A stretch of 64,000 nt of DNA. It comes from an uncultured Eubacteriales bacterium. GTDB taxonomy: Bacteria; Acidobacteriota; Aminicenantia; Aminicenantales; Aminicenantaceae. The notes under the pieces were generated by a model. The model searched no databases. It was not told the DNA's origin and saw nothing but the letters and a program-made list of their open reading frames with translations. Made by a program: the position numbers and the translations under genes. Positions 1-64,000 of the stretch are shown piece by piece. Numbering within the stretch: position 1 is the stretch's first letter; each line of letters starts with the position of its first letter. The stretch lies in contig CAYSCW010000002.1 in NCBI GenBank assembly GCA_964429795.1, positions 23,431 through 87,430 on the forward strand, written 5' to 3'.

Positions 1-577
1 AATAAATTTTACAGCCAAAATAGCCAATCTTCTTTATTGTGCCATCATCTCCGACACTGGCTCTTTCCAGTTTTCCAACACCAGCGCTCGTTCCTTTGAG
101 GTGTGTCATAAATTGGTTAAACATGGGGCCAATCCTATTGAAGTCTCTGAACGCCTGTTCAACAATAATTCTGCGGAAAAAATCAAGCTCTTGGGCCAAG
201 TCCTCTCCACTCTCCAGATGAACAAGAAGGGAAACATCGCCATCATCACTATGTTCAAGAAACATCTCGAATCTTTTGACTTGAGGGAAATTGATACAGA
301 GGATATCACCACTCTCGCTCGATCGATAAAAGGAGTGGAGATAGTTCTTTTTCTCAAAGAGATAAAACAGGACACATTTCGAGTCAGCCTCAGGTCGAGG
401 GGCAGAGCGAACGCCGCCTCTATCGGGGAATACTTTGGTGGAGGGGGTCATTATCATGCTGCCGGATTTCCCGCTCAAGGGAAATATGAGACTTTGCTGA
501 AGGAAATTCCTGAGACAGTAGAAAGACTACTGGAAAAACAATCAGAAGAAGGTCCAAAAAAGACACAGGTTTATTGA
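1..577 (+). CDS. nrnA: NrnA-type DHH/DHHA1 phosphoesterase (bifunctional oligoribonuclease/pAp phosphatase), 5' partial (continues upstream of window)
   Basis: Frame 2 reads open from position 2: ...INFTAKIANLLYCAIISDTGSFQFSNTSARSFEV..., typical DHH-family sequence. The C-terminal DHHA1 domain has GGGGHYHAAG. The stop overlaps the truB start as ATGA. The rbfA/nrnA/truB neighbourhood is classical. Confidence 0.85.
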   Translation, partial: INFTAKIANLLYCAIISDTGSFQFSNTSARSFEVCHKLVKHGANPIEVSERLFNNNSAEKIKLLGQVLSTLQMNKKGNIAIITMFKKHLESFDLREIDTEDITTLARSIKGVEIVLFLKEIKQDTFRVSLRSRGRANAASIGEYFGGGGHYHAAGFPAQGKYETLLKEIPETVERLLEKQSEEGPKKTQVY

Positions 578-1506
578 CTGTGATTATAGACGGCCTCCTC
601 CTGGTGGACAAGCCTCCATGTGTCACGTCTCATCACGTTGTCCTCGAGATAAGAAAGATTATCCGCACCAAAAAAGTAGGTCACTACGGAACTTTAGACC
701 CTATGGCAACAGGTCTTCTGGTAGTGGCAGTGGGCAAGGCGACTAGACTTTTCCCTTTCTTTTCCAAAGCGGATAAAGTCTACCAAGGTCAGATAAGATT
801 GGGTTATTCCACCGACACCTACGATTCTCAGGGTGAGCCTGTCTCACAAGAAAAAGAGGATTTTCCCTCTAAGCAGAGATTGGTTAAAGTGATGAAAAAA
901 TTCCAAGGAGAAATCGATCAGATACCCCCTCCTTTTTCGGCTAAAAAATACAAGGGGAAACCTCTCTATGTCCTTGCCCGCAAGAAAGAAGAATTCAAGC
1001 TGACATCAAGCAAGGTTTTTGTTCATTTCTTCGATTTGACTTCCTATAATCCCCCGTTTCTGCATTTTGCTGTCAAATGTTCTTCCGGAACCTATGTTCG
1101 ATCACTGGCCCATAATCTGGGCCAAGCTCTAGAATGTGGGGCACATCTTTCCCATCTCACCCGGACAAAAGTCGGTGATTTCGACTTGGATCAGGCTTAT
1201 TCTCTGGAGGATATGAAAAGACTTGTCAAGGGAGGAAAAACAGAGGGAGTCCTTTTCCCCTTGGAAACCCTCCTTCCCCAGTTTCCCAAGGTTATTCTCA
1301 ATGAGAGTGGGACCGCTCTAGTCAGAAATGGGAATCTTATTTTTCCAGAAGATATTTTGAGCATATTCCCTCAGGACAACTCGCTTCTTGTCCCTACCCA
1401 AGAGCATATTTTTAAACTGTTCAACAAGGAAGGGAAGTTGCTGGCCTTTGGAAGAAAAGATATCCAGAGAGGCAGTATTCATCCTTTCCTGGTTATTGGC
1501 TCTTAG
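574..1506 (+). CDS. truB: tRNA pseudouridine(55) synthase TruB
   Basis: N-terminal motif LLVDKPPCVTSHHVV...VGHYGTLDPMATGLLVVAVGKATRL (catalytic Asp in GTLDP). 310 aa with a C-terminal PUA-like extension. The start overlaps the nrnA stop. Confidence 0.93.
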   Translation: MTVIIDGLLLVDKPPCVTSHHVVLEIRKIIRTKKVGHYGTLDPMATGLLVVAVGKATRLFPFFSKADKVYQGQIRLGYSTDTYDSQGEPVSQEKEDFPSKQRLVKVMKKFQGEIDQIPPPFSAKKYKGKPLYVLARKKEEFKLTSSKVFVHFFDLTSYNPPFLHFAVKCSSGTYVRSLAHNLGQALECGAHLSHLTRTKVGDFDLDQAYSLEDMKRLVKGGKTEGVLFPLETLLPQFPKVILNESGTALVRNGNLIFPEDILSIFPQDNSLLVPTQEHIFKLFNKEGKLLAFGRKDIQRGSIHPFLVIGS

Positions 1507-1531
1507 GAAGGGAAGCTGTGCAATAGAGACC

Positions 1532-3004
1532 ATGGAAAAAAAGGAGCTCTTTGCATCCCGTTGGGGGATTATCTTTGCCGGAATGGGAATGGCTGTGGGG
1601 ACAGGGAATATATGGCGTTTCCCCCGGATCGTCTCCCAGCAAGGAGGTGGAGCCTTCATGATCGCCTGGCTCCTTTTTCTTTTGTTGTGGTCAATTCCTC
1701 TTCTCATCATCGAGATCTCCTTGGGCAAGAAGACCAGGCTAGGAGTGATTGGGTCCTTCGGCAAGGTCATGGGTCCTGGATTCTCCTGGATGGGGACTTT
1801 TGTTGCCTTTGTCACTACTGCAATCATGTTTTACTATTCGGTGGTTACAGGGTGGTGTTTGAAATACTTTTTTGCCGCCTCATTTCAAGGATTGATCAAG
1901 AAGAACTATGCCCTTTTTTGGAATTCCTTTACTTCCTCTTGGGAGCCTGTGATTTTCCATCTTGCGGCTATCGGAATAGGGTCCTTCATCATCTACTCAG
2001 GGGTGGTGAAAGGCATCGAAAGAGCGAATAAAATACTCATCCCTTCTCTGTTTCTTCTTCTGATTGTAGCCTGCCTGCGCACACTGACTCTTCCCCATGC
2101 TTTTGAAGGGCTAAATTTTCTCTTCTCCCCCAATCTTTCTCGCCTAGCCGACCACAAAGTTTGGTTAAATGCACTGACTCAATCGGCTTGGTCCACGGGA
2201 GCTGGCTGGGGCCTGATTCTCACCTATGCCGTCTATTCACATAAAAAAGAAAATCCTGTCCTTACATCTGCAACTATAGGTTTTGGAAACAATGTGGCCT
2301 CGCTGTTGGCAGCCATGGCCGTCATCCCCACTGTTTTTTCGTTCTTTTCTGCCCAGAATCTCTCTCAGGAGAAGGTTCTGGAAGTGATGAAGGCGGATAA
2401 CCAAGGCCTGACTTTTATCTGGATTCCCAATCTGTTTTCGAAAATTCCTGCTGGCTCCTTTTTCCTCGCCCTCTTTTTCCTGGCTCTTTCTTTTGCTGCT
2501 TTTTCATCCCTTATTTCTATGCTAGAACTGGACACCCGTATTCTCATGGATGCTGGACTTCCCAGGAGGAAAGCCGTCTTTGTGGTTGGTGCAGCCGGCT
2601 TCCTCTTCGGCTTGCCTTCAGCTCTGAGTATGGGATTTTTTGACAATCAAGATTGGGTTTGGTCGTTTGGCCTGATGGTCAGTGGCTTTTTCTTCATTCT
2701 TGTTTTTCTTAAGTACGGTCCGAGGAATTTCCGTGAGAAAATCATCTCATCACCTGAGACTAAAGTGAAATTGGGAAGATGGTTTGATTTTGCGGTCTCT
2801 ATCCTGCTCCCTCTTCAGTTTCTGGCTATGATAGGCTGGTGGTTTTGGAAAAGTTATACCGAAGATCCTCACACTTGGTATAAGGTATTTTCTCCTTTTT
2901 CCTTGGGGACCATATTTTTTCAATGGATCATCGCCCTCGGATTATTCATTTTCTTGAACAAGGTTATCAATAAAAAGGTATTGGGGAACGGAAATGACAC
3001 TTGA
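1532..3004 (+). CDS. Sodium-dependent transporter, neurotransmitter:sodium symporter (NSS/SNF) family
   Basis: MEKKELFASRWGIIFAGMGMAVGTGNIWRFP is the NSS signature, and the protein is multi-pass hydrophobic throughout. The track ORF (from 1388) overlaps the truB 3' end. The ATG at 1532 follows the truB stop and is preceded by GGAAGGGAAG. Confidence 0.88.
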   Translation: MEKKELFASRWGIIFAGMGMAVGTGNIWRFPRIVSQQGGGAFMIAWLLFLLLWSIPLLIIEISLGKKTRLGVIGSFGKVMGPGFSWMGTFVAFVTTAIMFYYSVVTGWCLKYFFAASFQGLIKKNYALFWNSFTSSWEPVIFHLAAIGIGSFIIYSGVVKGIERANKILIPSLFLLLIVACLRTLTLPHAFEGLNFLFSPNLSRLADHKVWLNALTQSAWSTGAGWGLILTYAVYSHKKENPVLTSATIGFGNNVASLLAAMAVIPTVFSFFSAQNLSQEKVLEVMKADNQGLTFIWIPNLFSKIPAGSFFLALFFLALSFAAFSSLISMLELDTRILMDAGLPRRKAVFVVGAAGFLFGLPSALSMGFFDNQDWVWSFGLMVSGFFFILVFLKYGPRNFREKIISSPETKVKLGRWFDFAVSILLPLQFLAMIGWWFWKSYTEDPHTWYKVFSPFSLGTIFFQWIIALGLFIFLNKVINKKVLGNGNDT

Positions 3005-3089
3005 GGCTCTTCTCTTTATGATTTTTATCTTCGCCGTGTGTGTGGGCGGCTTTGTCTTTACCCTCTATCTTTCCTACAAAAATAAATAA
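2994..3089 (+). CDS. 31-codon single-TM micro-protein overlapping the 3' end of the NSS transporter gene (MetS-like small subunit candidate)
   Basis: ATG at 2994 in the +1 frame relative to the transporter, overlapping its last 11 nt. It encodes MTLEALLFMIFIFAVCVGGFVFTLYLSYKNK then stop at 3087-3089, a single hydrophobic helix with a basic C-terminus. This arrangement is known for NSS transporters with a small auxiliary subunit. It is absent from the ORF track because it is under 60 aa. Confidence 0.4.
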   Translation: MTLEALLFMIFIFAVCVGGFVFTLYLSYKNK

Positions 3090-3114
3090 TCCGCAAGGCC
3101 AGTCGCTCTTGGGT

Positions 3115-3172
3115 GATGCTGGAGGGGAACCGGCGCTATGACTGATTATATCTCTCATTTAGCTATCACCTG
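3115..3172. repeat. Partial copy (R0) of the mosaic intergenic repeat family: module E (GGAGGGGAACCGGCG) plus inverted, truncated module A
   Basis: 3120-3137 tggaggggaaccggcgcta matches 55407-55424. 3151-3170 tctctcatttagctatcacc matches the reverse complement of the module A consensus (ccctcatcattagctatcacggaaat) with a deletion. Confidence 0.45.
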
Positions 3173-3241
3173 AAAGGAGGCACTTCTCCTCTTTAATCAA
3201 TCCTTGAATTTTGGGGGATTGTATTGTATTTTAGATATGCT

Positions 3242-3520
3242 ATGAGATTGAACAGGAATCAGATCGAACACATGGCTTTCCTCATCGTCCGTAACCTGAT
3301 CAAAACCGAGAAAATAATCGCAGACAACAAGAACAAGCTTGTCGATGATGTGACCAATCTCATAACTGAGGAATTTCAGAAGGAGGACAAGTTAGATCAG
3401 GAAGTCAGAGAAATCCTCAGCAAGCATATGGAAAAAATCCGTAAGGAGAACATCGAATACCAGACCATGTTCCGGATGATCAAATCCAAACTGGCAAAAG
3501 AAAGGGATGTCGTGCTGTGA
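3242..3520 (+). CDS. DUF507-family protein, N-terminal half (split or frameshifted relative to typical ~185-aa DUF507 proteins)
   Basis: MRLNRNQIEHMAFLIVRNLIKTEKII... The track ORF starts at TTG 3224 and the first ATG is at 3242. It ends VL* with the stop overlapping a GTG at 3517. Confidence 0.55.
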   Translation: MRLNRNQIEHMAFLIVRNLIKTEKIIADNKNKLVDDVTNLITEEFQKEDKLDQEVREILSKHMEKIRKENIEYQTMFRMIKSKLAKERDVVL

Positions 3521-3807
3521 GTATTCGTCTGAGTCGAGAAAAAATCAATTACCTTTCCCGTCAAATCCTCGATGCCCTTTTTAACGATGATCAAGTCGAA
3601 TTCCTGGATGAGTCCAATGAAATCAGGCTCTCCATCGTGAAGAGCATTGAGGATGAGATGAAGCTTTATGGACTTCTGGATAAAAAAGCCATAGACAAAA
3701 TCAACGCCCAGAAAAAGTCCATCAAAGAGGGAAGCCGAGAGTGGGAAATTCTCTACCGAAAATATTACAATGACGAAATCTCCAAACTCGGTAAGTTTAT
3801 CGAATAA
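3517..3807 (+). CDS. DUF507-family protein, C-terminal half (GTG start, 4-nt overlap with upstream half)
   Basis: MSIRLSREKINYLSRQILDALFNDDQVEFLDESNEIRLSIVKSIEDEM... There is no ATG until residue 48. The two ORFs together are about 189 aa, the usual DUF507 length. Confidence 0.55.
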   Translation: MSIRLSREKINYLSRQILDALFNDDQVEFLDESNEIRLSIVKSIEDEMKLYGLLDKKAIDKINAQKKSIKEGSREWEILYRKYYNDEISKLGKFIE

Positions 3808-3820
3808 AATTCATCTCTCC

Positions 3821-3851
3821 TCTGAAGACAAACCCTGGATCGAAATCCAGG
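3821..3851 (-). terminator. Candidate intrinsic terminator for rmlD (hairpin CCTGGAT-cgaa-ATCCAGG then U-rich GUUUGUCUUC on the minus strand)
   Basis: 7-bp perfect stem at 3834-3840/3845-3851. Read on the minus strand it is followed by gtttgtcttc. It lies 120 nt downstream of the rmlD stop, in a convergent intergenic region. Confidence 0.3.
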
Positions 3852-3976
3852 AAAGAGTCCGTTATTCCGAGACAGATTAGAAAAGATCAAAGCTTGAATG
3901 GAAAAGAGTGGTTCTGGAATTCAACCAGAGCACAATCCGTAGCTGAAAAAGTCAAAAGGAAGCTTTTTCCTCTACC

Positions 3977-4837
3977 CTACTTAATGTATCCCTTCGCAAT
4001 GAGATAATTCTTAAGGGCAACTTTCCAGTGAGAAAAACTGCTCAAACCTATCTCTTTTGCTCTTTTATTCTCCAAGACAGAATAAGAGGGTCTCAAGGCC
4101 TTGGCTCCATAGGTTTTTGTATTCACAGGAAAAATCTTTGTCTTTTTCCCCATCAGGGCAAAGATGGTCTGGGCAAATTCAAACCAAGTGCACTGGCCTT
4201 CATTGGTCAAATGGTACAGACCAAAACGCTCTGATCGGATAAGCTCTCCGATACGCGGGGCAAGTTCTGCCGTGGATGTGGGTGTGACCCACTGGTCATT
4301 GACTACTCTTAATGGTTTTCCTTCTTTTTCTAAGGCTATCATCACATCTACAAAGTTTGTGCCTTTTCCCCAGCAGCCGGCTATTCCGTAGAGTCCACAA
4401 GTGCGGATAAGATAGAATTTTTCTAAGATGTTGCAGACGAAATATTCTCCGGCCAGCTTGGAGCAGGCATAGACGCTCAAAGGATTGGGCGGGTCCCCTT
4501 CGATGTAAGGACTTTTTTTCATCCCATCAAAGACATAATCTGTACTGAAATGGACAAGGGTGATATCAAAATCCCGACAGATCAGTGCCAATTCCCTCAC
4601 AGCTATAGAATTTACCAAGAATGATTCCTGGGGATTGTCCTCGCATTCGTCAACACGGTGATAGGCAGAGGTGTTGATCACCAATTCAGGTTGGATTTTG
4701 GAGAGCGTGTCTTTTGCTTTCTCTGGCTTGGTGACATCGAATTCAGGATAATAGAGAGGCAGCAGCTGGTCATCCCTAAGGAATTTCATCAGGTCTGAGC
4801 CCAGCTGGCCATCTGCTCCGATGACGGCGATCTTCAT
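3977..4837 (-). CDS. rmlD: dTDP-4-dehydrorhamnose reductase
   Basis: MKIAVIGADGQLGSDL (Rossmann fold), ...SAYHRVDECEDNPQESFLVNSIAVRELALICRD...LVHFSTDYVFDG..., an RmlD-family signature. 286 aa. Confidence 0.9.
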   Translation of the reverse strand: MKIAVIGADGQLGSDLMKFLRDDQLLPLYYPEFDVTKPEKAKDTLSKIQPELVINTSAYHRVDECEDNPQESFLVNSIAVRELALICRDFDITLVHFSTDYVFDGMKKSPYIEGDPPNPLSVYACSKLAGEYFVCNILEKFYLIRTCGLYGIAGCWGKGTNFVDVMIALEKEGKPLRVVNDQWVTPTSTAELAPRIGELIRSERFGLYHLTNEGQCTWFEFAQTIFALMGKKTKIFPVNTKTYGAKALRPSYSVLENKRAKEIGLSSFSHWKVALKNYLIAKGYIK

Positions 4838-4903
4838 TTTTCCAGGATGATCCTTCTCTCAGGAATAAGGAATGAATATGATCGTGATCTGAAAGTAGTA
4901 TTA

Positions 4904-4936
4904 AGGCCAGGGATTTTTCCCTGGCCTTATTTTTTG
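4904..4936. terminator. Strong hairpin with T-tract (AGGCCAGGG-attttt-CCCTGGCCT + TATTTTTTG) between two minus-strand genes
   Basis: 9-bp perfect GC-rich stem at 4904-4912/4919-4927. The canonical U-tract is on the plus-strand reading. On the minus strand, downstream of the OMP gene stop at 4961, the hairpin is preceded by an A-tract and followed by UUAAUACUAC. It is likely bidirectional or an insulator between the OMP gene and rmlD. Confidence 0.5.
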
Positions 4937-4960
4937 TCCATAAAAGACGATGTCTGCTTC

Positions 4961-6415
4961 TTAGAAGAGAAATCTGAATCCAAGCATCAGTTTGTGGTGC
5001 TTGGAGAATTTCCGCCCTTCTCCAACAGGAGCTCTGACCTCGAAGAAAAGAGAGCCCGTGCTGGTACGGGTACTGAGGACATCCAAACCAAAGTTACCGA
5101 TGAGATCAGCATCTGAATTTCTATTTTCTTTGACTTTGGTGGTGAATCCTGCTCCGGCTCCGAAAAAGGCAGGTCCAGAGTGAACATTCAACAGAATATT
5201 GGCCATAAAAATGGACTTCCAAGGATCTCCTTTCAATGCAGCAGCACCACCGCCAGAGATGACGAAGGACAGCGTATCAGGGATAATTTTATAGAGCAGG
5301 CCTATCCGCCCCGCCAGATAAGGGCCATACGAGCCTCTTGAAAAGAAAGGTCCTCCCTCAGCCAGAACAAACAATCTCTTCTGGGTCACTTCAAGATCCA
5401 CTCGGCAGGGTTGAGAAACTGCCCCAAAATCATCGGTGACAATCAATGTGATGGTGTAGAGACCTGGAACATCAAAGATCTTCTCCCAGGTAAAAGGAGT
5501 TTCTGAATCGGAGTATCTGTCGACGACATTTCCTTCTTGGTCACTAATTTCGAAATCAGCTTTGACCACTTGTCCATCAGGATCTGTGGATTCGGAGGCA
5601 TCTATGGTGATGGGATATCTTACATAATTCTCACAAGGAAGACAGGAAGTCCAGAGTTTGCATGTAGGAGGGACGTTGATGTATGTTTTTGCCTCGCATG
5701 GATTCGTTGATGGCTTATCCTCAAAATTGATTGCTTTTCCTTTAAATGTGTATTCGCCTGGTTTATCAAATTTGGTCTGCCATTTTGCCGAATCAGGGGT
5801 GAGAGTTTGAGTGGCCATTTTTGTTCCGTCCGGTCCGAAGACCTCGACTTCCATGGATTTTGCGTGTTGGGTGCCACTCATATCCACGGAAATGGGATCG
5901 TTGATGTTGGCCTTGGCAGGCTCAACTTTGATATCACAGATGGCCTCTGGAACGATTTCCTCAATTTTGCGAAGGGCAATATTGCCACAAGGCTTGGGCA
6001 TGATGAATTCATAGTGCTTGAAATCTTTCACGACTGTAAAAGAGAAGACAGGTAAAGGCTCTTTGCCTGCCCATTCGATATCTTCGACCACTTTGACTTT
6101 TCCCCGGGAACGAAAGAGCATCCACATCAATTTATCCCCTATGAGCAGTTCTTTATCCTCGAAAGATGCTGCTTTTATCTGGTCAAGAAAGGGAAGGAAA
6201 AGATCACCATAACCAACCATATCAAAACCATACTTGATATCCCCTGTGTAGCGATCGATAAGTATTTTCATCACTTCGGCAGTGGGAACTTCTCCTTTGA
6301 TTCGAACAAAAGTATAACGTCCGATTCTTCTCAGTTTCTTCGTCTCAGCGTAAGAATTCAAAGAGAGAAGAACGAGAAGCCCGATGACGAGGAAGACTAC
6401 CTTTTTGCTTTTCAT
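4961..6415 (-). CDS. Secreted outer-membrane protein with internal PKD-like domain and C-terminal beta-barrel (ends ...LMLGFRFLF)
   Basis: N-terminal signal peptide MKSKKVVFLVIGLLVLLSLNSYA. The PKD-like segment is ITIDASESTDPDGQVVKADFEISD...PGLYTITLIVTDDFGAVS. The C-terminal ~140 aa is Gly/aromatic-rich with alternating hydrophobic residues and a terminal Phe, as in OMP barrels. Confidence 0.75.
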   Translation of the reverse strand: MKSKKVVFLVIGLLVLLSLNSYAETKKLRRIGRYTFVRIKGEVPTAEVMKILIDRYTGDIKYGFDMVGYGDLFLPFLDQIKAASFEDKELLIGDKLMWMLFRSRGKVKVVEDIEWAGKEPLPVFSFTVVKDFKHYEFIMPKPCGNIALRKIEEIVPEAICDIKVEPAKANINDPISVDMSGTQHAKSMEVEVFGPDGTKMATQTLTPDSAKWQTKFDKPGEYTFKGKAINFEDKPSTNPCEAKTYINVPPTCKLWTSCLPCENYVRYPITIDASESTDPDGQVVKADFEISDQEGNVVDRYSDSETPFTWEKIFDVPGLYTITLIVTDDFGAVSQPCRVDLEVTQKRLFVLAEGGPFFSRGSYGPYLAGRIGLLYKIIPDTLSFVISGGGAAALKGDPWKSIFMANILLNVHSGPAFFGAGAGFTTKVKENRNSDADLIGNFGLDVLSTRTSTGSLFFEVRAPVGEGRKFSKHHKLMLGFRFLF

Positions 6416-6537
6416 AAAAGCCTCCTTTTCGCTATGATAATGTAATCACTAGGTTTATTCTTAACATAGATTAGAAATAATAATATATTTTGTCAAGGAA
6501 AAAATCAAGATCATTGTTGGGGAAAAAGCGATTCTCT

Positions 6538-6562
6538 CTTCCCTGATCACGGAAATGGAAAT
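6538..6562. repeat. Possible degenerate fragment of repeat module A (inverted) in the ACT/OMP divergent promoter region
   Basis: tccctgatcacggaaatgg matches tccctcgtcattagctatcacggaaat (52690-52716) with an internal deletion. It is short and could be chance. Confidence 0.25.
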
Positions 6563-6638
6563 GCTATCCCACCTTCTTTTTTTCTTTGTGTTTGAATCCC
6601 GTGTTTTGGTATAATTCTGGTTTAATAAGGAGGAAAAA

Positions 6639-7034
6639 GTGCATAACGTATGGGAAGATATCGAACTTCACGTGACTACACCAAATGAGCCAGGTATCAT
6701 GGGGCGAGTCTTGGGAACCTTGGCTAACGCTGGGGTAAATCTGAAAGCTCTCTGCATTTATTCTGAGGAGAATAAGGGGGTGTTTTTGCTTGTTACCTCT
6801 GACAATAAGAAAGCGGAGAAATCTCTAAAGGCCTTGAAGTATAAAGTAAAATCCAGAAAAGTGGTTGCGGTCAAAATCGATGACAGAATTGGGGCTGGGG
6901 CAGAAATTGGTGCCCTTCTTGGAAATGCAGCTATAGACATCGAGTACTGTTACGGAACCTCAGCCGAAACAGGAAAGGCGATTCTTGTTCTCAACACCAA
7001 CAAAAACAAGAAGGCAATTGAAACCCTCCGCTGA
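6639..7034 (+). CDS. ACT-domain protein (tandem ACT-like halves)
   Basis: GTG start at 6639, 4 nt after AAGGAGG. EPGIMGRVLGTLANAGVNLKAL...LVTSD and IGAGAEIGALLGNAAIDIEYCYGTS are characteristic ACT regulatory-domain patterns. Confidence 0.75.
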   Translation: MHNVWEDIELHVTTPNEPGIMGRVLGTLANAGVNLKALCIYSEENKGVFLLVTSDNKKAEKSLKALKYKVKSRKVVAVKIDDRIGAGAEIGALLGNAAIDIEYCYGTSAETGKAILVLNTNKNKKAIETLR

Positions 7035-7117
7035 ACCCATAATTGTAGTTCAGAGCTCAATCCGGTCTATCGGGTCAGCCTCTAAAATGGATAGCATAAT
7101 TTTTTTCTTCTTCTGAG

Positions 7118-8326
7118 ATGTCGGCAACATTGAACCCTCCGTTCGTAGAAGGGCTTGTGCCCCAGAGCCTGGAGAAGGAAAAACGGCATGTTCTACTTAG
7201 AACCATACGAAATTGGAGGGAAAATCTGGCCAATGATGATCCAGGACAACCTTCTGTTATCCTTTATTCGTTGGGAAACTTGAGTGATAAAGTCACCCTT
7301 ATAGCCATCTCCCTTTGTGCATCTTTGGGTATTTGGATTCCTCAGATTTCAATACCCTCCCCTAAAAAGCACGCTCTGGCCGATTCTATCAGTCTGATTT
7401 TTGGAGCGAAAAACTTTTTATCTCCAGACCAGATAAAGGCTCAACTCATTGCCCTGAAGGGAGCAATGTTTTCAGTGCCGGAGCCCCTCTTTTCCTCAAA
7501 AAAAGCATGGGAATTTTCTCCTTTAAAGTCAACATCAAATCAATTGTTCAATTTAGAGGAATGGATTAGGTATGTCGTGACGCTTGTATACTTGAGTGGA
7601 GCAAAAAGTGTTGTGTTTGATATCCGAGTGAATGGGAATTTTATTGTTCAAAATCAAAGAGAAGGGCGGGATTTTGCCCGCCGCATAAGGAATGGCTGTA
7701 AACAGTGTGGCATTCACTCTTCTTACATCCTGGGCAACACCAACCATTTTATAGGACAAGCCGCAGGAGAATATCTGGAAATCAAGGAAGCCCTGGAGGT
7801 GCTCAGGGGAAGAGGTCCTCTGGATTTAACAAAAGTGGCCATGGAGGTCGCTTCTGAAATGGTGCGCCTGGCCTATCCTCTCTCTCAGAGAACGGAGATT
7901 AAAAAGTCTTTAAAAAACAAGATTGATGAAGGAAAAGCCCTGGAAATATTCAAAGAAATGATCATCTTTCAGGGGGGAAATCCACTTTATATGGATGATA
8001 TCGCTCTGTTTCCTAAAGTAAAAAAGAGTCTACCCATTTTATCTGAGAAAGAAGGCTTCCTCCATAATCTGGATGAGAACAAACTTATATACCTCCGGTC
8101 TGAATTGGATGTTAGGCCTGGGAATCTGGGAACCGGATTTACCATTTTAAAGAAAAGAGGAGACCGGATAAAACAGGGAGATCTCTTGGCCGAAATTTTC
8201 CATGATGGGATCAGGAATGTTTCCGCTCTGAATAGCCATTTTAAGGATCTTTTTGTGATCGATACAACACCGCCACCCTTTCAGCCTCTGATCATCGAAA
8301 AAATCAGAGAAGAAGAACTTTCTTGA
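7118..8326 (+). CDS. Thymidine/pyrimidine-nucleoside phosphorylase-like protein, N-terminally shortened and with the conserved phosphate-binding motifs degenerate (probable non-catalytic homolog)
   Basis: YSLGNLSDKVTLIAISLCASLGIWIPQIS aligns to the TP motif HSTGGVGDxTTLVLAPLVAAxGVPVAKMS with the Gly and His replaced. HALADSISLIFGAKNF aligns to HTGGTIDKLESIEGF. The C-terminal half (VVFDIRVNGNF..., ALEVLRGRGPLDL, ALEIFKEMIIFQGGNP, PGNLGTGFTILKKRGDRIKQGDLLAEI) is clearly TP-like. Confidence 0.65.
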   Translation: MSATLNPPFVEGLVPQSLEKEKRHVLLRTIRNWRENLANDDPGQPSVILYSLGNLSDKVTLIAISLCASLGIWIPQISIPSPKKHALADSISLIFGAKNFLSPDQIKAQLIALKGAMFSVPEPLFSSKKAWEFSPLKSTSNQLFNLEEWIRYVVTLVYLSGAKSVVFDIRVNGNFIVQNQREGRDFARRIRNGCKQCGIHSSYILGNTNHFIGQAAGEYLEIKEALEVLRGRGPLDLTKVAMEVASEMVRLAYPLSQRTEIKKSLKNKIDEGKALEIFKEMIIFQGGNPLYMDDIALFPKVKKSLPILSEKEGFLHNLDENKLIYLRSELDVRPGNLGTGFTILKKRGDRIKQGDLLAEIFHDGIRNVSALNSHFKDLFVIDTTPPPFQPLIIEKIREEELS

Positions 8327-8382
8327 TTTTTTTCAGAAAAAATTTGCATAATTTCCTATAAAAAATAAAATAAAGTCAACCT

Positions 8383-9438
8383 ATGTCTAACAAAAAAAGG
8401 GTTGCAGTGGTCACTTCAGATGTCCCTTTCGTTAAAGGGGGACATATCACCATCGCTCAAAGCACCGTCAGGGCTCTCAGAGCTTGGGGCTATGAGGCCG
8501 ATTTGATCCTCACTCCTCAAAACAGGTTTGGTCATCAGCTCAGGGCTTATATGGCCACACGGTTGACCGATGTGGGTGAGGATGGTCTTGGTCGTAAGAT
8601 TCACCAAGTCATTTCTTTTCGTTATCCCAGTTATGCTGTCAAGCATTCCTGTCATGTCTGCTGGCTTAACCATCGGATGCGGGAATATTATGATCTTTGG
8701 GAGAGTTTTTCCTCTCAACTGGGCTTTCGAGCAAAGCTCAAGGAAGGCTTGAGAAGAAGAATCATTCATCTTCTGGATACACAGCTCCTGAAACACAATG
8801 TTACCAAGCTTTTCGCCCAATCGAAAACAATTCAAGAGAGGCTGAAACTTTGGGGAAGTATTCCGTCTGAATTACTCTACCCCCCTCCCCCTCAAAGAGA
8901 TTATCGCACCGAATCCTACCAAGACTTCATTCTCTCTGTTTCTCGACTCCAAAGGTTGAAGCGATTGGACCTTCTCCTGGATGCCTTAGCGCTCATGAAA
9001 AATAGAGATTTTAAGGCGGTTATCATCGGAGAAGGGCCAGAAGAGAAGAATTTAGGTTTAAAAATAAAAGATAAGCAGCTTGAAAACAGGGTATTGCTCC
9101 TGGGGAAAGCAGATGAGAAAATTCTTATTGAATACTATTCTCGTTGTTTAGCCGTGTTTTTTGCTCCGCTCAGGGAAGACTACGGCTTGGTGACCGCGGA
9201 AGCATTTGCTTCCAGAAAGTGCGTGGTGACCGCCTTGGATAGCGGAGGGCCAGCAGAACTGGTCATAGACGGTGAAAGAGGATATGTCTGCCCAGCTCGT
9301 CCTGAACGGATTGCTGAAAAATTGGATGAGCTGGCTGAAAATAGGGCTCTGGCAGAAAACATGGGTGAGAAGGCCTATACATTTATCTCCCACTTGACCT
9401 GGGAAAAAGCAGTGGAGAAACTTATCGTATGTGAGTAA
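8383..9438 (+). CDS. Glycosyltransferase family 4 (GT-B, Glycos_transf_1 type)
   Basis: C-terminal GT4 signature: FFAPLREDYGLVTAEAFASRKCVVTALDSGGPAELVIDGERGYVC with the EX7E-like acidic pair. The N-terminal GT-B half starts RVAVVTSD...GG. Confidence 0.85.
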   Translation: MSNKKRVAVVTSDVPFVKGGHITIAQSTVRALRAWGYEADLILTPQNRFGHQLRAYMATRLTDVGEDGLGRKIHQVISFRYPSYAVKHSCHVCWLNHRMREYYDLWESFSSQLGFRAKLKEGLRRRIIHLLDTQLLKHNVTKLFAQSKTIQERLKLWGSIPSELLYPPPPQRDYRTESYQDFILSVSRLQRLKRLDLLLDALALMKNRDFKAVIIGEGPEEKNLGLKIKDKQLENRVLLLGKADEKILIEYYSRCLAVFFAPLREDYGLVTAEAFASRKCVVTALDSGGPAELVIDGERGYVCPARPERIAEKLDELAENRALAENMGEKAYTFISHLTWEKAVEKLIVCE

Positions 9439-9509
9439 TTCACTGGATGCTTGTGGAAGCTGAGCTTTGAAAGAGATCGTTTCTAAATCTAAAATAAGGT
9501 AAAGGAGAA

Positions 9510-11414
9510 ATGAACGAGCACAAACCTTATGTTCCAGATGAAATCCCATTCAAGGATATCACCCTCAAAGCCGTTGTGATCGGAGCCATTTTTGGCGTGA
9601 TCTTTGGTTCAGCCAATGCTTATCTGGGCCTCAGAGTAGGATTGACCATTTCCACGGCCATCCCTCTGGCCGTTATCGCTGTTGCTGTGTTTAGAATCCT
9701 CACTCCTGTTTTAGGAAAAAGCAACATCCTGGATTGCAACATAGCCCAGACAACTGGCTCGGCAAGCTCCTCCCTGGCATCGGGTATCATTTTCACCATT
9801 CCTGCCCTTTTCCTCTGGGGATTCAGCCCAAGTGTATTCAAGATAGGTACCCTGGCGCTTCTTGGAGGTGTGTTGGGAGTTCTGTTCATGATTCCTTTGA
9901 GGAGGTCTTTAATTGTCAAGGAGCATGGAGTCCTCCCCTACCCTGAAGGCACCGCTGCTGCTCATGTTCTGGTGGCAGCTGATACAGGCGGGACTAAGGC
10001 CAAAAACGTCTTCCTCGGATTAGGAGTGGGAGCTATCTTCAAGAGTTTGGTGGGTTTTTTTCACCTTTGGTCGGAGAAGATCTACCTCAAGATTCCTGTA
10101 CTCAAAAAGGCCACGCTTGGAATGGAACCTACTCCAGCCCTTCTTGGGGTGGGCTTTATCCTGGGACCCCGCATCGCCGGTATCATGGTTGCTGGTGGAA
10201 TGCTCTCCTGGTTGGGAATCATTCCTCTTATCGCCTATTTTGGGGAAAGTCTCAATCTTCCCCTGTTTCCTGAGAAAGAGCTGGCTATAGTCCAGATGTC
10301 TGCCGAGCAGATCTGGGATAAATACATCCGGGTCATTGGAGCCGGGGCCGTGGCTGTGGCAGGAATCATCACAGTCATCAAATCTTTGCCCACCATGTAT
10401 AACTCTCTTAAAACAAGCATAAAGGACATAAACATAAAAAGGGCAGGCATGCAGATGAAGACACAGAGGACACAGACGGATCTTCCCATCACTATTTTAG
10501 GCTTGGGAGTTTTGATAGTAATAATCATCCTGGTTTTAGCCCCTCAAGTCCTCGGTATCCAGACTTCGCTTATCATCCGGTTCATCGCCTCTCTGTGTAT
10601 CGTCTTTTTTGCCTTTTGCTTTGTGACTGTCTCTTCAAGAATTGTGGGTATGGTCGGAGTGACTTCTAATCCGACTTCAGGGATGGCTATCGTCACCCTT
10701 CTGGGCACAAGCCTTCTGTTTTATGCTCTGGGATGGACGGATATTCTGGGTCAGGCCACCGCTGTAACCATAGGCACTGTTGTGGCCGTAGGAGCATCCG
10801 TCGCCGGGGATATCTCTCAAGATCTCAAGGCTGGTTATATCATCGGAGCCACACCAAGGAGACAGCAAACATCGGAATTGATTGGAGTCCTGACTTCAGC
10901 GTTCGCCATTGCCGCGGCCGTCTGGCTGCTGGGAAGATCCTTTTCCTTTGGTTCTGTTGAGTTGCCTGCTCCTCAAGCTGTGCTGATGAAGACTGTGGTT
11001 GAAGGTGTACTAGGAGGCGATCTTCCTTGGGGGCTGGTGTTAATAGGAGGGGCTTTTGCCGTAGTAGCCGAACTTCTCCGCATCCCTTCCCTGCCCTTTG
11101 CTGTGGGTATTTATCTGCCTTTATCAACCATGACACCCATCTTCGTGGGGGGACTAGTCAGACAGATTATCGAAAACAGAGCTGGAAAAGACGAGCAGCT
11201 TCGAACCCACAAGAAAGAGAAAGGGATCCTTTTGGGTTCAGGATTCATCGCTGGAGAAGGGATCGCGGGCGTTTTGATTGCCCTGTATGCATTCATTGCC
11301 AAAGCCAAGCCAAAAGGAATTGGAATTGTCTGGCCGGGCGATCTCGGAGATTTCATAGCCTTGGCTGCGTTTCTGCTCTTGGTTGTCTATCTAGTCAGAA
11401 GGACCTCAAGATGA
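9510..11414 (+). CDS. OPT-family oligopeptide transporter (paralog 1)
   Basis: 634 aa, polytopic. The N-terminus (IPFKDITLKAVVIGAIFGVIFGSANAYLGLRVGLTISTAIP) matches the bacterial OPT superfamily. It is paralogous to 24023..26023. Confidence 0.88.
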   Translation: MNEHKPYVPDEIPFKDITLKAVVIGAIFGVIFGSANAYLGLRVGLTISTAIPLAVIAVAVFRILTPVLGKSNILDCNIAQTTGSASSSLASGIIFTIPALFLWGFSPSVFKIGTLALLGGVLGVLFMIPLRRSLIVKEHGVLPYPEGTAAAHVLVAADTGGTKAKNVFLGLGVGAIFKSLVGFFHLWSEKIYLKIPVLKKATLGMEPTPALLGVGFILGPRIAGIMVAGGMLSWLGIIPLIAYFGESLNLPLFPEKELAIVQMSAEQIWDKYIRVIGAGAVAVAGIITVIKSLPTMYNSLKTSIKDINIKRAGMQMKTQRTQTDLPITILGLGVLIVIIILVLAPQVLGIQTSLIIRFIASLCIVFFAFCFVTVSSRIVGMVGVTSNPTSGMAIVTLLGTSLLFYALGWTDILGQATAVTIGTVVAVGASVAGDISQDLKAGYIIGATPRRQQTSELIGVLTSAFAIAAAVWLLGRSFSFGSVELPAPQAVLMKTVVEGVLGGDLPWGLVLIGGAFAVVAELLRIPSLPFAVGIYLPLSTMTPIFVGGLVRQIIENRAGKDEQLRTHKKEKGILLGSGFIAGEGIAGVLIALYAFIAKAKPKGIGIVWPGDLGDFIALAAFLLLVVYLVRRTSR

Positions 11415-11475
11415 ATCCATCCGCTAGCTTTCTCGGATTTGGCTTGAGCAAGTATCTCCATTTCCGCGATAAACA

Positions 11476-13128
11476 ATGAACGCACTCATCATCGCTGCTA
11501 TCCTCATTGTCTGGCTCGTTCTGGGCTACAAGGTATACGGAAGTTTTATCGAAAAAAAAGTCGTGAAGATGGACAACTCCCGTCTAACTCCAGCCAAACA
11601 ATTCTTCGATGGTATAGACTACTCGCCGGCAAAGAAACCTCTTCTCTTTGGCCATCATTTCTCTTCCATTGCGGGAGCAGGGCCTATCCTGGGTCCGCTT
11701 CTGGGAGTTCTCTACTTTGGCTGGCTAGGAACGCTTCTATGGGTAGCTTTAGGCAGTATCTTCCTGGGAGCGGTGCATGATTATACTTCGCTCATGACAT
11801 CTGTTCAGAACAAGGGAACATCTTTAGCCGATATTTCAGAGCGAACCCTGGGTTTGAGGACAAAGATTATTTTCTCTATTTTTATCTGGCTGACTTTGGC
11901 TATGGTGATTGCTGTTTTTGCCGTGGTGGCTGCGCAAACCCTTGTTTCTCAGCCTGAGATTGTAATACCCACCTTTGGTCTGATTTTCATCGCCATGATC
12001 TTCGGTTGGCTCATCTATAGGATAGGAATCAATGTTCCAATCGCCACTATTCTTGCCCTCTCCTTGCTCTCTATTCTTATTTACCTTGGACAGTTGTGTC
12101 CTATCCTGCCTCCAGCACAATTACTGGGGCTTTCTGCTCAGAGCTTTTGGTTTTATATTCTCATCATCTACAGTCTCTTCGCCTCTGCGCTTCCAGTCTG
12201 GTTCCTTCTTCAACCGCGTGATTATATCAGTACCTGGATTCTCTTCTTAGGCTTGGGACTGGGTTATCTGGGTCTCGTGATTTCTCATCCCTCCATCAAT
12301 GCTCCCGCTTTTGTCTCTTTCTCCAGCACAGGAGGTCCGCTCTGGCCCATCCTGTTCGTGATCGTTGCCTGCGGCGCCATCTCTGGTTTTCATTCCGTGG
12401 TGGCAGGAGGAACAACTGCCAAGCAGTTGCCCGATGAGGCCAGCGGCAAGTTGATCGGATTTGGGGGCATGGTGACAGAGGCAGCCTTGGCAGGCCTGGT
12501 GATATTCATTGCTTCAAGCGCCTTGGTTTGGGATCCCAAAGGAGCAGAAAGCCCGTTTGGTTTTCAATACCTGATGACCTCCCTCGGTGATCCCATCCGT
12601 GCTTTTGCCACTGGATATGGAAGATTTATTTCCTCGCTTCCCGGTCTCACTCTCGCCATAGGGCTTTTCTTTGGCATGGTGATGCTCAATGCCTTTGTTC
12701 TGACTACACTGGACACAGGTACCAGATTAGGGCGGTTCATTTTTTCAGAGCTTCTCAGCCACAAGGTTCCTTTTTTCAAGAACAGATGGATCAGCTCAGC
12801 TGTGATCCTCATTTTTGCTGCGGTGCTGGGAGGAACCGAAGGATACAAAGCGATCTGGCCAGTTTTTGGAGCATCAAACCAACTTGTGGCTGCCCTGGCT
12901 TTGATCGTGGTGTCCTCTTATATTGTGGGGATAAAAAGTCCCAAAAAGTACACAGTTTACCCGGCTATTTTTATGCTGGTTACAACCATAGCGGCTCTGC
13001 TCTACCAAGGATTTCATTTCTTTCAGGCGAAAAGCTATCTTCTGGGAAGTATGGCCGTTGTACTAGTGGCACTTGCTGCGGTCATTGTCTATGATGCCCG
13101 GGCAATTCTTTTTAAGGCTGATAACTAA
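11476..13128 (+). CDS. cstA: Carbon starvation protein A family peptide transporter
   Basis: HHFSSIAGAGPILGPLLGVLYFGWLGTLLWV, the CstA signature. 550 aa, polytopic. Confidence 0.9.
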   Translation: MNALIIAAILIVWLVLGYKVYGSFIEKKVVKMDNSRLTPAKQFFDGIDYSPAKKPLLFGHHFSSIAGAGPILGPLLGVLYFGWLGTLLWVALGSIFLGAVHDYTSLMTSVQNKGTSLADISERTLGLRTKIIFSIFIWLTLAMVIAVFAVVAAQTLVSQPEIVIPTFGLIFIAMIFGWLIYRIGINVPIATILALSLLSILIYLGQLCPILPPAQLLGLSAQSFWFYILIIYSLFASALPVWFLLQPRDYISTWILFLGLGLGYLGLVISHPSINAPAFVSFSSTGGPLWPILFVIVACGAISGFHSVVAGGTTAKQLPDEASGKLIGFGGMVTEAALAGLVIFIASSALVWDPKGAESPFGFQYLMTSLGDPIRAFATGYGRFISSLPGLTLAIGLFFGMVMLNAFVLTTLDTGTRLGRFIFSELLSHKVPFFKNRWISSAVILIFAAVLGGTEGYKAIWPVFGASNQLVAALALIVVSSYIVGIKSPKKYTVYPAIFMLVTTIAALLYQGFHFFQAKSYLLGSMAVVLVALAAVIVYDARAILFKADN

Positions 13129-13224
13129 AAGTAAACTGGTAATCTTGGATATCTAAGAAGATAGCTTACTCTGTAAGTAGTCTCCGAAGATTTCACATTT
13201 GAAAGGACAGGGATTGAGATATTC

Positions 13225-13503
13225 CTATTCAGGAAGTGGAGTCACTCTGAAGATGACTCCTTTGGGATCAGGGCAGCAGAGGGTTTCTGTCTCAGCAATC
13301 CAGTCATCGTGGGGAAGCTCATCTTCTCTCTGCTTCGCGGTTAAAAAAGGAAAAAGGCTGTTCAATGCATAGAGGCAGACTTTCTTTCCGTCAGGTATTT
13401 CGATGGTTCCTTCTCCCCTGATATAAAAGGTGTCGCCGACCCTGTGTTTGGCTCCACAGCGCTTTTTGATCCCCATCACTTCTACCTTTAATTCTCTCAT
13501 TTT
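13225..13503 (-). CDS. TIGR04076-like small Cys-rich protein
   Basis: MRELKVEVMGIKKRCGAKHRVGDTFYIRGEGTIEIPDGKKVCLYALNSLFPFL...DDW...CCPDPKGVIFRV matches the C..KH.VGD.F / C..AL / CCPDP / V.F pattern recalled for TIGR04076. The start was moved to the ATG at 13503, preceded by AAAGGAG. The track ORF starts further upstream. Confidence 0.55.
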   Translation of the reverse strand, partial: KMRELKVEVMGIKKRCGAKHRVGDTFYIRGEGTIEIPDGKKVCLYALNSLFPFLTAKQREDELPHDDWIAETETLCCPDPKGVIFRVTPLPE

Positions 13504-13604
13504 TTCTCCTTTCCCTACACAAAAAATATATAGGTCATAGAAGAAAAAATCAAGGAAGCAGAAAAGCATTTTCTTTTCCTAAATTGATAAAGTCCATAAA
13601 CACG

Positions 13605-13634
13605 TTGACAAAGCTCGAAAGATTATCATAAAAT
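13605..13634 (+). promoter_or_regulatory. Sigma70-like promoter upstream of exbD (TTGACA - 18 nt - TAAAAT)
   Basis: TTGACA at 13605-13610 and TAAAAT at 13629-13634. RBS AAAGGAGGA at 13657-13665. ATG at 13670. Confidence 0.4.
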
Positions 13635-13669
13635 TAATTTCCGAGTAATGGAGAGAAAAGGAGGATCAA

Positions 13670-14065
13670 ATGCCGACAAAGGCTGAACCCAATGTTGTTC
13701 CTCTGTGCGATGTCCTGTTGGTTTTGCTCATCATTTTTATGGTGATCACACCCATGATTCAGAAAGGAATCGATGTCAAACTTCCTGAAACCACAACGGA
13801 CACAAGTGCTACCCCTTCAGGGCTAATTGTCTTGACACTAAAAAAAGATATGAGTGTACTCATCAACACAGAAGAAATTGAATTAAGCATGCTTCAAGAT
13901 CGTCTCAAAAACATCTATTCCACCCGCCAAGATAAAACCATATTCATCAGAGCCGATGCCAAGCTCCCCTACAGCCGGGTGATTGAATTGATAGACATTG
14001 CCAAGGGTGCGGGAGTTGAAATACTGGGAATCATCCCCGAGTATTTCACTGAAGAGGAAATGTAA
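13670..14065 (+). CDS. ExbD/TolR-family biopolymer transport protein (no ExbB/TolQ or TonB partner in the window)
   Basis: 131 aa. Short cytoplasmic N-terminus, TM helix PLCDVLLVLLIIFMVITPMI, then a periplasmic domain IFIRADAKLPYSRVIELIDIAKGAG typical of ExbD. Confidence 0.85.
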   Translation: MPTKAEPNVVPLCDVLLVLLIIFMVITPMIQKGIDVKLPETTTDTSATPSGLIVLTLKKDMSVLINTEEIELSMLQDRLKNIYSTRQDKTIFIRADAKLPYSRVIELIDIAKGAGVEILGIIPEYFTEEEM

Positions 14066-14107
14066 AACCTCAACCAATCCTCTTCCTCCTTTCCGGAGTA
14101 ACCACGA

Positions 14108-14587
14108 GTGAAAAACACTCTTTTCCCCTTAATTCTGATTTTCCTCCTTATGATGCTTTCCATCTATGGTGGAAACGACTTATTCGGTCCCGTGACCAAG
14201 GATAATATTCTGGAGAGCTTTCCCGAATGGCGGGAAGTCATGTCTTCTTACGCTCCCCAAGAAGAAGCCATAGAGAAATTAAAGGCCATAGATTTTGCAG
14301 TCGAGATTGAAATTATACTGGGTACCTGGTGTCCTGACAGCAAGGAACATGTCAGTGCCTATTTCAAAATCATTGAATTAGCGGAAAATCCCCTTATTGT
14401 TTCTTCTTATATCGGCATTCCCAAGGAAAAAGAAGAACGGGAACCCTATGTCCAGGGTAAGGACATCCAGAGAGTTCCAACTTTTATCGTCTCCCTGAAC
14501 GATGAAGAAATTGGGAGAATCATAGAACATCCAGAAAAATCTGTTGAAGAAGATTTGGTGGACATAATAGAAAGCAAAATATATTAA
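14108..14587 (+). CDS. Thioredoxin-fold membrane-anchored protein with CXXS motif (WCPDS)
   Basis: GTG start. N-terminal TM/signal LFPLILIFLLMMLSIYG. GTWCPDSKEHV and RVPTFIV are thioredoxin-fold landmarks with a single active-site Cys. Confidence 0.65.
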   Translation: MKNTLFPLILIFLLMMLSIYGGNDLFGPVTKDNILESFPEWREVMSSYAPQEEAIEKLKAIDFAVEIEIILGTWCPDSKEHVSAYFKIIELAENPLIVSSYIGIPKEKEEREPYVQGKDIQRVPTFIVSLNDEEIGRIIEHPEKSVEEDLVDIIESKIY

Positions 14588-14700
14588 TCCCCTACTCAAG
14601 GTCCAATTTTAGAATCCCTGACTTTCTGTTTGAAGCTTTGTTTCTATCAACCTATCGCTCCTTTCGGTATATCAACACTGTGAATTCTGTCCTGATTGAC

Positions 14701-15852
14701 TCACTTTTTTATGGGACCGATGATCTCTCTGGAGATGATGAGGCATTGGATTTCGTTTGTTCCTTCATATATCTGAAGGAGCTTGGCATCTCTCATCAAT
14801 TTTTCCATGGGATAGTCTTTCATGTAGCCATAGCCGCCAAATATCTGAAGGGCCTCTGTGGTCACTCTCATGGCCACATCGGACCCGAAGCATTTGGCCA
14901 TAGCTGATTCTTTGTTGCAGGGCTTCTCCTGATCCAAGAGCCAAGCCGCATGCCAGACGAGATGGCGGGCTGCGTTGATTTCTGTGGCCATCTGGGCGAT
15001 CTTGAAGGCGATGTGTTGGAAAAGGGCAATCGGTCTTCCAAACTGAATCCTTGTCTTGGCGTAATCGATTGCGTATTCCAAGGCAGTTCTGGCCACACCC
15101 ACTCCAGCAGCTCCCACAGGGGCTCGCGTTCTTTCCAGAGTTTTCATGGCAATGATGAATCCCATTCCTTCTCTGGCCAGGAGATTTTGGGCAGGGACCT
15201 TGACATCATCGAAAAAGACCTCGGCTGTGTTGGAAGCTCGATGGCCCATCTTGTCTTCGATTTTTCCTATGGTTAGTCCAGGCGTCTTGCGAGGTACGAT
15301 TAAGGCGCTGATTCCTCTTGCCCCCTTTTCAGGATGGGTAAGAGCAAAAACAACATAAAAACTGGCGATCGTGCCGTTGGAAGTGAAACATTTGGAGCCG
15401 TTGATGACATATTCGTCACCGACTTTTGTTGCCTTAGTCTTAATGGCACCAGCATCAGAGCCTGCCTCTCTTTCCGTCAGACAGAATGAGGCGAAGGACA
15501 TCTTTTCGGTTTGAGGGGTAAGAAAGGTCTTCTTCTGTTCATCTGTTCCAAAGAGGATTATAGGAGTGTAGGCCAAAGCGTTGACCATCATGGTGGTGTA
15601 CATTCCTGCACAACCGGCAGCCAGCTCCTCGCTAATGATTATGGTGTCCAAGTCACTCAGTCCTCCTCCCCCATACTCTTGGGGTATGGTGCAAGTCAGA
15701 AATCCTGCTTGAAAAGCCTTTTGCATCACATCTTCAGGAAATTCCTCTCCCTTGTCATATTTTGCGGCATTGGGCTTTATTTCCTTCTGGGCGAATTCTC
15801 TCGCCATTTCTTGGAGGGCCTTTTGTTCCTCTGTTAAACTAAAATCGATCAA
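14701..15852 (-). CDS. Acyl-CoA dehydrogenase
   Basis: 383 aa. MIDFSLTEEQKALQEMAREFAQKEI...GSKCFTSNG...QIFGGYGYMKDYPMEKLMRDAKLLQIYEGTNEIQ, an ACAD-family signature with the catalytic Glu near the C-terminus. Confidence 0.9.
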   Translation of the reverse strand: MIDFSLTEEQKALQEMAREFAQKEIKPNAAKYDKGEEFPEDVMQKAFQAGFLTCTIPQEYGGGGLSDLDTIIISEELAAGCAGMYTTMMVNALAYTPIILFGTDEQKKTFLTPQTEKMSFASFCLTEREAGSDAGAIKTKATKVGDEYVINGSKCFTSNGTIASFYVVFALTHPEKGARGISALIVPRKTPGLTIGKIEDKMGHRASNTAEVFFDDVKVPAQNLLAREGMGFIIAMKTLERTRAPVGAAGVGVARTALEYAIDYAKTRIQFGRPIALFQHIAFKIAQMATEINAARHLVWHAAWLLDQEKPCNKESAMAKCFGSDVAMRVTTEALQIFGGYGYMKDYPMEKLMRDAKLLQIYEGTNEIQCLIISREIIGPIKK

Positions 15853-15928
15853 TCTTTCCTCCTTCTTGGTTTATTCAGGTTTTCGCTTCTATTGAACGCA
15901 AGTTTTATACTGAAATCTTATTTCAATG

Positions 15929-18487
15929 TCAATTTTGTTGAGCTGATTTGAAAAGTGCCGCTTCACGTGTCATCATAAATACAGGATTTTTAATTCCGAA
16001 GGCATTCTCCACTATCTGCCGGGGCCGGATACCTTTCTGTGCGGAGTAGTTGAAACAGAGCAGGAGCTTGCCTGATTTTTTGTCGACAAAAACCTCTTCA
16101 GGATCACTTTCTTTATTCTTGTGTAGAGTTGCTTCAATTTGTTTCTCTATCCTCTCCCACTCTTGTGAGGAATAGTCTTTTTTCTGGTCTTTAATTTCCA
16201 GTACCCGTTTCATTTCCGGGGCATTTAAATCGATTGAATAGACTAGTCTTCCCAAATCCTGGTTAAGGCCGGGTGTTTTCTCATCGAGTCTTCGCAATTC
16301 CAGAAATTTGATGCCTGAGGGGAGATTGGCGTTTAAATGGGTAATAAATTGCTTTTCTTGAAAGAGATACAGGGATTTAAATTCCAAGGCTTCTCTTTTT
16401 CCTTCCATGCCCAGAGGAAGGGCAGGAATGTAGGAAATGATCATCTTGGGATGATAGCCTTCAGAATGAATGATGGAGATGTTTGCTCTTCGGAAGCTTC
16501 TTTGAATCACATTATTGAGATCCAAATGTGAAAGATATCTTGCGTTTTGGATCTTGGAGTAGAAGGCTCGGTAGCGAATAGCATGGTCTGTTTTCTTACC
16601 CAGAGGGGGAGAATGTATGGCAGGCTTTTTGACTTCTTTCTCATGCTTTTTTGGCAGCAAGGATGAATAAGAACATCCCTTACATTTCTCACATGAGACC
16701 TCGAGACAAGATGGTGTCGGTTCCTCCCTCAGAGATTTTTCCATCTCTTCCAAGAGGTAAGACTTGTTGATTCCTGGATCAATATGATCCCAAGGCAAGA
16801 TTTCATCCTTCCCTCGTCCACCGAGATAGAGACGATAATCGATATCTTGGGCCTTGAAAGTTTCCATCCAGGTTTGGAATCGAAACAGGTCTTTCCAGCT
16901 ATCGAATCGTGCTCCGTTCTGCCATGCTTCATGCAGAACAGGCGTCAGGCGTCTATCTCCTCGGGAGAAAACAGCCTCTATCAGGGAGGTTTTGAGAGAA
17001 TGTTCTTTAAATTTGACGAAAGGATATTTTTTTAGCCTGGATTTTATGAATCGGTGTTTTTCTCTCAGGAACTCTTCTTCTTCCATGGCCAACCACTGGA
17101 ATGGAGTATGGGGTTTAGGGATGAAAGAAGAAATGCTCAGGTTGATTCGAGGTGAGGATTTGAGAATCCTGGAACCCATGCTGATGATTTCTTTGACCAT
17201 TGCCACGATTCCTTCTAAATCGTCCTCAGTTTCTGTTGGGAGTCCTACCATGAAATAAAGTTTGAGCAGTCTCCAGCCCAATGAAAAAGCGGTTTCCGCT
17301 GCCTCGAAGATTTCTCTGTCTTGAAGATTTTTATTGAGGACACGCCTTAACCTTTCTGATCCAGCTTCAGGAACCAAAGTGAATCCTGTTTTCTTAACTC
17401 TGATGATGCTGCGGGCAATATCAGAAGTAAGACCCTTTGGACGCAATGAAGGCAGGGAAAGAGAAATCTTTCTCTCTTCCAGATTATCCATCAAGGTAAC
17501 GACCACTTCATCCAGATATGGATAATCACTTATAGAAAGGGCGGCTAAAGAGGCAGCTTCATAGCCCGTTGCATCGAGGCTTTTCATAATATTCTGCAGG
17601 ACAAAAGAAGGGCTCTTGGCTCTGGGGGGAAAATAGATGTTTGTAGCTTGGCAGAAGCGGCATTTCTGGGGGCAACCCCTCTCTACTTCCACACCCACCC
17701 TGTCAAAAACAATTTTTACATTGGGCACTACGATCTTCTCTGGAAAAGATGCCTGATCCAAGGGAAAAAAGACTCTTTTTTCGATCTTGCTGGGAGCATC
17801 CTGTAATGCCTTAACAGCCAGGAGAGAAGACTCTGCGGGATGGTAAGGAATATAGAGAGAAGGAACATAGACTCCTTTAATCTTTGCCAACTCCTTGAGG
17901 ATGGCCTCCCTCTCCAATTCTTTTTCTTTCAGGCTCACAAATCTCTCTGCAATTTCCACAAAGGCCTCTTCTCCATCTCCTACCAGAAAAAGATCGAAGA
18001 TATCGGCCACTGGCTCGGGGTTAAAAGCAGCTGGTCCTCCTGCGATGATAAGAGGTGAGTTCTGCTTCCTTTCTGATGAAAAGAGAGGAATCCGGCCTAG
18101 ATCGAGGATGGTCAAGATATTGGTGTAGTTGAGTTCATAGAGGAGAGAGAAACCGATGATATCGAATCGAGAAAGCGGAAGTTTATTTTCAAGCGAAAGA
18201 AGAGGAATGTTTTTCGACCTGAGTTCTTGTTCGAAATCTACCCAAGGAGTGAAAACTCTTTCAGCCAGGAAAGAAGGATGTTGATTCAAGATAGCATACA
18301 GAATTTTTTGTCCCAGATAGGACATTCCGATCTCATAGATATCAGGAAAGACGAGGGCAATTTTTGCCTTCACTCTCCTGGGATCTTTTCGGATCTCATT
18401 CCATTCTCCGCCGAGATAACGTCCAGGCTTTTCCACCCGCTTCAAGATGTCTTCCCAGGCTTTGGCTGTTTTCATCTTCACTTTCAT
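15929..18487 (-). CDS. Radical SAM protein, TIGR03960-type N-terminal part fused to DUF2344 (TIGR03936) C-terminal domain
   Basis: About 853 aa. N-terminal B12-binding-like region. CxxxCxxC cluster in ...ERGCPQKCRFCQAT... The C-terminal 200 aa (AIRYRAFYSKIQNARYLSHLDLNNVIQRSFRRANISIIHSEGYHPKMIISYIPALPLG) is DUF2344-like. The track ORF begins at TTG 18514. First ATG at 18487 (MKVKMKT...). Confidence 0.8.
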   Translation of the reverse strand: MKVKMKTAKAWEDILKRVEKPGRYLGGEWNEIRKDPRRVKAKIALVFPDIYEIGMSYLGQKILYAILNQHPSFLAERVFTPWVDFEQELRSKNIPLLSLENKLPLSRFDIIGFSLLYELNYTNILTILDLGRIPLFSSERKQNSPLIIAGGPAAFNPEPVADIFDLFLVGDGEEAFVEIAERFVSLKEKELEREAILKELAKIKGVYVPSLYIPYHPAESSLLAVKALQDAPSKIEKRVFFPLDQASFPEKIVVPNVKIVFDRVGVEVERGCPQKCRFCQATNIYFPPRAKSPSFVLQNIMKSLDATGYEAASLAALSISDYPYLDEVVVTLMDNLEERKISLSLPSLRPKGLTSDIARSIIRVKKTGFTLVPEAGSERLRRVLNKNLQDREIFEAAETAFSLGWRLLKLYFMVGLPTETEDDLEGIVAMVKEIISMGSRILKSSPRINLSISSFIPKPHTPFQWLAMEEEEFLREKHRFIKSRLKKYPFVKFKEHSLKTSLIEAVFSRGDRRLTPVLHEAWQNGARFDSWKDLFRFQTWMETFKAQDIDYRLYLGGRGKDEILPWDHIDPGINKSYLLEEMEKSLREEPTPSCLEVSCEKCKGCSYSSLLPKKHEKEVKKPAIHSPPLGKKTDHAIRYRAFYSKIQNARYLSHLDLNNVIQRSFRRANISIIHSEGYHPKMIISYIPALPLGMEGKREALEFKSLYLFQEKQFITHLNANLPSGIKFLELRRLDEKTPGLNQDLGRLVYSIDLNAPEMKRVLEIKDQKKDYSSQEWERIEKQIEATLHKNKESDPEEVFVDKKSGKLLLCFNYSAQKGIRPRQIVENAFGIKNPVFMMTREAALFKSAQQN

Positions 18488-18616
18488 TTTTACTGTTTTT
18501 TGCAGACAAAGCAAGCCGGGGAAATTCCTTCAGGAATGCTTTTTTAATTTAACAAATTGGCCAGAATAGAAATTGTAAGAAAGGGCATCGCTTTGAGGAA
18601 TGTTCTCCACTCTTGA

Positions 18617-19708
18617 TCAGACGTTGGCGAACCGCCTCATCTTCACATTCAGGACAAGGGATACGCTCAGATAGGTGGTAAGGAGAGATGATCCCCCATA
18701 GCTCAATAAAGGAACCGGAATTCCTGCAATGGGAAAGAATCCGATAACCATCATGACATTTATAAAAAATTGAGCAGAGATCATCACGGCTACCATAAAT
18801 ATAATGTAGACCCCTGGCCTATCTCTGGAGTCGTTAACCGAACGGAACAGCCGGGAAAGAAGCAGAAAATAACACAACAAGGCTCCTAACACTCCGAGGA
18901 AACCCATCTCTTCTCCGATGACGGAGAAGACGAAATCTGTGTGTCTTGCAGGAAGAAATCTCAACTGGCTCTGAGTTCCTCTTTTGTATCCCTTTCCCAG
19001 AAAGCCTCCTGATCCTATGGCAATCTTTGATTGTTGGATGTGGTATCCTGCACCTAAGGGGTCTTGACCGGGGAAGACGAGTATCTTCAGTCTCTCCTTT
19101 TGGTATTCTTTAAGGCCCAGGTTCCATCCGACAGCGGAGAACAACAGAGCTATTATCACCAAGACTACAAGCATCTTCCTGTTCAATCCGGCTAAGATAA
19201 AAGCAGAAAGGAGGATGGGAAGATAACTCAGGGCCGTTCCCAGATCTGGTTGCAAACTGACCAGAAAGGCAGGAATGCCTACAACAGTACTGCAAAACAG
19301 CATTTTTTTCCATGAGAGGCGTTCTGTTCTGTATTCGGAAAAGAAATAGGTTAGAAGAAGAATGAAAATAACTTTGGTGATCTCTGAGGGTTGGATCTGG
19401 ATGAGGGGAAGCTTAAGCCAGCCTTTGGTTCCGGATACGGTCTTTCCGAAGAGAAGAACGCCACCCAAAACGGCAATAATACCTACGTAGAAGTAAAGAG
19501 ACCAGGCAACTAGAAATTTATAATCTATGGAAATGAAGATAAAGAGGGCGATTAGACTAAAAATGATCCAAAAAATTTGTTTGAGATAAAAATCGCCGTG
19601 AAGATAATGCGATCCGCTGTAGATAATAATCACACCGATGACTGAATTCAGGAGGAGATAGATAACCAGAACCCAATCGATATTTTGTATTTGACGTCTG
19701 TCAATCAT
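18617..19708 (-). CDS. rodA: Rod shape-determining protein RodA (SEDS family peptidoglycan glycosyltransferase)
   Basis: MIDRRQIQNIDWVLVIYLLLNSVIGVIIIYSG..., 10 TM, a FtsW/RodA signature. The start was reset to the ATG at 19708. It is adjacent to mrdA. Confidence 0.9.
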   Translation of the reverse strand: MIDRRQIQNIDWVLVIYLLLNSVIGVIIIYSGSHYLHGDFYLKQIFWIIFSLIALFIFISIDYKFLVAWSLYFYVGIIAVLGGVLLFGKTVSGTKGWLKLPLIQIQPSEITKVIFILLLTYFFSEYRTERLSWKKMLFCSTVVGIPAFLVSLQPDLGTALSYLPILLSAFILAGLNRKMLVVLVIIALLFSAVGWNLGLKEYQKERLKILVFPGQDPLGAGYHIQQSKIAIGSGGFLGKGYKRGTQSQLRFLPARHTDFVFSVIGEEMGFLGVLGALLCYFLLLSRLFRSVNDSRDRPGVYIIFMVAVMISAQFFINVMMVIGFFPIAGIPVPLLSYGGSSLLTTYLSVSLVLNVKMRRFANV

Positions 19709-21497
19709 ATTTTTTTCTGTACAGCTCAAACAAATTACGGGCCAAAGGAGCAGCTGTGGCCCCTCCCGTGCCTCCGTACTCAACCAGGATCGTTACCACT
19801 ACTTTAGGATCATCTTTAGGAGCAAAGCCAGTAAACCAGGAATGAGTTTTGTATTTCTGGCTTTGGCTAGGGCTTTTTTCTTGTGTTTCTGTACTCACCA
19901 GTTGTGTTGAGCCTGTCTTGCCACAGACATCATACCCAGGGAGCTTTGCCGCCCTTCCCGTTCCATTCTCATTGACCCCTTTCCACATGCCTCTTATGAC
20001 TTTTTCAAAAAAAGCAGACTGGATATTCACGAAATACATATTTTTGGCAGGTTTTCCTTGAGTATCGGCCGCTTTTATGATGAGGGGAACAGCAGCCTTT
20101 CCTCTGTTGGCCAGCAGGGCAGTGTGAAAAGCTATCTGAAGAGGAGTCACCAACAAGGGGCCTTGACCGATGGAAACAGAGATGGTCTCTCCCGGATACC
20201 ACGGTTCATTCTTGACTCTCATCTTCCATTGAGGATTGGGCACAAGTCCTTCCTTTTCCCCGGGTAAATCTATTCCCGTTTTTCTTCCAAGTCCCAGCTC
20301 TGTGGCATAATGGTAGATTCCATCGATGCCAATCTTCTTTCCCAGTTGGTAAAAATAGATATTACAGGAGTTCTGAATTCCGGTATAGAGATTGACCGCT
20401 CCATGGCCACCTCTGAACCAGCATCCGAAGGGATGACCATAGATTCGAGTTGATCCACTGCAAAAATAGGAAGTCTTCTCGTTGATTGCACCAAGATCAA
20501 GTGCAGCTAAAGCTATGGTTAATTTAAAGATGGAGCCAGGGGCATACAGTCCCCGAATTGTCCGGTTCTCCAGAGGATACTCTGGGCTCCGAATCAAATC
20601 CAACCATTCCTCAGGAGTAAAACGATTGATGAATTTGTTGGGATCAAAGTCAGGATAACTGGCCATAGCCAAGATGTCTCCGCTTTTCACATCCAGGATG
20701 ACAATAGCTCCTTCCTTTCCTTCTAGGAGTTCTTCGGCCCTTTTTTGGAGATCAAAATCCAGAGCTAGTTTAAGAGTATCGCCTTGAATAGGCTCTCTTC
20801 TAGAGATTTCTCCCTTCCTTCTTCCCTGGCTGTCTACGATCTCTACCAAGCTCCCGTCCTGACCTTCCAGCAAAGTGTCATACTGTTTCTCGACACCTGT
20901 TTTCCCGATAAGATCTCCCAGGCGCTTCTGTGCGTAATGACCGCTTTTAATATCTTCTGGAGATAATTCCTGCAGGTACCCGAGGACATGAGCAGCGAAA
21001 CGGCCGTGAGGATAATACCTTTTGGGCTCAGATTGAAGAATCAACTCAGGCATTTCAATTTTCTTGGCTTCGATCTGAGAAACCTCTTCAAAGGAGAGAT
21101 TATCCTTGACCACTATGGGTATAGAGAGAGGAAGAGATTCGTATTTTTTGATCCTTTCCTTCAACACTTCTATTTCAAGGTTCAAGATGTGAGCAATCTT
21201 CTGGAGGGATGCCTCGTAATCTCTGCAGTTTTCTCTGATCACAGAGGCCTTGAATGAGGCCACATTCCTTGCCAGGAGAACTTGGTTGCGATCAACGATC
21301 AGTCCTCTTGGAGAAGGAAGGATAACTTCCCTTTTACGGTTGGATTCTGAAAGTCTCCAGTACTTCTTATAGTCTAGAATCTGGATCTTCCAAAAACTCA
21401 CCATCAGGAGAACAAACAAGATACCGACCGCGATGTAGACACGTTGAGCCCTGTTGCGGATCGAGGAGAGTTCCTCATAGATTTTGTTATTTTCCAT
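19701..21497 (-). CDS. mrdA: Penicillin-binding protein 2 (elongasome transpeptidase)
   Basis: MENNKIYEELSSIRNRAQRVYIAVGILFVLLMVSF (TM anchor), dimerisation domain, transpeptidase motifs (SxxK-like ...GSIFKL..., SCN in GIQNSCNIYF, KTGS in CGKTGSTQ). Start placed at the ATG at 21497. Confidence 0.9.
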   Translation of the reverse strand: MENNKIYEELSSIRNRAQRVYIAVGILFVLLMVSFWKIQILDYKKYWRLSESNRKREVILPSPRGLIVDRNQVLLARNVASFKASVIRENCRDYEASLQKIAHILNLEIEVLKERIKKYESLPLSIPIVVKDNLSFEEVSQIEAKKIEMPELILQSEPKRYYPHGRFAAHVLGYLQELSPEDIKSGHYAQKRLGDLIGKTGVEKQYDTLLEGQDGSLVEIVDSQGRRKGEISRREPIQGDTLKLALDFDLQKRAEELLEGKEGAIVILDVKSGDILAMASYPDFDPNKFINRFTPEEWLDLIRSPEYPLENRTIRGLYAPGSIFKLTIALAALDLGAINEKTSYFCSGSTRIYGHPFGCWFRGGHGAVNLYTGIQNSCNIYFYQLGKKIGIDGIYHYATELGLGRKTGIDLPGEKEGLVPNPQWKMRVKNEPWYPGETISVSIGQGPLLVTPLQIAFHTALLANRGKAAVPLIIKAADTQGKPAKNMYFVNIQSAFFEKVIRGMWKGVNENGTGRAAKLPGYDVCGKTGSTQLVSTETQEKSPSQSQKYKTHSWFTGFAPKDDPKVVVTILVEYGGTGGATAAPLARNLFELYRKKYD

Positions 21498-21505
21498 CTT
21501 ACATA

Positions 21506-21985
21506 CTATGAAGGGAAATATTTCATCTTCCGAAGGAGGAAAAAAAGGAGACTGCCTAAAATTGCTGTAGCCAAGGGTTGGAATGTATATAGGGATTTCC
21601 CGATAAAAATTTTTTCTGAGAAAAGGAAAGAAGAGAGGAACACCCACAGGATGAAATCCAGACAGAGCAGGATGAAGGTGAATAAGGAACATCGGAAAAA
21701 GGGCATGATATCGATTCTCCTTGGAACATACCCTGATATGAAGCCAATAATGGTTTTGGAGAGTCCAGCAACTCCGAAAACTCCCAAAGTGAGAGAGTCC
21801 TGGATTAGCCCAAAGCATGCTCCCAGGCAGGCTCCGAATATCTCTCCCCTTTTTATGCCAAAATAGATCACAACCAAGCCAAAGATATTAAACAGCTGGA
21901 CAAGGGAGATGGAAATCTTTCCAAGGATCAAGTAGACGACAAAAGCGAAGATAATTCCGGCAAATACTTCTATAAAGTCTCTCAT
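21506..21985 (-). CDS. mreD: Rod shape-determining protein MreD
   Basis: About 160 aa, very hydrophobic (IIFAFVVYLILGKISISLVQLFNIFGLVVIYFGI...). Located between mreC and mrdA. The start could instead be 22033, which would overlap mreC by 41 nt. Confidence 0.7.
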   Translation of the reverse strand: MRDFIEVFAGIIFAFVVYLILGKISISLVQLFNIFGLVVIYFGIKRGEIFGACLGACFGLIQDSLTLGVFGVAGLSKTIIGFISGYVPRRIDIMPFFRCSLFTFILLCLDFILWVFLSSFLFSEKIFIGKSLYTFQPLATAILGSLLFFLLRKMKYFPS

Positions 21986-21992
21986 CAGTGCA

Positions 21993-22847
21993 TCAAAAGA
22001 TTTCCGCCGGGTCTTTAAGGAGAACAGCGACATAGTCTAAATGGCGGAAATCGAAATAGGGTTTGACTTTTACTTCTTTAAAAAGGGATGTGGTAGGAGT
22101 GATAGAGACGATTTCACCCACCAGAATGTTGCTCGGATATATGCCATCAAAACCTGAAGTCAAAAGCGCTTCACCATTATACACCCCCTCTGTTCGCGGA
22201 AGGTCCGAGAGAATATATTTTAAGATACATCCTCCCTCTCCATCTCCGGAAATGATTCCTGGCACCCGATTTTTCTGGGAATAGACGCTGGCTCCGCTCT
22301 CGGAGTCGGTTATCAACTGGACTCTCGATTCTTTGATGGAAATCGGGCCGCTGACTCTTCCCAAAAGATGGCCATTTTTATCCAAGACCACCATATCCTT
22401 CTTCAGACCATCGAGAGAGCCTCTATTGATGATAATAGATTTATAGATATTTCCCGTGTCTAGCCCGATGACTTGGGCAGGCAGTATGTTTTCATGAAGT
22501 GTTTTCAGTTTCTCTTTCATCTCTTTTTCTCCTTGAAGCTTCTGGAGGAAATTCCGGAGAAGAGTGTTCTCCTGTCGCAGGGAGAATATCTCCTTTCTCA
22601 ATTTCTGATTCTGTCTCTCCACATCTCGGAGATAGAAATAGCTGTCCCAGATGTCTCCTGCTTTTCGAAAAAAGGAGACGATGCCATGCTGGATAGGAGA
22701 AAACACAGCAAACACAGCTCTTTCAAAGTAGTTCTTTTCTTCCAGCGGAATTTGAAGGGAAATCAGCACCAGCTGGATGAGAATCAAGATGATGAGTACG
22801 ATTAGACTCTTTTTTTCTTTTAGAGACAGAGGCATGAAGCCGATCAA
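21993..22847 (-). CDS. mreC: Rod shape-determining protein MreC
   Basis: N-terminal TM, a coiled-coil (RQNQKLRKEIFSLRQENTLLRNFLQKLQGEKEMKEKLKTL), then a beta-rich domain. ATGA overlap with the mreB stop. Confidence 0.85.
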   Translation of the reverse strand: MIGFMPLSLKEKKSLIVLIILILIQLVLISLQIPLEEKNYFERAVFAVFSPIQHGIVSFFRKAGDIWDSYFYLRDVERQNQKLRKEIFSLRQENTLLRNFLQKLQGEKEMKEKLKTLHENILPAQVIGLDTGNIYKSIIINRGSLDGLKKDMVVLDKNGHLLGRVSGPISIKESRVQLITDSESGASVYSQKNRVPGIISGDGEGGCILKYILSDLPRTEGVYNGEALLTSGFDGIYPSNILVGEIVSITPTTSLFKEVKVKPYFDFRHLDYVAVLLKDPAEIF

Positions 22848-23875
22848 ATAAGAGAAATCTTTTTTAAGAGGGGAAGATCATCAAGCATCTTTCCCGCACC
22901 CAAGACTACTGTAGCCAACGGGTCATCGGTGATAAAAACAGGAAGTTGAGTCTCCTCACGTATTCTTTTGTCCATATTCTTGAGAAGGGCTCCTCCTCCA
23001 GTCAGAACAATCCCCCTGTCTATGATATCAGCCGATAGCTCTGGAGGGGTTTTCTCCAGTGCGATCCTGATGGCCCCGATGATGGAGGAGACCACATCCT
23101 CAAGGGCCTCTCTTATCTCCTGGTCATCAACGACGATGGTCTTTGGAATTCCCTCCTTAAGGTCTCTCCCTTTTATTTCTAGTGTCATCGGTTCATCCAG
23201 AGGGTAAGCCGATCCAATCTGAAGCTTCACTTGTTCGGCGGTTCTTTCTCCGATGAGCAGGTTGTATTTCTTTTTTATGTGCTGAATGAGGGCCTCGTCC
23301 ATCTCGTTGCCCGCGATGCGAATAGAATGATTAAAAACGATTCCGTCGAGAGAGATAACGGCGATGTCCGTTGTCCCTCCTCCGATATCCACTATCATGT
23401 TCCCGGTTGGTTCGGAGATGGGTAATCCGGCTCCAACAGAGGCGACCATAGGCTGTTCAACCAGATAAACTTCAGAGGCCTTTGCTCTCATGGCTACGTC
23501 TTTAACCGCCCGTCTTTCCACCTGAGTGATCCCTGTGGGAATGCCGATGACGATTCTTGGCCTGATTAGAAAGCTGCGATTGTTTGTTGATTTCTTGATG
23601 AAATAATCGAGCATCTTTTCGGCGATCTCGAAGTCGGCGATCACGCCATCTCGCATTGGCTTAATGGCCAAGATATTGGCCGGTGTTTTCCCCAACATTT
23701 CCTTGGCCCTTTTCCCTACAGCTTCTGGTTTGCCATTCTCTCGGTTAACAATCACTATGGATGGTTCCTGGACCACAATTCCTTTTCCTTTGAGATAGAC
23801 AAGAGTGTTAGCCGTGCCCAGGTCGATGGCCAAGTCACAGAAGAAGCTTTCTTTGATCCAGCTGAGCAGACTCAT
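22844..23875 (-). CDS. mreB: Rod shape-determining actin homolog MreB
   Basis: DLAIDLGTANTLVYLKGKGIVVQEPSIVIV...MIVDIGGGTTDIAVISLDGIV...VLTGGGALL, unmistakable. Confidence 0.95.
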   Translation of the reverse strand: MSLLSWIKESFFCDLAIDLGTANTLVYLKGKGIVVQEPSIVIVNRENGKPEAVGKRAKEMLGKTPANILAIKPMRDGVIADFEIAEKMLDYFIKKSTNNRSFLIRPRIVIGIPTGITQVERRAVKDVAMRAKASEVYLVEQPMVASVGAGLPISEPTGNMIVDIGGGTTDIAVISLDGIVFNHSIRIAGNEMDEALIQHIKKKYNLLIGERTAEQVKLQIGSAYPLDEPMTLEIKGRDLKEGIPKTIVVDDQEIREALEDVVSSIIGAIRIALEKTPPELSADIIDRGIVLTGGGALLKNMDKRIREETQLPVFITDDPLATVVLGAGKMLDDLPLLKKISLI

Positions 23876-23961
23876 CTTTATTTTCTTTATCCTCTATCGT
23901 TTATAAATCTATCACAATTTCTAAAATCAAGCAATTAAAAAAATAATGACATTATTTCCCC

Positions 23962-23990
23962 TTGACTTTTTGCAGTTGAGAAAGATATAT
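23962..23990 (+). promoter_or_regulatory. Sigma70-like promoter for the second OPT transporter (TTGACT - 17 nt - ATATAT)
   Basis: TTGACT at 23962-23967, -10 at 23985-23990, RBS AAGGAGGA at 24012-24019, ATG at 24023. Confidence 0.35.
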
Positions 23991-24022
23991 TTCAGAAAAA
24001 TCGCTCAGACAAGGAGGATGCG

Positions 24023-26023
24023 ATGAGTAACATGCCTTACAAGCCTTATATCCCTCCTGAACAATCGATGAAAGAGATTTCATTCAGAGCTATATTCTTG
24101 GGGATCATCATGGCCATTATCCTAGGAGCAGCTAACGCTTATTTAGGGCTTCTGGTGGGAATGACCGTGGCTGCCACTTTCCCAGCAGCAGTGATTTCCA
24201 TGGCCGTTCTTCGGCCTCTCAAAGGTACCATTCTAGAGGAAAACTTAGCTAGAACTACAGGAGCAGTAGGAGAAGCTCTGGCCGCTGGAGCGATTTTTAC
24301 CATACCGGCCTTTCTTATGACAGGAGTCTGGACAAAATTTGATTTTGTCAAGTCCTCGCTTCTCATGCTAGTCGGAGGAATCCTGGGAGTGCTTCTTATA
24401 ATTCTGGTCAGGCGGACCCTTGTTGAAGATACCGAACTTCCCTTCCCGGAGAGTGTGGCCTGTGCAGAGATGGTCAAGACCGGACAGAAGGCAGGTTCAA
24501 ATGCTGCCTACATGTTTTGGGCCATGGGTCTAGGTGGTTTCATCGAATTCTTCACCAGCGAGAATGGTATCCGCCTCATAAGACCTTATGCTAACACTGT
24601 GTTTAAGATTCCCGGTTTATCTCGCATCACTTATCTTGACAGTTACAATGTGGAGGTTACCAAGACAGGCACGATTAAAGGGAGAATGTTCATCGAGTCA
24701 CCCGCAGCCAATGCAGCCATGACAGGGGTGGGATATATCATCGGACCTAAGCTGGCAGCTCTCACTTTTTCGGGAGGGGTTCTCGGATGGCTCTTCCTGA
24801 TGCCTATTCTTCTCTTTATCAGTGGAGACCTCAGTGCCATAGTTTCCGAATTTCAGGGAGACTGGACCGCCATGGCCGTCTCTGCTTACAACTCTCAGAT
24901 AAAACCGGTGGCAGTAGGGGCCATGCTTGTGGGTGCCTTTTACACCCTCTTCAAGATGCGCAAAAGTCTTATAACCGGCATCGGCCGCTCCCTTACTGAT
25001 GTCAAGAAGGCCCGGGCTGGAATGGACTCTGAAATCGTTAGGACAGATAAAGATTTGCCTTTCCCTTCTATCATCCTCGCCATCATTGCCCTTGTCATTC
25101 CCATGATCATCTTGTATAACATTTTTACCCGCAACCTGGGCTCTGCAACTGTCTCGGCCTTGGTGATGATCGTTATGGGGCTTTTATTTGCTGCTGTGGC
25201 TGGATATCTGGTAGGTATTATCGGTTCTTCCTCTAACCCCATTTCCGGTCTCACTCTGACCACATTGATTATAGCAGCCTTGATGATGGTGATCATGGGA
25301 CAAAGAGGCTCAGAAGGTATTGCTGCTGTTCTGGGTGTGGCTGCAGTCGTCTGCTGCGTGGCAGGAGTGGCTGGAGATATGATTCAGGACTGGAAAGTGG
25401 GACATATTCTTGGTGGAACTCCCTGGCGCATGCAGGTTGGAGGAATGATTGGAGTTGTTGCAGCAGCTTTGACTCTGACCTTCTCCCTTCAGCTCTTACA
25501 TAGCACTATAGGAATTGGAAGCGATGCTCTCCCTGCCCCTCAAGCTGGATTGATGGCCGCCATGTCCAAAGGAATCGTAGGCGGGGAGATGGCCTGGCCA
25601 CTGGTGGTTGCTGGAATGCTGCTGGCTATTGTGCTTATCCTTATCGGTTCTCCCTCACCCATGCTTATCGCTGTGGGTATGTATCTTCCCTTCCGGGCGA
25701 CTGCCTGCATTTTCTTTGGAGGGGTCATCAAATATTTCTTGGATAGTCGAGTGAAGAAAAAGAAATCCACAGCGAGAGGAAAAGAAATCGTAGGAAACAT
25801 CGGTCTGCTTCTGGCTTCGGGATTGATTGCAGGACAGGCGCTGACGGGAATTATCACTGCAGGTTTAGAGGGCGCAAAGCTAAGCCTGCCAGAAACCTGG
25901 AACAGTGCCTGGCTTGGTCTGGTGATTTTCTTTGTTCTGGGATTCGTCCTGATCTATCTTCCTTATAAAAAGATGGTCAAATCTGGTGAATATAGTGCGC
26001 CACCTGAACAGAAGGAAATCTAA
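24023..26023 (+). CDS. OPT-family oligopeptide transporter (paralog 2)
   Basis: 666 aa. MKEISFRAIFLGIIMAIILGAANAYLGLLVGMTVAATFPAAVISMA aligns with the 9510 paralog throughout, including the shared ...APQA.LM... motif. Confidence 0.88.
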   Translation: MSNMPYKPYIPPEQSMKEISFRAIFLGIIMAIILGAANAYLGLLVGMTVAATFPAAVISMAVLRPLKGTILEENLARTTGAVGEALAAGAIFTIPAFLMTGVWTKFDFVKSSLLMLVGGILGVLLIILVRRTLVEDTELPFPESVACAEMVKTGQKAGSNAAYMFWAMGLGGFIEFFTSENGIRLIRPYANTVFKIPGLSRITYLDSYNVEVTKTGTIKGRMFIESPAANAAMTGVGYIIGPKLAALTFSGGVLGWLFLMPILLFISGDLSAIVSEFQGDWTAMAVSAYNSQIKPVAVGAMLVGAFYTLFKMRKSLITGIGRSLTDVKKARAGMDSEIVRTDKDLPFPSIILAIIALVIPMIILYNIFTRNLGSATVSALVMIVMGLLFAAVAGYLVGIIGSSSNPISGLTLTTLIIAALMMVIMGQRGSEGIAAVLGVAAVVCCVAGVAGDMIQDWKVGHILGGTPWRMQVGGMIGVVAAALTLTFSLQLLHSTIGIGSDALPAPQAGLMAAMSKGIVGGEMAWPLVVAGMLLAIVLILIGSPSPMLIAVGMYLPFRATACIFFGGVIKYFLDSRVKKKKSTARGKEIVGNIGLLLASGLIAGQALTGIITAGLEGAKLSLPETWNSAWLGLVIFFVLGFVLIYLPYKKMVKSGEYSAPPEQKEI

Positions 26024-26057
26024 ATATCTCCAGATTAGGGCAGCAAATCAATAGGTT

Positions 26058-26414
26058 GTGGCAAGAAAAAAAGGAATAGAAGAACAGATCAACCTCCTCG
26101 AGCTTGTCCCTATAAGAAACATCGATTGGAAAAAGAGCGACCAAGGATTGACTGTTCTTCTTAAGCCTAAGATAAAGCATCCGGTTTTGGCTAAAAATAT
26201 TCTTCCCCGTCTGAAAAATCCCTATTACAAGATTAGACTAGACGATGTGGGAAGCTTCATCTGGGAACAGTGCGACGGAGTCCAGACTGTAAAGGAGATA
26301 GCAGATTCTCTGAGTGAGAGGTTTGGGGATAAAGTGGAACCTCTTTATGATCGGTTGGCTCTCTTTCTGCAGAGCTTGGAAAGGAATCGGTTCATACTGT
26401 ACAGAGAAAAATAG
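26058..26414 (+). CDS. PqqD-family (RRE-like) small protein, immediately downstream of and co-oriented with the OPT transporter
   Basis: 118 aa. ...KIRLDDVGSFIWEQCDGVQTVKEIADSLSERFGDKVEPLYDRLALFLQSLERNRFI matches the PqqD / RiPP-recognition-element fold pattern. 34-nt gap after the OPT stop. Confidence 0.65.
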   Translation: MARKKGIEEQINLLELVPIRNIDWKKSDQGLTVLLKPKIKHPVLAKNILPRLKNPYYKIRLDDVGSFIWEQCDGVQTVKEIADSLSERFGDKVEPLYDRLALFLQSLERNRFILYREK

Positions 26415-26440
26415 GAAATTAACTTGGCATGTTAGCACCT

Positions 26441-26605
26441 CCATTTCCGTGAGAGCTAATGATGAGGGATATAATCTGTCACAGCGCCTGGTGCCTCTCC
26501 TCCCTCGCCAAAGACCCTCTTACCCGCCACCATGGGCTTCGGAAAGACAGTAACCGTCGCCTCTCTACCTTGCCGGATGAAATATTTTCACTCATCACGT
26601 AAATG
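26441..26605. repeat. Mosaic intergenic repeat copy R1 (module A forward, module C, module B inverted) between the pqqD-like gene and def
   Basis: 26441-26470 ccatttccgtgagagctaatgatgagggat is module A. 26504-26542 ctcgccaaagaccctcttacccgccaccatgggcttcgg is module C (compare 52620-52660). 26571-26603 ccggatgaaatattttcactcatcacg is the reverse complement of module B (compare 52564-52590 and 47411-47440). Confidence 0.55.
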
Positions 26606-26805
26606 AAGATGCTTCCGCTTGGAATCAGGATTTGGATCAACTAACGAGGTGTCAGGCTTCCTTAAGAACGGAAACCTAAAGCAAGAATATCGCCTTGGCA
26701 TGACATAGATAATGAAGTCTGATCCTGATGTTGTCCAAGTCTCAAGACATAACAGAAGTTGAACAAAGAGTGATTTTTTTTTAAAATAAAGGTTAGTAGA
26801 GAAAA

Positions 26806-27312
26806 ATGCCTGTCCTTGAAATCGCAAAATATGGAAATCCTGTTCTCATCCAGAGAGCACAAGAAATAGAGAACATCGATCAGGTCATCATTAAGCTTGC
26901 TCAAGACATGGTATTGACCATGCACGCAGCTCCAGGCATAGGGCTGGCAGCGCCTCAGGTGAATCGAAGCATCCGTCTGATAACAGTCGACATTTCGGTG
27001 GGAGAGAACAAGAGGGACCTTATCGTGCTGATCAATCCTGAGATCGTGAGCCAAGAGGGAGAGCAAGTTGAGGAAGAAGGCTGTCTTTCCGTACCGGATA
27101 TTCGGGAGAAAGTTGTCAGGCCTGCTCGGGTAGTGGTCAGAGGGATCGATTTGAACGGTAAAGAAAGAAGGGTCGAAGTAGATGGACTGATGGCCAGAGT
27201 TTTCTGTCATGAGCTCGACCATATTAACGGAAAATTGTTCATCGATAATCTATCTCCTTTGAAGAGAGGATTGATCAAGAAGGTATTACGCAAGAGGCTG
27301 AGCAAGGTCTGA
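26806..27312 (+). CDS. def: Peptide deformylase
   Basis: GIGLAAPQV, EGCLSVP and HELDHINGKLF, the three PDF motifs. RBS then ATG at 26806. Confidence 0.93.
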   Translation: MPVLEIAKYGNPVLIQRAQEIENIDQVIIKLAQDMVLTMHAAPGIGLAAPQVNRSIRLITVDISVGENKRDLIVLINPEIVSQEGEQVEEEGCLSVPDIREKVVRPARVVVRGIDLNGKERRVEVDGLMARVFCHELDHINGKLFIDNLSPLKRGLIKKVLRKRLSKV

Positions 27313-28247
27313 TGAAGATAGTTTTTTTCGGCAGCCCGCCAGCGGCGCTTCCCTCGCTGAGAGAAATCCTTGAAGCCGGACACAGGGTTGAACTTGTTAT
27401 CACCCAGCAGGATAGGCCTGCAGGAAGAGGAAGGAGGCTCCGTCCTTCTGCAGTTAAATCGTTTGCCATGGCTCGCCAAATTCCAGCCTATGAATCCCCG
27501 CGTATCAGGAAAGATGCCGAGGCTCTGGACAGAATAGAAAGAATAGATCCAGACCTCAACGTTGTGGTCGCCTATGGCCAGATCATCCCCGCCTCAATCA
27601 TCTATCTCCCCAAATACAACTCCATCAATGCTCACTTTTCTCTTCTCCCTAAATACCGAGGTGCATCTCCCGTTCAATGGGCTCTCCTCCAAGGAGAAAC
27701 AAAAACGGGTGTAACCATCTTCGAACTCAACGAGAGGATGGATGAAGGCGACATCCTCTCTCAGGAAGAGGTGGTGATTCATCCTCAAGAGACAGCGGGA
27801 GAGTTGGAGACCCGGTTGGCTCAAAATGGAGCTAGTCTCCTAGTGAAGACTCTGGGAGAGATTGACCAGATCCATGCCTCTCCTCAGGATCACTCTCAAG
27901 CCACCTATGCCCCCCTGTTAAAGAAGGAAGACGGAAGGATCGATTGGAAAAAGGATGCCCTTTATATCGAAAGACTGATGCGGGCCTTTAATCCCTGGCC
28001 CTCCGCATTTACATTCTTGGGAGGGAAAAGAATAAAAATCCTCAGGGGGAAGAGATTGACACCTGGCTTGACTCTGGCCGACATTCCTGGGAGGATAAAA
28101 GAGAGCACTAAGGAAGGGATCGAAGTTATTTGCGGGCAAGGAAGCCTTTTTCTGATCGAAGAATTGCTACCTGAGGGGAAAAAACCGATGAAAGCCTATG
28201 CCTATTCCCTGGGTGCGAAGTTGAAGTCAAGAGATGCGTTCAGTTAG
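27312..28247 (+). CDS. fmt: Methionyl-tRNA formyltransferase
   Basis: MKIVFFGSPPAALPSL...NAHFSLLPKYRGASPVQWALLQGETKTGVTIF... Start overlaps the def stop (TGATG). Confidence 0.93.
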   Translation: MKIVFFGSPPAALPSLREILEAGHRVELVITQQDRPAGRGRRLRPSAVKSFAMARQIPAYESPRIRKDAEALDRIERIDPDLNVVVAYGQIIPASIIYLPKYNSINAHFSLLPKYRGASPVQWALLQGETKTGVTIFELNERMDEGDILSQEEVVIHPQETAGELETRLAQNGASLLVKTLGEIDQIHASPQDHSQATYAPLLKKEDGRIDWKKDALYIERLMRAFNPWPSAFTFLGGKRIKILRGKRLTPGLTLADIPGRIKESTKEGIEVICGQGSLFLIEELLPEGKKPMKAYAYSLGAKLKSRDAFS

Positions 28248-28259
28248 GGGAAAAAAGTC

Positions 28260-29156
28260 TTATTCATCGAGAATATAAAAGTAGGGATTGACAGACTTTC
28301 CGTTGAGTCGGACTTCATAATGGACATGAGGGCCTAAGGATTTTCCTGTCTTCCCAATAAGTCCGATAGTATCTCCTCTTTTTACTTTTTGCCCTGGCTT
28401 GACCAAAAATTTGCTGAGGTGGCAGTAAACTGTCGTATACCCTCCCCTGTGGCTGATCTTGATCGTTTTTCCTCCGATTTTGTCTCTTTTGGTTTGAATA
28501 ACCACTCCATCTGCAGTAGCAATCACTGGGTTCCCGAAATAAGTGGCGATGTCAATACCGTGGTGGAATGTCCTTTTTCCAGTGAAGGGATCGTCCCTCC
28601 AGCCAAAGGAGGAAACCCAATAGCCCTTTGTGGGTGCGATGCTGGGAGTATTAGCAAGTCTTAAGGACTCGTTCTCAAAAAAAGTGATCAGAGTGTTGAG
28701 ATTTTTCTCCACACCTTCAGCCTTTTGGCTGACTGTTTCCAAACTCTGAAGGCTCACTTGCTGAGAAAGATTTGGAGAGCTCGATTCTTGGCCATTATCC
28801 GTTCCACTGCCGATTCCTACCTCTTTGAGAACATCTGGTGATTTAAGCCCGGCCATAACATTGAGCTTCTTGGCATAATTTTCGAAATGTTCGATGGTGG
28901 CCTCGAGCTGAGCAACAGTACTTTTGTACTCAACTATGGTTTTTTCTTTCTTGACGTTTTCTTGGATGAGCTGTTTATATTTTTTTCTGGTGATATTCAT
29001 GGTGAAATAATCGACAAGAAAGACCATGAAGGCCATAAAGATGAAGGTAAAAATGCCAGCCCAGATTCGGATAGTTCTTTTGGAGAATGAAACGGTTTTA
29101 GGTTTCCCCTTACGATGAGGCAGGATGATAAGAGATATGATCTTTTCCGGCATCAA
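28260..29156 (-). CDS. M23-family peptidoglycan metalloendopeptidase with N-terminal membrane anchor and coiled-coil
   Basis: C-terminus HHGIDIATYFGNPVIATADGVVI...GKTIKISHRGGYTTVYCHLSKFLVKPGQKVKRGDTIGLIGKTGKSLGPHVHYEV (HxxxD ... HxH). Confidence 0.85.
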   Translation of the reverse strand: MMPEKIISLIILPHRKGKPKTVSFSKRTIRIWAGIFTFIFMAFMVFLVDYFTMNITRKKYKQLIQENVKKEKTIVEYKSTVAQLEATIEHFENYAKKLNVMAGLKSPDVLKEVGIGSGTDNGQESSSPNLSQQVSLQSLETVSQKAEGVEKNLNTLITFFENESLRLANTPSIAPTKGYWVSSFGWRDDPFTGKRTFHHGIDIATYFGNPVIATADGVVIQTKRDKIGGKTIKISHRGGYTTVYCHLSKFLVKPGQKVKRGDTIGLIGKTGKSLGPHVHYEVRLNGKSVNPYFYILDE

Positions 29157-29218
29157 TCTGTTTCCTTGATTATCATAATTGAAAAAACAATGTCAAGCGA
29201 TTTGTTGATGAAGTAAAT

Positions 29219-29614
29219 TTAAGGAAAGTTCTTCTCGATCCATTTTACGATGTCTTGAGTTGATGATCCTGGTAAAAAGACTTCCTTGATGCCCATTTTT
29301 TTCAGATGGGGTATGTCTTTATCGGGAATAATTCCTCCTGCGATAACAAATATATCCTCGGCTTTATTTTCTCTGAGCATATTCAAGATCTTAGGAAAGA
29401 GGACTTTGTGCGCACCGGAGAGTATGCTCAGTCCTATGAGATCCACATCCTCCTGAATGGCTGCTTGTACGATTTCTTCAGGTGTGCGTCTTAATCCCGT
29501 ATAGATGACTTCGTAGCCGGCATCCCGCAGAGCACGACAGATCACTTTTGCTCCTCGGTCGTGACCATCCAGACCGGGTTTAGCGATCAAGATTCTAATC
29601 TTCTTCTCAGGCAT
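29219..29614 (-). CDS. Cobalamin-binding small subunit of a methylmalonyl-CoA mutase-family enzyme (B12-binding domain)
   Basis: [40 protein letters not shown]... DxHxxG B12-binding motif. Start set to the ATG at 29614, preceded by GGAGGAAG. Confidence 0.85.
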
Positions 29615-29745
29615 AACTTCCTCCAAAAAAGAGTGAATAACCTCTTAAGAAAGGACAAAAACAGGAGACGAATGGCTTTTCTCTGGCCCTTGTTATCTTT
29701 TCTTGTCTGCAAGCCTCGGTCTATATTCATAGGCCATGCTGTGTA

Positions 29746-31425
29746 TTAAAAGGTTGTTGGCTCTCGATACTCTCCAAAAACTTCTTTTAAAGAATCAACG
29801 ATTTCGCCCAATGTGGCATAGCTCTTAACTGTTTTGATCAGTAACGGCATGAGGTTTTGGCTATCTTCAGCTGCCTTCTTTAAATCCTGGAGATTTTGTT
29901 TGACTTTGGCTTGGTTCCTTGTTTTTTTCACTTCCTTCAACCGCTCCAGCTGCTGTCTAGGCACAGACTCATCAATATGCAGGATGGGAATGGATTCGTG
30001 ATCCATCTGGAAGGTGTTGACCCCCACGATGATCTTTTCCTTTCTTTCCACCGCCTTCTGGTATTTATAGGCACTGTCAGCGATTTCACGCTGGGGAAAT
30101 CCAAGTTCTATAGCTTTGACCATGCCTCCCATGTCATCGATCTTCCCGATGTATTCCTTGGCTCCTTCCTCCATTTCTCTGGTAAATTTTTCTATAAAGT
30201 AGCTTCCTCCCAGAGGATCGAGACAATTGGCCACTCCGCTTTCATGAGCAATGATCTGTTGAGTTCTGAGGGCGATGGTGACAGCTTCCTCAGAGGGCAA
30301 GGCATAGGTCTCATCCAGAGAATTTGTGTGGAGAGATTGAGTTCCTCCCAGCACCGCAGTTAAAGCCTGGATGGCCACTCTGGTGATATTGTTATATGGT
30401 TGCTGGGCCGTGAGTGAGACGCCCGAGGTTTGGGTGTGGAACCTCAGCCACCAGGACCTTGAGTCCTTTGCACCAAATCTCTCACGCATCACCTCAGCCC
30501 AGATTTTTCTGGCGGCCCGGAACTTGGCAATTTCTTCGAAGAAATCATTATGGGCGTTGAAGAAAAAAGAAAGCCTCGGTGCAAATTCATCAATATCCAG
30601 GCCTCTTTCCAGAGCCCATTCCACATACTCGACTCCATCCCTCAGGGTGAAAGCCAGTTCCTGTAAGGCTGTTGCTCCCGCCTCCCGAATATGATATCCC
30701 GAGATAGAAATGGTGTTCCACCTGGGAACATTCTTTGATCCGAACTCAAAAGTATCAACAATCAACTTCATGGAAGGCTTGGGAGGAAAGATAAATTCCT
30801 TCTGAGCGATGTATTCTTTGAGGATGTCGTTCTGAATGGTGCCCGATATGACTCCAGGAGAGATGCCTTGTTTTTCGGCCATTGCGATGTACATCGCCCA
30901 CAGAATGGCAGCTGTGGGATTGATGGTCATGGAAGTGGAGATCTTATCCAGAGGAATGCCATCAAAAAGGATTTCCATGTCAGCTAATGTATCCACAGCT
31001 ACTCCACATTTCCCTATTTCCCCTTGTGATAGTGGATGATCGGAATCAACTCCCATCAAGGTGGGAAGGTGAAAGGCAACGCTTAGTCCTGTTTGTCCGT
31101 GAGAGAGAAGATATTTATATCTTCCGTTGGTGTCCTCGGCAGTTCCGAATCCAGAAAATTGCCTGATGGTCCACATCCGGCCTCGGTACATGGTGGGATG
31201 GATTCCTCTTGTATAAGGATATTCACCTGGAAATCCAAAATCCCTCTGATAGTCAAACCCCTCTAAATCTGCGGGAGTGTAAAGCTCTTTTATTTCTTTG
31301 CCAGATACAGTGGTGAAGTCTCTGTTCTTGTCTCCTCCGCTTCTTAAAGTTTTATCGAATTTCTCCTTTTTCCAGCGGAGGTAGGATTTTTTAATGTCGT
31401 TTTTCCCTAGTTTCTCTTTTTTCAA
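29746..31425 (-). CDS. Methylmalonyl-CoA mutase-family large (catalytic TIM-barrel) subunit
   Basis: ...[61 protein letters not shown]... MCM/ICM family. Apparent TTG start at 31425, 5 nt after AGGAG. A 7-codon ATG uORF overlaps the start. Confidence 0.88.
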
Positions 31426-31492
31426 AGTCTCTCCTTCTCCCTCATAAGTCTAAAGATGAATTTGAATGACAATTCAATCTGGAATGATTTCT

Positions 31493-31750
31493 TTAATCTT
31501 CGGTGACTTTGAAAACCAAATCATTTTCCCTGACAGGACTCTCCACTTTAAGACCGATTGGTTCACCGGACTCGGCCACATCGACCGGTTTGTGTTCTAT
31601 CTGCATAGATTCAACTTTTTGAAAGAAATCTGTGGTATGGCCTTTAAAGTGGATGGTATCTCCTATCTGGAGCTTTCCCTTTGACAATTCCAAAACACCC
31701 ACGTTAATCTTGGAGAAATAATGAGTGATTCTCCCGATTTCTTCTTCCAT
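31493..31750 (-). CDS. Small beta-barrel protein of unknown function (EF-Tu domain-2-like pattern), between the SDR gene and the mutase large-subunit gene
   Basis: 85 aa. ...VGVLELSKGKLQIGDTIHFKGHTTDFFQKVESMQIEHKPVDVAESGEPIGLKV... is reminiscent of translation-factor beta-barrel domain 2. Identified by pattern only. Confidence 0.45.
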   Translation of the reverse strand: MEEEIGRITHYFSKINVGVLELSKGKLQIGDTIHFKGHTTDFFQKVESMQIEHKPVDVAESGEPIGLKVESPVRENDLVFKVTED

Positions 31751-31810
31751 CGAAGCCTCCTTTTACATCGTTACAAAATTATCAGAATTGGGGGATTTAA
31801 GCAAGCTGTT

Positions 31811-32572
31811 TTAAGCACAGAGCACCGAGGCTCCGTTTACATTCAGAACTTCTCCAGAAATATGCCTGGCCAGATCTGAGGCCAAGAAGATGATGGGCCC
31901 GGCAATATCTTCCGGTGGCGGGATTCTCCGCAAGGGAATGCTCTCCTGGATGCTCATGCGGTAATCTGGGTCACTGAAGACTTCAGCGCACATATCCGTA
32001 TCCACCCAGCCTGGGGCCACACAGTTGACTCGAATGTTATAGGGGGCGAGCTCAACAGCCAGAGATTTGGTTAGGGCTATCAGTGCGCCCTTGCTCGCTG
32101 CATAATGCGAATGGAAAGCCTCGCCCCTTACTCCAGCTGTGGAGGAAACATTGATGATCCACCCTCTCTTTTTTTCTTTCATGAATGGCACCACAGCGTT
32201 GCAGGTATGGAAAACAGCATCCAGGTTGATGCTCATTGTTTCTGACCAAACTCTCTCATCCATGTTGCCTATCTCTCCATAAGTCCAGATACCAGCATTA
32301 TTAACCAGAATATCTATCCTTCCCCACTCTTGGATGATCTTTTCCACCATCTGGCGAATCTGGCCTCTCTCTGCTAGATCGATTTTAAAGGTCAAACCTT
32401 CTCTTCCGATTTTCGTGATCTGCTGCTTGACTTCTTCAGCAGCTTCTCGGTGGATGCGAAAATTGATGGCCACATCGGCTCCGGCCCGGGCAAAAAGAAT
32501 GGCTGTTGAGCGTCCGATCCCCCTTGACCCGCCGGTGACAAGCACCTTCCTTCCGCTAAGATTAATCATCAT
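31811..32572 (-). CDS. SDR-family oxidoreductase (3-oxoacyl-ACP reductase-like)
   Basis: KVLVTGGSRGIGRSTAILFARAGADV, NNAG, the S-Y-K catalytic set (YAASKGAL), and PGWVDT. Confidence 0.85.
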   Translation of the reverse strand: MMINLSGRKVLVTGGSRGIGRSTAILFARAGADVAINFRIHREAAEEVKQQITKIGREGLTFKIDLAERGQIRQMVEKIIQEWGRIDILVNNAGIWTYGEIGNMDERVWSETMSINLDAVFHTCNAVVPFMKEKKRGWIINVSSTAGVRGEAFHSHYAASKGALIALTKSLAVELAPYNIRVNCVAPGWVDTDMCAEVFSDPDYRMSIQESIPLRRIPPPEDIAGPIIFLASDLARHISGEVLNVNGASVLCA

Positions 32573-32722
32573 TCCTCCTTTCTTTTTTGCTGCGACATCG
32601 AAACTCAGTTCCTCTAAGGAGAATCAAAATTTTATTGGATTTGCACACTGAGTCATCATATGATGCAGTTGTCTTCTTTTTAAAATAGTCGAAGACTCGA
32701 AGCAAAGGGAAAATGAACTTCC

Positions 32723-35263
32723 CTACGCATAGTCAAGACCCACATCTTTCATCTGGTCAAACTGTAGATATCTATAGATTTCTCGCTTCCTGGGCTGAAT
32801 TTTCTTCTCATAGATGGAGAAATATTCGTCAGGTGTGGGAAGTTTGTTTGAAAGGGCCGCTATGGCAGCCAGTTCAGCAGAGCCAAGATAGACGCGGGCA
32901 TTGTCGCCCATTCGGTTGTCAAAGTTACGTGTGGAAGTAGAGATGACGGTTGCTCCAGGTCTGACTCTGGCCTGATTTCCCATACAGAGCGAACAACCAG
33001 GAATTTCTGTACGAGCTCCTACGCTGGCATAGATGGAATAATATCCCTCTCTCTGGAGTTGAGCTCTGTCCATCTTGGTGGGGGGAGTCAGCCAAATACG
33101 TGTCTGAAGATAACCTTCTCCATCGAATATCTTTCCAGCCGCCCGAAAATGACTGATGTTGGTCATGCACGACCCGATGAATATCTCATCGATCTTGTCT
33201 CCCGCTACCTCAGAGAGAACTTTCACGTCGTCTGGATCATTGGGGCAGGCTACGATAGGCTCTTTGATATCTTGGAGGTTGATTTCCAGGACTGCCGCAT
33301 AATCGGCATTCTTATCCCTTTGTAGAAGCTTTGGATTGTCCAGCCATCCCTTGCAGGCTTCAATCCTTCTCTGCAAAGTGTCACCATCTTGGTATCCTTC
33401 CCTGATCATCTTTTCCATCAGAGCCACGTTGCTTCTGATGTATTGGGCCGCACTTTCTATGCTGAGTGCGACCGTTGCCGCTGCGGCAGATCGCTCTGCA
33501 CTGGCGTCAGTGAGCTCGTAGGCCTGTTCGACTGGCAAATCGGGTAGACCATCTATCTCTAAAACCCGGCCATTAAAAATATTCTTCTTATCCTTTTTTT
33601 CCACTGTGAGCAAACCCTCTTGGATTGCAAAATAAGGAATGGCGTTGACCACATCCCGAAGTGTTATCCCGGGTCGAAGTTTCCCGCTGAATTTGACTAA
33701 CACTGACTCAGGCATGTCCAGCGGCATAAACCCGAGAGTGCCCGCAAATGCCACCAGACCTGAGCCTGCAGGAAAGCTCAGTCCTATTGGGAACCGAGTA
33801 TGCGAATCACCTGCCGTTCCCAGTGTATCGGGAATCAACAGGCGATTCAACCAGGAATGGATAACACCATCACCGGGTTTGAGGGAAACGCCCTTACGGT
33901 CGGTGATGAATCGGGAGAGCGATTTATGCATCTTGACGTCTGGAAGTTTGGGGTAAGCGGCTGTGTGACAGAAAGATTGCATGAAGAGCTCTGTCTGAAA
34001 TTCTAGACAGGCCAATTCTTTGAGTTCATCTGCAGTCATGGGACCTGTTGTATCCTGAGAGCCGACTGTGGTCATCTTTGGTTCACAGGCTGTTCCGGGA
34101 AGAACACCTTCCACACCACAGGCTTTCCCTACGATCTTCTGGGCTAGAGAGAAGCCCTGTCCTTCTTTAGGAGAAGGCCATTCCATTTTGGTGAAAAAAT
34201 TAGCCTCTCCCATGCCTAGCTCTTTTCGAGCTTTTTCGGTCAGGGAACGGCCGATGATGAGGTTGAGCCGTCCACCTGCTCGGAACTCATCCTTAAGTGT
34301 AGCTGGTTTGAGCTTGAAGGAGGCAATCTTTTCTCCAGATTCGCTGGTGATAGTCTGTGATTTCGAATCAATGACAATAACAGCCCCGGTTTCCATCTTC
34401 GACACATCGCACATAAGAGGAAGCCCCCCGGAATCTTCAACTGTGTTGAAAAAGATGGGGGCGATCAGACCGCCGATGACCACTCCCCCTCTTCTCTTAT
34501 TTGGGACGTAGGGGATATCCTCGCCGATATGCCACATCAAGGAATTGCAGGCGGATTTCCGGGATGAACCTGTCCCCACTACATCTCCCATAAAGGCCAC
34601 TCGTGCTCCTTGTTCACGAAATTCTTTGATGGTATCCATTCCTCCTGGAAACCGTGTCTCTCCCATGGAGAGGGCATGGAGAGGGATATCCGGTCGGCTC
34701 CACGCATGCTTTGCTGGAGAGAGATCATCGGTATTGGTTTCCTCATCTACCTTAAAGACTTTAAGGATCAATCTTTCTGGAAACTTTGGCTTCTTAAGAA
34801 ACCATTCGGCTTGGGCCCAAGAACGAAGGACATTCTCGGCATAGGGATTGCTTTTGGCCATACGTACTATTTCATCGAAGCCACCGTAGACAAGGGTGAT
34901 CATTTTGAGAGCTGCTGCTGCATCTTCGGCCAGTTCTTCGTCCTGAAGTAACTCCAAAAGAGGCTGGACGTTGAATCCTCCCAGCATGGTACCCAAGATA
35001 GTCACTGCTTTTTTCTTGGATACAACAGGAGAGAATGCGCCTCCCTTGGCCACTTTTGTTAACCATCCAGCTTTAACTCTTGCTGCAGGGTCAACTCCGG
35101 GTGCCACTCGGTTCATCAGAAGATCCAGAAGGAGTTCTCCCTTACTCCTGGGGGGATTTTCCAAGAGGGCACAGATTTCTTCCGTTTCCTCTGGGGATAA
35201 AGGCAGAGGAGGGATACCTTGTTTTTGCCGCTGGGATTCATGTTCAAAGTAGGCTTTTAACAT
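32723..35263 (-). CDS. acnB: Aconitate hydratase B (bifunctional aconitase 2 / 2-methylisocitrate dehydratase)
   Basis: 846 aa. N-terminal HEAT-like domain MLKAYFEHESQRQKQGIPPLPLSPEETEEICALL..., swivel and Fe-S domains. The Cys ligands lie in ...GSCMTN... and ...GCSLCMGNQARV... AcnB architecture. Confidence 0.88.
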   Translation of the reverse strand: MLKAYFEHESQRQKQGIPPLPLSPEETEEICALLENPPRSKGELLLDLLMNRVAPGVDPAARVKAGWLTKVAKGGAFSPVVSKKKAVTILGTMLGGFNVQPLLELLQDEELAEDAAAALKMITLVYGGFDEIVRMAKSNPYAENVLRSWAQAEWFLKKPKFPERLILKVFKVDEETNTDDLSPAKHAWSRPDIPLHALSMGETRFPGGMDTIKEFREQGARVAFMGDVVGTGSSRKSACNSLMWHIGEDIPYVPNKRRGGVVIGGLIAPIFFNTVEDSGGLPLMCDVSKMETGAVIVIDSKSQTITSESGEKIASFKLKPATLKDEFRAGGRLNLIIGRSLTEKARKELGMGEANFFTKMEWPSPKEGQGFSLAQKIVGKACGVEGVLPGTACEPKMTTVGSQDTTGPMTADELKELACLEFQTELFMQSFCHTAAYPKLPDVKMHKSLSRFITDRKGVSLKPGDGVIHSWLNRLLIPDTLGTAGDSHTRFPIGLSFPAGSGLVAFAGTLGFMPLDMPESVLVKFSGKLRPGITLRDVVNAIPYFAIQEGLLTVEKKDKKNIFNGRVLEIDGLPDLPVEQAYELTDASAERSAAAATVALSIESAAQYIRSNVALMEKMIREGYQDGDTLQRRIEACKGWLDNPKLLQRDKNADYAAVLEINLQDIKEPIVACPNDPDDVKVLSEVAGDKIDEIFIGSCMTNISHFRAAGKIFDGEGYLQTRIWLTPPTKMDRAQLQREGYYSIYASVGARTEIPGCSLCMGNQARVRPGATVISTSTRNFDNRMGDNARVYLGSAELAAIAALSNKLPTPDEYFSIYEKKIQPRKREIYRYLQFDQMKDVGLDYA

Positions 35264-35420
35264 TGGTATTCTCCGAAGTAAAGATTATAGTCATTATCAT
35301 GTATAAAATGTTTACCCTTCTTTGTCAAAAATATTTTGAGAATACTAAGCATTTCCAAAACAGTGATGGCATTAGAGCTGGCTCCTTCATTGATGAATTC
35401 GAATTATCGGGAATAATGAG

Positions 35421-35449
35421 TTGATTTTGCTCGAAAAAAAATATAATAT
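35421..35449 (+). promoter_or_regulatory. Candidate sigma70-like promoter for icd (TTGATT - 17 nt - TAATAT), in the acnB/icd divergent region
   Basis: TTGATT at 35421-35426, TAATAT at 35444-35449, RBS AAAGGAG at 35474-35480, ATG at 35486. Confidence 0.3.
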
Positions 35450-35485
35450 TCTCTCTTTTATAATCACCAAAAAAGGAGTTTTAGT

Positions 35486-36688
35486 ATGGATCAAGCCGCA
35501 ATCGAAAGAGCCAAGGAATATTTTGCCCAAATTGTCGAAGAACAGCTCAACAGAGTCGAAGAAATCAAGAAGGCTGCTGATTGGATTGATTATTCTCAGC
35601 TCAAACCCATCATCATCGGAATCATTGGCGGCGACGGAATCGGTCCCTATATAGCCAAAGAAGCTCGTCGAATCCTGGGATTTCTTCTGGATGAAGGCAT
35701 AAAGACGGGAAAAATAGAAATACGCGATATTGAAGGTCTGACCATTGAAAATCGAGCCAAACACAACAAAGCTATCCCTGACGACGTCTTGGAAGAGATT
35801 AAGAAATGTCATGTCACCCTGAAAGGCCCCACGACCACTCCGAGAAGAGGAGATCCCTGGCCTAATATCGAGAGCGCAAATGTGGCCATGCGCCGCTATC
35901 TTGACCTTTTTGCTAACGTCAGACCTGTGAGAGTGCCCAAAGATGGAATCGATTGGATGTTTTTCCGAGAGAACACCGAAGGTGCTTATATCATGGGTAG
36001 CAAAGGAATCAACATCACCAACGATTTAGCCATGGATTTCAAGGTCATCACCACTCAAGGCTCAGAGAGGATCATCCATTTGGCATTTGAGTACGCCAAG
36101 AAGAACAACATTAACCGCGTGACTATCGTGACCAAAGCCAACGTGATTAAAACATCTGACGGAAAATTTTTGGACATCGGCTATAAAATCGCCAAAGAAT
36201 ACCCCGGGATTGAAGCCGATGATTGGTATATTGACATCATGACTGCTAAACTGGTCGACCCCAAGCGCAGAACTCAGTTCAGAGTCATGGTTCTCCCCAA
36301 TCTTTACGGTGACATCCTTACCGATGAGGCTGCTGAATTCCAAGGAGGTGTGGGCACAGCTGGAAGTGCAAACATCGGAAAACGCTACGCCATGTTTGAG
36401 GCCATCCATGGTTCTGCCCCCCGGATGGTCAGGGAAGGCCGTGCCAAATATGCTGACCCCAGCAGTTTGATTCGAGCTGCGGCTTTTCTCATCAACCACA
36501 TCGGCTATCCTGAAAAAAGTAAAAATTTGGAGATGGCTTTGGATGTCTGTGGACAGCATGAGAAGAAATTGGTGATCACGGGAAGAGACACCGGATGCAC
36601 AGGAGCTGAGTTTGCAGATTATCTTATGGATACAATTCAGGATCCTCAGATAAAGGAGAAGTGGGAAAAATATCAGCAAAGAGCCTGA
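35486..36688 (+). CDS. icd: Isocitrate dehydrogenase (isocitrate/isopropylmalate dehydrogenase family)
   Basis: 400 aa. IIGIIGGDGIGPYIAKEA, ...NLYGDILTDEAAEFQGGVGTAGSANIG..., a beta-decarboxylating dehydrogenase signature. Divergent from acnB. Confidence 0.8.
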   Translation: MDQAAIERAKEYFAQIVEEQLNRVEEIKKAADWIDYSQLKPIIIGIIGGDGIGPYIAKEARRILGFLLDEGIKTGKIEIRDIEGLTIENRAKHNKAIPDDVLEEIKKCHVTLKGPTTTPRRGDPWPNIESANVAMRRYLDLFANVRPVRVPKDGIDWMFFRENTEGAYIMGSKGINITNDLAMDFKVITTQGSERIIHLAFEYAKKNNINRVTIVTKANVIKTSDGKFLDIGYKIAKEYPGIEADDWYIDIMTAKLVDPKRRTQFRVMVLPNLYGDILTDEAAEFQGGVGTAGSANIGKRYAMFEAIHGSAPRMVREGRAKYADPSSLIRAAAFLINHIGYPEKSKNLEMALDVCGQHEKKLVITGRDTGCTGAEFADYLMDTIQDPQIKEKWEKYQQRA

Positions 36689-36864
36689 CAGGAGAGAGTT
36701 TCTTGACTCCAGATTTGATTTGAATTATATTCAGCACAGAATTTTAAACCTTATTTAGCCATTCCAAACTTCAAATGTCTGAGAAGCTGAAGACGGACAG
36801 GAAGGAGAAACAAGAGATTAACAAAGCAAATCATTTTTATAATTAATTGAAGGGAGGTAATATT

Positions 36865-37791
36865 ATGAGAAAAAAGATATCTGTCATCGGATCTGGTCAT
36901 GTTGGCGAAGTCACAGCCTTCAAAATCGCTGAGAAAGAACTGGGTGATGTGGTTCTCCTCGATGTTATTGAAGATATGCCCATCGGAAAAGGTCTGGATA
37001 TGCTCGAAGGCGGTCCTGTTGGAAAGTATGACTCATCGATCATAGGGAGTAATGCCTATGAAGATACGGCGAACTCCGATATTGTGGTCATTACGGCTGG
37101 AGTCCCTCGTAAACCTGGAATGAGTCGTGATGAGCTGGTGGGAACGAATTTCGGCATAGTCAAGTCTGTCACCGAAAAGGTGGCTGAACAATCGCCCAAT
37201 GCCATACTCCTTGTCGTCAGCAATCCTCTTGATGCCATGGTGTATACAGCGTTTAAAGTGAGCGGATTTCCTAAAAACAGAGTCTTTGGTATGGCCGGAA
37301 TACTGGATACCACACGATTCCGTGCTTTCATTTCTATGGAACTCAAAGTTTCTGTAGAGAACATCCAAGCTCTTGTTTTGGGAGGTCATGGAGACACCAT
37401 GGTGCCCATCGCACGTTATACCACTATCTCCGGCATTCCCCTCAGCCATTTTCTTCCACAAGACAGGATTGATGCCATAATCGAGAGGACCAGAAAAGGC
37501 GGCGGTGAAATAGTCAAGTATCTCAAAACAGGGAGTGCTTATTATGCACCCTCCTTAGCAGTGACAGAGATGGTTGAATCCATAGTCAGGGATAAGAAAA
37601 AAATATTACCCTGTGCGGCTTATCTTGAAGGAGAATATGGAATCAAGGACCTCTACTTTGGTGTTCCCATCAAATTGGGAGCCAAGGGAGTTGAGGAGAT
37701 AATCGAGATCGACCTGACAGATGAAGAGAAGGAAGCCATCAAAAGCTCAGAGGCTGCCGTGCGAAGCGTAATCGATCTGCTTAAGTTCTGA
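36865..37791 (+). CDS. mdh: Malate dehydrogenase (LDH-like family)
   Basis: [22 protein letters not shown]...[23 protein letters not shown]...GGHGDTMVP... Start set to the ATG at 36865, preceded by GAAGGGAGG. Confidence 0.9.
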
Positions 37792-37794
37792 AAA

Positions 37795-38349
37795 ATGACT
37801 GAACACAGAATCAAAACTCCAGTTTCAGATGAAATTATCGCTAAGATGCAAGCCGGAGACAGAGTGTACATCACTGGATACCTTTACACGGGGAGAGATT
37901 CAGCTCACAAGAAATTGATCGAATTGGTCAATGAAGGGAGAGAACTTCCCATAGATGTTAAAGGACAGTTCATGTATTATGTTGGTCCCACTCCTGCACG
38001 TCCGGGAAAACCCATCGGCTCTGCCGGTCCAACCACCAGCTACAGGATGGATTCCTATGCTCCTACCTTGCATGCTCTCGGTCTCAAAGGGACTATCGGA
38101 AAGGGATCCAGAAGCGAAGAAGTCAAAGAAGCTCTAAAAAAGCACAAGGCTGTCTATCTTGCCGCTGTTGGTGGAGCAGGAGCTTTGATCTCCAAAAGTA
38201 TAGAGGACTCAGAAGTCATCGCTTATCCAGAGCTTGGCCCAGAGGCCATCCGGAAGGTAAAAGTCAAGGATTTCCCCTGTATCGTTATCAATGATATGTA
38301 TGGCGGTGATCTCTACGAAGAAGGAAAGAAAAAATACCGGAGAGAATAG
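37795..38349 (+). CDS. Class I (Fe-S) fumarate hydratase, beta subunit only (no alpha subunit in window)
   Basis: 184 aa. ...VYITGYLYTGRDSAHKKL...YYVGPTPARPGKPIGSAGPTTSYRMDSYAPTLHALGLKGTIGKGSRS... is the C-terminal-domain (beta) pattern of the tartrate/fumarate Fe-S hydro-lyase family. Confidence 0.78.
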   Translation: MTEHRIKTPVSDEIIAKMQAGDRVYITGYLYTGRDSAHKKLIELVNEGRELPIDVKGQFMYYVGPTPARPGKPIGSAGPTTSYRMDSYAPTLHALGLKGTIGKGSRSEEVKEALKKHKAVYLAAVGGAGALISKSIEDSEVIAYPELGPEAIRKVKVKDFPCIVINDMYGGDLYEEGKKKYRRE

Positions 38350-38479
38350 CCTGAACCACATTCGGTAGAAAGCTTTTTCTTGCTTTCTTGATCTGCCTGA
38401 CCTATTTATCCGGGATGGGAGGAAATCTTTCTCTATCCCGTTGATTGAGGCAGAAAATCGAACAAAAAGGGAAAAGATA

Positions 38480-39652
38480 ATGAAAATTCATGAGTATCAA
38501 GCCAAACAGATCCTTAAAAAATATGGGGTTCAGATCCCCGAGGGAGATGTAGTCGATACACCAGCCCAGGCGAGAGAAATCGCCGGGAAAATCGGTCCCA
38601 AGATTGTCCTTAAGGCTCAAATTCATGCAGGAGGAAGGGGGAAAGGAGGAGGAATTAAGCTGGCCAATTCCCTTGAAGAAGTCGAAAAGTTAGCTCAAGA
38701 TATGATCGGTATGACGCTCATCACTCATCAGACTGGACCCCAGGGGAAGTTGGTGAGGAGAATTCTTGTGGAAGAGGCTCTCAACATCGAGCGTGAGCTA
38801 TACGTTGGAGTGGTAATCGACCGTGCTAAAGAGGCGCCGGTTATCATGGCCTCTCCAGAAGGAGGAGTGGAGATCGAGAAAGTGGCTGCAGAAACACCTG
38901 AACTCATTTTTAAGGAATATATTAATCCTGCAACGGGATTTTTGCCCTTCCAGGCTAGAAAGCTGGCCTTCAAGTTGAGTCTCAAAGGAGAGATCTTTAA
39001 ACAAGCCGTAAAATTCATCCTCAGTCTCTATGCAGCTTTTGAGGCCACTGATGCTTCTCTGGCTGAAATTAATCCCCTTCTGATCACCAGGGAAGGATAT
39101 GTCATGGCACTGGATGCCAAGATGAATTTCGACGACAACGCCCTCCCCCGCCACCCAGATATCCTACAGATGAGAGATCTGGATGAGGAAGAGCCTCTGG
39201 AAGTGGAAGCTAGCAAGTTCAACCTCAACTACATCAAACTGGATGGAAACGTGGGGTGCATGGTCAATGGGGCAGGATTGGCTATGGCTACCATGGATAT
39301 TATCATGTATTCAGGCGGAATGCCAGCCAATTTCCTCGATGTGGGCGGCGGCGTTTCTGAGGAAGCGGTGAAGAATGCGTTTAGAATCCTCGTCTCTGAT
39401 AAAGATGTTAAGGCTGCTTTGATCAATATCTTCGGAGGGATTGTCCGCTGTGACCTGGTAGCCAGCGGCATTGTCACGGCGGCAAAAGAAATCGGGCTCA
39501 GAATTCCCATGGTGGTCAGGTTGGAAGGTACGAACGTCGATCAAGGGAAGAAAATTCTAGAAGATTCAGGACTTGCCTTTTATCCGGCAGAGAGCATGAA
39601 AGAGGCGGCTGAGAAAGTCGTTCCTTTAGCCGAGAAAGGAGCTTCACAATGA
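38480..39652 (+). CDS. sucC: Succinyl-CoA synthetase beta subunit
   Basis: [22 protein letters not shown]...ATP-grasp...[15 protein letters not shown]... Start set to the ATG at 38480. Confidence 0.95.
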
Positions 39653-40518
39653 GCATTCTGATCGATGAAAACACGCGGGTGGTGGTTCAAGGAATAACAG
39701 GAGGAGAAGGTACGTTTCACACCCAGCGAATGCAGGAGTATGGAACAAAAGTGGTGGCCGGAGTAACTCCGGGCAAAGGAGGACAGACTCATCTGGGTGT
39801 TCCTGTGTTCAATTCAGTTTCAGAGGCCGTAGAAAAAGAAGGAGCCAATGCTTCCGCCATCTTTGTTCCCGCTTTTTTTGCAGCTGATGCCGTGATGGAG
39901 GCCGCAGATGCAGGAGTCAGCCTGGTGGTCTGTATCACAGAGGGAATTCCTACCTTTGACATGATCAAGGTCAAACAATTCCTCAAAGGCAAAGGATGCC
40001 CCCTTATCGGTCCCAACACACCGGGAATAATATCTCCCGGAAAGTGCAAAATAGGAATCATGCCCGGTCATATCCATTCCCCCGGGACAGTGGGCGTCAT
40101 CTCCCGCTCCGGAACATTGACCTATGAGGCCGTGGATCAGGTCACCAGCCTTGGTTATGGCCAATCTACGGCAGTCGGAATTGGAGGTGATCCAGTCGTT
40201 GGCTTGTCTTTTACCGGTCTTTTGAAGCTGTTCAAAGAAGACACAGGAACAGAGGCTGTTATCCTCATCGGAGAGATCGGAGGCACTGCCGAGGAAGAGG
40301 CAGCCGAGTATATCAAAGAAGAATTTCCCAAACCCGTGGTGAGTTTCATAGCTGGGCAGACAGCTCCCCCGGGGAGAAGGATGGGGCATGCAGGGGCTAT
40401 CATCGCCGGTGGGAAAGGAACAGCCAGAGAAAAGATGGAAGCCCTGGAGGCGGCGGGTGTCATAGTGGCCAAGAGCCCAGCCGAAATAGGAGATAAGGTG
40501 AAAGAGGCTTTGAGCTGA
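39649..40518 (+). CDS. sucD: Succinyl-CoA synthetase alpha subunit
   Basis: [31 protein letters not shown]... with the phospho-His loop ([16 protein letters not shown]). ATGA overlap with sucC. Confidence 0.95.
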
Positions 40519-40528
40519 AGATAAGCCT

Positions 40529-42232
40529 CTATCTTTTCCATTGCTTGTAAGGTAAAAGGGGAAAATCCTCCTTTTTGATAACCCTGTAGAAGGGAAAGAC
40601 ATCGCCCTTTTCTGGTACCAGATTGTACTTCCTGTAGCGTATGAGCCCGTACTGTGACTGGGGTTCAAGGAGACAGGGAATCAGGCTGGCACCATCCTGG
40701 GCGCAGCAGACATAGTAGTCATCCTTCTTAGCAAGGACCTGAACAGTTTTTTTCTCCACTTCAAAGGTTTGAGGAGGAAGATAGTCGTATTCGGCGGGAG
40801 CCACATCTGTTGCAGAATAAGCCTCCACTTCAAGAGCTGAGTCCTTGCTAAAAACTTCAACCTTCAGTCCGTGATGAAGGAGGGTCTCGATAACATCTTG
40901 ATGCACAGAAGGGATGATATAGCCCACAGGCCTTGCTACACTGATCTCCGGTTCCACTTTGGGGAACCAGTTTTTGACCACCTCTTCGACTGCTTTGTAT
41001 TGAGATGGATAAGGATAAGGAGCGATGTCCTCTCTGGTGAGAGGATCACCCGCTTTTTTGTCGGTCCTGAGAATGCCGCGAATCGGGGAATCGACACGTT
41101 CAAATCTTTTGATAGTCAAAGTGGGCTGTTTCGGGTCTTTAGCATACCTCATCTTGAGATGGATAAGATCATCCTTTCCAAAGACTTTTGCTTTTTCCAC
41201 AAGATTTTGTCGCAAAGTGCTAACCATCTCTTTGATTTCATCGGCATGAAGAGCAACTCTTTCCGAAAAAAATCTTATGCCGGAATACTGCCAGAGTGTT
41301 CTTTCCTTTAATGTTTCTATATCGTGTCGAGAAGCTCCCTCCTGGATAAAGGAAAGAGTCTCGTATATTCCCAGGCTGTTCCGGCCGTCGTTAAGATCAG
41401 TGGTGCTGTAGCGTCTCATCAGCTCGCGTTTTCCCACATCTTCTGGACGGTATCTGACTCCTGCTGAGGAATCAATCCCCATTTCCTGAGTGATGAAGTA
41501 TTCGTGGAAGGTGACTTTCTTCTCTTTGATTCTCTCTTCCAATTTTGAGAAAATCGTGTTTCTAGAAAAGCCTTCTATCTCCTGGCTGATGTTGGCGTTG
41601 GACACACAGCCGATGGAGATCCTGTAGTAGTCATCTCCTTTCTCATGGACATCCATGGTCACTTCCGGCATCCACGTTCCGAAGACCCGGTGGATGGCCT
41701 CAACCTCAGGAGTCTCCAATTTGACATGATCTCGGTTTAGATCCAAATCCTGCTCGTTAGCACGCTGATCGAACCAATTGCCGTAGGGATTAGCCTGAGG
41801 AATGATCAGAAAATTCAGCTTCTTGAGCAGAGGCTTAAGCTCTCCTGCGGCCAGATCTCTGATCATCCAGAGGGCCGCCTCTTTTGCGGATTGTTCATTG
41901 CCATGCTGGGAGGCGATGAGAAGCAATGTGGGTTTTTCTCTGCTGAGCTTATGCGGACAGTCTGCTCCTTCTTCTGTGATAATACAGAGAAAAAGATCCT
42001 TGGCGCCGTAATCTTTAGTCTCACGAGTCCGTCCTATAATCTGAACCTCTACCTCTGGACTAAGATGATCCACTTGACTGAGGAAGAGGGCAATGTCTTC
42101 ATTCTGACTGTAGCGAGTGTAGTTGACCTTTTCTCCTGGCGTTTTGATGGGCACTTCCTCCAAGGCCAGGGCTGAAAAAAATAAGAATAGATAGATTATA
42201 GGGGCAATTACCAGGCATCCTTTTTTAAACAC
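40529..42232 (-). CDS. Secreted M14-family zinc carboxypeptidase
   Basis: Signal peptide. ...LLIASQHGNEQSAKEAALWMIRDL...NPYGNWFDQRANEQDLDLNRDH..., the HxxE ... H zinc carboxypeptidase pattern. 567 aa with a C-terminal extension. Confidence 0.78.
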   Translation of the reverse strand: MFKKGCLVIAPIIYLFLFFSALALEEVPIKTPGEKVNYTRYSQNEDIALFLSQVDHLSPEVEVQIIGRTRETKDYGAKDLFLCIITEEGADCPHKLSREKPTLLLIASQHGNEQSAKEAALWMIRDLAAGELKPLLKKLNFLIIPQANPYGNWFDQRANEQDLDLNRDHVKLETPEVEAIHRVFGTWMPEVTMDVHEKGDDYYRISIGCVSNANISQEIEGFSRNTIFSKLEERIKEKKVTFHEYFITQEMGIDSSAGVRYRPEDVGKRELMRRYSTTDLNDGRNSLGIYETLSFIQEGASRHDIETLKERTLWQYSGIRFFSERVALHADEIKEMVSTLRQNLVEKAKVFGKDDLIHLKMRYAKDPKQPTLTIKRFERVDSPIRGILRTDKKAGDPLTREDIAPYPYPSQYKAVEEVVKNWFPKVEPEISVARPVGYIIPSVHQDVIETLLHHGLKVEVFSKDSALEVEAYSATDVAPAEYDYLPPQTFEVEKKTVQVLAKKDDYYVCCAQDGASLIPCLLEPQSQYGLIRYRKYNLVPEKGDVFPFYRVIKKEDFPLLPYKQWKR

Positions 42233-42310
42233 TTTTCCTCTCCTTTTCTATAAGATATAAATCTGTTTTTTTCCAGTCTTTCAATGTTTTTTGCTTTTTA
42301 GGTTCTTCTC

Positions 42311-43549
42311 CTATCTTCCAGACTGGCCCTCCTTCTCCTCCTTATAGAGTAACTCCATGGTTATTTCTTTTTCTTCACCCTGACGGAGTATGCGGAAACG
42401 GACTTCATCACCCCAATGGAATCGGGCCAAATACATTCTGAGTTCATTGATATCTGAGTATGTCTTCCCATCTACAGAAAGAATCACGTCTCCCTTTTGA
42501 AAATCGCTATACTTGGCTACTCCTTCGATGGGAGCACTTCCCAGAACGAGATTGTTCAGTCCTTCGATTTTCTTTAGCTCCAGGCCTATGGATGGATAAG
42601 CAGGTCTCTCCTCCTCTGTAATTCCCCAGACAAAGTCGGCTAAGCTCCTCGAGATGAGGAGGCTTTTTTGCTCTTCAGGAATCTCCACACAGATAAGTGT
42701 TTTAAAAGGAAGATGGTTTCTTTCGAAGGCACGGCGGTTGACTCCCAGGTTGTAGAAAAAATGGCCGGATCCAGCCAAAACAATCATTCTCTTTTCCTCT
42801 TTCTTGGCTGTTCGGTCAGTGTTGTGGGCCATGACTTCATCCCAGGCTGACTGGGCTCGATAGAGTCCTTCAAAGGCTATCTCCAATCCTTTGCCTTTCA
42901 TTTCATGAGGAATAGAGGTGCTTTCGAAAATGGTTCGGATCAGAATCCGATGTTCTTGGTTGGAAAGATCAGGGCGGGGAATGATCTCTTTTTCCTGATG
43001 GGAAAGGGCCTCCCAGCCTTGCATCCTGATCTTGTGGATCAGGTCGCGAGAAGCATTCAGGGCATATAGGGGAATCCTGTTCTCTTTTGCGAACTGAAAA
43101 ATCTTCTCGTAAAATGAGAAGTTGAGATTCCAATGCACATACCATCTTGACTCCCGCAGGAATTCTTCTGTAGTAAGGATGCCAAGGCTCAATTTATTCA
43201 ATACTTCCTGGCTTGATACGGGTAACATCTCCAGACCAATGATTAAATTTTTATCCCTTTGATAAAGGGTTTGGATGACCTTGAGCTGAATTTCATGAAT
43301 AGCAAGGCTGTTGTGTGTTTCACCCACGTAGATAAAGTGGTTTTTCATCATTTCCTGGGCCATTTCTTCGAATGATAGGGAGGATTCTTCCTGAACAGAA
43401 TAAATTTGTCCGGGAAAGATGGCCATGGTTTTGTTTTTAAGAATTTTGTCTCCGATTCGAAGAAGAAGGGTTTTCTCCTGCTCTTCTCCTGTCAGATTGA
43501 TTACAGTAAGGAAAAATATTAACAGGCAAGTGATTTTTCGGGCTTTCAT
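42311..43549 (-). CDS. ChaN/Tiki-family (haem-binding-uptake-like) lipoprotein with C-terminal PDZ domain
   Basis: Signal/lipobox-like N-terminus MKARKITCLLIFFLTV. HFIYVGETHN and IIGLEM... are ChaN/Tiki landmarks (GxxH, E). C-terminal PDZ LGLELKKIEG...GDVILSVDGKTYSDINEL. Confidence 0.65.
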   Translation of the reverse strand: MKARKITCLLIFFLTVINLTGEEQEKTLLLRIGDKILKNKTMAIFPGQIYSVQEESSLSFEEMAQEMMKNHFIYVGETHNSLAIHEIQLKVIQTLYQRDKNLIIGLEMLPVSSQEVLNKLSLGILTTEEFLRESRWYVHWNLNFSFYEKIFQFAKENRIPLYALNASRDLIHKIRMQGWEALSHQEKEIIPRPDLSNQEHRILIRTIFESTSIPHEMKGKGLEIAFEGLYRAQSAWDEVMAHNTDRTAKKEEKRMIVLAGSGHFFYNLGVNRRAFERNHLPFKTLICVEIPEEQKSLLISRSLADFVWGITEEERPAYPSIGLELKKIEGLNNLVLGSAPIEGVAKYSDFQKGDVILSVDGKTYSDINELRMYLARFHWGDEVRFRILRQGEEKEITMELLYKEEKEGQSGR

Positions 43550-43684
43550 TTTTTTCTCTTTCCAGTCAAAATTTTAGACTATGATATCTTTTCGTTTTAT
43601 CTACTGTCAATCAACAAGGAAGATAATCTTCCTTTTTCTCTTTTTTAACGTCTCGAATTATAATAAATTAACGGTTCAAGTGGG

Positions 43685-44872
43685 ATGGTCCCCTTTATAT
43701 TAAAGATGAAAACCGAACGAACCAAAAGCCAGAAGGCCATCAAGACTTTTGCAGCTGCTTCCTTTCTCAACGATTTGGGCTCAGACATCATCTATCCCAT
43801 TTGGCCTCTGTTCGTGACCACTGTGTTGAAGGCTAATATGGTTGCCCTAGGATTTCTGGATGGGCTGGGAGAGGCGCTGGTTTCTCTTTCCCAGGCAGGA
43901 TCAGGTTATTTTTCTGACAGGTTGAGAAGAAGAAAAGTGTTTATCTGGCTGGGATATCTTTTAGGTTCACTCTCACGATTAGGCTATGCCTTTTCATCGG
44001 CGTGGACCCATCTGATTCCCTTCCGTATCATGGATCGGGTGGGAAAAATAAGGAGCGCACCGCGGGATGCCCTGGTGGCCGATGCCTCCACTACAGCAAA
44101 CCGAGGAAAACATTTTGGCCTGCTTAGAACCATGGACCATTTAGGAGCTTTGTGCGGAGTCCTGATCTGCATTGTGTTTTTCCGTTTTTCAGGCTACAGG
44201 ATTCTTTTTGCTTTGGCTGCCATCCCATCTCTTGTCAGCACTATTCTGATCATCTTTTTGATCAGGGAGGGAAAATCCAAGAATATCCATTTATCCAGAG
44301 GAGTATCCCTTAAAGAGTTGAATCGGAATTTCCGGCTCTTCCTCCTTTTGAGTTCTCTTTTTGCTCTGGGAGCCTTCAGCTATTCCTTCCTTCTGATCTT
44401 TGCTAAAGAATTCGGGTTCAAGACAAGCTTTGTGCCTGTGCTGTATTTGATCTTTACAGCCTCCGCCTCTCTTCTTTCTCTTCCTTTGGGGAGACTTTCG
44501 GACAAAATTGGAAGAAAGTCTGTGCTTCTGTTTTCCTACTTAATCTGGGGTGCTGTTTGTCTGAGTTTCATCCTTGTGCGCAGTTCTGGGATGATCATCC
44601 TTGCTTTTTTTCTCTACGGAGCTCATCGAGGAGCTCTGGAGCCGGTCCAGAAGACATTTGTCTGTGAGCTTTCTCCCCCGCGCTTCAGGGCAAGCTCTTT
44701 AGGCATTTTTCAGATGGTCACGGGTCTGTGTGCTCTTCCTGCTTCTTTTATTGCCGGAATCCTCTGGGAGAGCTTAGGAATGATTGCGACTTTTCTCTTT
44801 TCGCTTATCCTGACCATGGGAGCCAGTGTCATGCTTCTCTTGTTGAGAGAGGAATATTCCTGTGAAGCCTGA
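43685..44872 (+). CDS. MFS transporter
   Basis: 12 predicted TM segments. ...FSDRLRRRKVFIWLGYLL... matches the MFS loop 2-3 motif (G-x-x-x-D-R-x-G-R-R pattern variant). Confidence 0.8.
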   Translation: MVPFILKMKTERTKSQKAIKTFAAASFLNDLGSDIIYPIWPLFVTTVLKANMVALGFLDGLGEALVSLSQAGSGYFSDRLRRRKVFIWLGYLLGSLSRLGYAFSSAWTHLIPFRIMDRVGKIRSAPRDALVADASTTANRGKHFGLLRTMDHLGALCGVLICIVFFRFSGYRILFALAAIPSLVSTILIIFLIREGKSKNIHLSRGVSLKELNRNFRLFLLLSSLFALGAFSYSFLLIFAKEFGFKTSFVPVLYLIFTASASLLSLPLGRLSDKIGRKSVLLFSYLIWGAVCLSFILVRSSGMIILAFFLYGAHRGALEPVQKTFVCELSPPRFRASSLGIFQMVTGLCALPASFIAGILWESLGMIATFLFSLILTMGASVMLLLLREEYSCEA

Positions 44873-44969
44873 AGAATGTTAGCTTTTCAGAAAGAAGTTA
44901 TGGAGAAGAATGATATTCAGCTTTTCCCCTTTTGTAGGCCTGCTTACTCAAGCAGTAAAAATCTCTGAT

Positions 44970-47063
44970 TTATTCTTGCTCAGGCTTGATCCGTCCTTCT
45001 TTGATCGCCTCTTGGATGATTTTCTGCTGGAGATGGCTGGGGACTTCTTCGTAATGGGAAAACTCCATAAGGAATGAACCTCTGCCTCCTGTTATAGAGG
45101 TTAACGATGGTTCAAAATCCAGCATCTCTGCCATAGGAACTTGGGCCTTGATGATGCGTAGATTTCCCTTCTGTTCCATGCCCTGCACTTTTCCACGGCG
45201 GCCGTTGAGGTTTCCCATGAGATCTCCCATGTATGCCTCTGGCGTGTAGACTTCAACATTCATGATCGGCTCGAGAATGGTGGGCTTGGCCTCCTTCATT
45301 CCTTTCTTGAAGGCCATGGAGGCTGCGATCTTGAAGGCGATATCAGAGGAATCAACTTCATGGAAAGAGCCATCATAAAGGACAACTTTGAAATCCATAG
45401 TCGGATATCCAGCCACGACTCCCTTTTTCTTGGCTTCCTTGATGCCTTTCTCTATGGAAGGGATAAAATTTTTAGGTATGGCCCCCCCGAAGATCTTATC
45501 CTCAAACTCAAAATCTTTTCCTCTGGCAAGGGGCTCCATCTTGATTTTTACATCCCCGTATTGTCCCCTTCCTCCAGTCTGTTTTTTGTACTTTCCCTGT
45601 ACATCAGAACGTCCCTTTATGGTTTCTTTGTAAGGGATTTTTGGAGGCTTCAGAACCACATCCACGTTGTATCTCTTTTTCAAGCGATCGGCGATGATTT
45701 CCACATGGAGCTGGCCATTTCCGGATATGATCAACTCGTTCGTTTCCGAGTCTCTTTCTATCTTTGCCGTGGGATCCTCCTCTGAGATACGGTGGGTAGC
45801 CTGGGAAATACGGTCTTCGTCGGCTCGTGTCTTTGGTTCAATGGCAAATGATATGGAAGGCTCGGGAAATTTGATAGGCGGAAATTCAATCCCGTTTCCC
45901 TTAACGCATAGAGTGTCGCCGGTGTATGTGGTTTTCAGCTTGGTTGTGGCCACGATATCACCCACTTTTGCCTCTCCTGCAGGGATTTGTTCTTTGCCTT
46001 TGAGGAAGAACAGCCCCCCCAGTTTCTCGTCTATATCATGATTGGTGTTGTACACAGTGGAATCAGGGCCAACCTTTCCCGAGAATATCCTCAAAAGGGA
46101 GATACGTCCAGTGTAGGGATCGGAGATAGTTTTGAAGACCAACGCAGAAAATGGGCCATCCAAATTGGGTTTGATTGTTTCTTCTTTTCCTTTGACGGTT
46201 GCTGCGATTTCTGCTCTATCTAAGGGGGAAGGCATGTAAGTGGTGATTCCATCCAGAATAGGCTGGATTCCCACGTTCGTCAGAGCCGAAGCCACAAAAA
46301 CGGGAAAAAGATGACGGGAGAGGACGGCCTTCTTAAGGCCTTCCCGTAGTTCTTCAGACGTTAGTTTACCCTTCTCGAAGTACTGTTCCATCAATTGTTC
46401 ATCGTTTTCTGCCACCATCTCTGTGAGCTCTTCGGCTTTCTTCTCAACTTCGGACTTGAGGTTCTCGGGCACTTCGGTCTCTTTGAATTTTCCGCTTTCG
46501 TCTTTCTCGAAAGTGAAGGCCTTTTTCTCCACAAGGTCTATGATTCCCGAAAAATTCTTCTCTTTGCCGATGGGGAGTTGAATCGGAACAGCCTGCCGGC
46601 CGAAAAATTGTTGAATGGAATCAAGGGTCCGTTGATAATCCGCATTTTCTCTATCCAGCTTATTGATGGTGATGATCCGAGGAAGATTGAATTCTTCCAG
46701 CATTTCCCAAACCTTCTCCGTTCCTACTTCCACTCCTGCTGCTCCACAGACTATAACCACTCCTCCATCTACAGCTCTTAAACAAGCTCTTGTATCCCAA
46801 AGGAAGTTTGTGTATCCAGGGCAATCTATAATGTTGATCTTATGGTTGTTCCAATCCAAATAACATACGGCAGAGTTTATCGAAATCTGCCTTTCAATTT
46901 CCTCTGGATCATAATCAGTGATGGTATTTCCTTTTTCAACTTTAGCCAGCCTGGAAGTTATCCCTGCATTAAAAAGGAAAACGGATGTCATGGATGTTTT
47001 TCCTGAAGAACCATGTCCAATCATGGCGACGTTTCTTATTCTCTCAGGGGAATAATCTTTCAT
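44970..47063 (-). CDS. Elongation factor G paralog with non-canonical G domain (P-loop GHGSSGKT; switch II DCPGY instead of DTPGH)
   Basis: 697 aa. Full EF-G domain order, aligning along its length to canonical EF-G (HKINIIDCPGYTNF vs HRINIIDTPGHVDF; NKLDR G4 motif present). It is not in an rpsL-rpsG-fusA-tuf context. Confidence 0.85.
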   Translation of the reverse strand: MKDYSPERIRNVAMIGHGSSGKTSMTSVFLFNAGITSRLAKVEKGNTITDYDPEEIERQISINSAVCYLDWNNHKINIIDCPGYTNFLWDTRACLRAVDGGVVIVCGAAGVEVGTEKVWEMLEEFNLPRIITINKLDRENADYQRTLDSIQQFFGRQAVPIQLPIGKEKNFSGIIDLVEKKAFTFEKDESGKFKETEVPENLKSEVEKKAEELTEMVAENDEQLMEQYFEKGKLTSEELREGLKKAVLSRHLFPVFVASALTNVGIQPILDGITTYMPSPLDRAEIAATVKGKEETIKPNLDGPFSALVFKTISDPYTGRISLLRIFSGKVGPDSTVYNTNHDIDEKLGGLFFLKGKEQIPAGEAKVGDIVATTKLKTTYTGDTLCVKGNGIEFPPIKFPEPSISFAIEPKTRADEDRISQATHRISEEDPTAKIERDSETNELIISGNGQLHVEIIADRLKKRYNVDVVLKPPKIPYKETIKGRSDVQGKYKKQTGGRGQYGDVKIKMEPLARGKDFEFEDKIFGGAIPKNFIPSIEKGIKEAKKKGVVAGYPTMDFKVVLYDGSFHEVDSSDIAFKIAASMAFKKGMKEAKPTILEPIMNVEVYTPEAYMGDLMGNLNGRRGKVQGMEQKGNLRIIKAQVPMAEMLDFEPSLTSITGGRGSFLMEFSHYEEVPSHLQQKIIQEAIKEGRIKPEQE

Positions 47064-47183
47064 CTTAGAGCCTCCCTATGGAATGGAAAACTTGGTTTTA
47101 AGATGCAGGAAATCTTCTTTGCCAAAGAGGCAAGCAACGAATATGATACAATAAAATCTACTCTCTTCTCAAGGTATTTTTTG

Positions 47184-47490
47184 CAGTATGTAAGCATCCC
47201 CATTTCCGTGATGCAGTAACAGTCAGGTAAGCTGATTCGTCAGCCCGCGGATTTTCCCCAGCGAGGAAAATCCGCTTATTCCTCGGCTCGCTCTCCTCTT
47301 CGAGGAACCATGCCCGCTCGCCTCCGGATGTCTTCCAACTCAGCTTACCTGACTGCTGTTAAAACTGTCACGGAAATAAGGGTGCTTCCTTGCAGTATCT
47401 CCATTTCCGCGATGAGTGAAAACATTTCATACGGTTAGGTAGTGAGACGGCGGTTCCCATCCCTCTGAAGGCCATGGTGGGAGGGTCTTT
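47184..47490. repeat. Mosaic intergenic repeat copy R2 (composite: R2a has a long inverted repeat flanking module D and an internal hairpin; R2b has module A-like + module B + inverted module C), abutting the rluD stop
   Basis: Each sub-element begins ttgcagtat(g/c)...catttccg (47181 and 47393). R2a arms 47203-47234 and 47339-47376 are imperfect inverted repeats. Internal hairpin GCGGATTTT-11nt-AAAATCCGC at 47247-47275. Module D 47230-47268 matches 55368-55406. Module B 47411-47465 matches 52564-52620. Confidence 0.6.
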
Positions 47491-48409
47491 AACCTGTAAT
47501 GCGTTCGATTTTATTCAAAAAATTTTTCAGATCCTCAGGGAGAGGGGATGAGAACATGACTCTTTTTCCTGAATCAGGGTGATGGAAGGAGATTTGAGCC
47601 GCATGGAGAAAGAGCCGGGGGGATTTGATTTTTTCCTTTCTGCGGCCGTAACGGCTGTCCCCGGCCACAGGGTGTCCTGCTGCTGCAAGATGAACTCTTA
47701 TCTGGTGGGTTCTTCCGGTGATGGGTTTTATTCTGAGTAAGGTGAATTTCTCCAGCTCTTTTTCCACACTATATTGAGTCTTGGCAGCACGGGGTTTTTT
47801 CGTCTTTGTCGACATTCTTCCTCCGTGCTTAGGATGGCGACCTAATGACCAGGTCATTTCACCCGATTTTTGAGGCATTCTTCCCCAGACAAGGCCGATG
47901 TAGACCTTTTCCACAGCCCTTTCTTTAAACTGACGCTGAAGACTACTGTGGGCTTTAAGGCTTCTGGCCACCACCATAACACCTGAGGTCTCTTTATCCA
48001 AACGATGGACGATTCCTGACCTTTCCACAGGACCGATTCCTTCTATATCAGGAAAATGATGGAGCAAAGCATTGACCAATGTCCCGCTCTTCACTCCTGC
48101 TCCGGGATGGACAACCAGTCCTGAAGGCTTGTCCACTACCAGGATATGATTATCGCTGTGTATGACTTTCAGAGGTATATTTTCTGGCTGTACATTTGGG
48201 ATGCCGTGGATTGTGTACTCTATCTCCACCCTGTCCCCAGGTTTCAAATGATAACTTGGCTTTGAGCCTTTTCCACTGATTAAAACCTTCTCTTCTTCGA
48301 TGAGGCTTTGAACCTGAGAGCGGCTCAGTTCTTTTATCTTGTGAGAGAGGAATACATCCAGCCTTTTATTTTCATCTGGAGAAGTGATGAGGAATTCCTT
48401 CTTAGACAC
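47489..48409 (-). CDS. rluD: RluA-family 23S rRNA pseudouridine synthase (RluD-like, with N-terminal S4 domain)
   Basis: S4-like KRLDVFLSHKI...SRSQVQSLIEE. Catalytic HRLDKETSG. ...GRTHQIRVHLA... Confidence 0.88.
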   Translation of the reverse strand: MSKKEFLITSPDENKRLDVFLSHKIKELSRSQVQSLIEEEKVLISGKGSKPSYHLKPGDRVEIEYTIHGIPNVQPENIPLKVIHSDNHILVVDKPSGLVVHPGAGVKSGTLVNALLHHFPDIEGIGPVERSGIVHRLDKETSGVMVVARSLKAHSSLQRQFKERAVEKVYIGLVWGRMPQKSGEMTWSLGRHPKHGGRMSTKTKKPRAAKTQYSVEKELEKFTLLRIKPITGRTHQIRVHLAAAGHPVAGDSRYGRRKEKIKSPRLFLHAAQISFHHPDSGKRVMFSSPLPEDLKNFLNKIERITG

Positions 48410-49199
48410 TTTTCTTTTTTTTGAGGAAAAAATAAAGACTTAACCCTCCCACCAGCCCTAGGATGCAGAAGAGCTGAGGGAGGGAAAGGCTGAGATAAGG
48501 TGAGGGGTTTTGGATGAGGAAGGCTTTATCCGCATGGTCCCCTCTGTAGAATTCAACTAAGTAGCGGATGATGGAATAGTTGATGATGTAGAAGGCAAAG
48601 ACCTGACCATCGAATTTTTTCTTTTTCAAGATGACGAAGAGGATGGCAAAGTTTAAAAAATTCAGCACAGACTCATAAAGCTGGGTGGGATGGATAGGGA
48701 TTTTAAGCGGAATTCCTGTCAAGTTGTGGGCGTATTCACTGTGAAACTCCACTCCCCAAGCCAAATCGCAGGCCCGTCCATAACAGCATCCTGCCGTGAA
48801 ACATCCTATCCGGCCAAATCCATGCCCCAAGGCCAGGGCTGGACCGATGATATCAGCTGCTTTCCAGGTTGGAATACGGTGTTTTCGGAAATACCACAGG
48901 GCGAAGAGGAAACCGACGGTCAATCCACCTTGGAAGACGCCCCCGGACCGGGCGAGGGAAAAGAGTTCTGAAGGATAGCGAACATAATAGGAGATGTTCC
49001 CCACAAAGAGGATGAGCTTGGCTCCGATCAAGGAGATGATAATGGTGTAAAAAGCCATATCGATCATGCGGGAAGCAGGAAGTCCCTTTTTCCTGGCTTG
49101 GACATAGAGAAACCAGAAGCCCATGCCCACACCCAAAGCCATCATGAATCCATAGGTATGGATGGTCAGAGGACCAATTTTGAAGAGGATTGGCAACAT
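48402..49199 (-). CDS. lgt: Prolipoprotein diacylglyceryl transferase
   Basis: MLPILFKIGPLTIHTYGFMMALG...IGPALALGHGFGRIGCFTAGCCYG..., the Lgt signature. Start reset to the ATG at 49199. 8-nt overlap with the rluD start. Confidence 0.9.
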   Translation of the reverse strand: MLPILFKIGPLTIHTYGFMMALGVGMGFWFLYVQARKKGLPASRMIDMAFYTIIISLIGAKLILFVGNISYYVRYPSELFSLARSGGVFQGGLTVGFLFALWYFRKHRIPTWKAADIIGPALALGHGFGRIGCFTAGCCYGRACDLAWGVEFHSEYAHNLTGIPLKIPIHPTQLYESVLNFLNFAILFVILKKKKFDGQVFAFYIINYSIIRYLVEFYRGDHADKAFLIQNPSPYLSLSLPQLFCILGLVGGLSLYFFLKKKKSV

Positions 49200-49201
49200 C
49201 T

Positions 49202-49675
49202 TTATTTCCTCTTGAACAACAGAAGAAAAATCAGAATCACTGCTCCCACACTCACGCTGGCATCCGCCACATTGAAGGAGGGCCAGTGCCATTTCTTAAT
49301 GTAGAAATCTAAGAAATCTATCACATATCCCCGCAAGATTCTGTCCATCAAGTTGCCCAAAGCACCGGCCAGGATCAAGGAGAGAGATATTTGCAAAAAT
49401 CTCTCTTGAGCAGAAGTTTTGAAAAAATAATAGAGGACTAGGAAAAAGGCAACTATCGAGGCTCCCATCAGAATATAATGGACCAACGGGCCAGGAGATC
49501 GGGAGAGAAAGCCGAAGATGGCTCCCCGGTTGTGAATATGAGTCAGGTTCAAGAAGCCAGGGATAACACAGTGGTGACTGAACAAGGGAAAGGTGTGGGA
49601 GACCCAGATTTTACTCGCCTGGTCGGTGATTATAATCAGAACAATAAGGAGAAAATAGGGAAATTTGTTTTTCAT
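49202..49675 (-). CDS. lspA: Lipoprotein signal peptidase (signal peptidase II)
   Basis: ...DQASKIWV...NRGAIFGF...[17 protein letters not shown]... ATGA overlap with the ileS stop. Confidence 0.9.
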
Positions 49676-52449
49676 ATCTCAATCTGGCTGACCACCTCTT
49701 CACATCTCTTGCAGAAGAGAGGGAAGCGGGAGCTTTTTCCCACATATGGGGAGTAATTCCAACATCTCTGGCATTTTTCCCCTTCAGCCTTGGTAACCTT
49801 GACCTTGATCTCCTCATCTTCAGTGGGTGTAAGATGAACTGCGGAGACGATAAAAAGGGAGGCCAAGTCTTTTTCGTGCTTTTCGAGAAGGCTCTCCTTG
49901 GAGGCAGGGATATCCAGAGTCACAGATGCCTCCAATGAGTTTCCGATAAGCTTCTCTTCTCTTGTTCTTTCCAGTTCCTTTAAAACCTTTTCTCTGACAG
50001 CGATCAGGTCTGCCCACTCGCTGAAGAGCTCATCCTCCAGCCATTTCTCTTTAAAAGAGGGGAAAAGCTCCAGATGGATGGATTCCTCCTTCCCCTCATA
50101 GTGCGGCATGGCTTCCCACGCTTCTTCTGAGGTAAAAGGCAGGATGGGGGCCATAAGCACGAGGCTCCATTTCAAGAGATAAAAGAGAGCTGTTTGGGCA
50201 GATCTTCGCAGCAGAGAGCTTTTTTTCGAACAATAGAGCCTGTCTTTGAGAACATCCAGATAGAATGCACTCAGATCTACAGTGAAAAAATTGTACAGCG
50301 CATGAAAGACGATGTGGAATTCATAATCTTCATAAGCCTTAAGGATTCTTCTCCCCTGCCGGGAGCATTTCTCCAGAATCCATTTATCCAGGAGATTCAT
50401 ATCTTCGTGAGCAACCATTTCTTCGTCAGGAATAAAATCGTAGAGATTCCCCAGAATGAATCTCCATGTGTTTCTGATCTTGCGATAAGCTTCCACCAGT
50501 CTCTGCAGAATCTCATTTCCGAATCGAGCATCTTCTTTGTAGTTAAGCATGGCCACCCAAAGCCGGAGGATTTCGGCCCCGTTCTGTGAAATGATTTCTT
50601 CCGGCTCGATGAAATTTCCCAGTGATTTTGACATTCCTCTCCCCTGCTCATCAAGGACAAAGCCATGAGTGATCACCGATCTATAAGGAGAGGCGTGCTT
50701 GGCAGCCAGACCGACAAAGAGGGAGCTGTTGAACCACCCTCTGTATTGATCGTGACCTTCCACGTAGAGATCAGAAGGCCAGGGCAGGTCCTCTCGTTTT
50801 CCCAGAACATTGTGGCTGGCTCCCGATTCAAACCAGACATCCAGGATGTTGTTTTCCTTATTGAATTTAGCTGATCCGCACTGTGAGCATTTGGTACCGG
50901 GTGGAAGAAGCTCCTCCGCATTCTTGTTGTACCAGGCTGTGGAGCCTTCTCTGGAGAAGATATCGGCTATTCTCAGAGTGATATCGTCTCCGGCTAAAAT
51001 CTGGGTGCAGTCTTGGCAATAGAAGGCAGGAATGGGCACGCCCCATGAACGCTGTCGGGATATACACCAATCCGGTCTTGCCGTGACCATGTTCGAAATC
51101 CTCTCCTCTCCCCAGGCCGGAATCCAGCGCACTTTTTTAATCTCTTGGAGCGCTTTTTTGCGAAGATCATTCTTGTCCATTGAGATAAACCACTGGGCTG
51201 TAGCCCTGAAGATCACCGGGTTTTTGCATCGCCAACAATGAGGATAGGAATGGACGATTTGGCCTACTTTGAGAAGGCTTCCCTCTTTTTTCATGTCTTC
51301 GATGATGACTTTGTTGGAGTCGAACACGTTCATCCCGCCGTATCTTTCGACCTGAGGTATAAAATTGCCCTTGCTGTCCACAGGAGTGTAGATATCCAGC
51401 TTGTAGGCCAATCCAGTCATATAATCCTCATAACCATGGCCGGGAGCGGTATGGACACAGCCTGTTCCCTGTTCAAGAGTGACATAATCGGCCAAGACAA
51501 AGACAGATTCTCGATCGATGAAGGGATGGCGGGCTTTGAGACCTTCCATTTCTTTTCCGAGAAAAGTGGTTAAGATCTTTGTCTTCTTTAGGCCCAGTTC
51601 CTCTGCTACGACTGGAATCAGCCTTTTGGCGGCGATGTAAACTTCGCTGTCCTCCTGGAAAGCGGCGTATTCATAGTCGGGATGGAAGGCGATAGCCAGA
51701 TTGGCAGGGAGAGTCCAGGGCGTTGTGGTCCAGATCAGGACAAAGACATTTTTCCCTTTCAACGAAGAAAACTTTTGGGAGAGGTCGGAGATTAAAGAGA
51801 ATTTCACATAGATAGATGGAGAGGGTCGATCTTTGTATTCGATCTCAGCTTCAGCCAGTGCTGTACGACAGTGGGGACACCAGTGAACGGGCCTTTTTCC
51901 TTTATAAACATTTTCAGAAGCAAAAAAAGCGGCCAGATGCCGAAGCACCTCCCCCTCATATTGGGGATCCATGGTTAGGTAAGGATTTTCCCATTCACCA
52001 AAGACTCCCAGTCTTTTAAATTGACCGCGCTGAATGTCAACATACTTGAGGGCGTATTTTTTGCACTCTTCCCTGATTTCTATGATGGACAGATCCTTCT
52101 TTTTATCTCCCAAGAGTTGGTCCACTTTGATCTCGATGGGAAGACCATGACAATCCCATCCCGGAAGATAGGGAGAGCGGAAATTCTGCATGGTTTTTGT
52201 CTTGACGATGAAATCCTTCAAAATCTTGTTGAGGGCTGTCCCAAGATGAATATTGCCGTTGGCATATGGCGGTCCATCATGAAGGACAAAGATAGGAGAG
52301 TTCTCCCTTATTTTCTGGATCTTCTTATAGAGACGCATACTTTCCCATTTTTTGATGAGTTCTGGTTCCCTCTGGGGAAGCTTGGCTTTCATGGAAAAGG
52401 AGGTTTGGGGAAGGTTCAAACTCTCCTTGATCTTTTCACTGCTTGACAT
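49672..52449 (-). CDS. ileS: Isoleucyl-tRNA synthetase (type 1, with C-terminal zinc finger)
   Basis: [23 protein letters not shown] (HIGH), KMSKS as GMSKSLGN, C-terminal CQRCWNY...CKRC. Confidence 0.95.
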
Positions 52450-52560
52450 AGTCTTTCTCCGCTAATCACCTGTTTTTTCTTTTTTATTATAAAAGAAGTT
52501 ATTTTATTACGCCATAAGAAAAAGTCAATAAAAGGGATCTCAACGTAAGTATTTCAAAAA

Positions 52561-52735
52561 CCATGATGAGTGAAGATATTTCATCCAGTAAGGTAGTTAG
52601 GCAGCAGTTGCCCTCCATCCTCGCCAAAGACCTTCCCACCCTCCGCCATGGGCTTCGGATGAACCGCAACCGCCGCTGGGACTGATCATCTCCCTCGTCA
52701 TTAGCTATCACGGAAATTGAGATGATTCCCATTTC
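52561..52735. repeat. Mosaic intergenic repeat copy R3 (module B forward, module C, module A inverted) between the nadB 3' end and the ileS 5' region
   Basis: 52564-52620 atgatgagtgaagatatttcatccagtaaggtagttaggcagcagttgccctccatcc is module B. 52620-52660 is module C. 52688-52717 is the reverse complement of module A. Confidence 0.55.
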
Positions 52736-52856
52736 AAATTTGGCAATATGACTGAAATCCAGAGATTCGTAAGTATATTATATGGATAGGTGAACACAAT
52801 GGTAAACAACATGAAATTTCAATAATAAAAATATGTAGATGATTTCTATTAAGAAA

Positions 52857-54431
52857 TCAGTCTCTTCTGTAGTGAGCTCCGCGGCTGACAGGATTGTTTA
52901 TTGCAGCAGAGGTGATCAGTTGAGCAACCTGTATGCCGTGTTTGAGACCTACTACTTTGGCATCCATTTTGGCTTCTTTGTAGAATTTTTCGATCCTGTG
53001 TCTTAGATAATCCAGGTCGGCTTTAGCCCTTTCTAGTCGTTTCTTGGTGCGGATGATTCCAGAATAATTCCATAATGTGGAGCGAATGAAAACCCAGTCT
53101 TGATTGATCAATGCAGGATCGATATCTTCTTCCCGAACAGGATAATACCATTTATGGATATCAGTGGATTTATAAATATGTGTGGAATTAAAATGAGAAA
53201 CGATGTGCTGGGCTGCTCTTGTTCCCCAAATCAATCCTTCCAGGAGAGAGGTCGAGGCCAGACGGTTTGCCCCGTGCAGGCCAGTGCATGATACCTCACC
53301 CACGGCATAGAGGCCTTTAAGCGAGCTAAGTCCCTGTGTATTAACCAGAACCCCACCACAACAATAATGAGCTGCAGGAACCACAGGGATGGGATCCTTG
53401 TTGATATCGATCCCGTATTTCAAGCAGGTCTGGTAGATGTTGGGGAAACGTTTTTTGATATCGATCTTGGCATAAGATGCTAGATCCAGGTAGACATAGC
53501 TGGAGTCGGTGTTTGTCATTTCTTCGTAGATAGCCCTGGTAACCTCATCACGGGGGGCTAACTCTTTCTTCTCTGAATATTTCTCCATAAAGAGCCGACT
53601 ATCTTTTGACTTTAAGCGGGCCCCCTCTCCCCTCACCGTCTCCGAGATCAAGAAACCATCCGCATCTCGATGAAAGAGCGAAGTGGGATGAAACTGAATG
53701 TACTCCATGTTGACGATTCTGGCTCCGGCTCTGTAAGCCATCGCATACCCGTCCCCTATAGCACTCGGGGGATTGGATGTGTAGAGATAAAGTGCGCCAC
53801 AACCTCCGGTGGCCAAAATAGTGTAAGGGGCAAAGATGGTCTTTACCTTGCGGGTTTCGTTGTCTAAGATATATGCACCGATACACTGCGGTTCTTTGTA
53901 ATAAGCGGTAGGATTTTTGGAATGGTGAGGAACAGTGAGAAGATCGACAGCGGTATGGTTATTCAGGAGAGTGAGATTGGAAAATTTTTTCAATGCCATG
54001 ATGAATTTCTCTTCGATGGTACGCCCTGTTGTATCTTTAATATGAAGAATCCTTCTTCTGGAGTGACCAGCCTCCTGAGCATAATCGAGTGAATCGGGAG
54101 AACTGTGGGTAAAGGGGATGCACAACTCTTTGATCAGAATATCGTCCACCATCTTCTTACCTTCAATGGCCAGAAGTTCTACAGCCTCAGGATTGTTGAT
54201 CCCATCCCCTGTTTTGATGATGTCTTCTTTCAGAAGCTCTGGGCGGTCATCGTACCCAAGGGAGACAATTCCTCCCTGAGCATAATAAGTATTGGATTCC
54301 TCTAGAGTAGAATTCTTGGAGATGACGATGACACGTAGCCCACTCTTGGCTGCTTCCAGGGCTGCGCTCGAGCCAGCGATTCCGCAGCCTATGATTAAAA
54401 CATCGGTGGTTAGAGTCTCTTGATTATCCAT
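52857..54431 (-). CDS. nadB: L-aspartate oxidase
   Basis: DVLIIGCGIAGSSAALEAAKSG (FAD). ...RDEVTRAIYEE..., ...HYCCGGV... and GEVSCTGLHGANRLASTSLLEGLIWG match succinate DH/fumarate reductase flavoprotein-family motifs of the NadB type. 524 aa. Confidence 0.9.
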   Translation of the reverse strand: MDNQETLTTDVLIIGCGIAGSSAALEAAKSGLRVIVISKNSTLEESNTYYAQGGIVSLGYDDRPELLKEDIIKTGDGINNPEAVELLAIEGKKMVDDILIKELCIPFTHSSPDSLDYAQEAGHSRRRILHIKDTTGRTIEEKFIMALKKFSNLTLLNNHTAVDLLTVPHHSKNPTAYYKEPQCIGAYILDNETRKVKTIFAPYTILATGGCGALYLYTSNPPSAIGDGYAMAYRAGARIVNMEYIQFHPTSLFHRDADGFLISETVRGEGARLKSKDSRLFMEKYSEKKELAPRDEVTRAIYEEMTNTDSSYVYLDLASYAKIDIKKRFPNIYQTCLKYGIDINKDPIPVVPAAHYCCGGVLVNTQGLSSLKGLYAVGEVSCTGLHGANRLASTSLLEGLIWGTRAAQHIVSHFNSTHIYKSTDIHKWYYPVREEDIDPALINQDWVFIRSTLWNYSGIIRTKKRLERAKADLDYLRHRIEKFYKEAKMDAKVVGLKHGIQVAQLITSAAINNPVSRGAHYRRD

Positions 54432-54437
54432 AGGTTT

Positions 54438-55271
54438 TTAAGATAAAAATTCCATGCTGATGTCCATAGATCTGTAGGAGTGGGTCAAGCTGCCCACTGA
54501 TATATAATCCACGCCCAGAGCTGCGATCTCCTTGGCATAATCGAGATTTACCTTTCCTGAGGCCTCCACAGGAATTCTTCCTTTCAACCAAGTCACCGCC
54601 TCTCTCATTTCTTCCAAAGACATGTTGTCAAGCATGATCATATCTGCTCTGCTTTGTAGAGCCTCCTTTGCTTCTTCCAGGGTGGTTGTCTCCACTTCGA
54701 TTTTTACACCTTTGTCGACTTTTTCCCGAGCCTTCTTCACCGCATCCGTGATGCTTCCTACTATCTGGAGATGGTTATCTTTGATCAGAACCATCTCCGA
54801 GAGATTCAGTCGGTGATTCAGGCCCCCTCCCATTCTCACGGCATATTTTTCCAGGATTCTCAAGCCAGGGGTAGTCTTCCGTGTGTCAAGAATCTTTGTT
54901 TTTGTTCCTGAGATGGCCTGGACATATCTCCGTGTAGCGCTGGCTATGCCAGAGAGCCGCTGGAGAAAATTCAATGCTATCCGTTCTCCTTTAAGGAGAG
55001 AAACAGCGGGGCCACTGATTTGAGCCAGCGTCTCTTCTTCATGGAAGGTCTGGCCATCTTCTTTCATCTTGTCAAATGCAGTGGACGGATCGATGAGTTG
55101 AAATACTCTTTTGGCCACATCAATTCCAGCCAGAACTCCTTCTTCTTTAGCCAAGAAGACGGCTTTGGATTGAGAATGAGAGGGAATAATGCTTTCAGAT
55201 GTGATATCACCCTCAGGCATATCTTCCTCGAGGGCTCTCTTGATGATGCTGTCTATCTCTTCCTCTTTCAT
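54438..55271 (-). CDS. nadC: Nicotinate-nucleotide pyrophosphorylase (quinolinate phosphoribosyltransferase)
   Basis: EEDMPEGDITSESII...ILDTRKTTPGLRILEKYAVRMGGGLNHRLNLSEMVLIKDNH...IMLDNMS... Confidence 0.9.
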   Translation of the reverse strand: MKEEEIDSIIKRALEEDMPEGDITSESIIPSHSQSKAVFLAKEEGVLAGIDVAKRVFQLIDPSTAFDKMKEDGQTFHEEETLAQISGPAVSLLKGERIALNFLQRLSGIASATRRYVQAISGTKTKILDTRKTTPGLRILEKYAVRMGGGLNHRLNLSEMVLIKDNHLQIVGSITDAVKKAREKVDKGVKIEVETTTLEEAKEALQSRADMIMLDNMSLEEMREAVTWLKGRIPVEASGKVNLDYAKEIAALGVDYISVGSLTHSYRSMDISMEFLS

Positions 55272-55327
55272 TTGAGAAGATTATAATTTTTTCCTGTTTT
55301 TCAGTCAAATAAAGCTGGAAGAGCGAT

Positions 55328-55455
55328 AGCATCTCCATCTCCGTGATGATTGTAATGACAGTTGGGCAAGCTGAATCGTCAGCACGCGGATTTTCCCCAG
55401 CGAGGATGGAGGGGAACCGGCGTTGTCCCTCATCATTAGCTATCATGGAAATGCT
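55328..55455. repeat. Mosaic intergenic repeat copy R4 (module A-like forward, module D, module E, module A inverted) in the nadC / flippase-like divergent region
   Basis: 55331-55356 catctccatctccgtgatgattgtaatga and 55426-55453 gtccctcatcattagctatcatggaaat form terminal inverted repeats. Module D 55368-55406 matches 47230-47268. Module E tggaggggaaccggcgttg matches 3120-3137. Confidence 0.55.
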
Positions 55456-55512
55456 TTCTGGAGGAGATTCCCTGTTTGACATCTTCCAAGAAAAGCCATC
55501 TAATATACAAGA

Positions 55513-56535
55513 ATGCAAAAGAAGAGACTTTTCTATATCTTTATCTCTTTTGTTGTTTCTACAGTTCTGATCTGGATTCTTCTCTCTCAGATCGAAACCA
55601 AAGACCTTGTCCAGACATTCTCCCGTATATATTTTCCTGCTTTCTTGGCCTTTATGGCCATCGCACTGGCAGGAGTTGTCCTTCGTTCTTGGCGCTACAA
55701 ATGGCTGCTCAACCCATATCCCATAAGCTGGGAGAATATTATTCTGGTGACCTTCATCCGCAACCTCTTTGTCGATCTCTTCCCAGCTCGTATCGGATCG
55801 CTTTCCTATATCTATCTTTTGAATAAAAGGCTAAACTTTTCTTTTGAGGTGGCCACTTCCACTCTTGTTATAGCCATCATCTTTGATTTCATCACCTTAA
55901 GCCCATTTCTCTTCGTCTCTATTTTTGCTGTGGGTATTGCTTCTCCAAACCTCCCCTTTTCCACACTTCTCTTGGCGTCTTTAATTTTTTTCCTTGTTAT
56001 CTGTCTTATCCTTTGGAAAATATCTCAGATTTTCTCTCTGCTGGGAAAAGGTTTGTCATTCCTGTCCAGGAGCCTGAGGTTGGAAAGTCAAAAATGGGTC
56101 CGAATATCTATCGAAAAAATCCAGTTGATAAAAGTTCATCTTGTTCAGAGCAAGAAGAGGAAAATCCTTTTTCCTCTTTTTTTCCTTTCTCTCTTTATCC
56201 GTCTTGCCAAATACGGCTCACTCTATTTTCTTCTCTATTCTCTCCTCCGCAGTCATGGTTTGAGCCTGGAAAGAATAAGCTTCTGGAAGACAATCCTGGG
56301 GACCACCGGTGCCGAGCTCACCTCTGCTCTTCCCGTCAAAGGAATCGGAGGATTTGGAACCTGGGAATCTGCCTGGGCCTTAACCTTTAGGCTGATGAAT
56401 TTTGATTCCAGGTTGGCTATTCTATCAGGGATCGGAGTTCATCTTCTGACTAATCTTTTTGAGTATTCTCTGGGAATAGCAGCTATCCTCATCCTGGTCT
56501 TTCCGCTTCTCAAGGAAAAAAAGAAAATAAGATAA
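55513..56535 (+). CDS. Flippase-like / lysylphosphatidylglycerol-synthase-TM-region family membrane protein (UPF0104)
   Basis: 340 aa, about 8 TM. Conserved RSWRYKWLL and ...FIRNLFVDLFPARIGSLSYIYLL... resemble the LPG_synthase_TM/TIGR00374 family. Confidence 0.65.
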   Translation: MQKKRLFYIFISFVVSTVLIWILLSQIETKDLVQTFSRIYFPAFLAFMAIALAGVVLRSWRYKWLLNPYPISWENIILVTFIRNLFVDLFPARIGSLSYIYLLNKRLNFSFEVATSTLVIAIIFDFITLSPFLFVSIFAVGIASPNLPFSTLLLASLIFFLVICLILWKISQIFSLLGKGLSFLSRSLRLESQKWVRISIEKIQLIKVHLVQSKKRKILFPLFFLSLFIRLAKYGSLYFLLYSLLRSHGLSLERISFWKTILGTTGAELTSALPVKGIGGFGTWESAWALTFRLMNFDSRLAILSGIGVHLLTNLFEYSLGIAAILILVFPLLKEKKKIR

Positions 56536-56706
56536 AAAAGGAAGATTGCCTTTTAACTTCTTAATATATTAAAATATTTTTGATCTCTCTAAGAAGATAA
56601 GAATGATCTTTTTAGTACCGAATAATTGAATTCTCTATAAAAACATAGAAACAGGATTCCGAGAAATTATTTCATTGTCCCAATTTAACGGAGGAGGCCG
56701 ATCGAA

Positions 56707-57870
56707 GTGCCAAAGAAAAGGATTACTCAATTAGACAAGAGAAGAAGAGGTTACCTCAGAGACCTCCTCAGTAAAGATCCTAAAAAGCTTAGATTCTGTG
56801 TTCTGGGAGCAGGACACGGAGGTCTGGCTATGGCCGGACATCTGGGCTTGATGGGCTTCAGGGTCAATCTTTATAATCGAGGGGGAAACAAGATCCGCCC
56901 CGTGCATCACAGAAAAGGAATCAAGATCGAGGGAGAAATTCAAGGAATCGGAAAGATAGAACTCGCTTCAAGAAACATAGAGGAGTGCCTGGAGGGTGCG
57001 GAGGTCTTGATGGTTGTCATTCCCGCCAATGGCCACAGGTTCATCGCCCAAATTTGTGCTCCCCATCTAAAGGAGAATCAGATTATTATCCTCAACCCTG
57101 GCCGAACAGGTGGGGCCTTGGAGTTCTATCATGCTCTTAAAAAGGAAGGATTGAGTAAATTTCCTTTTTTGGCCGAGGCCCAGACATTCCTCTATACCTC
57201 CAGAGCCGTCGGCCCAGCTCAAGCCAAGATTTTTTCTATTAAGAACTCCGTTCCTCTGGCTACACTCCCCGCTTACTGGATTCCTGGAGTAGTAAAAGTT
57301 ATCAACTGTGCCTTTCCTCAATTTGTGCCTGGGGATAACATCTTCAAGACAAGCTTTGACAACATCGGAGCGGTTTTTCATCCAGCTTTGACCGTCCTCA
57401 ATGCCGCATGGATTGAAGAAACCCACGGAGATTTTGAGTATTATATTCAGGGAGCCAGTATATCTGTGGCCAAAGTGTTGGAAAAACTGGACAGAGAGAG
57501 ACAGGATGTGGCCGCTGCGCTTGGAATCAAGGCCATGAGTGCCAGAAACTGGCTGTACACTGCCTACAGTGCCACGGGAAGAGACCTTTATGAGGCTATG
57601 CACGACAATCCAGGCTATGTAGGGATCAAAGCGCCAGACAGGCTTCACCATCGCTATATCAACGAAGACGTTCCTATGAGTCTTGTTCCGATAGCCTCTA
57701 TCGGCAAAATGCTGGGTGTAAAAACGACAACAATCAACGCCATCATCCATATGGCCTCGATCATGAGAGAGGAGGATTACTGGGCAACAGGAAGAACCGT
57801 GGAGAGGCTAGGAATAAAGGGCATGTCCATTAGAGAAATCCGGCTCCTGGCTGTCACAGGAGAAATCTAA
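56707..57870 (+). CDS. NAD(P)-dependent octopine/nopaline (opine) dehydrogenase-family protein
   Basis: GTG start, 10 nt after AACGGAGGAGG. Rossmann CVLGAGHGGLAMAGHLGLMGF. The C-terminal helical domain pattern (…AVFHPALTVLNAAWIE…YYIQGASISVAKVLEKLDRERQDVAAALGI…) is of the opine-DH type. Confidence 0.7.
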   Translation: MPKKRITQLDKRRRGYLRDLLSKDPKKLRFCVLGAGHGGLAMAGHLGLMGFRVNLYNRGGNKIRPVHHRKGIKIEGEIQGIGKIELASRNIEECLEGAEVLMVVIPANGHRFIAQICAPHLKENQIIILNPGRTGGALEFYHALKKEGLSKFPFLAEAQTFLYTSRAVGPAQAKIFSIKNSVPLATLPAYWIPGVVKVINCAFPQFVPGDNIFKTSFDNIGAVFHPALTVLNAAWIEETHGDFEYYIQGASISVAKVLEKLDRERQDVAAALGIKAMSARNWLYTAYSATGRDLYEAMHDNPGYVGIKAPDRLHHRYINEDVPMSLVPIASIGKMLGVKTTTINAIIHMASIMREEDYWATGRTVERLGIKGMSIREIRLLAVTGEI

Positions 57871-57942
57871 GGTTTTTCTCAAAAAGAGATCTTATCATAA
57901 CAGAATCTATCACTGAGCCTAAAATCATGATTCTTGGCTGCT

Positions 57943-59379
57943 ATGAAAATGAATAAATTCTCAACTCTGAACTCTGAAAAGACATTCCCTCTCAGCAAGA
58001 GAGACATTCACAACATTTTGGAGTTAGTTCTTTGTCTTGGAGCTGATTTTTCAGAGATATTTTTCGAGCATAGAATCCACAGCTTTATCCACATGGAAGA
58101 GGATATCATCAAGGAGACTTCAGAGAGTATTGTCTGTGGCTTGGGAATCCGGGCCATTCATCAAGACAGAACAGGTTATGGATACACCAACGATCTTGCC
58201 CAGGAAAAAATTAAAAAAGCCGCTTTAACCGCAGCAGCCATCGCTGATAAGAAGTCGAAAAGCCATACTGCACCTTTTTCTCCTCTTATTACGTTACATA
58301 ATTTCTACCCTATATCCCGCTTTCCCCACCAGGAACCGTTGGAAGAAAAAATCGCTCTGGTCAACAGAGCTTATTCTTCTGCTCAGAATTTCGATCAAAG
58401 GATCAAGAAGATCAAGGTTATATTTTCCGATTCAACCCAGTCTATCACTGTGGCCAACTCAGAGGGAGTGCTGGTTTCAGATCGGCGCCCTCTGGTTAAA
58501 TTGACATGCCTGACCATCGCCGAAAAAAAAGGCAGAAGAGAGGCGGGCTATTGTGGTGGCGGAGGGAGAGTGAGCCTTGATTATTTTCAAGAGAGGCTGA
58601 CTCCAGAGGAGATAGGACAGGAGGCTTCGAAAGAGGCCCTTCTTCTTCTGGAAGCAGCCGAGCCACCTGCTGGGGAAATGCCGGTTGTGCTTGCTCCGGG
58701 CCACAGCGGAGTATTGATCCATGAAGCTGTAGGGCATCTTCTTGAAGCTGATTTTAACCGGAAGAAAACATCTGTTTTCTGGGACAAGATGGGAAAGATG
58801 GTAGGGTCGAGTCAACTAAATATCTTTGATGACCCGACTATTCCCTTCTTCCGAGGCTCCTACAATGTCGATGATGAAGGCACTTTTCCTGAGAAGACAG
58901 TGCTCATCCAAAGGGGAAGGCTGGTCGGCATGTTGCAGGACCGGCTCTCAGCCAAAGTGATGCACATGGCAGCCACAGGGCATGGTCGGAGGCAGGACTT
59001 CACAAATATCCCTCTGCCACGGATGAGCAATACCTATGTGGATAGAGGAGAACATGATCCCGAGGAGATCATTCGCTCAGTCAAGAGAGGATTTTATGCC
59101 CATAGGTTTCAGGGTGGTCAGGTGGAAGACTCAGGTAAGTTCACCTTTACTGTAAGCTCAGGATCCCTGATTGAAGAAGGAAGATTGACTGCGCCGGTCA
59201 AACAGGCCACTCTTATCGGAACCAATGTTGACATCCTGAAAAAGATTGAGATGCTTGGCTCTGATCTTGAATTCGGCTTACAGACAGGAACATGCGGTAA
59301 AGAAGGCCAAGTTGTTCCTGTCAACGACGGTTGTCCGACCATCAAGATTTCGAGGATGACAGTGGGAGGACGTCGATGA
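57943..59379 (+). CDS. tldD: TldD-family metalloprotease
   Basis: HEAVGHLLEADF (HExxxH), GSYNVDDEG, ...GTCGKEGQVVPV..., TldD signature. The track ORF starts at TTG 57934. First ATG at 57943. Confidence 0.85.
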   Translation: MKMNKFSTLNSEKTFPLSKRDIHNILELVLCLGADFSEIFFEHRIHSFIHMEEDIIKETSESIVCGLGIRAIHQDRTGYGYTNDLAQEKIKKAALTAAAIADKKSKSHTAPFSPLITLHNFYPISRFPHQEPLEEKIALVNRAYSSAQNFDQRIKKIKVIFSDSTQSITVANSEGVLVSDRRPLVKLTCLTIAEKKGRREAGYCGGGGRVSLDYFQERLTPEEIGQEASKEALLLLEAAEPPAGEMPVVLAPGHSGVLIHEAVGHLLEADFNRKKTSVFWDKMGKMVGSSQLNIFDDPTIPFFRGSYNVDDEGTFPEKTVLIQRGRLVGMLQDRLSAKVMHMAATGHGRRQDFTNIPLPRMSNTYVDRGEHDPEEIIRSVKRGFYAHRFQGGQVEDSGKFTFTVSSGSLIEEGRLTAPVKQATLIGTNVDILKKIEMLGSDLEFGLQTGTCGKEGQVVPVNDGCPTIKISRMTVGGRR

Positions 59380-60722
59380 GAGAAAAAAGAGAAAGATCTG
59401 TTCTGATGGGAATGGCCGAAGGTCTGGTGGCTTTAGGGAAAGCTCACGGAGCCGACGAATGTGAAATCACCATCGTCGACGCTGATGAATTCAATGTCGA
59501 TGTGAGGCTCGGTGAGATTGAAAATCTGGTGGAAGCAGGCTCCAGGTCATTGAACCTCAGGGTGATCAAAGATAAAAAGACGGCATCTGTCACATCTTTT
59601 GACCTGTCGCGGGAAACACTTCACCGCCTCATAATAAGCGCTATCAAGAGAGCCGAGCTTTCCAGCACTGATGAATTCTCTGGTCTTCCCTCCCTTCCTC
59701 GAAAAGAGGTGGATATTACTGCACTTGAGCTTTATGATCCTGAAATTCCGGCACTCTCTCCGAGAAAGAAAATTTCTCTTGCTCTCCAGACAGAAAAGAT
59801 TGCTCTTTCCCATAAAGGAATCACAAATTCCCATGGAGCGAGCTTTGAAACCAGAGAAATCAGGACTCTGCTGGCGAATTCCAACGGATTTCTCCAAGAA
59901 TATAAGGAAACTTTTTGTAGCCTCAGTGTTGGCCTTCAGGCCGGGGAGACAGACTCGAGGGTTGAGGATTTCTGGTTCTGCGCAAAACGCAACTTTCATG
60001 AGCTTGATACTCCTGAGGACATCGCCCAGAAGGCCGTTACCCGCACTCTTCGACTGATCAATCCGAGAAAAATAAGAACTCAGCCTGCTTCTGTCATCTT
60101 TGAACCACTGATGACTTCTTGGCTTCTGGGTTTCCTCTTTACCTGTGTCTCTGGAACCTCGATCTACCAGAAGGCTTCCTTCTTGGTTGATAAATTGAGA
60201 GAAAAGATCGCTTGTGACAATGTCAATGTCTATGACCATGGTCTCCTCCCCTCAAAATTAGGAACCAGGCCCTTTGATGGAGAAGGAACTCCCTCTCAGA
60301 GGACTACAGTAATAGAAAAGGGCGTCCTGAACAATTACCTCTGCAACACCTATGCCGCACGGAAGCTCAAACTCAAATCCACTGGAAATTCTGAAGGAAA
60401 AGACGTCGGGCCCACCAATTTTTATTTCCAAGCCGGAAAACTGACACCTGAGAAGATCATAGCCTCCATGGATAAGGGATTGATCTTGGTCAGAACCATC
60501 GGTCTTGGCCTCAATCCCATCACCGGAGATATTTCCCGAGGCGCATTTGGACTCTGGGTGGAAAAAGGAGAAGTAATCTATCCCGTCTCAGAAATAACCA
60601 TTTCTGGTAATCTGAGTGAGATCTTGAATAATATTGAAGCAGTGGGAGAGGATCTGGAATTCCGTAGTCCTTTTTCTGGACCAACAGTCAAAGTGGGAGA
60701 ATTAATGATAGCTGGCGAATAA
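59376..60722 (+). CDS. pmbA: PmbA/TldE-family protein (TldD partner)
   Basis: ATGA overlap with the tldD stop (ATG at 59376). ...GLNPITGDISRGAFGLWVEKGEVIYPVSEITISGNLSEIL... PmbA/TldE family, lacking HExxxH. Confidence 0.85.
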   Translation: MREKRERSVLMGMAEGLVALGKAHGADECEITIVDADEFNVDVRLGEIENLVEAGSRSLNLRVIKDKKTASVTSFDLSRETLHRLIISAIKRAELSSTDEFSGLPSLPRKEVDITALELYDPEIPALSPRKKISLALQTEKIALSHKGITNSHGASFETREIRTLLANSNGFLQEYKETFCSLSVGLQAGETDSRVEDFWFCAKRNFHELDTPEDIAQKAVTRTLRLINPRKIRTQPASVIFEPLMTSWLLGFLFTCVSGTSIYQKASFLVDKLREKIACDNVNVYDHGLLPSKLGTRPFDGEGTPSQRTTVIEKGVLNNYLCNTYAARKLKLKSTGNSEGKDVGPTNFYFQAGKLTPEKIIASMDKGLILVRTIGLGLNPITGDISRGAFGLWVEKGEVIYPVSEITISGNLSEILNNIEAVGEDLEFRSPFSGPTVKVGELMIAGE

Positions 60723-60750
60723 GATATTTTTTCTCCTCATCAAAAAGATC

Positions 60751-61326
60751 TCAGTACTTATTAAAATGGATTATATCCTCCAGTTTCCTCTTGGGCACAT
60801 GGAGCCTTCCCTCTTCGTCCTTCCAATACTTAATGGTATCCTCCATTTCATCTAGAAGAGGTTTTTCAGCAGGATATCCCATAGCGATGATGGAGTCGAT
60901 GTTATAATGATCTGGAATATTGAGAACTTGATGAACTTTAGATCTGTCGATGGAGATCACCCAGCAACTTCCGATACCCTCTGCCCAAGCCGTCAGGAGT
61001 ATGTTTTCGATAGCTGCCCCTGCGTCTCGCTCAAAACCCCTAACTCTGATCTTTGTGTTGATGAGAACGACGATATAGGCGACTGGCTCCTTTCCATGCT
61101 TGGGATTGCCCTCTGGGGCAATGTAAGCAGCCCAATGCAGACAGGAAAAGATCTTCTCCCTCATTTCCTCATCGTCCACAACAATAAATTCTAAAGGCTG
61201 CAGGTTAGCCGCGGAGGGAGCTAACCTTGCTGCATTAACCAGCTTTTTCAGAGCCTCTTTAGGGATAGGCTCTCTCTTAAACTGGCGGATCGTCCTTCTT
61301 GAAGTAATCAGATCATAAAGCGTCAT
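60751..61326 (-). CDS. Nitroreductase-family (FMN-dependent) protein
   Basis: RRTIRQFKREPIPKEALKKLVNAARLAPSAANLQPLEFIVV... 191 aa. Convergent with pmbA. Confidence 0.85.
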   Translation of the reverse strand: MTLYDLITSRRTIRQFKREPIPKEALKKLVNAARLAPSAANLQPLEFIVVDDEEMREKIFSCLHWAAYIAPEGNPKHGKEPVAYIVVLINTKIRVRGFERDAGAAIENILLTAWAEGIGSCWVISIDRSKVHQVLNIPDHYNIDSIIAMGYPAEKPLLDEMEDTIKYWKDEEGRLHVPKRKLEDIIHFNKY

Positions 61327-61348
61327 GATTGTTCCCTCCAGTTAAGAT

Positions 61349-61819
61349 TTATCCCTGAGCCAATATCTTTCTCAGTTTCTCAGCATATTCCTGACTTTTT
61401 TTATCAGGAGTGAGGAATTCGATCTGGTCTGGCGACGAAATGCCCAGACCCAATTCAACTGCTCTGGCTATCTGTTCTTGTTCAAATATCTTCCGTCCCA
61501 TGATGGCCTGGTTGGAGCCCAAGTCTTTCAATACGGCTATGCTGACAGCATCGATAGCCACCCGATCGTCACCAGCCAGAAAGATATTGGCCTCTTTTCT
61601 CTCCCCTTTCATCGGGCCTCTATCCACAAAAACTTCCAATCCATCAAGAACAATCAATTGAGGTTTATACCCCAGGTTTATTTCAGCAATCATTTTCCGC
61701 ATGTCCGGTGAACGATGGAATTCCCGTTTATTCTTCATGGAAGAATATTCAAAGATTTCCAGCACATTTCGGATTCCTTCTTCCCGCTCCTGGGTTTTGC
61801 AGATAGCAATTTTTGCCAT
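61349..61819 (-). CDS. DUF362-like small protein (uncertain)
   Basis: MAKIAICKT... N-terminus and ...IVLDGLEVFVDRGPMKGERKEANIFLAGDDRVAIDAVSIAVLKDLG resemble DUF362-family termini, but the ORF is about half the usual length. Possibly truncated. Confidence 0.35.
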   Translation of the reverse strand: MAKIAICKTQEREEGIRNVLEIFEYSSMKNKREFHRSPDMRKMIAEINLGYKPQLIVLDGLEVFVDRGPMKGERKEANIFLAGDDRVAIDAVSIAVLKDLGSNQAIMGRKIFEQEQIARAVELGLGISSPDQIEFLTPDKKSQEYAEKLRKILAQG

Positions 61820-62018
61820 TTTTTTCTAGCCAAATGAGGCTAGATCCAGACCGGAAAGGCAGGCTAAACCGAAGAACGACCCTTTGATGAACTGACGTCT
61901 GTCGATAGTCGATCTCATGGAAGTGGTCATCACTCCTCTCCTCTTATCCCCTATTCGGCTGAGTATAAGGCATTCACTTTTTCTATTTTTATACATTCAT
62001 CCAGAGAATACAATCGTT

Positions 62019-62456
62019 TTATATCCTGCTCGCCACCCAGAGGGCAAAATCTGTCTCAGGCATGGCTCCTGTGGTTCTGGCGATTTCTGTTGCCTTGCGC
62101 ATGATCAGGAATGTGGGCACTCCTTGCACACCGAATGCCGCTCCCATGTCAAGATGCAGGTTTATGTTGATTCTCAAAACCATAAGATCGCCTGCTCTCC
62201 TTACTGCCAGGTTTTTGACCACCGGATGCATCATGTGACAGGGAGCGCAAGTGGGCGAGTAAAAGTCCACCAGAATAGGAAGGGAAGATTTTTGTATGAG
62301 GCTATAGACCTGCTGAGGTCCTGGTTCGAGGACTGATCCAGGATTGGGAAGCACATTTTTGCATCGGCCACAAACCACCTTTTTTCCTGATGAAGCGAAC
62401 GGATAATAATTGGTTGTTCCACAATGGAAGCAACTGACCTTGACTTTTTCTGCCAA
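62019..62456 (-). CDS. Thioredoxin with N-terminal zinc-ribbon (Trx2/TrxC-like), active site TCAPC
   Basis: N-terminal CFHCGTTNYYP...CGRCKNVL (two CxxC). Thioredoxin fold ...ILVDFYSPTCAPCHMMHPVV...GVQGVPTFLI... Confidence 0.8.
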   Translation of the reverse strand: MAEKVKVSCFHCGTTNYYPFASSGKKVVCGRCKNVLPNPGSVLEPGPQQVYSLIQKSSLPILVDFYSPTCAPCHMMHPVVKNLAVRRAGDLMVLRININLHLDMGAAFGVQGVPTFLIMRKATEIARTTGAMPETDFALWVASRI

Positions 62457-62507
62457 TTAATCCGCCTTCATTAATGGCTATCTGACTTTGTTAAAGAGTG
62501 CCTATCC

Positions 62508-64000
62508 CTATTTTATTTTCTTGGGATAGGGAGGAATTTTGGGAATTTCTTTCTCTTGTGTTTTCAGCTCTTCCAGGATAACTTCGATAGCCTTGTTTAG
62601 CTGCTCATCGATTCCAGCAAATTCTTTAGCTGGATCATTATCCACATAGATGTCAGGCTCAACGCCTTTTCCTTCGATGATCCATTCTTTTCCATCCAGG
62701 CTGTAGGAAGCAAATTCGGGTTTCATCAGAAAGCCTCCATCCAAAAGAGGCAGGGGACCACGGATACCGACTACACCGCCCCATGTCCTTTTCCCGATCA
62801 GTTTTCCGAGTTTATACTGGCGGAAGCGATAAGGAAAGATATCTCCATCTGAAGCCGAAAATTCGTCGATCAGACAAACCTTAGGACCCATCATCACCTC
62901 TTCAGGATCTGGTTGCGGAGTGGTATCCCGAGACATGCCGATCATCGCTGCCTCTCGGCGAAGGCGCTCGATGAGCATTGGAGACACACTTCCCCCACCA
63001 TTGCCCCGAACATCGATAATCAAAGCCTTCTTGCGCAGCTGAGGGTAAAAATGTTTCACGAATTCATTCAATCCTGTGGTTGACATATCCGGGACATGGA
63101 TGTAGCCAACCTTTCCGTCTGTGGCTTTGTTGACTTTATCGATATTGTTCTCAACCCAGTTATAATAGTATAAAGAGAGCTCATCTTTGAGCGGAATCAC
63201 AACGACTTCCCGGCTCCCCTTCTCCTCTGGTATTGAATTTACGCGGAGAGTGACTTGTTTGCCTTCAGTATCGAATAAGGCTTCATACATGTCGGTCATG
63301 GTGTTAGTAGGTTTTCCTTGGAGAGCCAAGATATAATCACCCTCCTTGATGTTGACCCCAATCTCTGTCAAAGGCGAACGGAGATTCTTGTCCCAGTTTT
63401 CTCCCTTAAGGATCTTGGTGACTTGATAATAGCCAGATTTTTCATCTTTCTTGAATTGAGCACCGAGCATTCCCACATTGATTCTCTTGGGCTGAGGCAT
63501 ATCTCCACCTCCTACATAGGTGTGACCGACATTCAACTCTCCGACCATCTCTCCTATAACATATGTCAGATCAGCCCTGTGATGGACAGCCTGGGCCAAA
63601 GGTTCGTAGCGCCGTCTCATCTCTTCCCAGTCCACTCCATGCATATCGGGAGCGTAGAAAAAGTATTTCATCTGCCGCCAGCATTCGTTGAATATCTGAT
63701 TCCATTCCTCTCTCAAGTTTAACTTCACCTCCATTTGAGAAAGATCCAGCTTTTCCTTCAGCTTGATTGGCGCTTGGGGGAGATCTATGATGGCGTAAGA
63801 ATTCTCCTGAGAGACAAGAATCTTTTTCTGATCGGCGGAAATCTCGTAACCATTGATTTCGCCAAGGTCGGTTTCTTTCTGGTTTTTCAAATCATACATG
63901 AGGAGAGAAGCTTTTTTCTCCCTGTCCTCTCTCTTCATATAATAGATCTTGTCTCCCACCGAGGTGACATCCCCGTAATTCGCTGTCTCAACAGGGAGGC
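62508..64000 (-). CDS. Tricorn-protease homolog (S41-family), C-terminal part; gene continues beyond the window end
   Basis: The frame is open to position 64000 (...LPVETANYGDVTSVGDKIYYMKRE...). Beta-propeller-like blades, PDZ-like segment, S41 catalytic region ...IIDVRGNGGGSVSPMLIERL... and ...DEFSASDGDIF... The track's 63959 start is an internal GTG. Confidence 0.8.
   Translation of the reverse strand, partial: LPVETANYGDVTSVGDKIYYMKREDREKKASLLMYDLKNQKETDLGEINGYEISADQKKILVSQENSYAIIDLPQAPIKLKEKLDLSQMEVKLNLREEWNQIFNECWRQMKYFFYAPDMHGVDWEEMRRRYEPLAQAVHHRADLTYVIGEMVGELNVGHTYVGGGDMPQPKRINVGMLGAQFKKDEKSGYYQVTKILKGENWDKNLRSPLTEIGVNIKEGDYILALQGKPTNTMTDMYEALFDTEGKQVTLRVNSIPEEKGSREVVVIPLKDELSLYYYNWVENNIDKVNKATDGKVGYIHVPDMSTTGLNEFVKHFYPQLRKKALIIDVRGNGGGSVSPMLIERLRREAAMIGMSRDTTPQPDPEEVMMGPKVCLIDEFSASDGDIFPYRFRQYKLGKLIGKRTWGGVVGIRGPLPLLDGGFLMKPEFASYSLDGKEWIIEGKGVEPDIYVDNDPAKEFAGIDEQLNKAIEVILEELKTQEKEIPKIPPYPKKIK

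Follow-up and report, generated by a model that had tools for sequence, protein, structure and literature searches.

The window, a 64-kb stretch of DNA from an uncultivated Aminicenantes genome, contains six copies and two solo ends of a short repeat, and profile searches of the window found no copies beyond these. R0 (3115-3186, minus strand, outer end at 3186) lies after an SNF-family symporter gene (1388-3004) and is a truncated copy comprising an E stem, arm A and a degenerate terminal repeat; it matches R1, R3 and R4 by blastn, and the arm-A profile detects it with an nhmmer E-value of 3.6e-12. The initial annotation was right to see a repeat here but ended it at 3172, whereas the truncated E+rcA+end unit extends to about 3186. 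The solo terminal repeat R6 (6546-6568, minus strand; the plus strand reads ATCACGGAAATGGAAATGCTATC) sits in the divergent intergenic region between a gene at 4961-6415 (minus) and an ACT-domain gene at 6639-7034 (plus), and has an nhmmer E-value of 8.5e-5. The second solo repeat, R5 (11448-11470, plus strand), was recovered by repeat search, sequence inspection and nhmmer, and ends 5 nt upstream of the ATG (11476) of cstA, a gene named from its Pfam match; it was absent from the earlier list. Two possible fragments on that list fared differently: the one at 6538-6562 is the genuine solo end R6, with one mismatch to the 18-nt core of the terminal repeat, and the one at 13634-13652, with more than five mismatches and no nhmmer match at E<=1, is not supported.

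The remaining copies all lie on the plus strand. By the module map, R1 (26431-26616) is a complete 186-nt element, TIR-A-C-rcB-TIR (TIR, terminal inverted repeat), with a pqqD-like gene and def as neighbours (Pfam PqqD and Pep_deformylase). R2a (47190-47389) is a complete 200-nt element of D type, TIR-D-F-G-TIR, and is followed by R2b (47392-47490), which the module map resolves as a truncated TIR-B-part of rcC element whose inner end extends into the stop codon of rluD. Between nadB and ileS, module map and alignment place R3 (52545-52729), a complete 185-nt element of the form (degenerate TIR)-B-C-rcA-TIR with its central loop flipped relative to R1. Upstream of nadC lies R4 (55325-55458), a complete 134-nt hybrid, TIR-D arm-E-rcA-TIR, one end of which has lost 6 nt.

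Terminal repeats, modules and further copies

All copies in the window share a TIR of about 23 nt, 5'-G(T/G/A)AAGCATCTCCATTTCCGTGAT, and its 18-nt core occurs eight times in the window at three or fewer mismatches, against 0.05 occurrences expected from shuffles. When related loci are included, 14 elements carry the TIR at each end, one of them being a two-element composite. Several copies had been described as bounded by inverted ends of a module A; the ends are indeed inverted, but TIRs bound every copy rather than several, and what was taken as a single module is a ~23-nt TIR plus one of three arm types. Inside the TIRs these subterminal arms (A, B and D) join different cores. Block sharing between loci is far beyond chance, with 93% identity between 26442-26469 and 55426-55453, 86% between 47212-47267 and 55351-55406, and 80% between 26497-26560 and 52613-52676.

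The mosaic of modules is real, and the 36-nt loop is flipped in two of the six full copies. Blastn and repeat search find the five intergenic loci of the initial annotation at the positions it gave, with blocks shared among all five, which confirms its undescribed modular intergenic repeat family, and its module strings are correct (R1, A+C+rcB; R3, B+C+rcA; R4, D-arm+E+rcA; R2, a D-type element and then B+rcC). The terminal repeat, the arms and the 13-15-nt E stems around the centre would form nested inverted repeats through which the 36-nt loop, or the entire interior, can invert, and subfamilies may recombine at shared stems, giving rise to the mosaic. The flip-flopping centre and arm mosaics would then offer a clean natural example of nested inverted repeats reshuffling a small element.

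The family occurs at no fewer than 12 other loci: about 10 distinct ones lie in metagenome contigs, both from this project and from others, and one GTDB MAG adds to these. A protein-database search surfaced 16 further copies as spurious small ORFs; two NCBI "proteins" from further copies were not traceable to contigs. An arm-A pattern scan of a genome collection that lacks the window's own genome gave three matches, two of them by chance. Two scans of viral contigs with terminal-repeat patterns gave chance matches only, all within genes of unrelated phages that are GC-rich or AT-rich. Plasmid BLAST with an end plus arm A likewise gave nothing beyond chance matches. Strict intergenic placement held for 24 of the 24 copies examined. 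No reading frame is shared among copies and no Pfam domains were found in them, and the protein-database matches are only ORFs of 49-114 aa without domains. The "ISxIANDEG" peptide that recurs in such frames is, as the earlier reading had it, translated repeat, with no ORF conserved across copies. A coding role for arm B, considered for an "LPNW" motif like IS66 C-termini, was rejected because the frame varies between copies.

Target duplications and empty sites

Insertion sites were compared with syntenic contigs of relatives whose NadB proteins are 97%, 91% and 88% identical. R2a is a recent insertion: it is missing from syntenic L034 (NadB 97% identical), where the empty site reads GGAGATACTGCAAAATATATC, and in the window a perfect 9-bp duplication, TTGCAGTAT, borders it on either side (47181-47189 and 47390-47398). 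Its target is the tip of R2b, which L034 also carries, at 8853-8949. R4 is missing from syntenic L035 and L036 (empty site AGGGAATCTCTTCCAGCTTTATTTGAC), present in L033 and L034, and identical in L001; its flanks repeat a 9-mer (TGGAAGAGC and TGGAGGAGA, 7/9 identical). The R3 site holds a different, shorter form in L033 and no recognisable element in L035, and L034 carries a copy upstream of an MFS gene where the window has none.

Target-site duplications are thus present at the element ends, in a 9-bp register. Across the 14 two-ended elements (one a composite), flank identity in this register is 0.57-0.61, against 0.26 in mismatched-pair controls (maximum 0.36 in 200 trials). R2a matches at 9/9 positions, L011a, L006a and L049 at 8/9, and L016, L047, R4 and R1 at 7/9, the R1 flanks being ACTTGGCAT (26422-26430) and GCTTGGAAT (26617-26625); L049 and L047 are later copies that also fit the register. 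R3 matches at 6/9 (GATCTCAAC and CATTTCAAA). Some elements match poorly (L014, 2/9), as expected for old copies, although this does not amount to proof.

We propose that a transposase encoded elsewhere would recognise both ends and move the element to a new site via a staggered 9-bp cut, staggered cutting being the standard mechanism of DDE transposases, and that repair of the cut would produce the 9-bp duplication observed. Copies would survive solely between genes, and ageing copies would decay into truncated forms and solo ends.

A miniature element family and the alternatives

Because the repeats are short, non-coding intergenic units with a shared TIR, 9-bp duplications, empty sites and dispersed copies, we read them, at a probability of about 90%, as a recently active family of miniature inverted-repeat elements (MITEs), mobile in this uncultivated Aminicenantes genome. 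As in other MITEs, size is small (127-203 nt for the 13 single two-ended elements), TIRs stand at both ends, the duplication is of constant length, insertions are polymorphic with precise empty sites, and copies are multiple and dispersed. Known bacterial examples include Correia/NEMIS of Neisseria, RUP of Streptococcus pneumoniae, ERIC of enterobacteria and Nezha of cyanobacteria. The present family resembles these in its length of 100-200 nt, TIRs, fixed-length target duplication, absence of an ORF and dispersed intergenic copies, and also in its long imperfect hairpin, subfamilies, internal-deletion variants and strain presence/absence differences. The Correia-like or MITE-like character suggested in the initial annotation is accordingly supported by inverted ends, target-site duplications and extra copies elsewhere. 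Correia/NEMIS elements have a 26-bp TIR and, like RUP, a TA target duplication, whereas 9 bp of variable sequence are duplicated here; the family differs from other bacterial MITEs also in its uncultivated Aminicenantes host and in an unusually rich mosaic, in which the arms are of three types and the centre flip-flops. No sequence similarity to known MITEs was seen in Rfam, plasmid BLAST or literature searches, and a literature search for miniature inverted-repeat elements in Aminicenantes gave no match. The family itself is new and the kind of element well known: target duplications and empty sites mark it as an ordinary element type in a little-studied host phylum. It leaves the understanding of such elements in general unchanged, and provides Aminicenantes, an uncultivated lineage widespread in sediments, with a documented mobile element of recent activity.

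The arrangement of a few modules in varied combinations and either orientation, together with strict intergenic placement, hairpin formation and no transposase nearby, is also what a REP/BIME-like or BOX-like mosaic would display if it owed its spread to a RAYT-type (HUH) enzyme or to recombination, and not to a DDE transposase acting by cut-and-paste or copy-paste. To our knowledge, however, neither REP/REPIN elements nor BIME/REP and BOX units have bounding terminal inverted repeats or target duplications, and here ~23-nt TIRs and 9-bp duplications are both present and backed by empty sites, so the resemblance drawn in the initial annotation is descriptive, a loose analogy only. No HUH/RAYT (Y1_Tnp) domain occurs among the window ORFs scanned, and we regard this origin as exceedingly improbable. 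Many copies are truncated or reduced to solo ends (R0, R2b, R5, R6 and several more at related loci), as they would be if the repeats were in-place relics, left where full-length insertion sequences had undergone internal deletion, and never transposing as miniatures. Against such relics, short architectures are shared by unrelated loci that each have duplications of their own (TAECebt at L005 and L006; TACbt at R1), and R2a has a near-twin at an unrelated locus (L006b, L006 3835-4029) that is 94% identical over 195 nt. R2a is, moreover, polymorphic between strains with NadB 97% identical, and a longer precursor leaves no trace; a relic origin is therefore very unlikely.

Folding invites a different comparison. 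Single strands fold into long, very stable predicted hairpins with z-scores of -7.4 to -11.4 (-8.8 and -11.4 for R2a), the D/F module holds a terminator-like hairpin at 47247-47275, and 92.6% of cells are paired when the six full A/B copies are aligned. Changes on both sides occur in 12 of 57 pairs against 4.3 in shuffles (0/500), an excess of compensatory double changes not expected of a selfish element that is simply decaying. These features would suit a family of structured non-coding or cis-regulatory RNA hairpins in which the transcript fold is conserved and mobility is secondary. The excess over shuffles stands, but much speaks against the RNA reading of it. Rfam contains no matching family, either for the whole window at the gathering threshold or for two copies at E<=1. 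G-T mismatches are as frequent as A-C mismatches (16 and 13 among minority states), which gives no preference for either strand as RNA. One-sided changes in the terminal stems number 64, against 12 that are matched. A consistent orientation relative to transcription was rejected, arrangements being mixed: A-to-B is co-directional with genes at R1 and R3 and opposite at L005 and L016, and L006 and L010 lie between divergent or convergent genes. A tRNA/tmRNA scan found none. The target-site duplications and empty sites moreover identify the units as inserted DNA, and a primary RNA function seems highly improbable beside a MITE family. An unlikely further idea is that the family is more than decaying selfish DNA, that its ~55-bp nested hairpin is actively maintained and that new copies home in on older copies' tips, as well as on positions lying 2-25 nt upstream of -35 boxes, the basis offered for the upkeep being the significant compensatory double changes and the flipping of the 36-nt loop between copies. 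If this were so, targeting would depend on structure, or the element would serve the host as a promoter-proximal or RNA hairpin module.

Transposase search and a possible IS66 parent

The earlier statement that the window has no transposase held: a Pfam scan of about 40 window ORFs (1-43.5 kb and 60.7-64 kb) detected no transposase domain, and the precomputed Pfam annotation of the syntenic genes that span 43-60 kb shows none. Searches for an autonomous element carrying such ends came back empty for the window, for about 450 kb of related loci, for viral contigs and for plasmids, and a check of all loci for TIR pairs 0.7-3 kb apart revealed no transposase. A protein search with the translated repeat, for a possible overlapping transposase terminus, yielded no transposase, and tnpA, tnpB and tnpC were not found in the sequences searched. 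The complete-genome locus L048 has two ORFs that lack annotation; both were rejected as candidates, being mutually unrelated and not flanked by the repeat.

Since the ends most resemble those of the IS66 family, an IS66-like element is the leading candidate parent, as a lead only. Published IS66 inverted repeats are 20-30 bp long and start with GTAAGCG (PMC11946415), one example being GTAAGCGTCCGGCGAACTCACCTT (PMC12888890). The end here reads GTAAGCATCTCC..., with a consensus of G(T/G/A)AAGCATC... over 23 nt and GTAAGCAT as its commonest form; its commonest start, GTAAGCATC, compares with published repeats such as GTAAGCGTCCGGCG.... With T, G, A or C at the second base, the ends fit GTAAGC imperfectly, and the remainder of the inverted repeat is unrelated. 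The duplication is of comparable size, but the best register here is 9 bp, with a perfect 9-mer at R2a, as opposed to 8-bp direct repeats in the published IS66 cases compared; an 8-bp duplication plus one chance base seems a less likely account. If the lead is right, the family would be a lineage of MITEs, within a candidate phylum, that owes its mobility to an IS66-type transposase.

Copies differ between strains with NadB 97% identical and are therefore usable as strain markers. Gene callers render them as small "hypothetical proteins", which a family model would permit masking. Several contigs end inside a copy, and the assembly breaks at these sites are attributable to the element copies.

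Repeat copies and their shared terminus

Sequence reading, repeat detection and sensitive self-BLAST recovered all five intergenic loci with shared blocks that the initial annotation had reported in the window, corresponding to the copies R0 (3115-3186), R1 (26431-26616), R2a and R2b (47190-47389 and 47392-47490), R3 (52545-52729) and R4 (55325-55458). Identity among the arm A copies at 26442-26469, 52691-52717 and 55426-55453 is 93%. The D blocks at 47212-47267 and 55351-55406 agree at 86%, and the centres at 26497-26560 and 52613-52676 at 80%. Alignment of the outer ends revealed AGCATCTCCATTTCCGTGAT as the common terminus of every copy, reading inward from both sides. Inverted ends had been described for several copies; they exist, but bound all of them. 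The terminal inverted repeat (TIR), whose extent was set from empty insertion sites, is ~23 nt long (5'-G(T/G/A)AAGCATC...), and its 18-nt core occurs eight times in the window at ≤3 mismatches vs 0.05 times in shuffled sequence. The core search added a solo TIR missing from the original list (R5, 11448-11470), and a possible fragment near 6538-6562 proved to be a second solo end (R6, 6546-6568). A further proposed fragment, 13634-13652, is not supported, as profiles of three end types gave no match to it and no additional copies anywhere else in the window. Copies and solo ends together occupy 1.4% of the window (~920 nt).

Two of these sequences lie next to or overlap annotated genes. R5 stops just 5 nt short of the annotated cstA ATG (11476), leaving no space for a ribosome-binding site, and either the true start of cstA lies elsewhere or the repeat provides its 5' leader. 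The rluD stop codon TAA (complement of 47489-47491) is part of R2b, in the inner end where that copy is truncated (47487-47493; GGGTCTTTAACC vs the module's GGGTCTTTGGCG), and thus the final codon or two of rluD may be element-derived.

Insertion sites and target duplications

Syntenic relatives, ranked by NadB identity to the window (L033 and L034, 97%; L035, 91%; L036, 88%; L049, 86%; L037, 84%; L048, 81%), have intergenic lengths that vary exactly at the repeat positions. The rluD/EF-G spacer of L034 contains ...GGAGATACTGCAAAATATATC..., the empty site of R2a, and the filled site in the window reads ...ATACTGCAA/GGAAGCACCC...(200 nt)...GGGGATGCTTAC/ATACTGCAA..., so the window has gained the element and a perfect duplication of 9 bp. 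Similarly, the empty site of R4 in L035 is AGGGAATCTCTTCCAGCTTTATTTGAC, where the window carries a 134-nt element bordered by CTCCTCCAG and, at its opposite end, by CTCTTCCAG. The reverse is also seen, as L034 carries a copy upstream of an MFS gene that the window lacks (43550-43684). When flanks were pooled over 14 elements with both ends present (one being a composite of two elements), the 9 nt on each side matched at 57-61% in the 9-bp register, vs 26% for mismatched element pairs (maximum 36% in 200 permutations). Two later copies also fit this register (L049, 8/9; L047, 7/9). Target-site duplications, which the initial annotation had proposed looking for, are therefore present at 9 bp.

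The rluD/EF-G spacer exists in three states, R2b plus R2a in the window (47064-47490), R2b only in L034 (8840-9085), and a different arm-A copy, farther from rluD, in L033 (16700-16841), among contigs with nearly identical NadB sequences (L033 equals L034, both 97% to the window). Several contigs terminate inside a copy, indicating that the repeats break assemblies.

D-type elements tend to insert at the tip of another copy of the family. The 9-bp target of R2a overlaps the final 7 nt of the R2b TIR (47181-47398), a D-type copy in L011 (480-681) has its right duplication directly against base 1 of an A-type copy, and L016 (2124-2500) holds a D+B..A composite between 7/9 flank repeats. Many insertions precede -35-like hexamers (TTGACT, TTGAGA, TTGACA) by 2-25 nt, both in the window (55459-55500, nadC side; 52440-52545, ileS side; 47140-47190, EF-G paralog side) and in other loci (L036 11760-11790; L049 8397-8500; L010 4056-4090). 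Upstream of nadC, R4 and a ~75-nt mini element in L049 are independent insertions at nearly one position, and the same holds upstream of ileS for the insertions of window/L033 and L036. Such positions could reflect a target preference, or mere survival where harm is least.

Modular architecture and the palindrome

Eight module consensus sequences were mapped on all copies (T, terminal repeat; lower case, reverse complement). The resulting architectures are TACbt (R1), TAECebt (L005, L006), TBCat (R3), TBECat (L010), TBEcat (L016), TDFGt (R2a, L006b), TDeGt (L011), TEDeGt (L010b), TD(e)at (R4, L024) and Tgceat (L027), along with T-A-E-C-e-d-t in L047, assigned by visual inspection of its sequence. 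The reshuffling of modules described earlier is thus borne out, with three arm types joined to different cores. In an alignment of six full A/B copies, arm A pairs with arm B, making each unit in its entirety a single long, imperfect palindrome. Between the inverted E stems (GGTTCCTATCCATCC/GGATGGAnAGGAACC) lies a 36-nt centre, and two of the six copies, R3 and L010, carry it as the reverse complement. At the nadB-ileS site, the right end carries the same derived changes in the window and in a 97% relative, and is adjoined by arm B in the former and arm A in the latter, which fits, without proving, inversion of the interior in place. We infer that nested inverted repeats could drive inversion of the loop or interior, and that recombination at shared stems would produce the mosaics.

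Some observations could suggest that the repeats act as RNA. The predicted single-strand folds are very stable (z-scores -7.4 to -11.4), 92.6% of cells in the six-copy alignment are paired, and 12 of 57 pairs changed on both sides vs 4.3 in shuffles (0/500), whereas slid controls collapse. The palindrome is therefore preserved beyond what decay alone would predict. Nothing, however, points to RNA in particular. Rfam gave no match, even at E≤1, the copies lie in mixed orientations with respect to adjacent genes, G-T and A-C mismatches occur in similar numbers (16 vs 13), and in the terminal stems one-sided changes far outnumber matched ones (64 vs 12). We read the compensatory changes as matched ends inherited from source copies, combined with DNA-level homogenisation within the palindrome; a secondary RNA effect upon co-transcription is possible. 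An 11-bp-stem hairpin in the D/F module (47247-47275, + strand; GCGGATTTTCC...GGAAAATCCGC, then TTATTCC) is terminator-like by a simple scan; at this site, the genes on either side are encoded on the other strand.

Distribution, class and candidate parent

The family is dispersed beyond the window. The initial annotation would have abandoned it had no copies been found elsewhere; a metagenome scan with the arm-A pattern returned 27 loci, reduced to ~10 distinct loci with some 15 more copies once duplicates and chance matches were removed, and a profile of the translated repeat identified 16 tiny "proteins" without domains, spurious ORFs that are further copies. The same pattern found one true relative in the genome collection, L005 (CAYVAT010000027.1, titled "uncultured Eubacteriales bacterium"), which holds a full copy. 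Where homologues of its NuoG-like neighbour carry a name, they come from Aminicenantes in every case (60-64% identity), and the "Eubacteriales" label looks wrong. Named homologues of NadB are likewise all from Candidatus Aminicenantes, and the R4 region of the window is identical to a JGI contig.

All 24 copies examined lie between long ORFs, as the initial annotation had claimed, and no reading frame is conserved among elements. The family has TIRs and a target duplication of constant length; its elements are short, non-coding and numerous, and their presence varies between strains. It thus displays every defining feature tested and is a bacterial MITE. This class had been suggested earlier, and the TIRs, 9-bp duplications, empty sites and dispersed copies support it. 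The family belongs to none of Correia, RUP, ERIC, BOX or REP/BIME, and the proposed BOX/BIME likeness does not translate into membership. A literature search found nothing on miniature inverted-repeat elements in Aminicenantes; thus, the family itself appears undescribed. Elements of this kind are well known. What remains new is that the hairpin is maintained, that the loop flips between orientations, and that insertions seem to favour the tips of older copies and positions just upstream of -35 boxes.

In agreement with the initial annotation, no transposase was found among ~40 window ORFs, nor was one present in the annotated syntenic loci of relatives. No end pairs 0.7-3 kb apart enclosed a transposase in ~450 kb of related loci, and no transposase element with these ends was detected in the viral contigs or plasmids searched. 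The commonest family end, GTAAGCATCTCC..., resembles those of the IS66 family, which have 20-30 bp inverted repeats with GTAAGCG at the start (PMC11946415), GTAAGCGTCCGGCGAACTCACCTT being a published example (PMC12888890). However, the MITE end varies at position 2, and the published IS66 cases examined have 8-bp repeats rather than a 9-bp register. An IS66-type parent is a tentative candidate, at slightly below even odds, and we treat it as a lead rather than a finding.

Relatives differ from the window in other respects. In the 81% relative L048 (CP070825.1, a complete Aminicenantes genome), no MITE copy occurs within the 21.5 kb examined. The ileS ORF that follows nadB there (L048 11809-13721) encodes just 193 aa, after which synteny is lost and unrelated genes follow, namely purine-synthesis genes, mutL and two ORFs lacking Pfam domains. 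Compared with the 97% relative L033, whose protein has 331 aa, the window's DUF362 gene (~61349-62350) carries an internal deletion that removes ~408 nt and spans residues 71-206, with a junction near 61726 and flanking DNA that is 96-98% identical.

Follow-up and report, generated by a model that had tools for sequence, protein, structure and literature searches.

An EFG II (EF-G2)-type elongation factor G paralogue of Aminicenantes with tyrosine at the position of the catalytic histidine

Our analysis of a 64-kb stretch of DNA (the window) revealed that the gene at 44970-47063, judged by its diagnostic residues and profile scores, belongs, as an ordinary member, to EF-G2 (EFG II), a widespread family of second EF-G copies. 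We consider it somewhat more probable than all other outcomes taken together (roughly 0.55) that the gene encodes an alternative, GTP-sparing elongation factor, which would bind GTP and translocate slowly with little or no ribosome-stimulated hydrolysis. On the same evidence the known EFG II / EF-G2 family is extended to the uncultured Aminicenantes, and the protein is not of a new kind. The result has little weight as a discovery and its practical value lies in annotation: automated pipelines can take EFG II proteins for fusA.

Gene and domain architecture

44970-47063, minus strand: CDS of an EFG II / EF-G2-type elongation factor G paralogue, domains G+G', II, III, IV and V (ORF, Pfam, NCBIfam and solved EF-G structures)

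The ORF listing of the window gave a minus-strand frame of 697 aa with an ATG start, and no identical protein is on record for this exact sequence. Pfam recognized GTP_EFTU, EF-G_D2, EFG_III, EFG_IV and EFG_C in it, that is, all five EF-G domains. In phmmer, residues 3-684 were collinear with residues 6-689 of T. thermophilus EF-G (654 bits, E = 2.6e-195), pairing IGHGSSGKT with AAHIDAGKT and DCPGY with D(A/T)PGH. A MAFFT alignment of 153 sequences, which was independent of phmmer, placed Tyr84 in the column of Thermus thermophilus EF-G His87. The agreement of both methods indicated that the DCPGY motif was correctly registered, and the mis-registration that the earlier note had named as a possible refutation was not observed. 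An AlphaFold2 model built from a 126-sequence alignment reached a pLDDT of 93.8 (a shallower input of 29 close orthologues gave 54.7 and was discarded) and a TM-score of up to 0.94 on whole EF-G chains, the best being ribosome-bound E. coli EF-G; the fold search supports an EF-G fold, at a level where EF-G subfamilies are not separable. Pfam, the collinear alignment and the comparison of the model with the PDB thus bore out the collinearity over five domains that had been read from the sequence, and gave the full five-domain architecture with G' insertion that characterizes EFG II.

G motifs and domain IV loops

46995-47018, minus strand: G1 / P-loop GHGSSGKT, residues 16-23, AHIDAGKT in canonical EF-G (sequence, alignments)
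46878-46892, minus strand: G2 / switch I RQISI, residues 58-62, RGITI in canonical EF-G (alignments)
46812-46826, minus strand: G3 / switch II DCPGY, residues 80-84, with Tyr84 (TAC, 46814-46812) in place of the catalytic His (sequence, alignments)
46653-46664, minus strand: G4 NKLD, residues 134-137, guanine-specificity motif, intact (sequence, alignments)
45552-45593, minus strand: domain IV loop I KYKKQTGGRGQYGD, residues 491-504, with EFG II-specific Lys493 and Lys494 (alignments; positions from PMC3150367 Table 2)

The G1 and G3 motifs and the Tyr codon at 46812-46814, all reported before, could be read directly from the sequence. Instead of the canonical set AHIDAGKT / RGITI / DTPGH, the paralogue carries GHGSSGKT / RQISI / DCPGY. 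In EFG II the G2 pattern is xxxSx (PMC3150367), replacing RGITI while G1, G3 (DxPG) and G4 are kept, and this is the arrangement found here (RQISI with GHGSSGKT, DCPG and NKLD). Gly16 of the P-loop and Ser61 of switch I are EFG II marker residues, and switch I has kept Arg58 and Ile60. The P-loop Asp, which is Ser19 in the paralogue, is involved in monovalent cation binding and in contact with the SRL. The tip loops of domain IV are KYKKQTGGRGQYGD and YDGSFHEVDSS, and the former, at the translocation tip, is nearly identical to that of T. thermophilus EF-G-2.

The motifs and the domain IV loops were conserved across 84 orthologues. By count, the P-loop was kept in 119/120 of the close homologues listed and in 80/83 genomic orthologues, and Tyr84 in all 120 of the former and 82 of the 83 latter.

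Assignment to EFG II / EF-G2

The EFG II marker positions were taken from PMC3150367 (type I from Table 1) and mapped by shared alignment columns. The window protein has five of the six type I residues: Gly16, Leu25, Ser61, Thr291, Gly333 and Lys/Arg352 of 1WDT correspond to Gly16, Met25, Ser61, Thr312, Gly356 and Lys375. Of the type II residues it has six of seven, Asp216, Val250, Leu264, Lys471, Lys472, Glu513 and Gly603 corresponding to Asp221, Val255, Ile269, Lys493, Lys494, Glu538 and Gly628. The two exceptions, Met25 and Ile269, are conservative, and position 25 is Leu in most orthologues.

A phylogeny against related GTPase families had been proposed in the earlier note. Our neighbour-joining tree, which is unrooted and was built without Tet, RF3 or spdEFG outgroups, separated canonical EF-Gs from the rest at 100/100 bootstrap and placed the window protein on the EF-G2 side, together with 1WDT and the Bacteroidetes-type EF-G2 (P0217). 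With domains II-V only, the HMM of non-canonical relatives scored 601 bits and the canonical one 513; a similar margin was obtained for 1WDT (449 vs 360), and the score differences agreed in every region of the protein. The best NCBIfam match was NF009381 (PRK12740.1-5; 968 bits, cut-off 583), a sibling of the model PRK12740.1-1, 'EF-G-like protein EF-G2'. NF009377 ('elongation factor G-like protein EF-G2') and NF058620 ('EFG2_Bacteroid') scored below their cut-offs (608 against 890 and 607.6 against 1000), while the EF-G equivalog TIGR00484 scored above its own (735 against 659). TIGR00484 does not discriminate between canonical EF-G and the EFG II proteins of this branch. Since both it and NF009381 accept such proteins, they carry the public label 'elongation factor G'.

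The earlier note treated the lost histidine as an oddity of one gene. Among 144 full-length relatives (representatives of 50%-identity clusters), the position was occupied by Tyr in 66 and Phe in 31 (97 together), and by His in 9. Judged from this distribution, loss of the catalytic His is a family signature of EFG II / EF-G2, with Tyr or Phe as the rule. The founding description of the family does not mention the replacement, the words 'histidine' and 'tyrosine' being absent from it (PMC3150367).

The same profiles bear on the idea that the protein protects ribosomes in the manner of Tet(M)/Tet(O) or resembles RF3, which we find scarcely credible. The EF-G-like fold and the position outside a str operon would suit such a protein, and 7UVP (B. 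thetaiotaomicron EF-G2) is labelled 'TetQ' in the PDB. However, the scores were far under the cut-offs (tet_protect 330 vs 775, RF3 (prfC) 221 vs 473), the alignments to Tet proteins were broken into separate stretches, and the domain IV loops are of EF-G type. Membership of the Tet, RF3, BipA and LepA families was ruled out by the NCBIfam scores. Ribosome protection, one of the roles suggested earlier, thus failed at the family threshold, and rescue and hibernation found no support in our analysis; the homologues suggest roles that the paralogue may share, either as a slow alternative translocase or in slowing translation under stress.

Locus and conservation

47143-47172, minus strand: sigma-70-like putative promoter TTGAGA-18-TATCAT for the EF-G paralogue (consensus scan, 10/12 matches)
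47071-47075, minus strand: Shine-Dalgarno GGAGG, 8 nt 5' of the ATG (sequence; invariant in 15 loci)
47193-47480, no strand assigned: lineage-specific repeat element ('R2') between the rluD stop codon and the promoter (inverted repeats)

The gene is flanked upstream by ileS, lspA, lgt and an rluD-type gene and downstream by an MFS transporter gene in convergent orientation, in accordance with the earlier statement that it is not in the str operon. Location outside that operon is also a trait of EFG II, and the order ileS-lspA-lgt-rluD ahead of the gene in the window recurs on related contigs. TTGAG and TA..AT of the promoter did not vary when the upstream regions of 15 Aminicenantes loci were aligned. 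In an Rfam scan of gene and leader, the sole match was to an S15 leader inside the CDS, which scored below threshold (18 bits vs 39.5) and which we dismissed as chance.

The repeat noticed beside the gene was recovered at 47193-47480, with partial copies in three further intergenic spacers of the window. It is absent at one related locus (L004), and the rluD-EF-G spacer measures 425 bp in the window vs 111 bp at another (L001). The repeat is an insertion, separate from the EF-G gene and missing at orthologous loci.

Across Aminicenantes, orthologues were 70-99% identical and Tyr was present in 202/203, so the His-to-Tyr change does run through the clade, as the earlier note had asked. Orthologues also occur on the complete chromosomes OY969586.1, OY970261.1 and OY969696.1 (L027, L039 and L050), and a 96% orthologue lies on the MAG contig CAYVAT010000003.1. 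The paralogue is the best-conserved gene of its neighbourhood, with a median identity of 75.6% vs 70.9% for IleRS. The conservation of Tyr84, motifs and loops, the top rank in the neighbourhood, the conserved promoter and Shine-Dalgarno sequence and the TM-score of 0.94 together indicate that the gene is functional in Aminicenantes.

Search for a canonical fusA

Within the 64-kb window, tblastn revealed no other translational GTPase genes. With T. thermophilus EF-G as query, the window together with 83 orthologous loci (1.1 Mb) yielded no canonical EF-G; this DNA was sampled around the paralogue and is not a genome-wide sample. Besides the paralogue itself, only one orphan domain V fragment was returned. 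Likewise, genes for EF-G, EF-Tu, S7, S12 and S10 were not found in 108 metagenome contigs (837 kb), which were selected by a match to a lineage-specific repeat 21-mer.

Aminicenantes are slow-growing, energy-limited subsurface anaerobes. If the His-less factor were their principal or even only translocase, the routine protein synthesis of a whole bacterial class would run with little or no GTP hydrolysis at translocation. We hold this to be very improbable; what likelihood it has comes from conservation above that of IleRS, a generic EF-G model that accepts the protein, and sampled DNA in which no canonical fusA was found. The stricter form, in which a sole EF-G lacking the catalytic His performs every translocation and recycling step, could appeal to the same top conservation and TIGR00484 score and to a search of the window and some 1.9 Mb of related DNA that found no canonical fusA, but appears to us extremely improbable. 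Except for the 837 kb of repeat-matched contigs, that DNA was picked around the paralogue itself, and the absence of fusA from it says little. Furthermore, no str operon surrounds the gene, a study of 590 genomes describes EFG II as 'always accompanied by another EFG' (PMC3150367), and EFGII-bearing Acidobacteria also carry EFG (Atkinson survey, supplement of PMC4342817).

Proposed role

In the GTP-sparing reading, the gene would be an old, widespread second EF-G copy with a remodelled GTPase centre. Guanine nucleotide binding would be retained through P-loop Lys22/Thr23, Asp80/Gly83, NKLD and G5, and EF-G-like ribosome engagement through the five-domain layout and the tip loops of domain IV. 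The coupling of ribosome binding to fast hydrolysis, by contrast, would be lost through Tyr84 in place of the catalytic His, Gly18 and Ser19 in place of the P-loop Ile and Asp, and Gln59 in place of the switch-I Gly. The GTP-bound protein may then dock at the factor-binding site of 70S ribosomes and drive slow tRNA-mRNA translocation. It would be expressed from its own promoter, beside a canonical EF-G that we assume to be encoded elsewhere. That the protein binds GTP and ribosomes, translocates slowly and has reduced GTPase activity is in each case inferred from homologues.

On the loss of GTP hydrolysis the sequence evidence is mixed: Tyr84, Gly18 and Ser19 favour it, whereas activity has been reported for T. 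thermophilus EF-G-2, which has the same Tyr. Tyr alone is therefore no proof of lost hydrolysis. The prediction of the earlier note, GTP binding without conventional hydrolysis, consequently stands in part: it agrees with EF-G2 of M. smegmatis and, as described in other papers, of B. thetaiotaomicron, and it conflicts with T. thermophilus EF-G-2 (DAPGY).

Comparison with known EF-G proteins

Canonical EF-G (EFG I, fusA) has the same fold, conserved domains III-V and 43-47% full-length identity to the window protein. However, AHIDAGKT, RGITI, DTPGH and the str operon location are features of the canonical factor that the window protein lacks.

B. thetaiotaomicron EF-G2 (BT2167, fusA2; 7UVP, 8DMF) is likewise a paralogue outside the str operon with its own promoter, which is regulated in BT2167. 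It has the P-loop GSSGSGKT and DCPGS, and thus shares DCPG without His, although the residue at the His position is Ser and not Tyr. Its identity to the window protein is about 34%, its switch I is YGYSV, and an insertion in domain IV splits the alignment in two. According to PMC12775393, it translocates without GTP hydrolysis, and a cited title terms it 'lacking GTPase activity'. It was induced >200-fold under carbon limitation while fusA fell (PMC6989115).

The type member of EFG II is T. thermophilus EF-G-2 (TTHA1498; 1WDT, 2DY1), with which the window protein has 555 bits and about 40% identity. Both have five domains, similar P-loops (GHAGSGKT and GHGSSGKT), the Tyr of DxPGY (DAPGY and DCPGY), a Lys-rich domain IV loop (KYKKQTGGHGQYGD and KYKKQTGGRGQYGD, respectively) and marker residues such as Gly333 and Lys352 of the Thermus protein. 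The latter is the shorter protein at 665 aa, the deletions being located in G' and at the junction of domains I and II, and its switch I is LHRTTV where the window protein has RQISI. The window protein scores higher against canonical EF-G (654 bits) than against 1WDT (555), indicating a less diverged branch of EFG II. For T. thermophilus EF-G-2, intrinsic and ribosome-dependent GTPase, translocation and poly(Phe) activities have been reported. The window protein might accordingly be a fully active second EF-G, in which Tyr84 or another residue replaces His and the hydrolysing translocase is tuned to particular conditions. Its very high conservation and the TIGR00484 score fit this, and E. coli H91Q hydrolyses GTP as the wild type does, which indicates that His is replaceable in principle. 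However, H91A, H91E and H91R of E. coli EF-G slow hydrolysis, and Pi release even more; mycobacterial EF-G1 with H88Y has almost no ribosome-dependent GTPase left; and the window protein has further lost the P-loop Asp and the half of the hydrophobic gate that the P-loop provides. Full activity hence seems unlikely to us.

M. smegmatis EF-G2 (9K0Z, 9K10), found alongside a canonical EF-G1, likewise has Tyr (Tyr98) in place of the His. It shows minimal ribosome-dependent GTPase and no ribosome recycling, and is described as a trap for post-translocated ribosomes during stress. By analogy, the window protein could be a translation brake of the kind proposed for mycobacterial EF-G2, binding ribosomes in times of stress and holding them after translocation with neither hydrolysis nor recycling, and its own putative promoter would make separate regulation possible. 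We regard this as rather improbable. The domain IV tip loops are nearly identical to those of the translocation-competent EF-G and EF-G-2 of T. thermophilus, and the match to 9K0Z (473 bits, in two separate stretches) is weaker than those to 1WDT and canonical EF-G. Mycobacterial EF-G2 is also far more degenerate, with the P-loop GPSGG, no conserved switch I residues, displaced domain IV loops and a G domain shifted off the SRL, whereas the window protein retains His17 in the P-loop and Arg58, Ile60 and Ser61 in switch I. This unusually conserved and little degenerated Aminicenantes branch could help to settle the discrepancy between T. thermophilus EF-G-2, which has Tyr and is reported as active, and M. 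smegmatis EF-G2, which is inactive.

Sequence, fold and family placement

The earlier note had claimed an EF-G paralogue with an altered P-loop and DCPGY in switch II, which was borne out by the ORF, Pfam, phmmer and direct reading of the DNA (the source of the four motifs below):

44970-47063, minus strand: EF-G paralogue CDS, a single long ORF of 697 aa with ATG start
47071-47075, minus strand: Shine-Dalgarno GGAGG, 8 nt 5' of the ATG
residues 16-23, minus strand: P-loop GHGSSGKT
residues 58-62, minus strand: G2 motif RQISI
residues 80-84, minus strand: switch II DCPGY, with Tyr84 encoded by TAC at 46814-46812
residues 134-137, minus strand: NKLD

Pfam found 5/5 EF-G domains in the window protein. 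Its residues 3-684 aligned by phmmer with residues 6-689 of T. thermophilus EF-G without large gaps (654 bits), AHIDAGKT of the latter lying opposite the window P-loop and the switch-II His opposite Tyr84. Tyr84 also occupied the His87 column in an independent MAFFT alignment of 153 sequences, so the motif had not been mis-registered and the Tyr codon had been placed correctly. The AlphaFold2 model (pLDDT 93.8) superposed on whole EF-G chains, with TM of 0.94 against ribosome-bound E. coli EF-G, 0.84 against ribosome-bound B. thetaiotaomicron EF-G2 and 0.79 against 1WDT, the structure of T. thermophilus EF-G-2.

Margus et al. divided EF-G into four subfamilies and tabulated the positions diagnostic for EFG II, the subfamily of second EF-G copies (PMC3150367). 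The window protein carried the EFG II markers Gly16, Ser61, Thr312, Gly356 and Lys375, as well as Asp221, Val255, Lys493, Lys494, Glu538 and Gly628, and its RQISI matched the EFG II G2 pattern xxxSx; Leu25 was replaced by Met (Leu in most orthologues) and Leu264 (1WDT numbering) by Ile. An unrooted neighbour-joining tree was built from the window protein, six Aminicenantes orthologues, 144 full-length 50%-identity cluster representatives, and T. thermophilus EF-G and EF-G-2. Seven canonical EF-Gs were split from everything else in 100/100 bootstraps, and T. thermophilus EF-G-2 and the Bacteroidetes-type EF-G2 fell on the window protein's side. The non-canonical profile outscored the canonical one in every region, including domains II-V, to which no G motif contributes (601 vs 513 bits); the margin was matched by T. 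thermophilus EF-G-2 (449 vs 360) and had the opposite sign for canonical EF-G. From these comparisons, we filed the window protein as an EFG II member on a slowly evolving, little-degenerated branch. A Tet/RF3-like factor was scarcely credible. The best NCBIfam model was NF009381 (PRK12740.1-5, 968 bits), whose sibling PRK12740.1-1 is 'EF-G-like protein EF-G2'; the window protein scored below the cut-offs of both models named EF-G2 and above that of the generic TIGR00484. All named orthologues among the 120 closest protein clusters were called plain 'elongation factor G' because TIGR00484 and NF009381 accept these proteins, indicating that automated annotation is unable to separate the paralogue from fusA.

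The missing histidine across the family and the lineage

Tyr was the commonest residue in the His column of the 144 representatives (66), followed by Phe (31) and Asp (11); His itself stood there in 9, of which six were canonical EF-Gs, Leu in 6, and nine further states, one of them a gap, were rarer still. P-loop position 1 was Gly in 109/144, the P-loop Asp position was mostly Gly (89), with Ser in 15 and the Asp retained in 11, and the G2 Thr position was Ser in 105/144. That EFGII is devoid of the P-loop Asp that binds a monovalent cation had already been noted by Atkinson (PMC4342817). The co-variation of the His-to-Tyr change within a clade, which the earlier note had proposed to check, was real, but it is ancient and shared by a very large clade; the missing His is not special to the window protein.

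Names, where given, of the 120 closest clusters listed (75-99% identity) were Candidatus Aminicenantes, Aminicenantaceae and Saccharicenans MAGs. Species-representative genomes yielded 195 relatives, the best 80 of which (70-96% identity, three complete chromosomes among them) were titled almost all Aminicenantes, Aminicenantia, Acidobacteriota or non-specifically 'uncultured'. D[C/T/S]PGY was present in 120/120 and GHGSSGKT in 119/120 of the closest clusters listed, and the His position was Tyr in 82/83 genomic orthologues and Lys in 1/83. The lone Lys, in motif DTPGK of L080 (CAYWJT010000023.1), may be genuine or may stem from an error in the assembly. Across 84 orthologues, GHGS.GKT, R.I.I, D.PGY..FLWDT and NK were invariant among other stretches, likewise K.QTGGRGQ.GD and LYDG..H.VDSSDIAFK of domain IV, and conservation was highest in domains III-V. 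The paralogue was the best-conserved gene of its neighbourhood (63-83 loci), with a median identity of 75.6%, IleRS reaching 70.9% and both RluD and LspA 53%. The gene is functional, strong purifying selection acts on it, and Tyr84 itself is selected. Slower evolution than the adjacent IleRS across the class is unusual for a subfamily described as fast-evolving (PMC3150367).

Canonical fusA was absent from about 1.9 Mb of related DNA, all but 837 kb of which (repeat-bearing contigs) had been selected around the paralogue. It was very improbable that the paralogue serves as main translocase of this energy-limited Aminicenantes lineage, though a His-less main translocase there would be remarkable; that it is the sole EF-G was even harder to accept, since a genome with EFG II always has a further EF-G as well (PMC3150367) and Acidobacteria with EFGII also carry EFG in the Atkinson survey (PMC4342817). 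In locus L081, a 147-aa ORF (L081:10724-11167) corresponded to an orphan domain V and C-terminal tail of the same paralogue, 2.6 kb downstream of the intact gene with a 658-aa ORF between, which suggests a relic of rearrangement or partial duplication.

Gene neighbourhood, promoter and repeat element

Upstream on the same strand lay ileS, lspA, lgt and an rluD-type pseudouridine synthase gene, and downstream a convergent gene for an MFS transporter preceded ChaN-like and M14 peptidase genes. The order nadC-nadB-ileS-lspA-lgt-rluD-EF-G paralogue was kept in contigs whose protein was just 77% identical. Neither rpsL, rpsG, tuf nor a second EF-G gene was found within the 64-kb window. Two OPT-family oligopeptide transporters and a CstA carbon-starvation peptide transporter (9510-11414, 24023-26023, 11476-13128) and several peptidases (M14, two PmbA/TldD, S41/tricorn-type) in the window fit a peptide-fermenting lifestyle.

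The 5' region contained the following:

47143-47172, minus strand: sigma-70-like promoter TTGAGA-18-TATCAT, 5' of the paralogue, conserved across loci
47193-47480, no strand assigned: ~290-bp MITE/REP-like inverted-repeat element, just upstream of the -35
47220-47235 with 47340-47355, no strand assigned: inverted repeat of the element, 16 nt, 100% complementary
47192-47211 with 47368-47387: nested inverted repeat of the element
47247-47275: inner GC-rich hairpin of the element
55328-55406, 26527-26613 and 52565-52619, no strand assigned: incomplete copies of the element, one in each of three further intergenic spacers

TTGAG, TA..AT and the Shine-Dalgarno were invariant in 15 aligned Aminicenantes upstream regions, elsewhere just 43% identical, the promoter-like element and GGAGG being the sole conserved blocks; therefore, the gene is its own transcription unit. 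The gene and its leader matched no Rfam leader or riboswitch. The repeat R2, which the earlier note placed beside the gene, was indeed the 47193-47480 element. Its terminal motifs were like CATCACGGAAATGGAGATGC, and its 21-mer GCGGATTTTCCCCAGCGAGGA occurred in 108 JGI metagenome stretches. The element was not present at the 96%-identical locus L004, and its presence accounts for the 5' spacer of 425 bp in the window vs 111 bp in locus L001; it is separate from the paralogue gene.

Predicted function and comparison with known EF-G2 proteins

The window protein kept the nucleotide-binding elements (Lys22, Thr23, Asp80, Gly83, NKLD, G5), Ser61 for Thr in Mg2+ coordination, His17 of the P-loop, Arg58 and Ile60 of switch I and the tip of domain IV. 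It lost the catalytic His, the switch-I Gly and, in the P-loop, both the Asp and the Ile that makes up half of the hydrophobic gate. In E. coli, H91 mutants showed normal GTP binding but slower hydrolysis, and Pi release was slowed even more. For B. thetaiotaomicron EF-G2, translocation in the absence of GTP hydrolysis has been described (PMC12775393), and under carbon limitation its gene was induced 238-fold as fusA went down 10-fold (PMC6989115). The kept and lost residues, together with experiments on relatives, favour an alternative translocase that would bind GTP, with ribosome-stimulated hydrolysis absent or strongly reduced (probability roughly 0.55). A fully active second EF-G was unlikely. 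In its favour, T. thermophilus EF-G-2, which has the same Tyr, is reported to show GTPase, both intrinsic and ribosome-dependent, as well as poly(Phe) activity; against it, H88Y nearly abolished the ribosome-dependent GTPase of mycobacterial EF-G1. Slightly less probable again was a brake that holds the ribosome, as would fit M. smegmatis EF-G2, a protein with minimal GTPase and no ribosome recycling that is proposed to slow translation under stress.

The loss of conventional hydrolysis predicted by the earlier note agreed with the EF-G2 proteins of M. smegmatis and B. thetaiotaomicron. It is contradicted by the Tyr-bearing T. thermophilus EF-G-2, reported to be active, and the note's interpretation was supported in part. 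The family members with solved structures fit the pattern at the His position: T. thermophilus EF-G-2 (GHAGSGKT/DAPGY) has the same Tyr as the window protein, and M. smegmatis EF-G2 has Tyr98 where the latter has Tyr84; B. thetaiotaomicron EF-G2 (GSSGSGKT/DCPGS) also lacks the His but carries Ser instead of Tyr. The EFG II/EF-G2 kind is already known, and what is new is its Aminicenantes member.

Follow-up and report, generated by a model that had tools for sequence, protein, structure and literature searches.

A MITE very probably inserted into an older relative in the rluD/EF-G spacer of an uncultivated Aminicenantes bacterium

Introduction

Why should rluD and EF-G be separated by 425 nt, from stop codon to start codon, in the genome of an uncultivated Aminicenantes (Acidobacteriota) bacterium? 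In the 64 000-nt stretch of DNA analysed here (the window), the minus strand carries, in order, ileS (49672–52449), lgt (48402–49292), rluD (47489–48409; product identified by PF00849 and S4) and EF-G (44970–47063). With the EF-G protein as query we collected 80 orthologous loci, almost all of which carry the label Aminicenantes or a near synonym, and in 66 genomes rluD directly precedes EF-G. The modal length of the spacer is about 105 nt, and in the closest genome (L002) it is 150 nt. The original prediction, made from the sequence of this locus, described a nested or tandem pair of elements from one repeat family, suggested that they had arrived by mobile insertion, and proposed that they might serve rluD as a terminator or insulator, or EF-G as a structured 5′ UTR. 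The start of EF-G at 47063 and a repeat abutting the rluD stop at 47489 can both be seen in the sequence, as claimed. The question is what fills the spacer, and whether it belongs to the regulation of either gene.

Results

A 200-bp element with terminal inverted repeats and a target-site duplication

The element that we call C1 spans 200 bp (47190–47389, minus strand), with the termini GTAAGCA... and ...TGCTTCC. Its terminal inverted repeats, gtAAGCATCCCCATTTCCGTGATG on the EF-G side (47190–47213) and ..GTCACGGAAATAAGGGTGCTTcc on the rluD side (47366–47389), pair with each other, and immediately outside them lie identical 9-bp copies of TTGCAGTAT (47181–47189 and 47390–47398). The base composition of C1 is foreign, with 54% GC versus 45.7% for the window. 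Repeat searches returned a perfect 16-nt inverted pair within C1 (47220–47235/47340–47355) and an outer 20-nt pair at 85% (47192–47211/47368–47387), which together form arms of roughly 44 nt. The inverted arms of the original prediction are therefore present, although the ends given as 47234 and 47339 were each off by one and should read 47235 and 47340. The hairpin that they enclose is also real but has 11 bp (GCGGATTTTCC/GGAAAATCCGC, 47247–47257/47265–47275) rather than the 9 bp proposed, and CCTCG (47281–47285) and CGAGG (47301–47305) were both found in the sequence. Only spurious ORFs of 42–68 aa overlap C1. Coding potential was rejected: the AUG in GGGCAUGG lacks conservation, and the helices differ by indels of 1 nt, which between subfamilies exclude a conserved reading frame in the family.

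When both strands were folded, as the prediction had recommended, the 212-nt C1 region proved far more stable than shuffled sequences on either strand. The minus-strand fold reached −102.2 kcal/mol (z = −9.3) and the plus-strand fold −87.4 kcal/mol (z = −8.7), with 0 of 200 shuffles as good in each case. The folding (‘sense’) strand of C1 is the minus strand, the same as that of rluD and EF-G.

The termini define a family. The consensus AAGCATCyyyATTTCCGTGAT is present at both ends of C1 and of 13 other paired copies. A scan for inverted pairs with the terminal consensus AAGCATCCTTATTTCCGTGAT (the repeat consensus of the family termini is also written GKAAGCATCYYYATTTCCGTGAT) located such pairs at a distance of exactly 196 bp in the window and nine other contigs (10 loci); with the two outer bases (GT/GG ... 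AC/CC) these correspond to the 200-bp unit 47190–47389. Perfect 9/9 duplications at the same offset as in C1 flank the copies in L116, L145, L159 and L168, and L095 has a perfect 9/9 duplication whose offset differs by 1 nt. Six further copies retain 7–8 of the nine bases; 8/9 is seen in L150 (C1 offset) and in two L002 copies (other offsets). The chance of a 9/9 duplication at a fixed offset is about 4 × 10⁻⁶ per element. The closest relatives of C1 in our sample are the copies in L155 (94.9% identity) and L095 (93.8%).

C1 thus combines the features expected of a MITE, being short and non-coding, with terminal inverted repeats, a duplication of constant length, dispersed copies and an empty orthologous site (below). 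Because it is short, ends in repeats of about 24 bp, is flanked by a 9-bp duplication and has many copies, it is best explained as a complete MITE mobilized by a transposase whose staggered cuts are 9 bp apart. The mobilizing enzyme is hypothetical, since no autonomous element (matching terminal repeats plus a transposase) was found in the 2.4 Mb examined. No inverted terminal-repeat pair in the same 2.4 Mb was more than 361 bp apart, no transposase-like ORF recurred there, and a search of paired repeats up to 5 kb apart, recurrent ORF clusters and inward ORFs beside solo repeats gave nothing convincing.

C1 lies in the tip of a truncated relative

The rest of the insert, C2 (47391–47488, minus strand), is a remnant of about 98 of the 186 bp of a B-type MITE. 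It has one terminal repeat left (47391–47414) and ends at the rluD stop codon (TAA, 47489–47491), which it directly adjoins. C2 can be aligned to the right half of another copy in the window, B (26431–26616), whose duplication has decayed (aCTTGGcAT/gCTTGGaAT), and to a full-length 184-bp copy, L095 2829–3012, with the perfect 9-bp duplication GCATTTTCT. As eight of the nine bases duplicated around C1 are also the outermost bases of C2, C1 was inserted into the tip of C2, 8 nt inside its outer end. The ‘lead-in’ common to the two sub-elements is explained in the same way, by the 9-nt duplication followed by homologous terminal repeats; the repeated ttgcagtat does begin at 47181 as predicted, while its second copy starts at 47390 and not at 47393. 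The C2–C1 junction was seen again in an independent short-read contig that is broken inside C1. A nested pair drawn from one repeat family, as originally predicted, is therefore what the spacer contains. C2 by itself folds no better than shuffled sequences (z = +0.4 and +1.2 on the two strands), and it was rejected as an independent structure.

The orthologous site is empty in the closest genome

The finding of the same sequence at orthologous loci had been named as what would speak against a mobile insertion. The comparison favours mobility. The sister genome L002 is collinear with window positions 35126–57340 at 90–93% nucleotide identity (about 92%), and it has 17 nt in place of window 47193–47485, so that a 293-nt insert is absent. 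About 26 nt at the L002 site differ from the window and are possibly a decayed remnant or trace of an older element; clean absence from L002 holds for C1 only. Nearly all of the 66 spacers lack the sequence. A covariance model of the C1 interior (below) matches one of the 65 other orthologous spacers, that of L074, in the opposite orientation, and a family terminus is present in the spacer of L006. The target-site duplication and the empty orthologous site together bear out the mobile insertion.

C1 is upstream of a conserved EF-G promoter

Outside the element, a promoter-like site for EF-G, TTGAGA-N18-TATCAT, reads from 47172 to 47143 on the minus strand. Its −35 box lies 9 nt from the C1 insertion point, with C1 upstream, and the adjacent A-tract was left intact. 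The motif is conserved in other Aminicenantes loci and in the empty-site genome L002, and the basal spacer is essentially a promoter and a leader (cTTGAGa-N18-TATcAT, then ATCCGTTGC). Within the approximately 105 nt upstream of EF-G (window 47064–47172; L002–L081) we observed a conserved TTGAGA-N18-TAT(T/C)AT with an extended TGT before the −10 box, and the conserved leader, about 75 nt long, starts with ATCCGTTGC across Aminicenantes. In most genomes the rluD stop lies only about 10–15 nt before the −35 box.

Since C1 is upstream of this promoter, it falls outside the EF-G 5′ UTR, and the proposed 5′ UTR structure is not borne out. Nor is an intrinsic rluD terminator. A terminator scan detected no terminator-like site on the minus strand of 46950–47600; after the element the gene strand continues ...CUUACAUACUGCAAAAAAUACC, an A-run and not a U-tract; and most relatives have no room for such a structure. 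Because their spacers of about 105 nt hold only the promoter and leader, there is normally no terminator there. On the plus strand, the P2 hairpin of the C1 interior followed by TTATTCCT scores as terminator-like. For a conserved cis-regulatory leader or riboswitch of EF-G, neither presence at orthologous loci nor a position after the promoter was found.

The DNA just upstream of the EF-G promoter is a recurrent landing pad, occupied by a reversed family member in L074, a family terminus in L006 and unrelated repeats in other genomes. In L035, L080, L009, L018 and L064 the same spacer holds repeat families unrelated to C1. One of these is a GGGGACGTTCCCCAAGG...CCTTGGGGAACGTCCCC palindrome and another is built of AAAAAAGGGGACAGGCTACTTTTT units; a third, a GTCATTGCG...GCAATC palindrome, is also inserted in helices of the GC-rich core copies L100, L142, L174 and L187. 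Two distant genomes, L019 (7735–8055) and L039, have in common a stretch of about 120 nt just upstream of EF-G (GGCAAGCCGAT..CTGCTTCGTTGCA..GCGGTG..CACAGC..CTCGCA.CTAC.GCAA..TTGGC.CGTGAATAA). It has no Rfam match at E ≤ 1 and could be another small structured element.

Family members are dispersed, modular and mosaic

The prediction of further family copies in the window was confirmed by repeat searches, which gave members or fragments at 3107–3180, 6546–6568, 11448–11470, 26431–26616, about 52560–52729 and 55325–55458. Seven or eight loci of the family, each intergenic, lie in the 64 kb, a density of about one per 8 kb. They include two solo terminal repeats (6546–6568 and 11448–11470, the latter stopping 5 nt short of the ATG that opens the ORF at 11476), the full B-type copy of 186 bp with a 7/9 duplication (26431–26616), a copy damaged at its left end and lying upstream of ileS (locus D, about 52560–52729) and a chimeric copy of 134 bp with a 7/9 duplication (copy E, 55325–55458). 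Copy E, the R4 of the original prediction, is a chimera whose left part is of C1 type and gives way, within the P2 loop, to a ‘b’ module. As the same junction recurs in L170 and in the window fragment 3107–3180, copy E represents a propagating subfamily.

The absence of one arm from R4 had been taken to argue for DNA-level mosaicism rather than a strictly conserved RNA fold. R4 belongs to the chimeric deletion subfamily, and the mosaicism is real; what did not hold is the exclusion of a fold, because the C1 interior is conserved, covarying and strand-specific (below). Mosaicism is also apparent between window and L002. At locus D, window 52570–52710 (141 nt) corresponds to L002 4733–4769 (37 nt, a different module), and at locus E, window 55325–55458 (134 bp) corresponds to L002 1902–2120 (219 bp) at the same site, with a CTCTTCCAG-type duplication. 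The ends at both loci are the same in the two genomes while the interiors differ, and the decayed duplication is shared at one of them, a pattern suggestive of family members recombining with or converting one another, and not of independent insertions. L145 contains a 361-bp composite with a perfect duplication, and composite units can thus move as one.

Beyond the window, the C1-interior pattern was found in more than 120 metagenome stretches among the matches listed, many of them at contig ends; in the metagenome contigs L082–L201, a large share of the matches lay within 100 nt of a contig end. Assemblies of sediment metagenomes rich in Aminicenantes appear to break often because of this family. 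The contigs of the GC-rich copies carry genes 60–87% identical to, and syntenic with, Aminicenantes loci, so the family is seemingly confined to this lineage and spans 39–62% GC. No match to it was seen in viral contigs or plasmids, and a literature search by sequence and keyword returned no description of it.

Copies are intergenic, with divergent gene pairs (22) favoured over convergent ones (5), and in tandem gene contexts their orientation is unbiased (10 versus 16). An apparent orientation bias toward the downstream gene (58 versus 25) was rejected as an artefact of the way that divergent and convergent contexts were classed. In many GC-rich copies (e.g. L110 9302–9500, L112, L144, L164, L176, L188, L189 and L196), the outer helix ends ...GAGCC; a short U-rich run and TTGACA-N17-TATAAT come next, and a −10-like TAtgAT often precedes the first helix base of GC-rich copies by 5–8 nt. 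The adjacency of a downstream sigma-70 promoter, striking by eye, was set aside, being only weakly asymmetric (30/79 versus 18/79, and 15 versus 12 at a stricter cut-off).

The interior of C1 has a conserved, strand-specific core

Within C1, positions 47215–47365 form a predicted five-helix core on the minus strand. P1 (47218–47235/47340–47357) leads into a GA-rich internal loop, followed by P1b (47242–47245/47330–47333), P5 (47280–47287/47320–47328), P3 (47293–47307) and P2 (47247–47275). A covariance model built from 12 copies gave 94 hits; for the window core, the scores of model R1 were 177.6 bits (minus strand) and 32.5 bits (plus strand). In the alignment fitted to the model, on which the fold statistics mainly rest, 91.5% of paired cells were complementary, versus 74.8% in shuffles and at most 50% in slid controls, and 38 of the 50 pairs showed double changes. 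G·U outnumbers A·C tenfold in the core helices (300:30). In each of the 38 non-redundant copies the better fold is that of the strand equivalent to the window minus strand, by a mean of 15 kcal/mol; this strand is G-rich, which alone favours its predicted folding. Support from a structure-blind MAFFT alignment was weaker (75% of cells paired versus 69% in shuffles); P1, P1b, P3 and inner P2 held, and P5 was not recovered.

Two ‘invariant’ blocks of the core owe their constancy to the search pattern with which the copies were collected. The blocks GAGCGGGCAYGG and GAGCGRAG, however, are conserved although they lie outside that pattern, also in divergent copies found by the model only. Tandem G·A motifs and a third conserved junction block, YCGCUGGGG, are further features of the core. 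Copies are of at least three types with unrelated outer helices (GTCAGGTAAGCTGA, GGGTGAGGGTGGGGGG and GGCTCGGGTATGGG, each with its complement), and the junction blocks are common to all types.

Nothing in the whole window reached the gathering score of an Rfam 15 family, no hit was obtained at E ≤ 10 on 47150–47520, and a GC-rich homologue in L088 gave only chance-level hits (9–14 bits); no near-threshold score was obtained for twister, HEARO, Acido-1, Acido-Lenti-1 or other Rfam 15 families. Several resemblances were considered and dropped. A hammerhead core (CUGACGA ... GAAA) is a misfit in helix order and number and is scored by no Rfam model, and no Rfam model scores for a box C/D-like k-turn, a T-box, CsrA-sponge GGA motifs, an RNase P P4 helix (GAGGAAGUCC) or an HDV-like motif (CCUCGCUGG). 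A pseudoknot between the P2 loop (CUCGCU) and AGCGAG is unsupported, with divergent copies changing one side uncompensated.

These data suggest that the C1 interior carries a conserved RNA fold within the MITE family. Because the helices covary, the junctions are fixed, the pattern is strand-specific and Rfam 15 and the searched literature have no match, it is conceivable, though less likely than not, that the interior of about 150 nt is a previously undescribed structured RNA riding in several MITE shells across Aminicenantes of 39–62% GC. For the strand specificity we favour, tentatively, a functional RNA. Such a core could serve the element, as a regulator of or cofactor for the transposase, or the host, as a module for RNA processing or stability, as a scaffold that binds protein, or even as a ribozyme.

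Discussion

C1 is very probably a MITE that recently entered the end of C2, an older relative now truncated. Such a feature is ordinary in kind, and its family is undescribed. Other origins for the same sequence were considered. A multi-copy structured ncRNA gene or ribozyme might be the primary entity, transposition being only apparent and the terminal repeats being its outer RNA helix. The core statistics fit this: pairing and double changes in the model-fitted alignment, better folding of one strand in every non-redundant copy, the excess of G·U over A·C, and the blocks conserved outside the search pattern; moreover, GC-rich relatives have the core without the same terminal repeats. Yet 9-bp duplications and a unit of constant 200-bp length mark DNA transposition rather than the duplication of an RNA gene, orientation with respect to neighbouring genes is unbiased in tandem contexts, no conserved internal promoter was seen in the copies, and deletion and chimeric subfamilies that lack half the core still spread. 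We consider this very unlikely as the primary explanation, and it is compatible with a MITE rather than exclusive of it.

A conserved cis-acting RNA of the locus, whether a terminator or insulator of rluD or a leader structure of EF-G, is highly improbable. The very stable fold and its position between the two genes, on their strand, would suit such a role, and the terminator-like P2 hairpin with TTATTCCT could be cited for it, although that lies on the opposite strand. The sequence is nevertheless absent from the closest genome and recurs among the 66 spacers only as the reversed copy of L074 and the terminus in L006. C1 sits upstream of the conserved promoter, an A-run follows the structure on the gene strand, relatives manage with a modal spacer of promoter and leader only, and the same element adjoins unrelated genes in both orientations. 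Least credible of the three is a REP/BIME-like or IS200/IS605-derived palindrome (REPIN/PATE) moved as single-stranded DNA by an HUH (Y1) transposase, in which case the strand-specific fold would be a DNA hairpin signal or an omega-RNA-like scaffold. Mosaic modular units in alternating orientation do recall BIMEs, and strand asymmetry with G·T(U) pairs also suits the folding of single-stranded DNA. Elements of that kind, however, have sub-terminal hairpins and lack target duplications and long terminal repeats, both of which are regular here; no RAYT, TnpA(Y1) or TnpB-like gene recurs near the copies, and there is no Rfam omega-RNA or HEARO-type match.

With C1 taken as a MITE, the history of the spacer can be sketched from the sequences as follows. 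Two non-autonomous transposable elements (MITEs) from one Aminicenantes-wide family would have come to occupy it, the older, B-type C2 settling first between the rluD stop codon and the EF-G promoter. C2 would then have lost its rluD-proximal half, the deletion boundary at the stop codon being set probably by selection on the rluD reading frame. Later, a C1-type copy of 200 bp would have been pasted 8 nt inside the outer end of C2 by a transposase acting in trans, which would recognize the terminal repeats of about 24 bp and make the 9-bp staggered cuts behind the TTGCAGTAT duplication. We infer both the order of the C2 and C1 events and a DDE-type cut-or-copy-and-paste enzyme behind the C1 insertion. 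C1 would have tripled the spacer while leaving the promoter and proximal A-tract intact, and any rluD read-through transcript would have gained a very stable rod (−102 kcal/mol). The insertion was most likely near-neutral for the host, and its effects on rluD or EF-G expression are probably small.

The C1/C2 insertion accounts for the puzzling 425-nt spacer and removes a false lead from the annotation, as the insert serves neither rluD nor EF-G as a regulatory leader or terminator. With it, an abundant MITE superfamily is described for the first time in Aminicenantes (candidate division OP8), a lineage of uncultivated sediment bacteria; the superfamily is marked by shared terminal repeats, 9-bp duplications and interchangeable internal modules, by a preference for promoter-bearing intergenic DNA and by frequent breakage of metagenome assemblies. 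Why the family should retain a multi-helix core specific to one strand is the more interesting problem. If that core is a functional RNA, this would be a rare bacterial MITE family kept together by an RNA-level function, and a candidate for catalogues of structured non-coding RNAs.

Comparison with known systems

Small palindromic repeats of several kinds offer points of comparison. The Correia elements of Neisseria (CREE/NEMIS) are MITEs of 100–160 bp with terminal repeats of about 26 bp and internal-deletion subfamilies; they duplicate TA, are often found beside promoters, and give transcripts that form long hairpins and are processed. C1 and the Correia elements are thus both short MITEs with terminal repeats of similar length, deletion subfamilies and promoter proximity. 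They differ in the duplication (9 bp versus TA) and in phylum and have no sequence similarity, and no conserved multi-helix core is known from the Correia interior. ERIC/IRU and pneumococcal BOX elements are modular, intergenic, imperfect palindromes with presence/absence polymorphism, thought to act at the RNA level, and insertions or deletions at fixed internal points give rise to their size variants. Neither ERIC nor BOX, the latter a linear A-B(n)-C array, has regular 9-bp duplications or defined terminal repeats of about 24 bp; the C1 family shares their modular intergenic palindromes but has both of these features. REP sequences, as in BIMEs and REPINs (RAYT), are units of 20–40 nt that require a Y1 transposase and leave no target duplication. 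The C1 family is like REP/BIME in its mosaic palindromic units, intergenic location, occurrence in both orientations and high copy number, whereas the terminal repeats of about 24 bp and the 9-bp duplication of C1 do not fit the REP, REPIN and PATE classes.

A further relative in kind is MITEAba12 of Acinetobacter, which has 113 bp, a weak predicted structure (about −24 to −27 kcal/mol), outward promoters and an identified parent IS, ISAba12 (PMC6382973). Unlike MITEAba12, C1 has 200 bp, a fold of −102 kcal/mol and an interior that is conserved and covarying across the whole candidate class; no parent IS was found for it, and the two have no sequence similarity. In other respects the resemblance is close: both are short and non-coding with terminal inverted repeats and 9-bp duplications, both are of near-fixed length in many dispersed copies, with the duplications decayed in older ones, and both occupy intergenic sites near promoters, with mobilization in trans presumed (PMC6382973).
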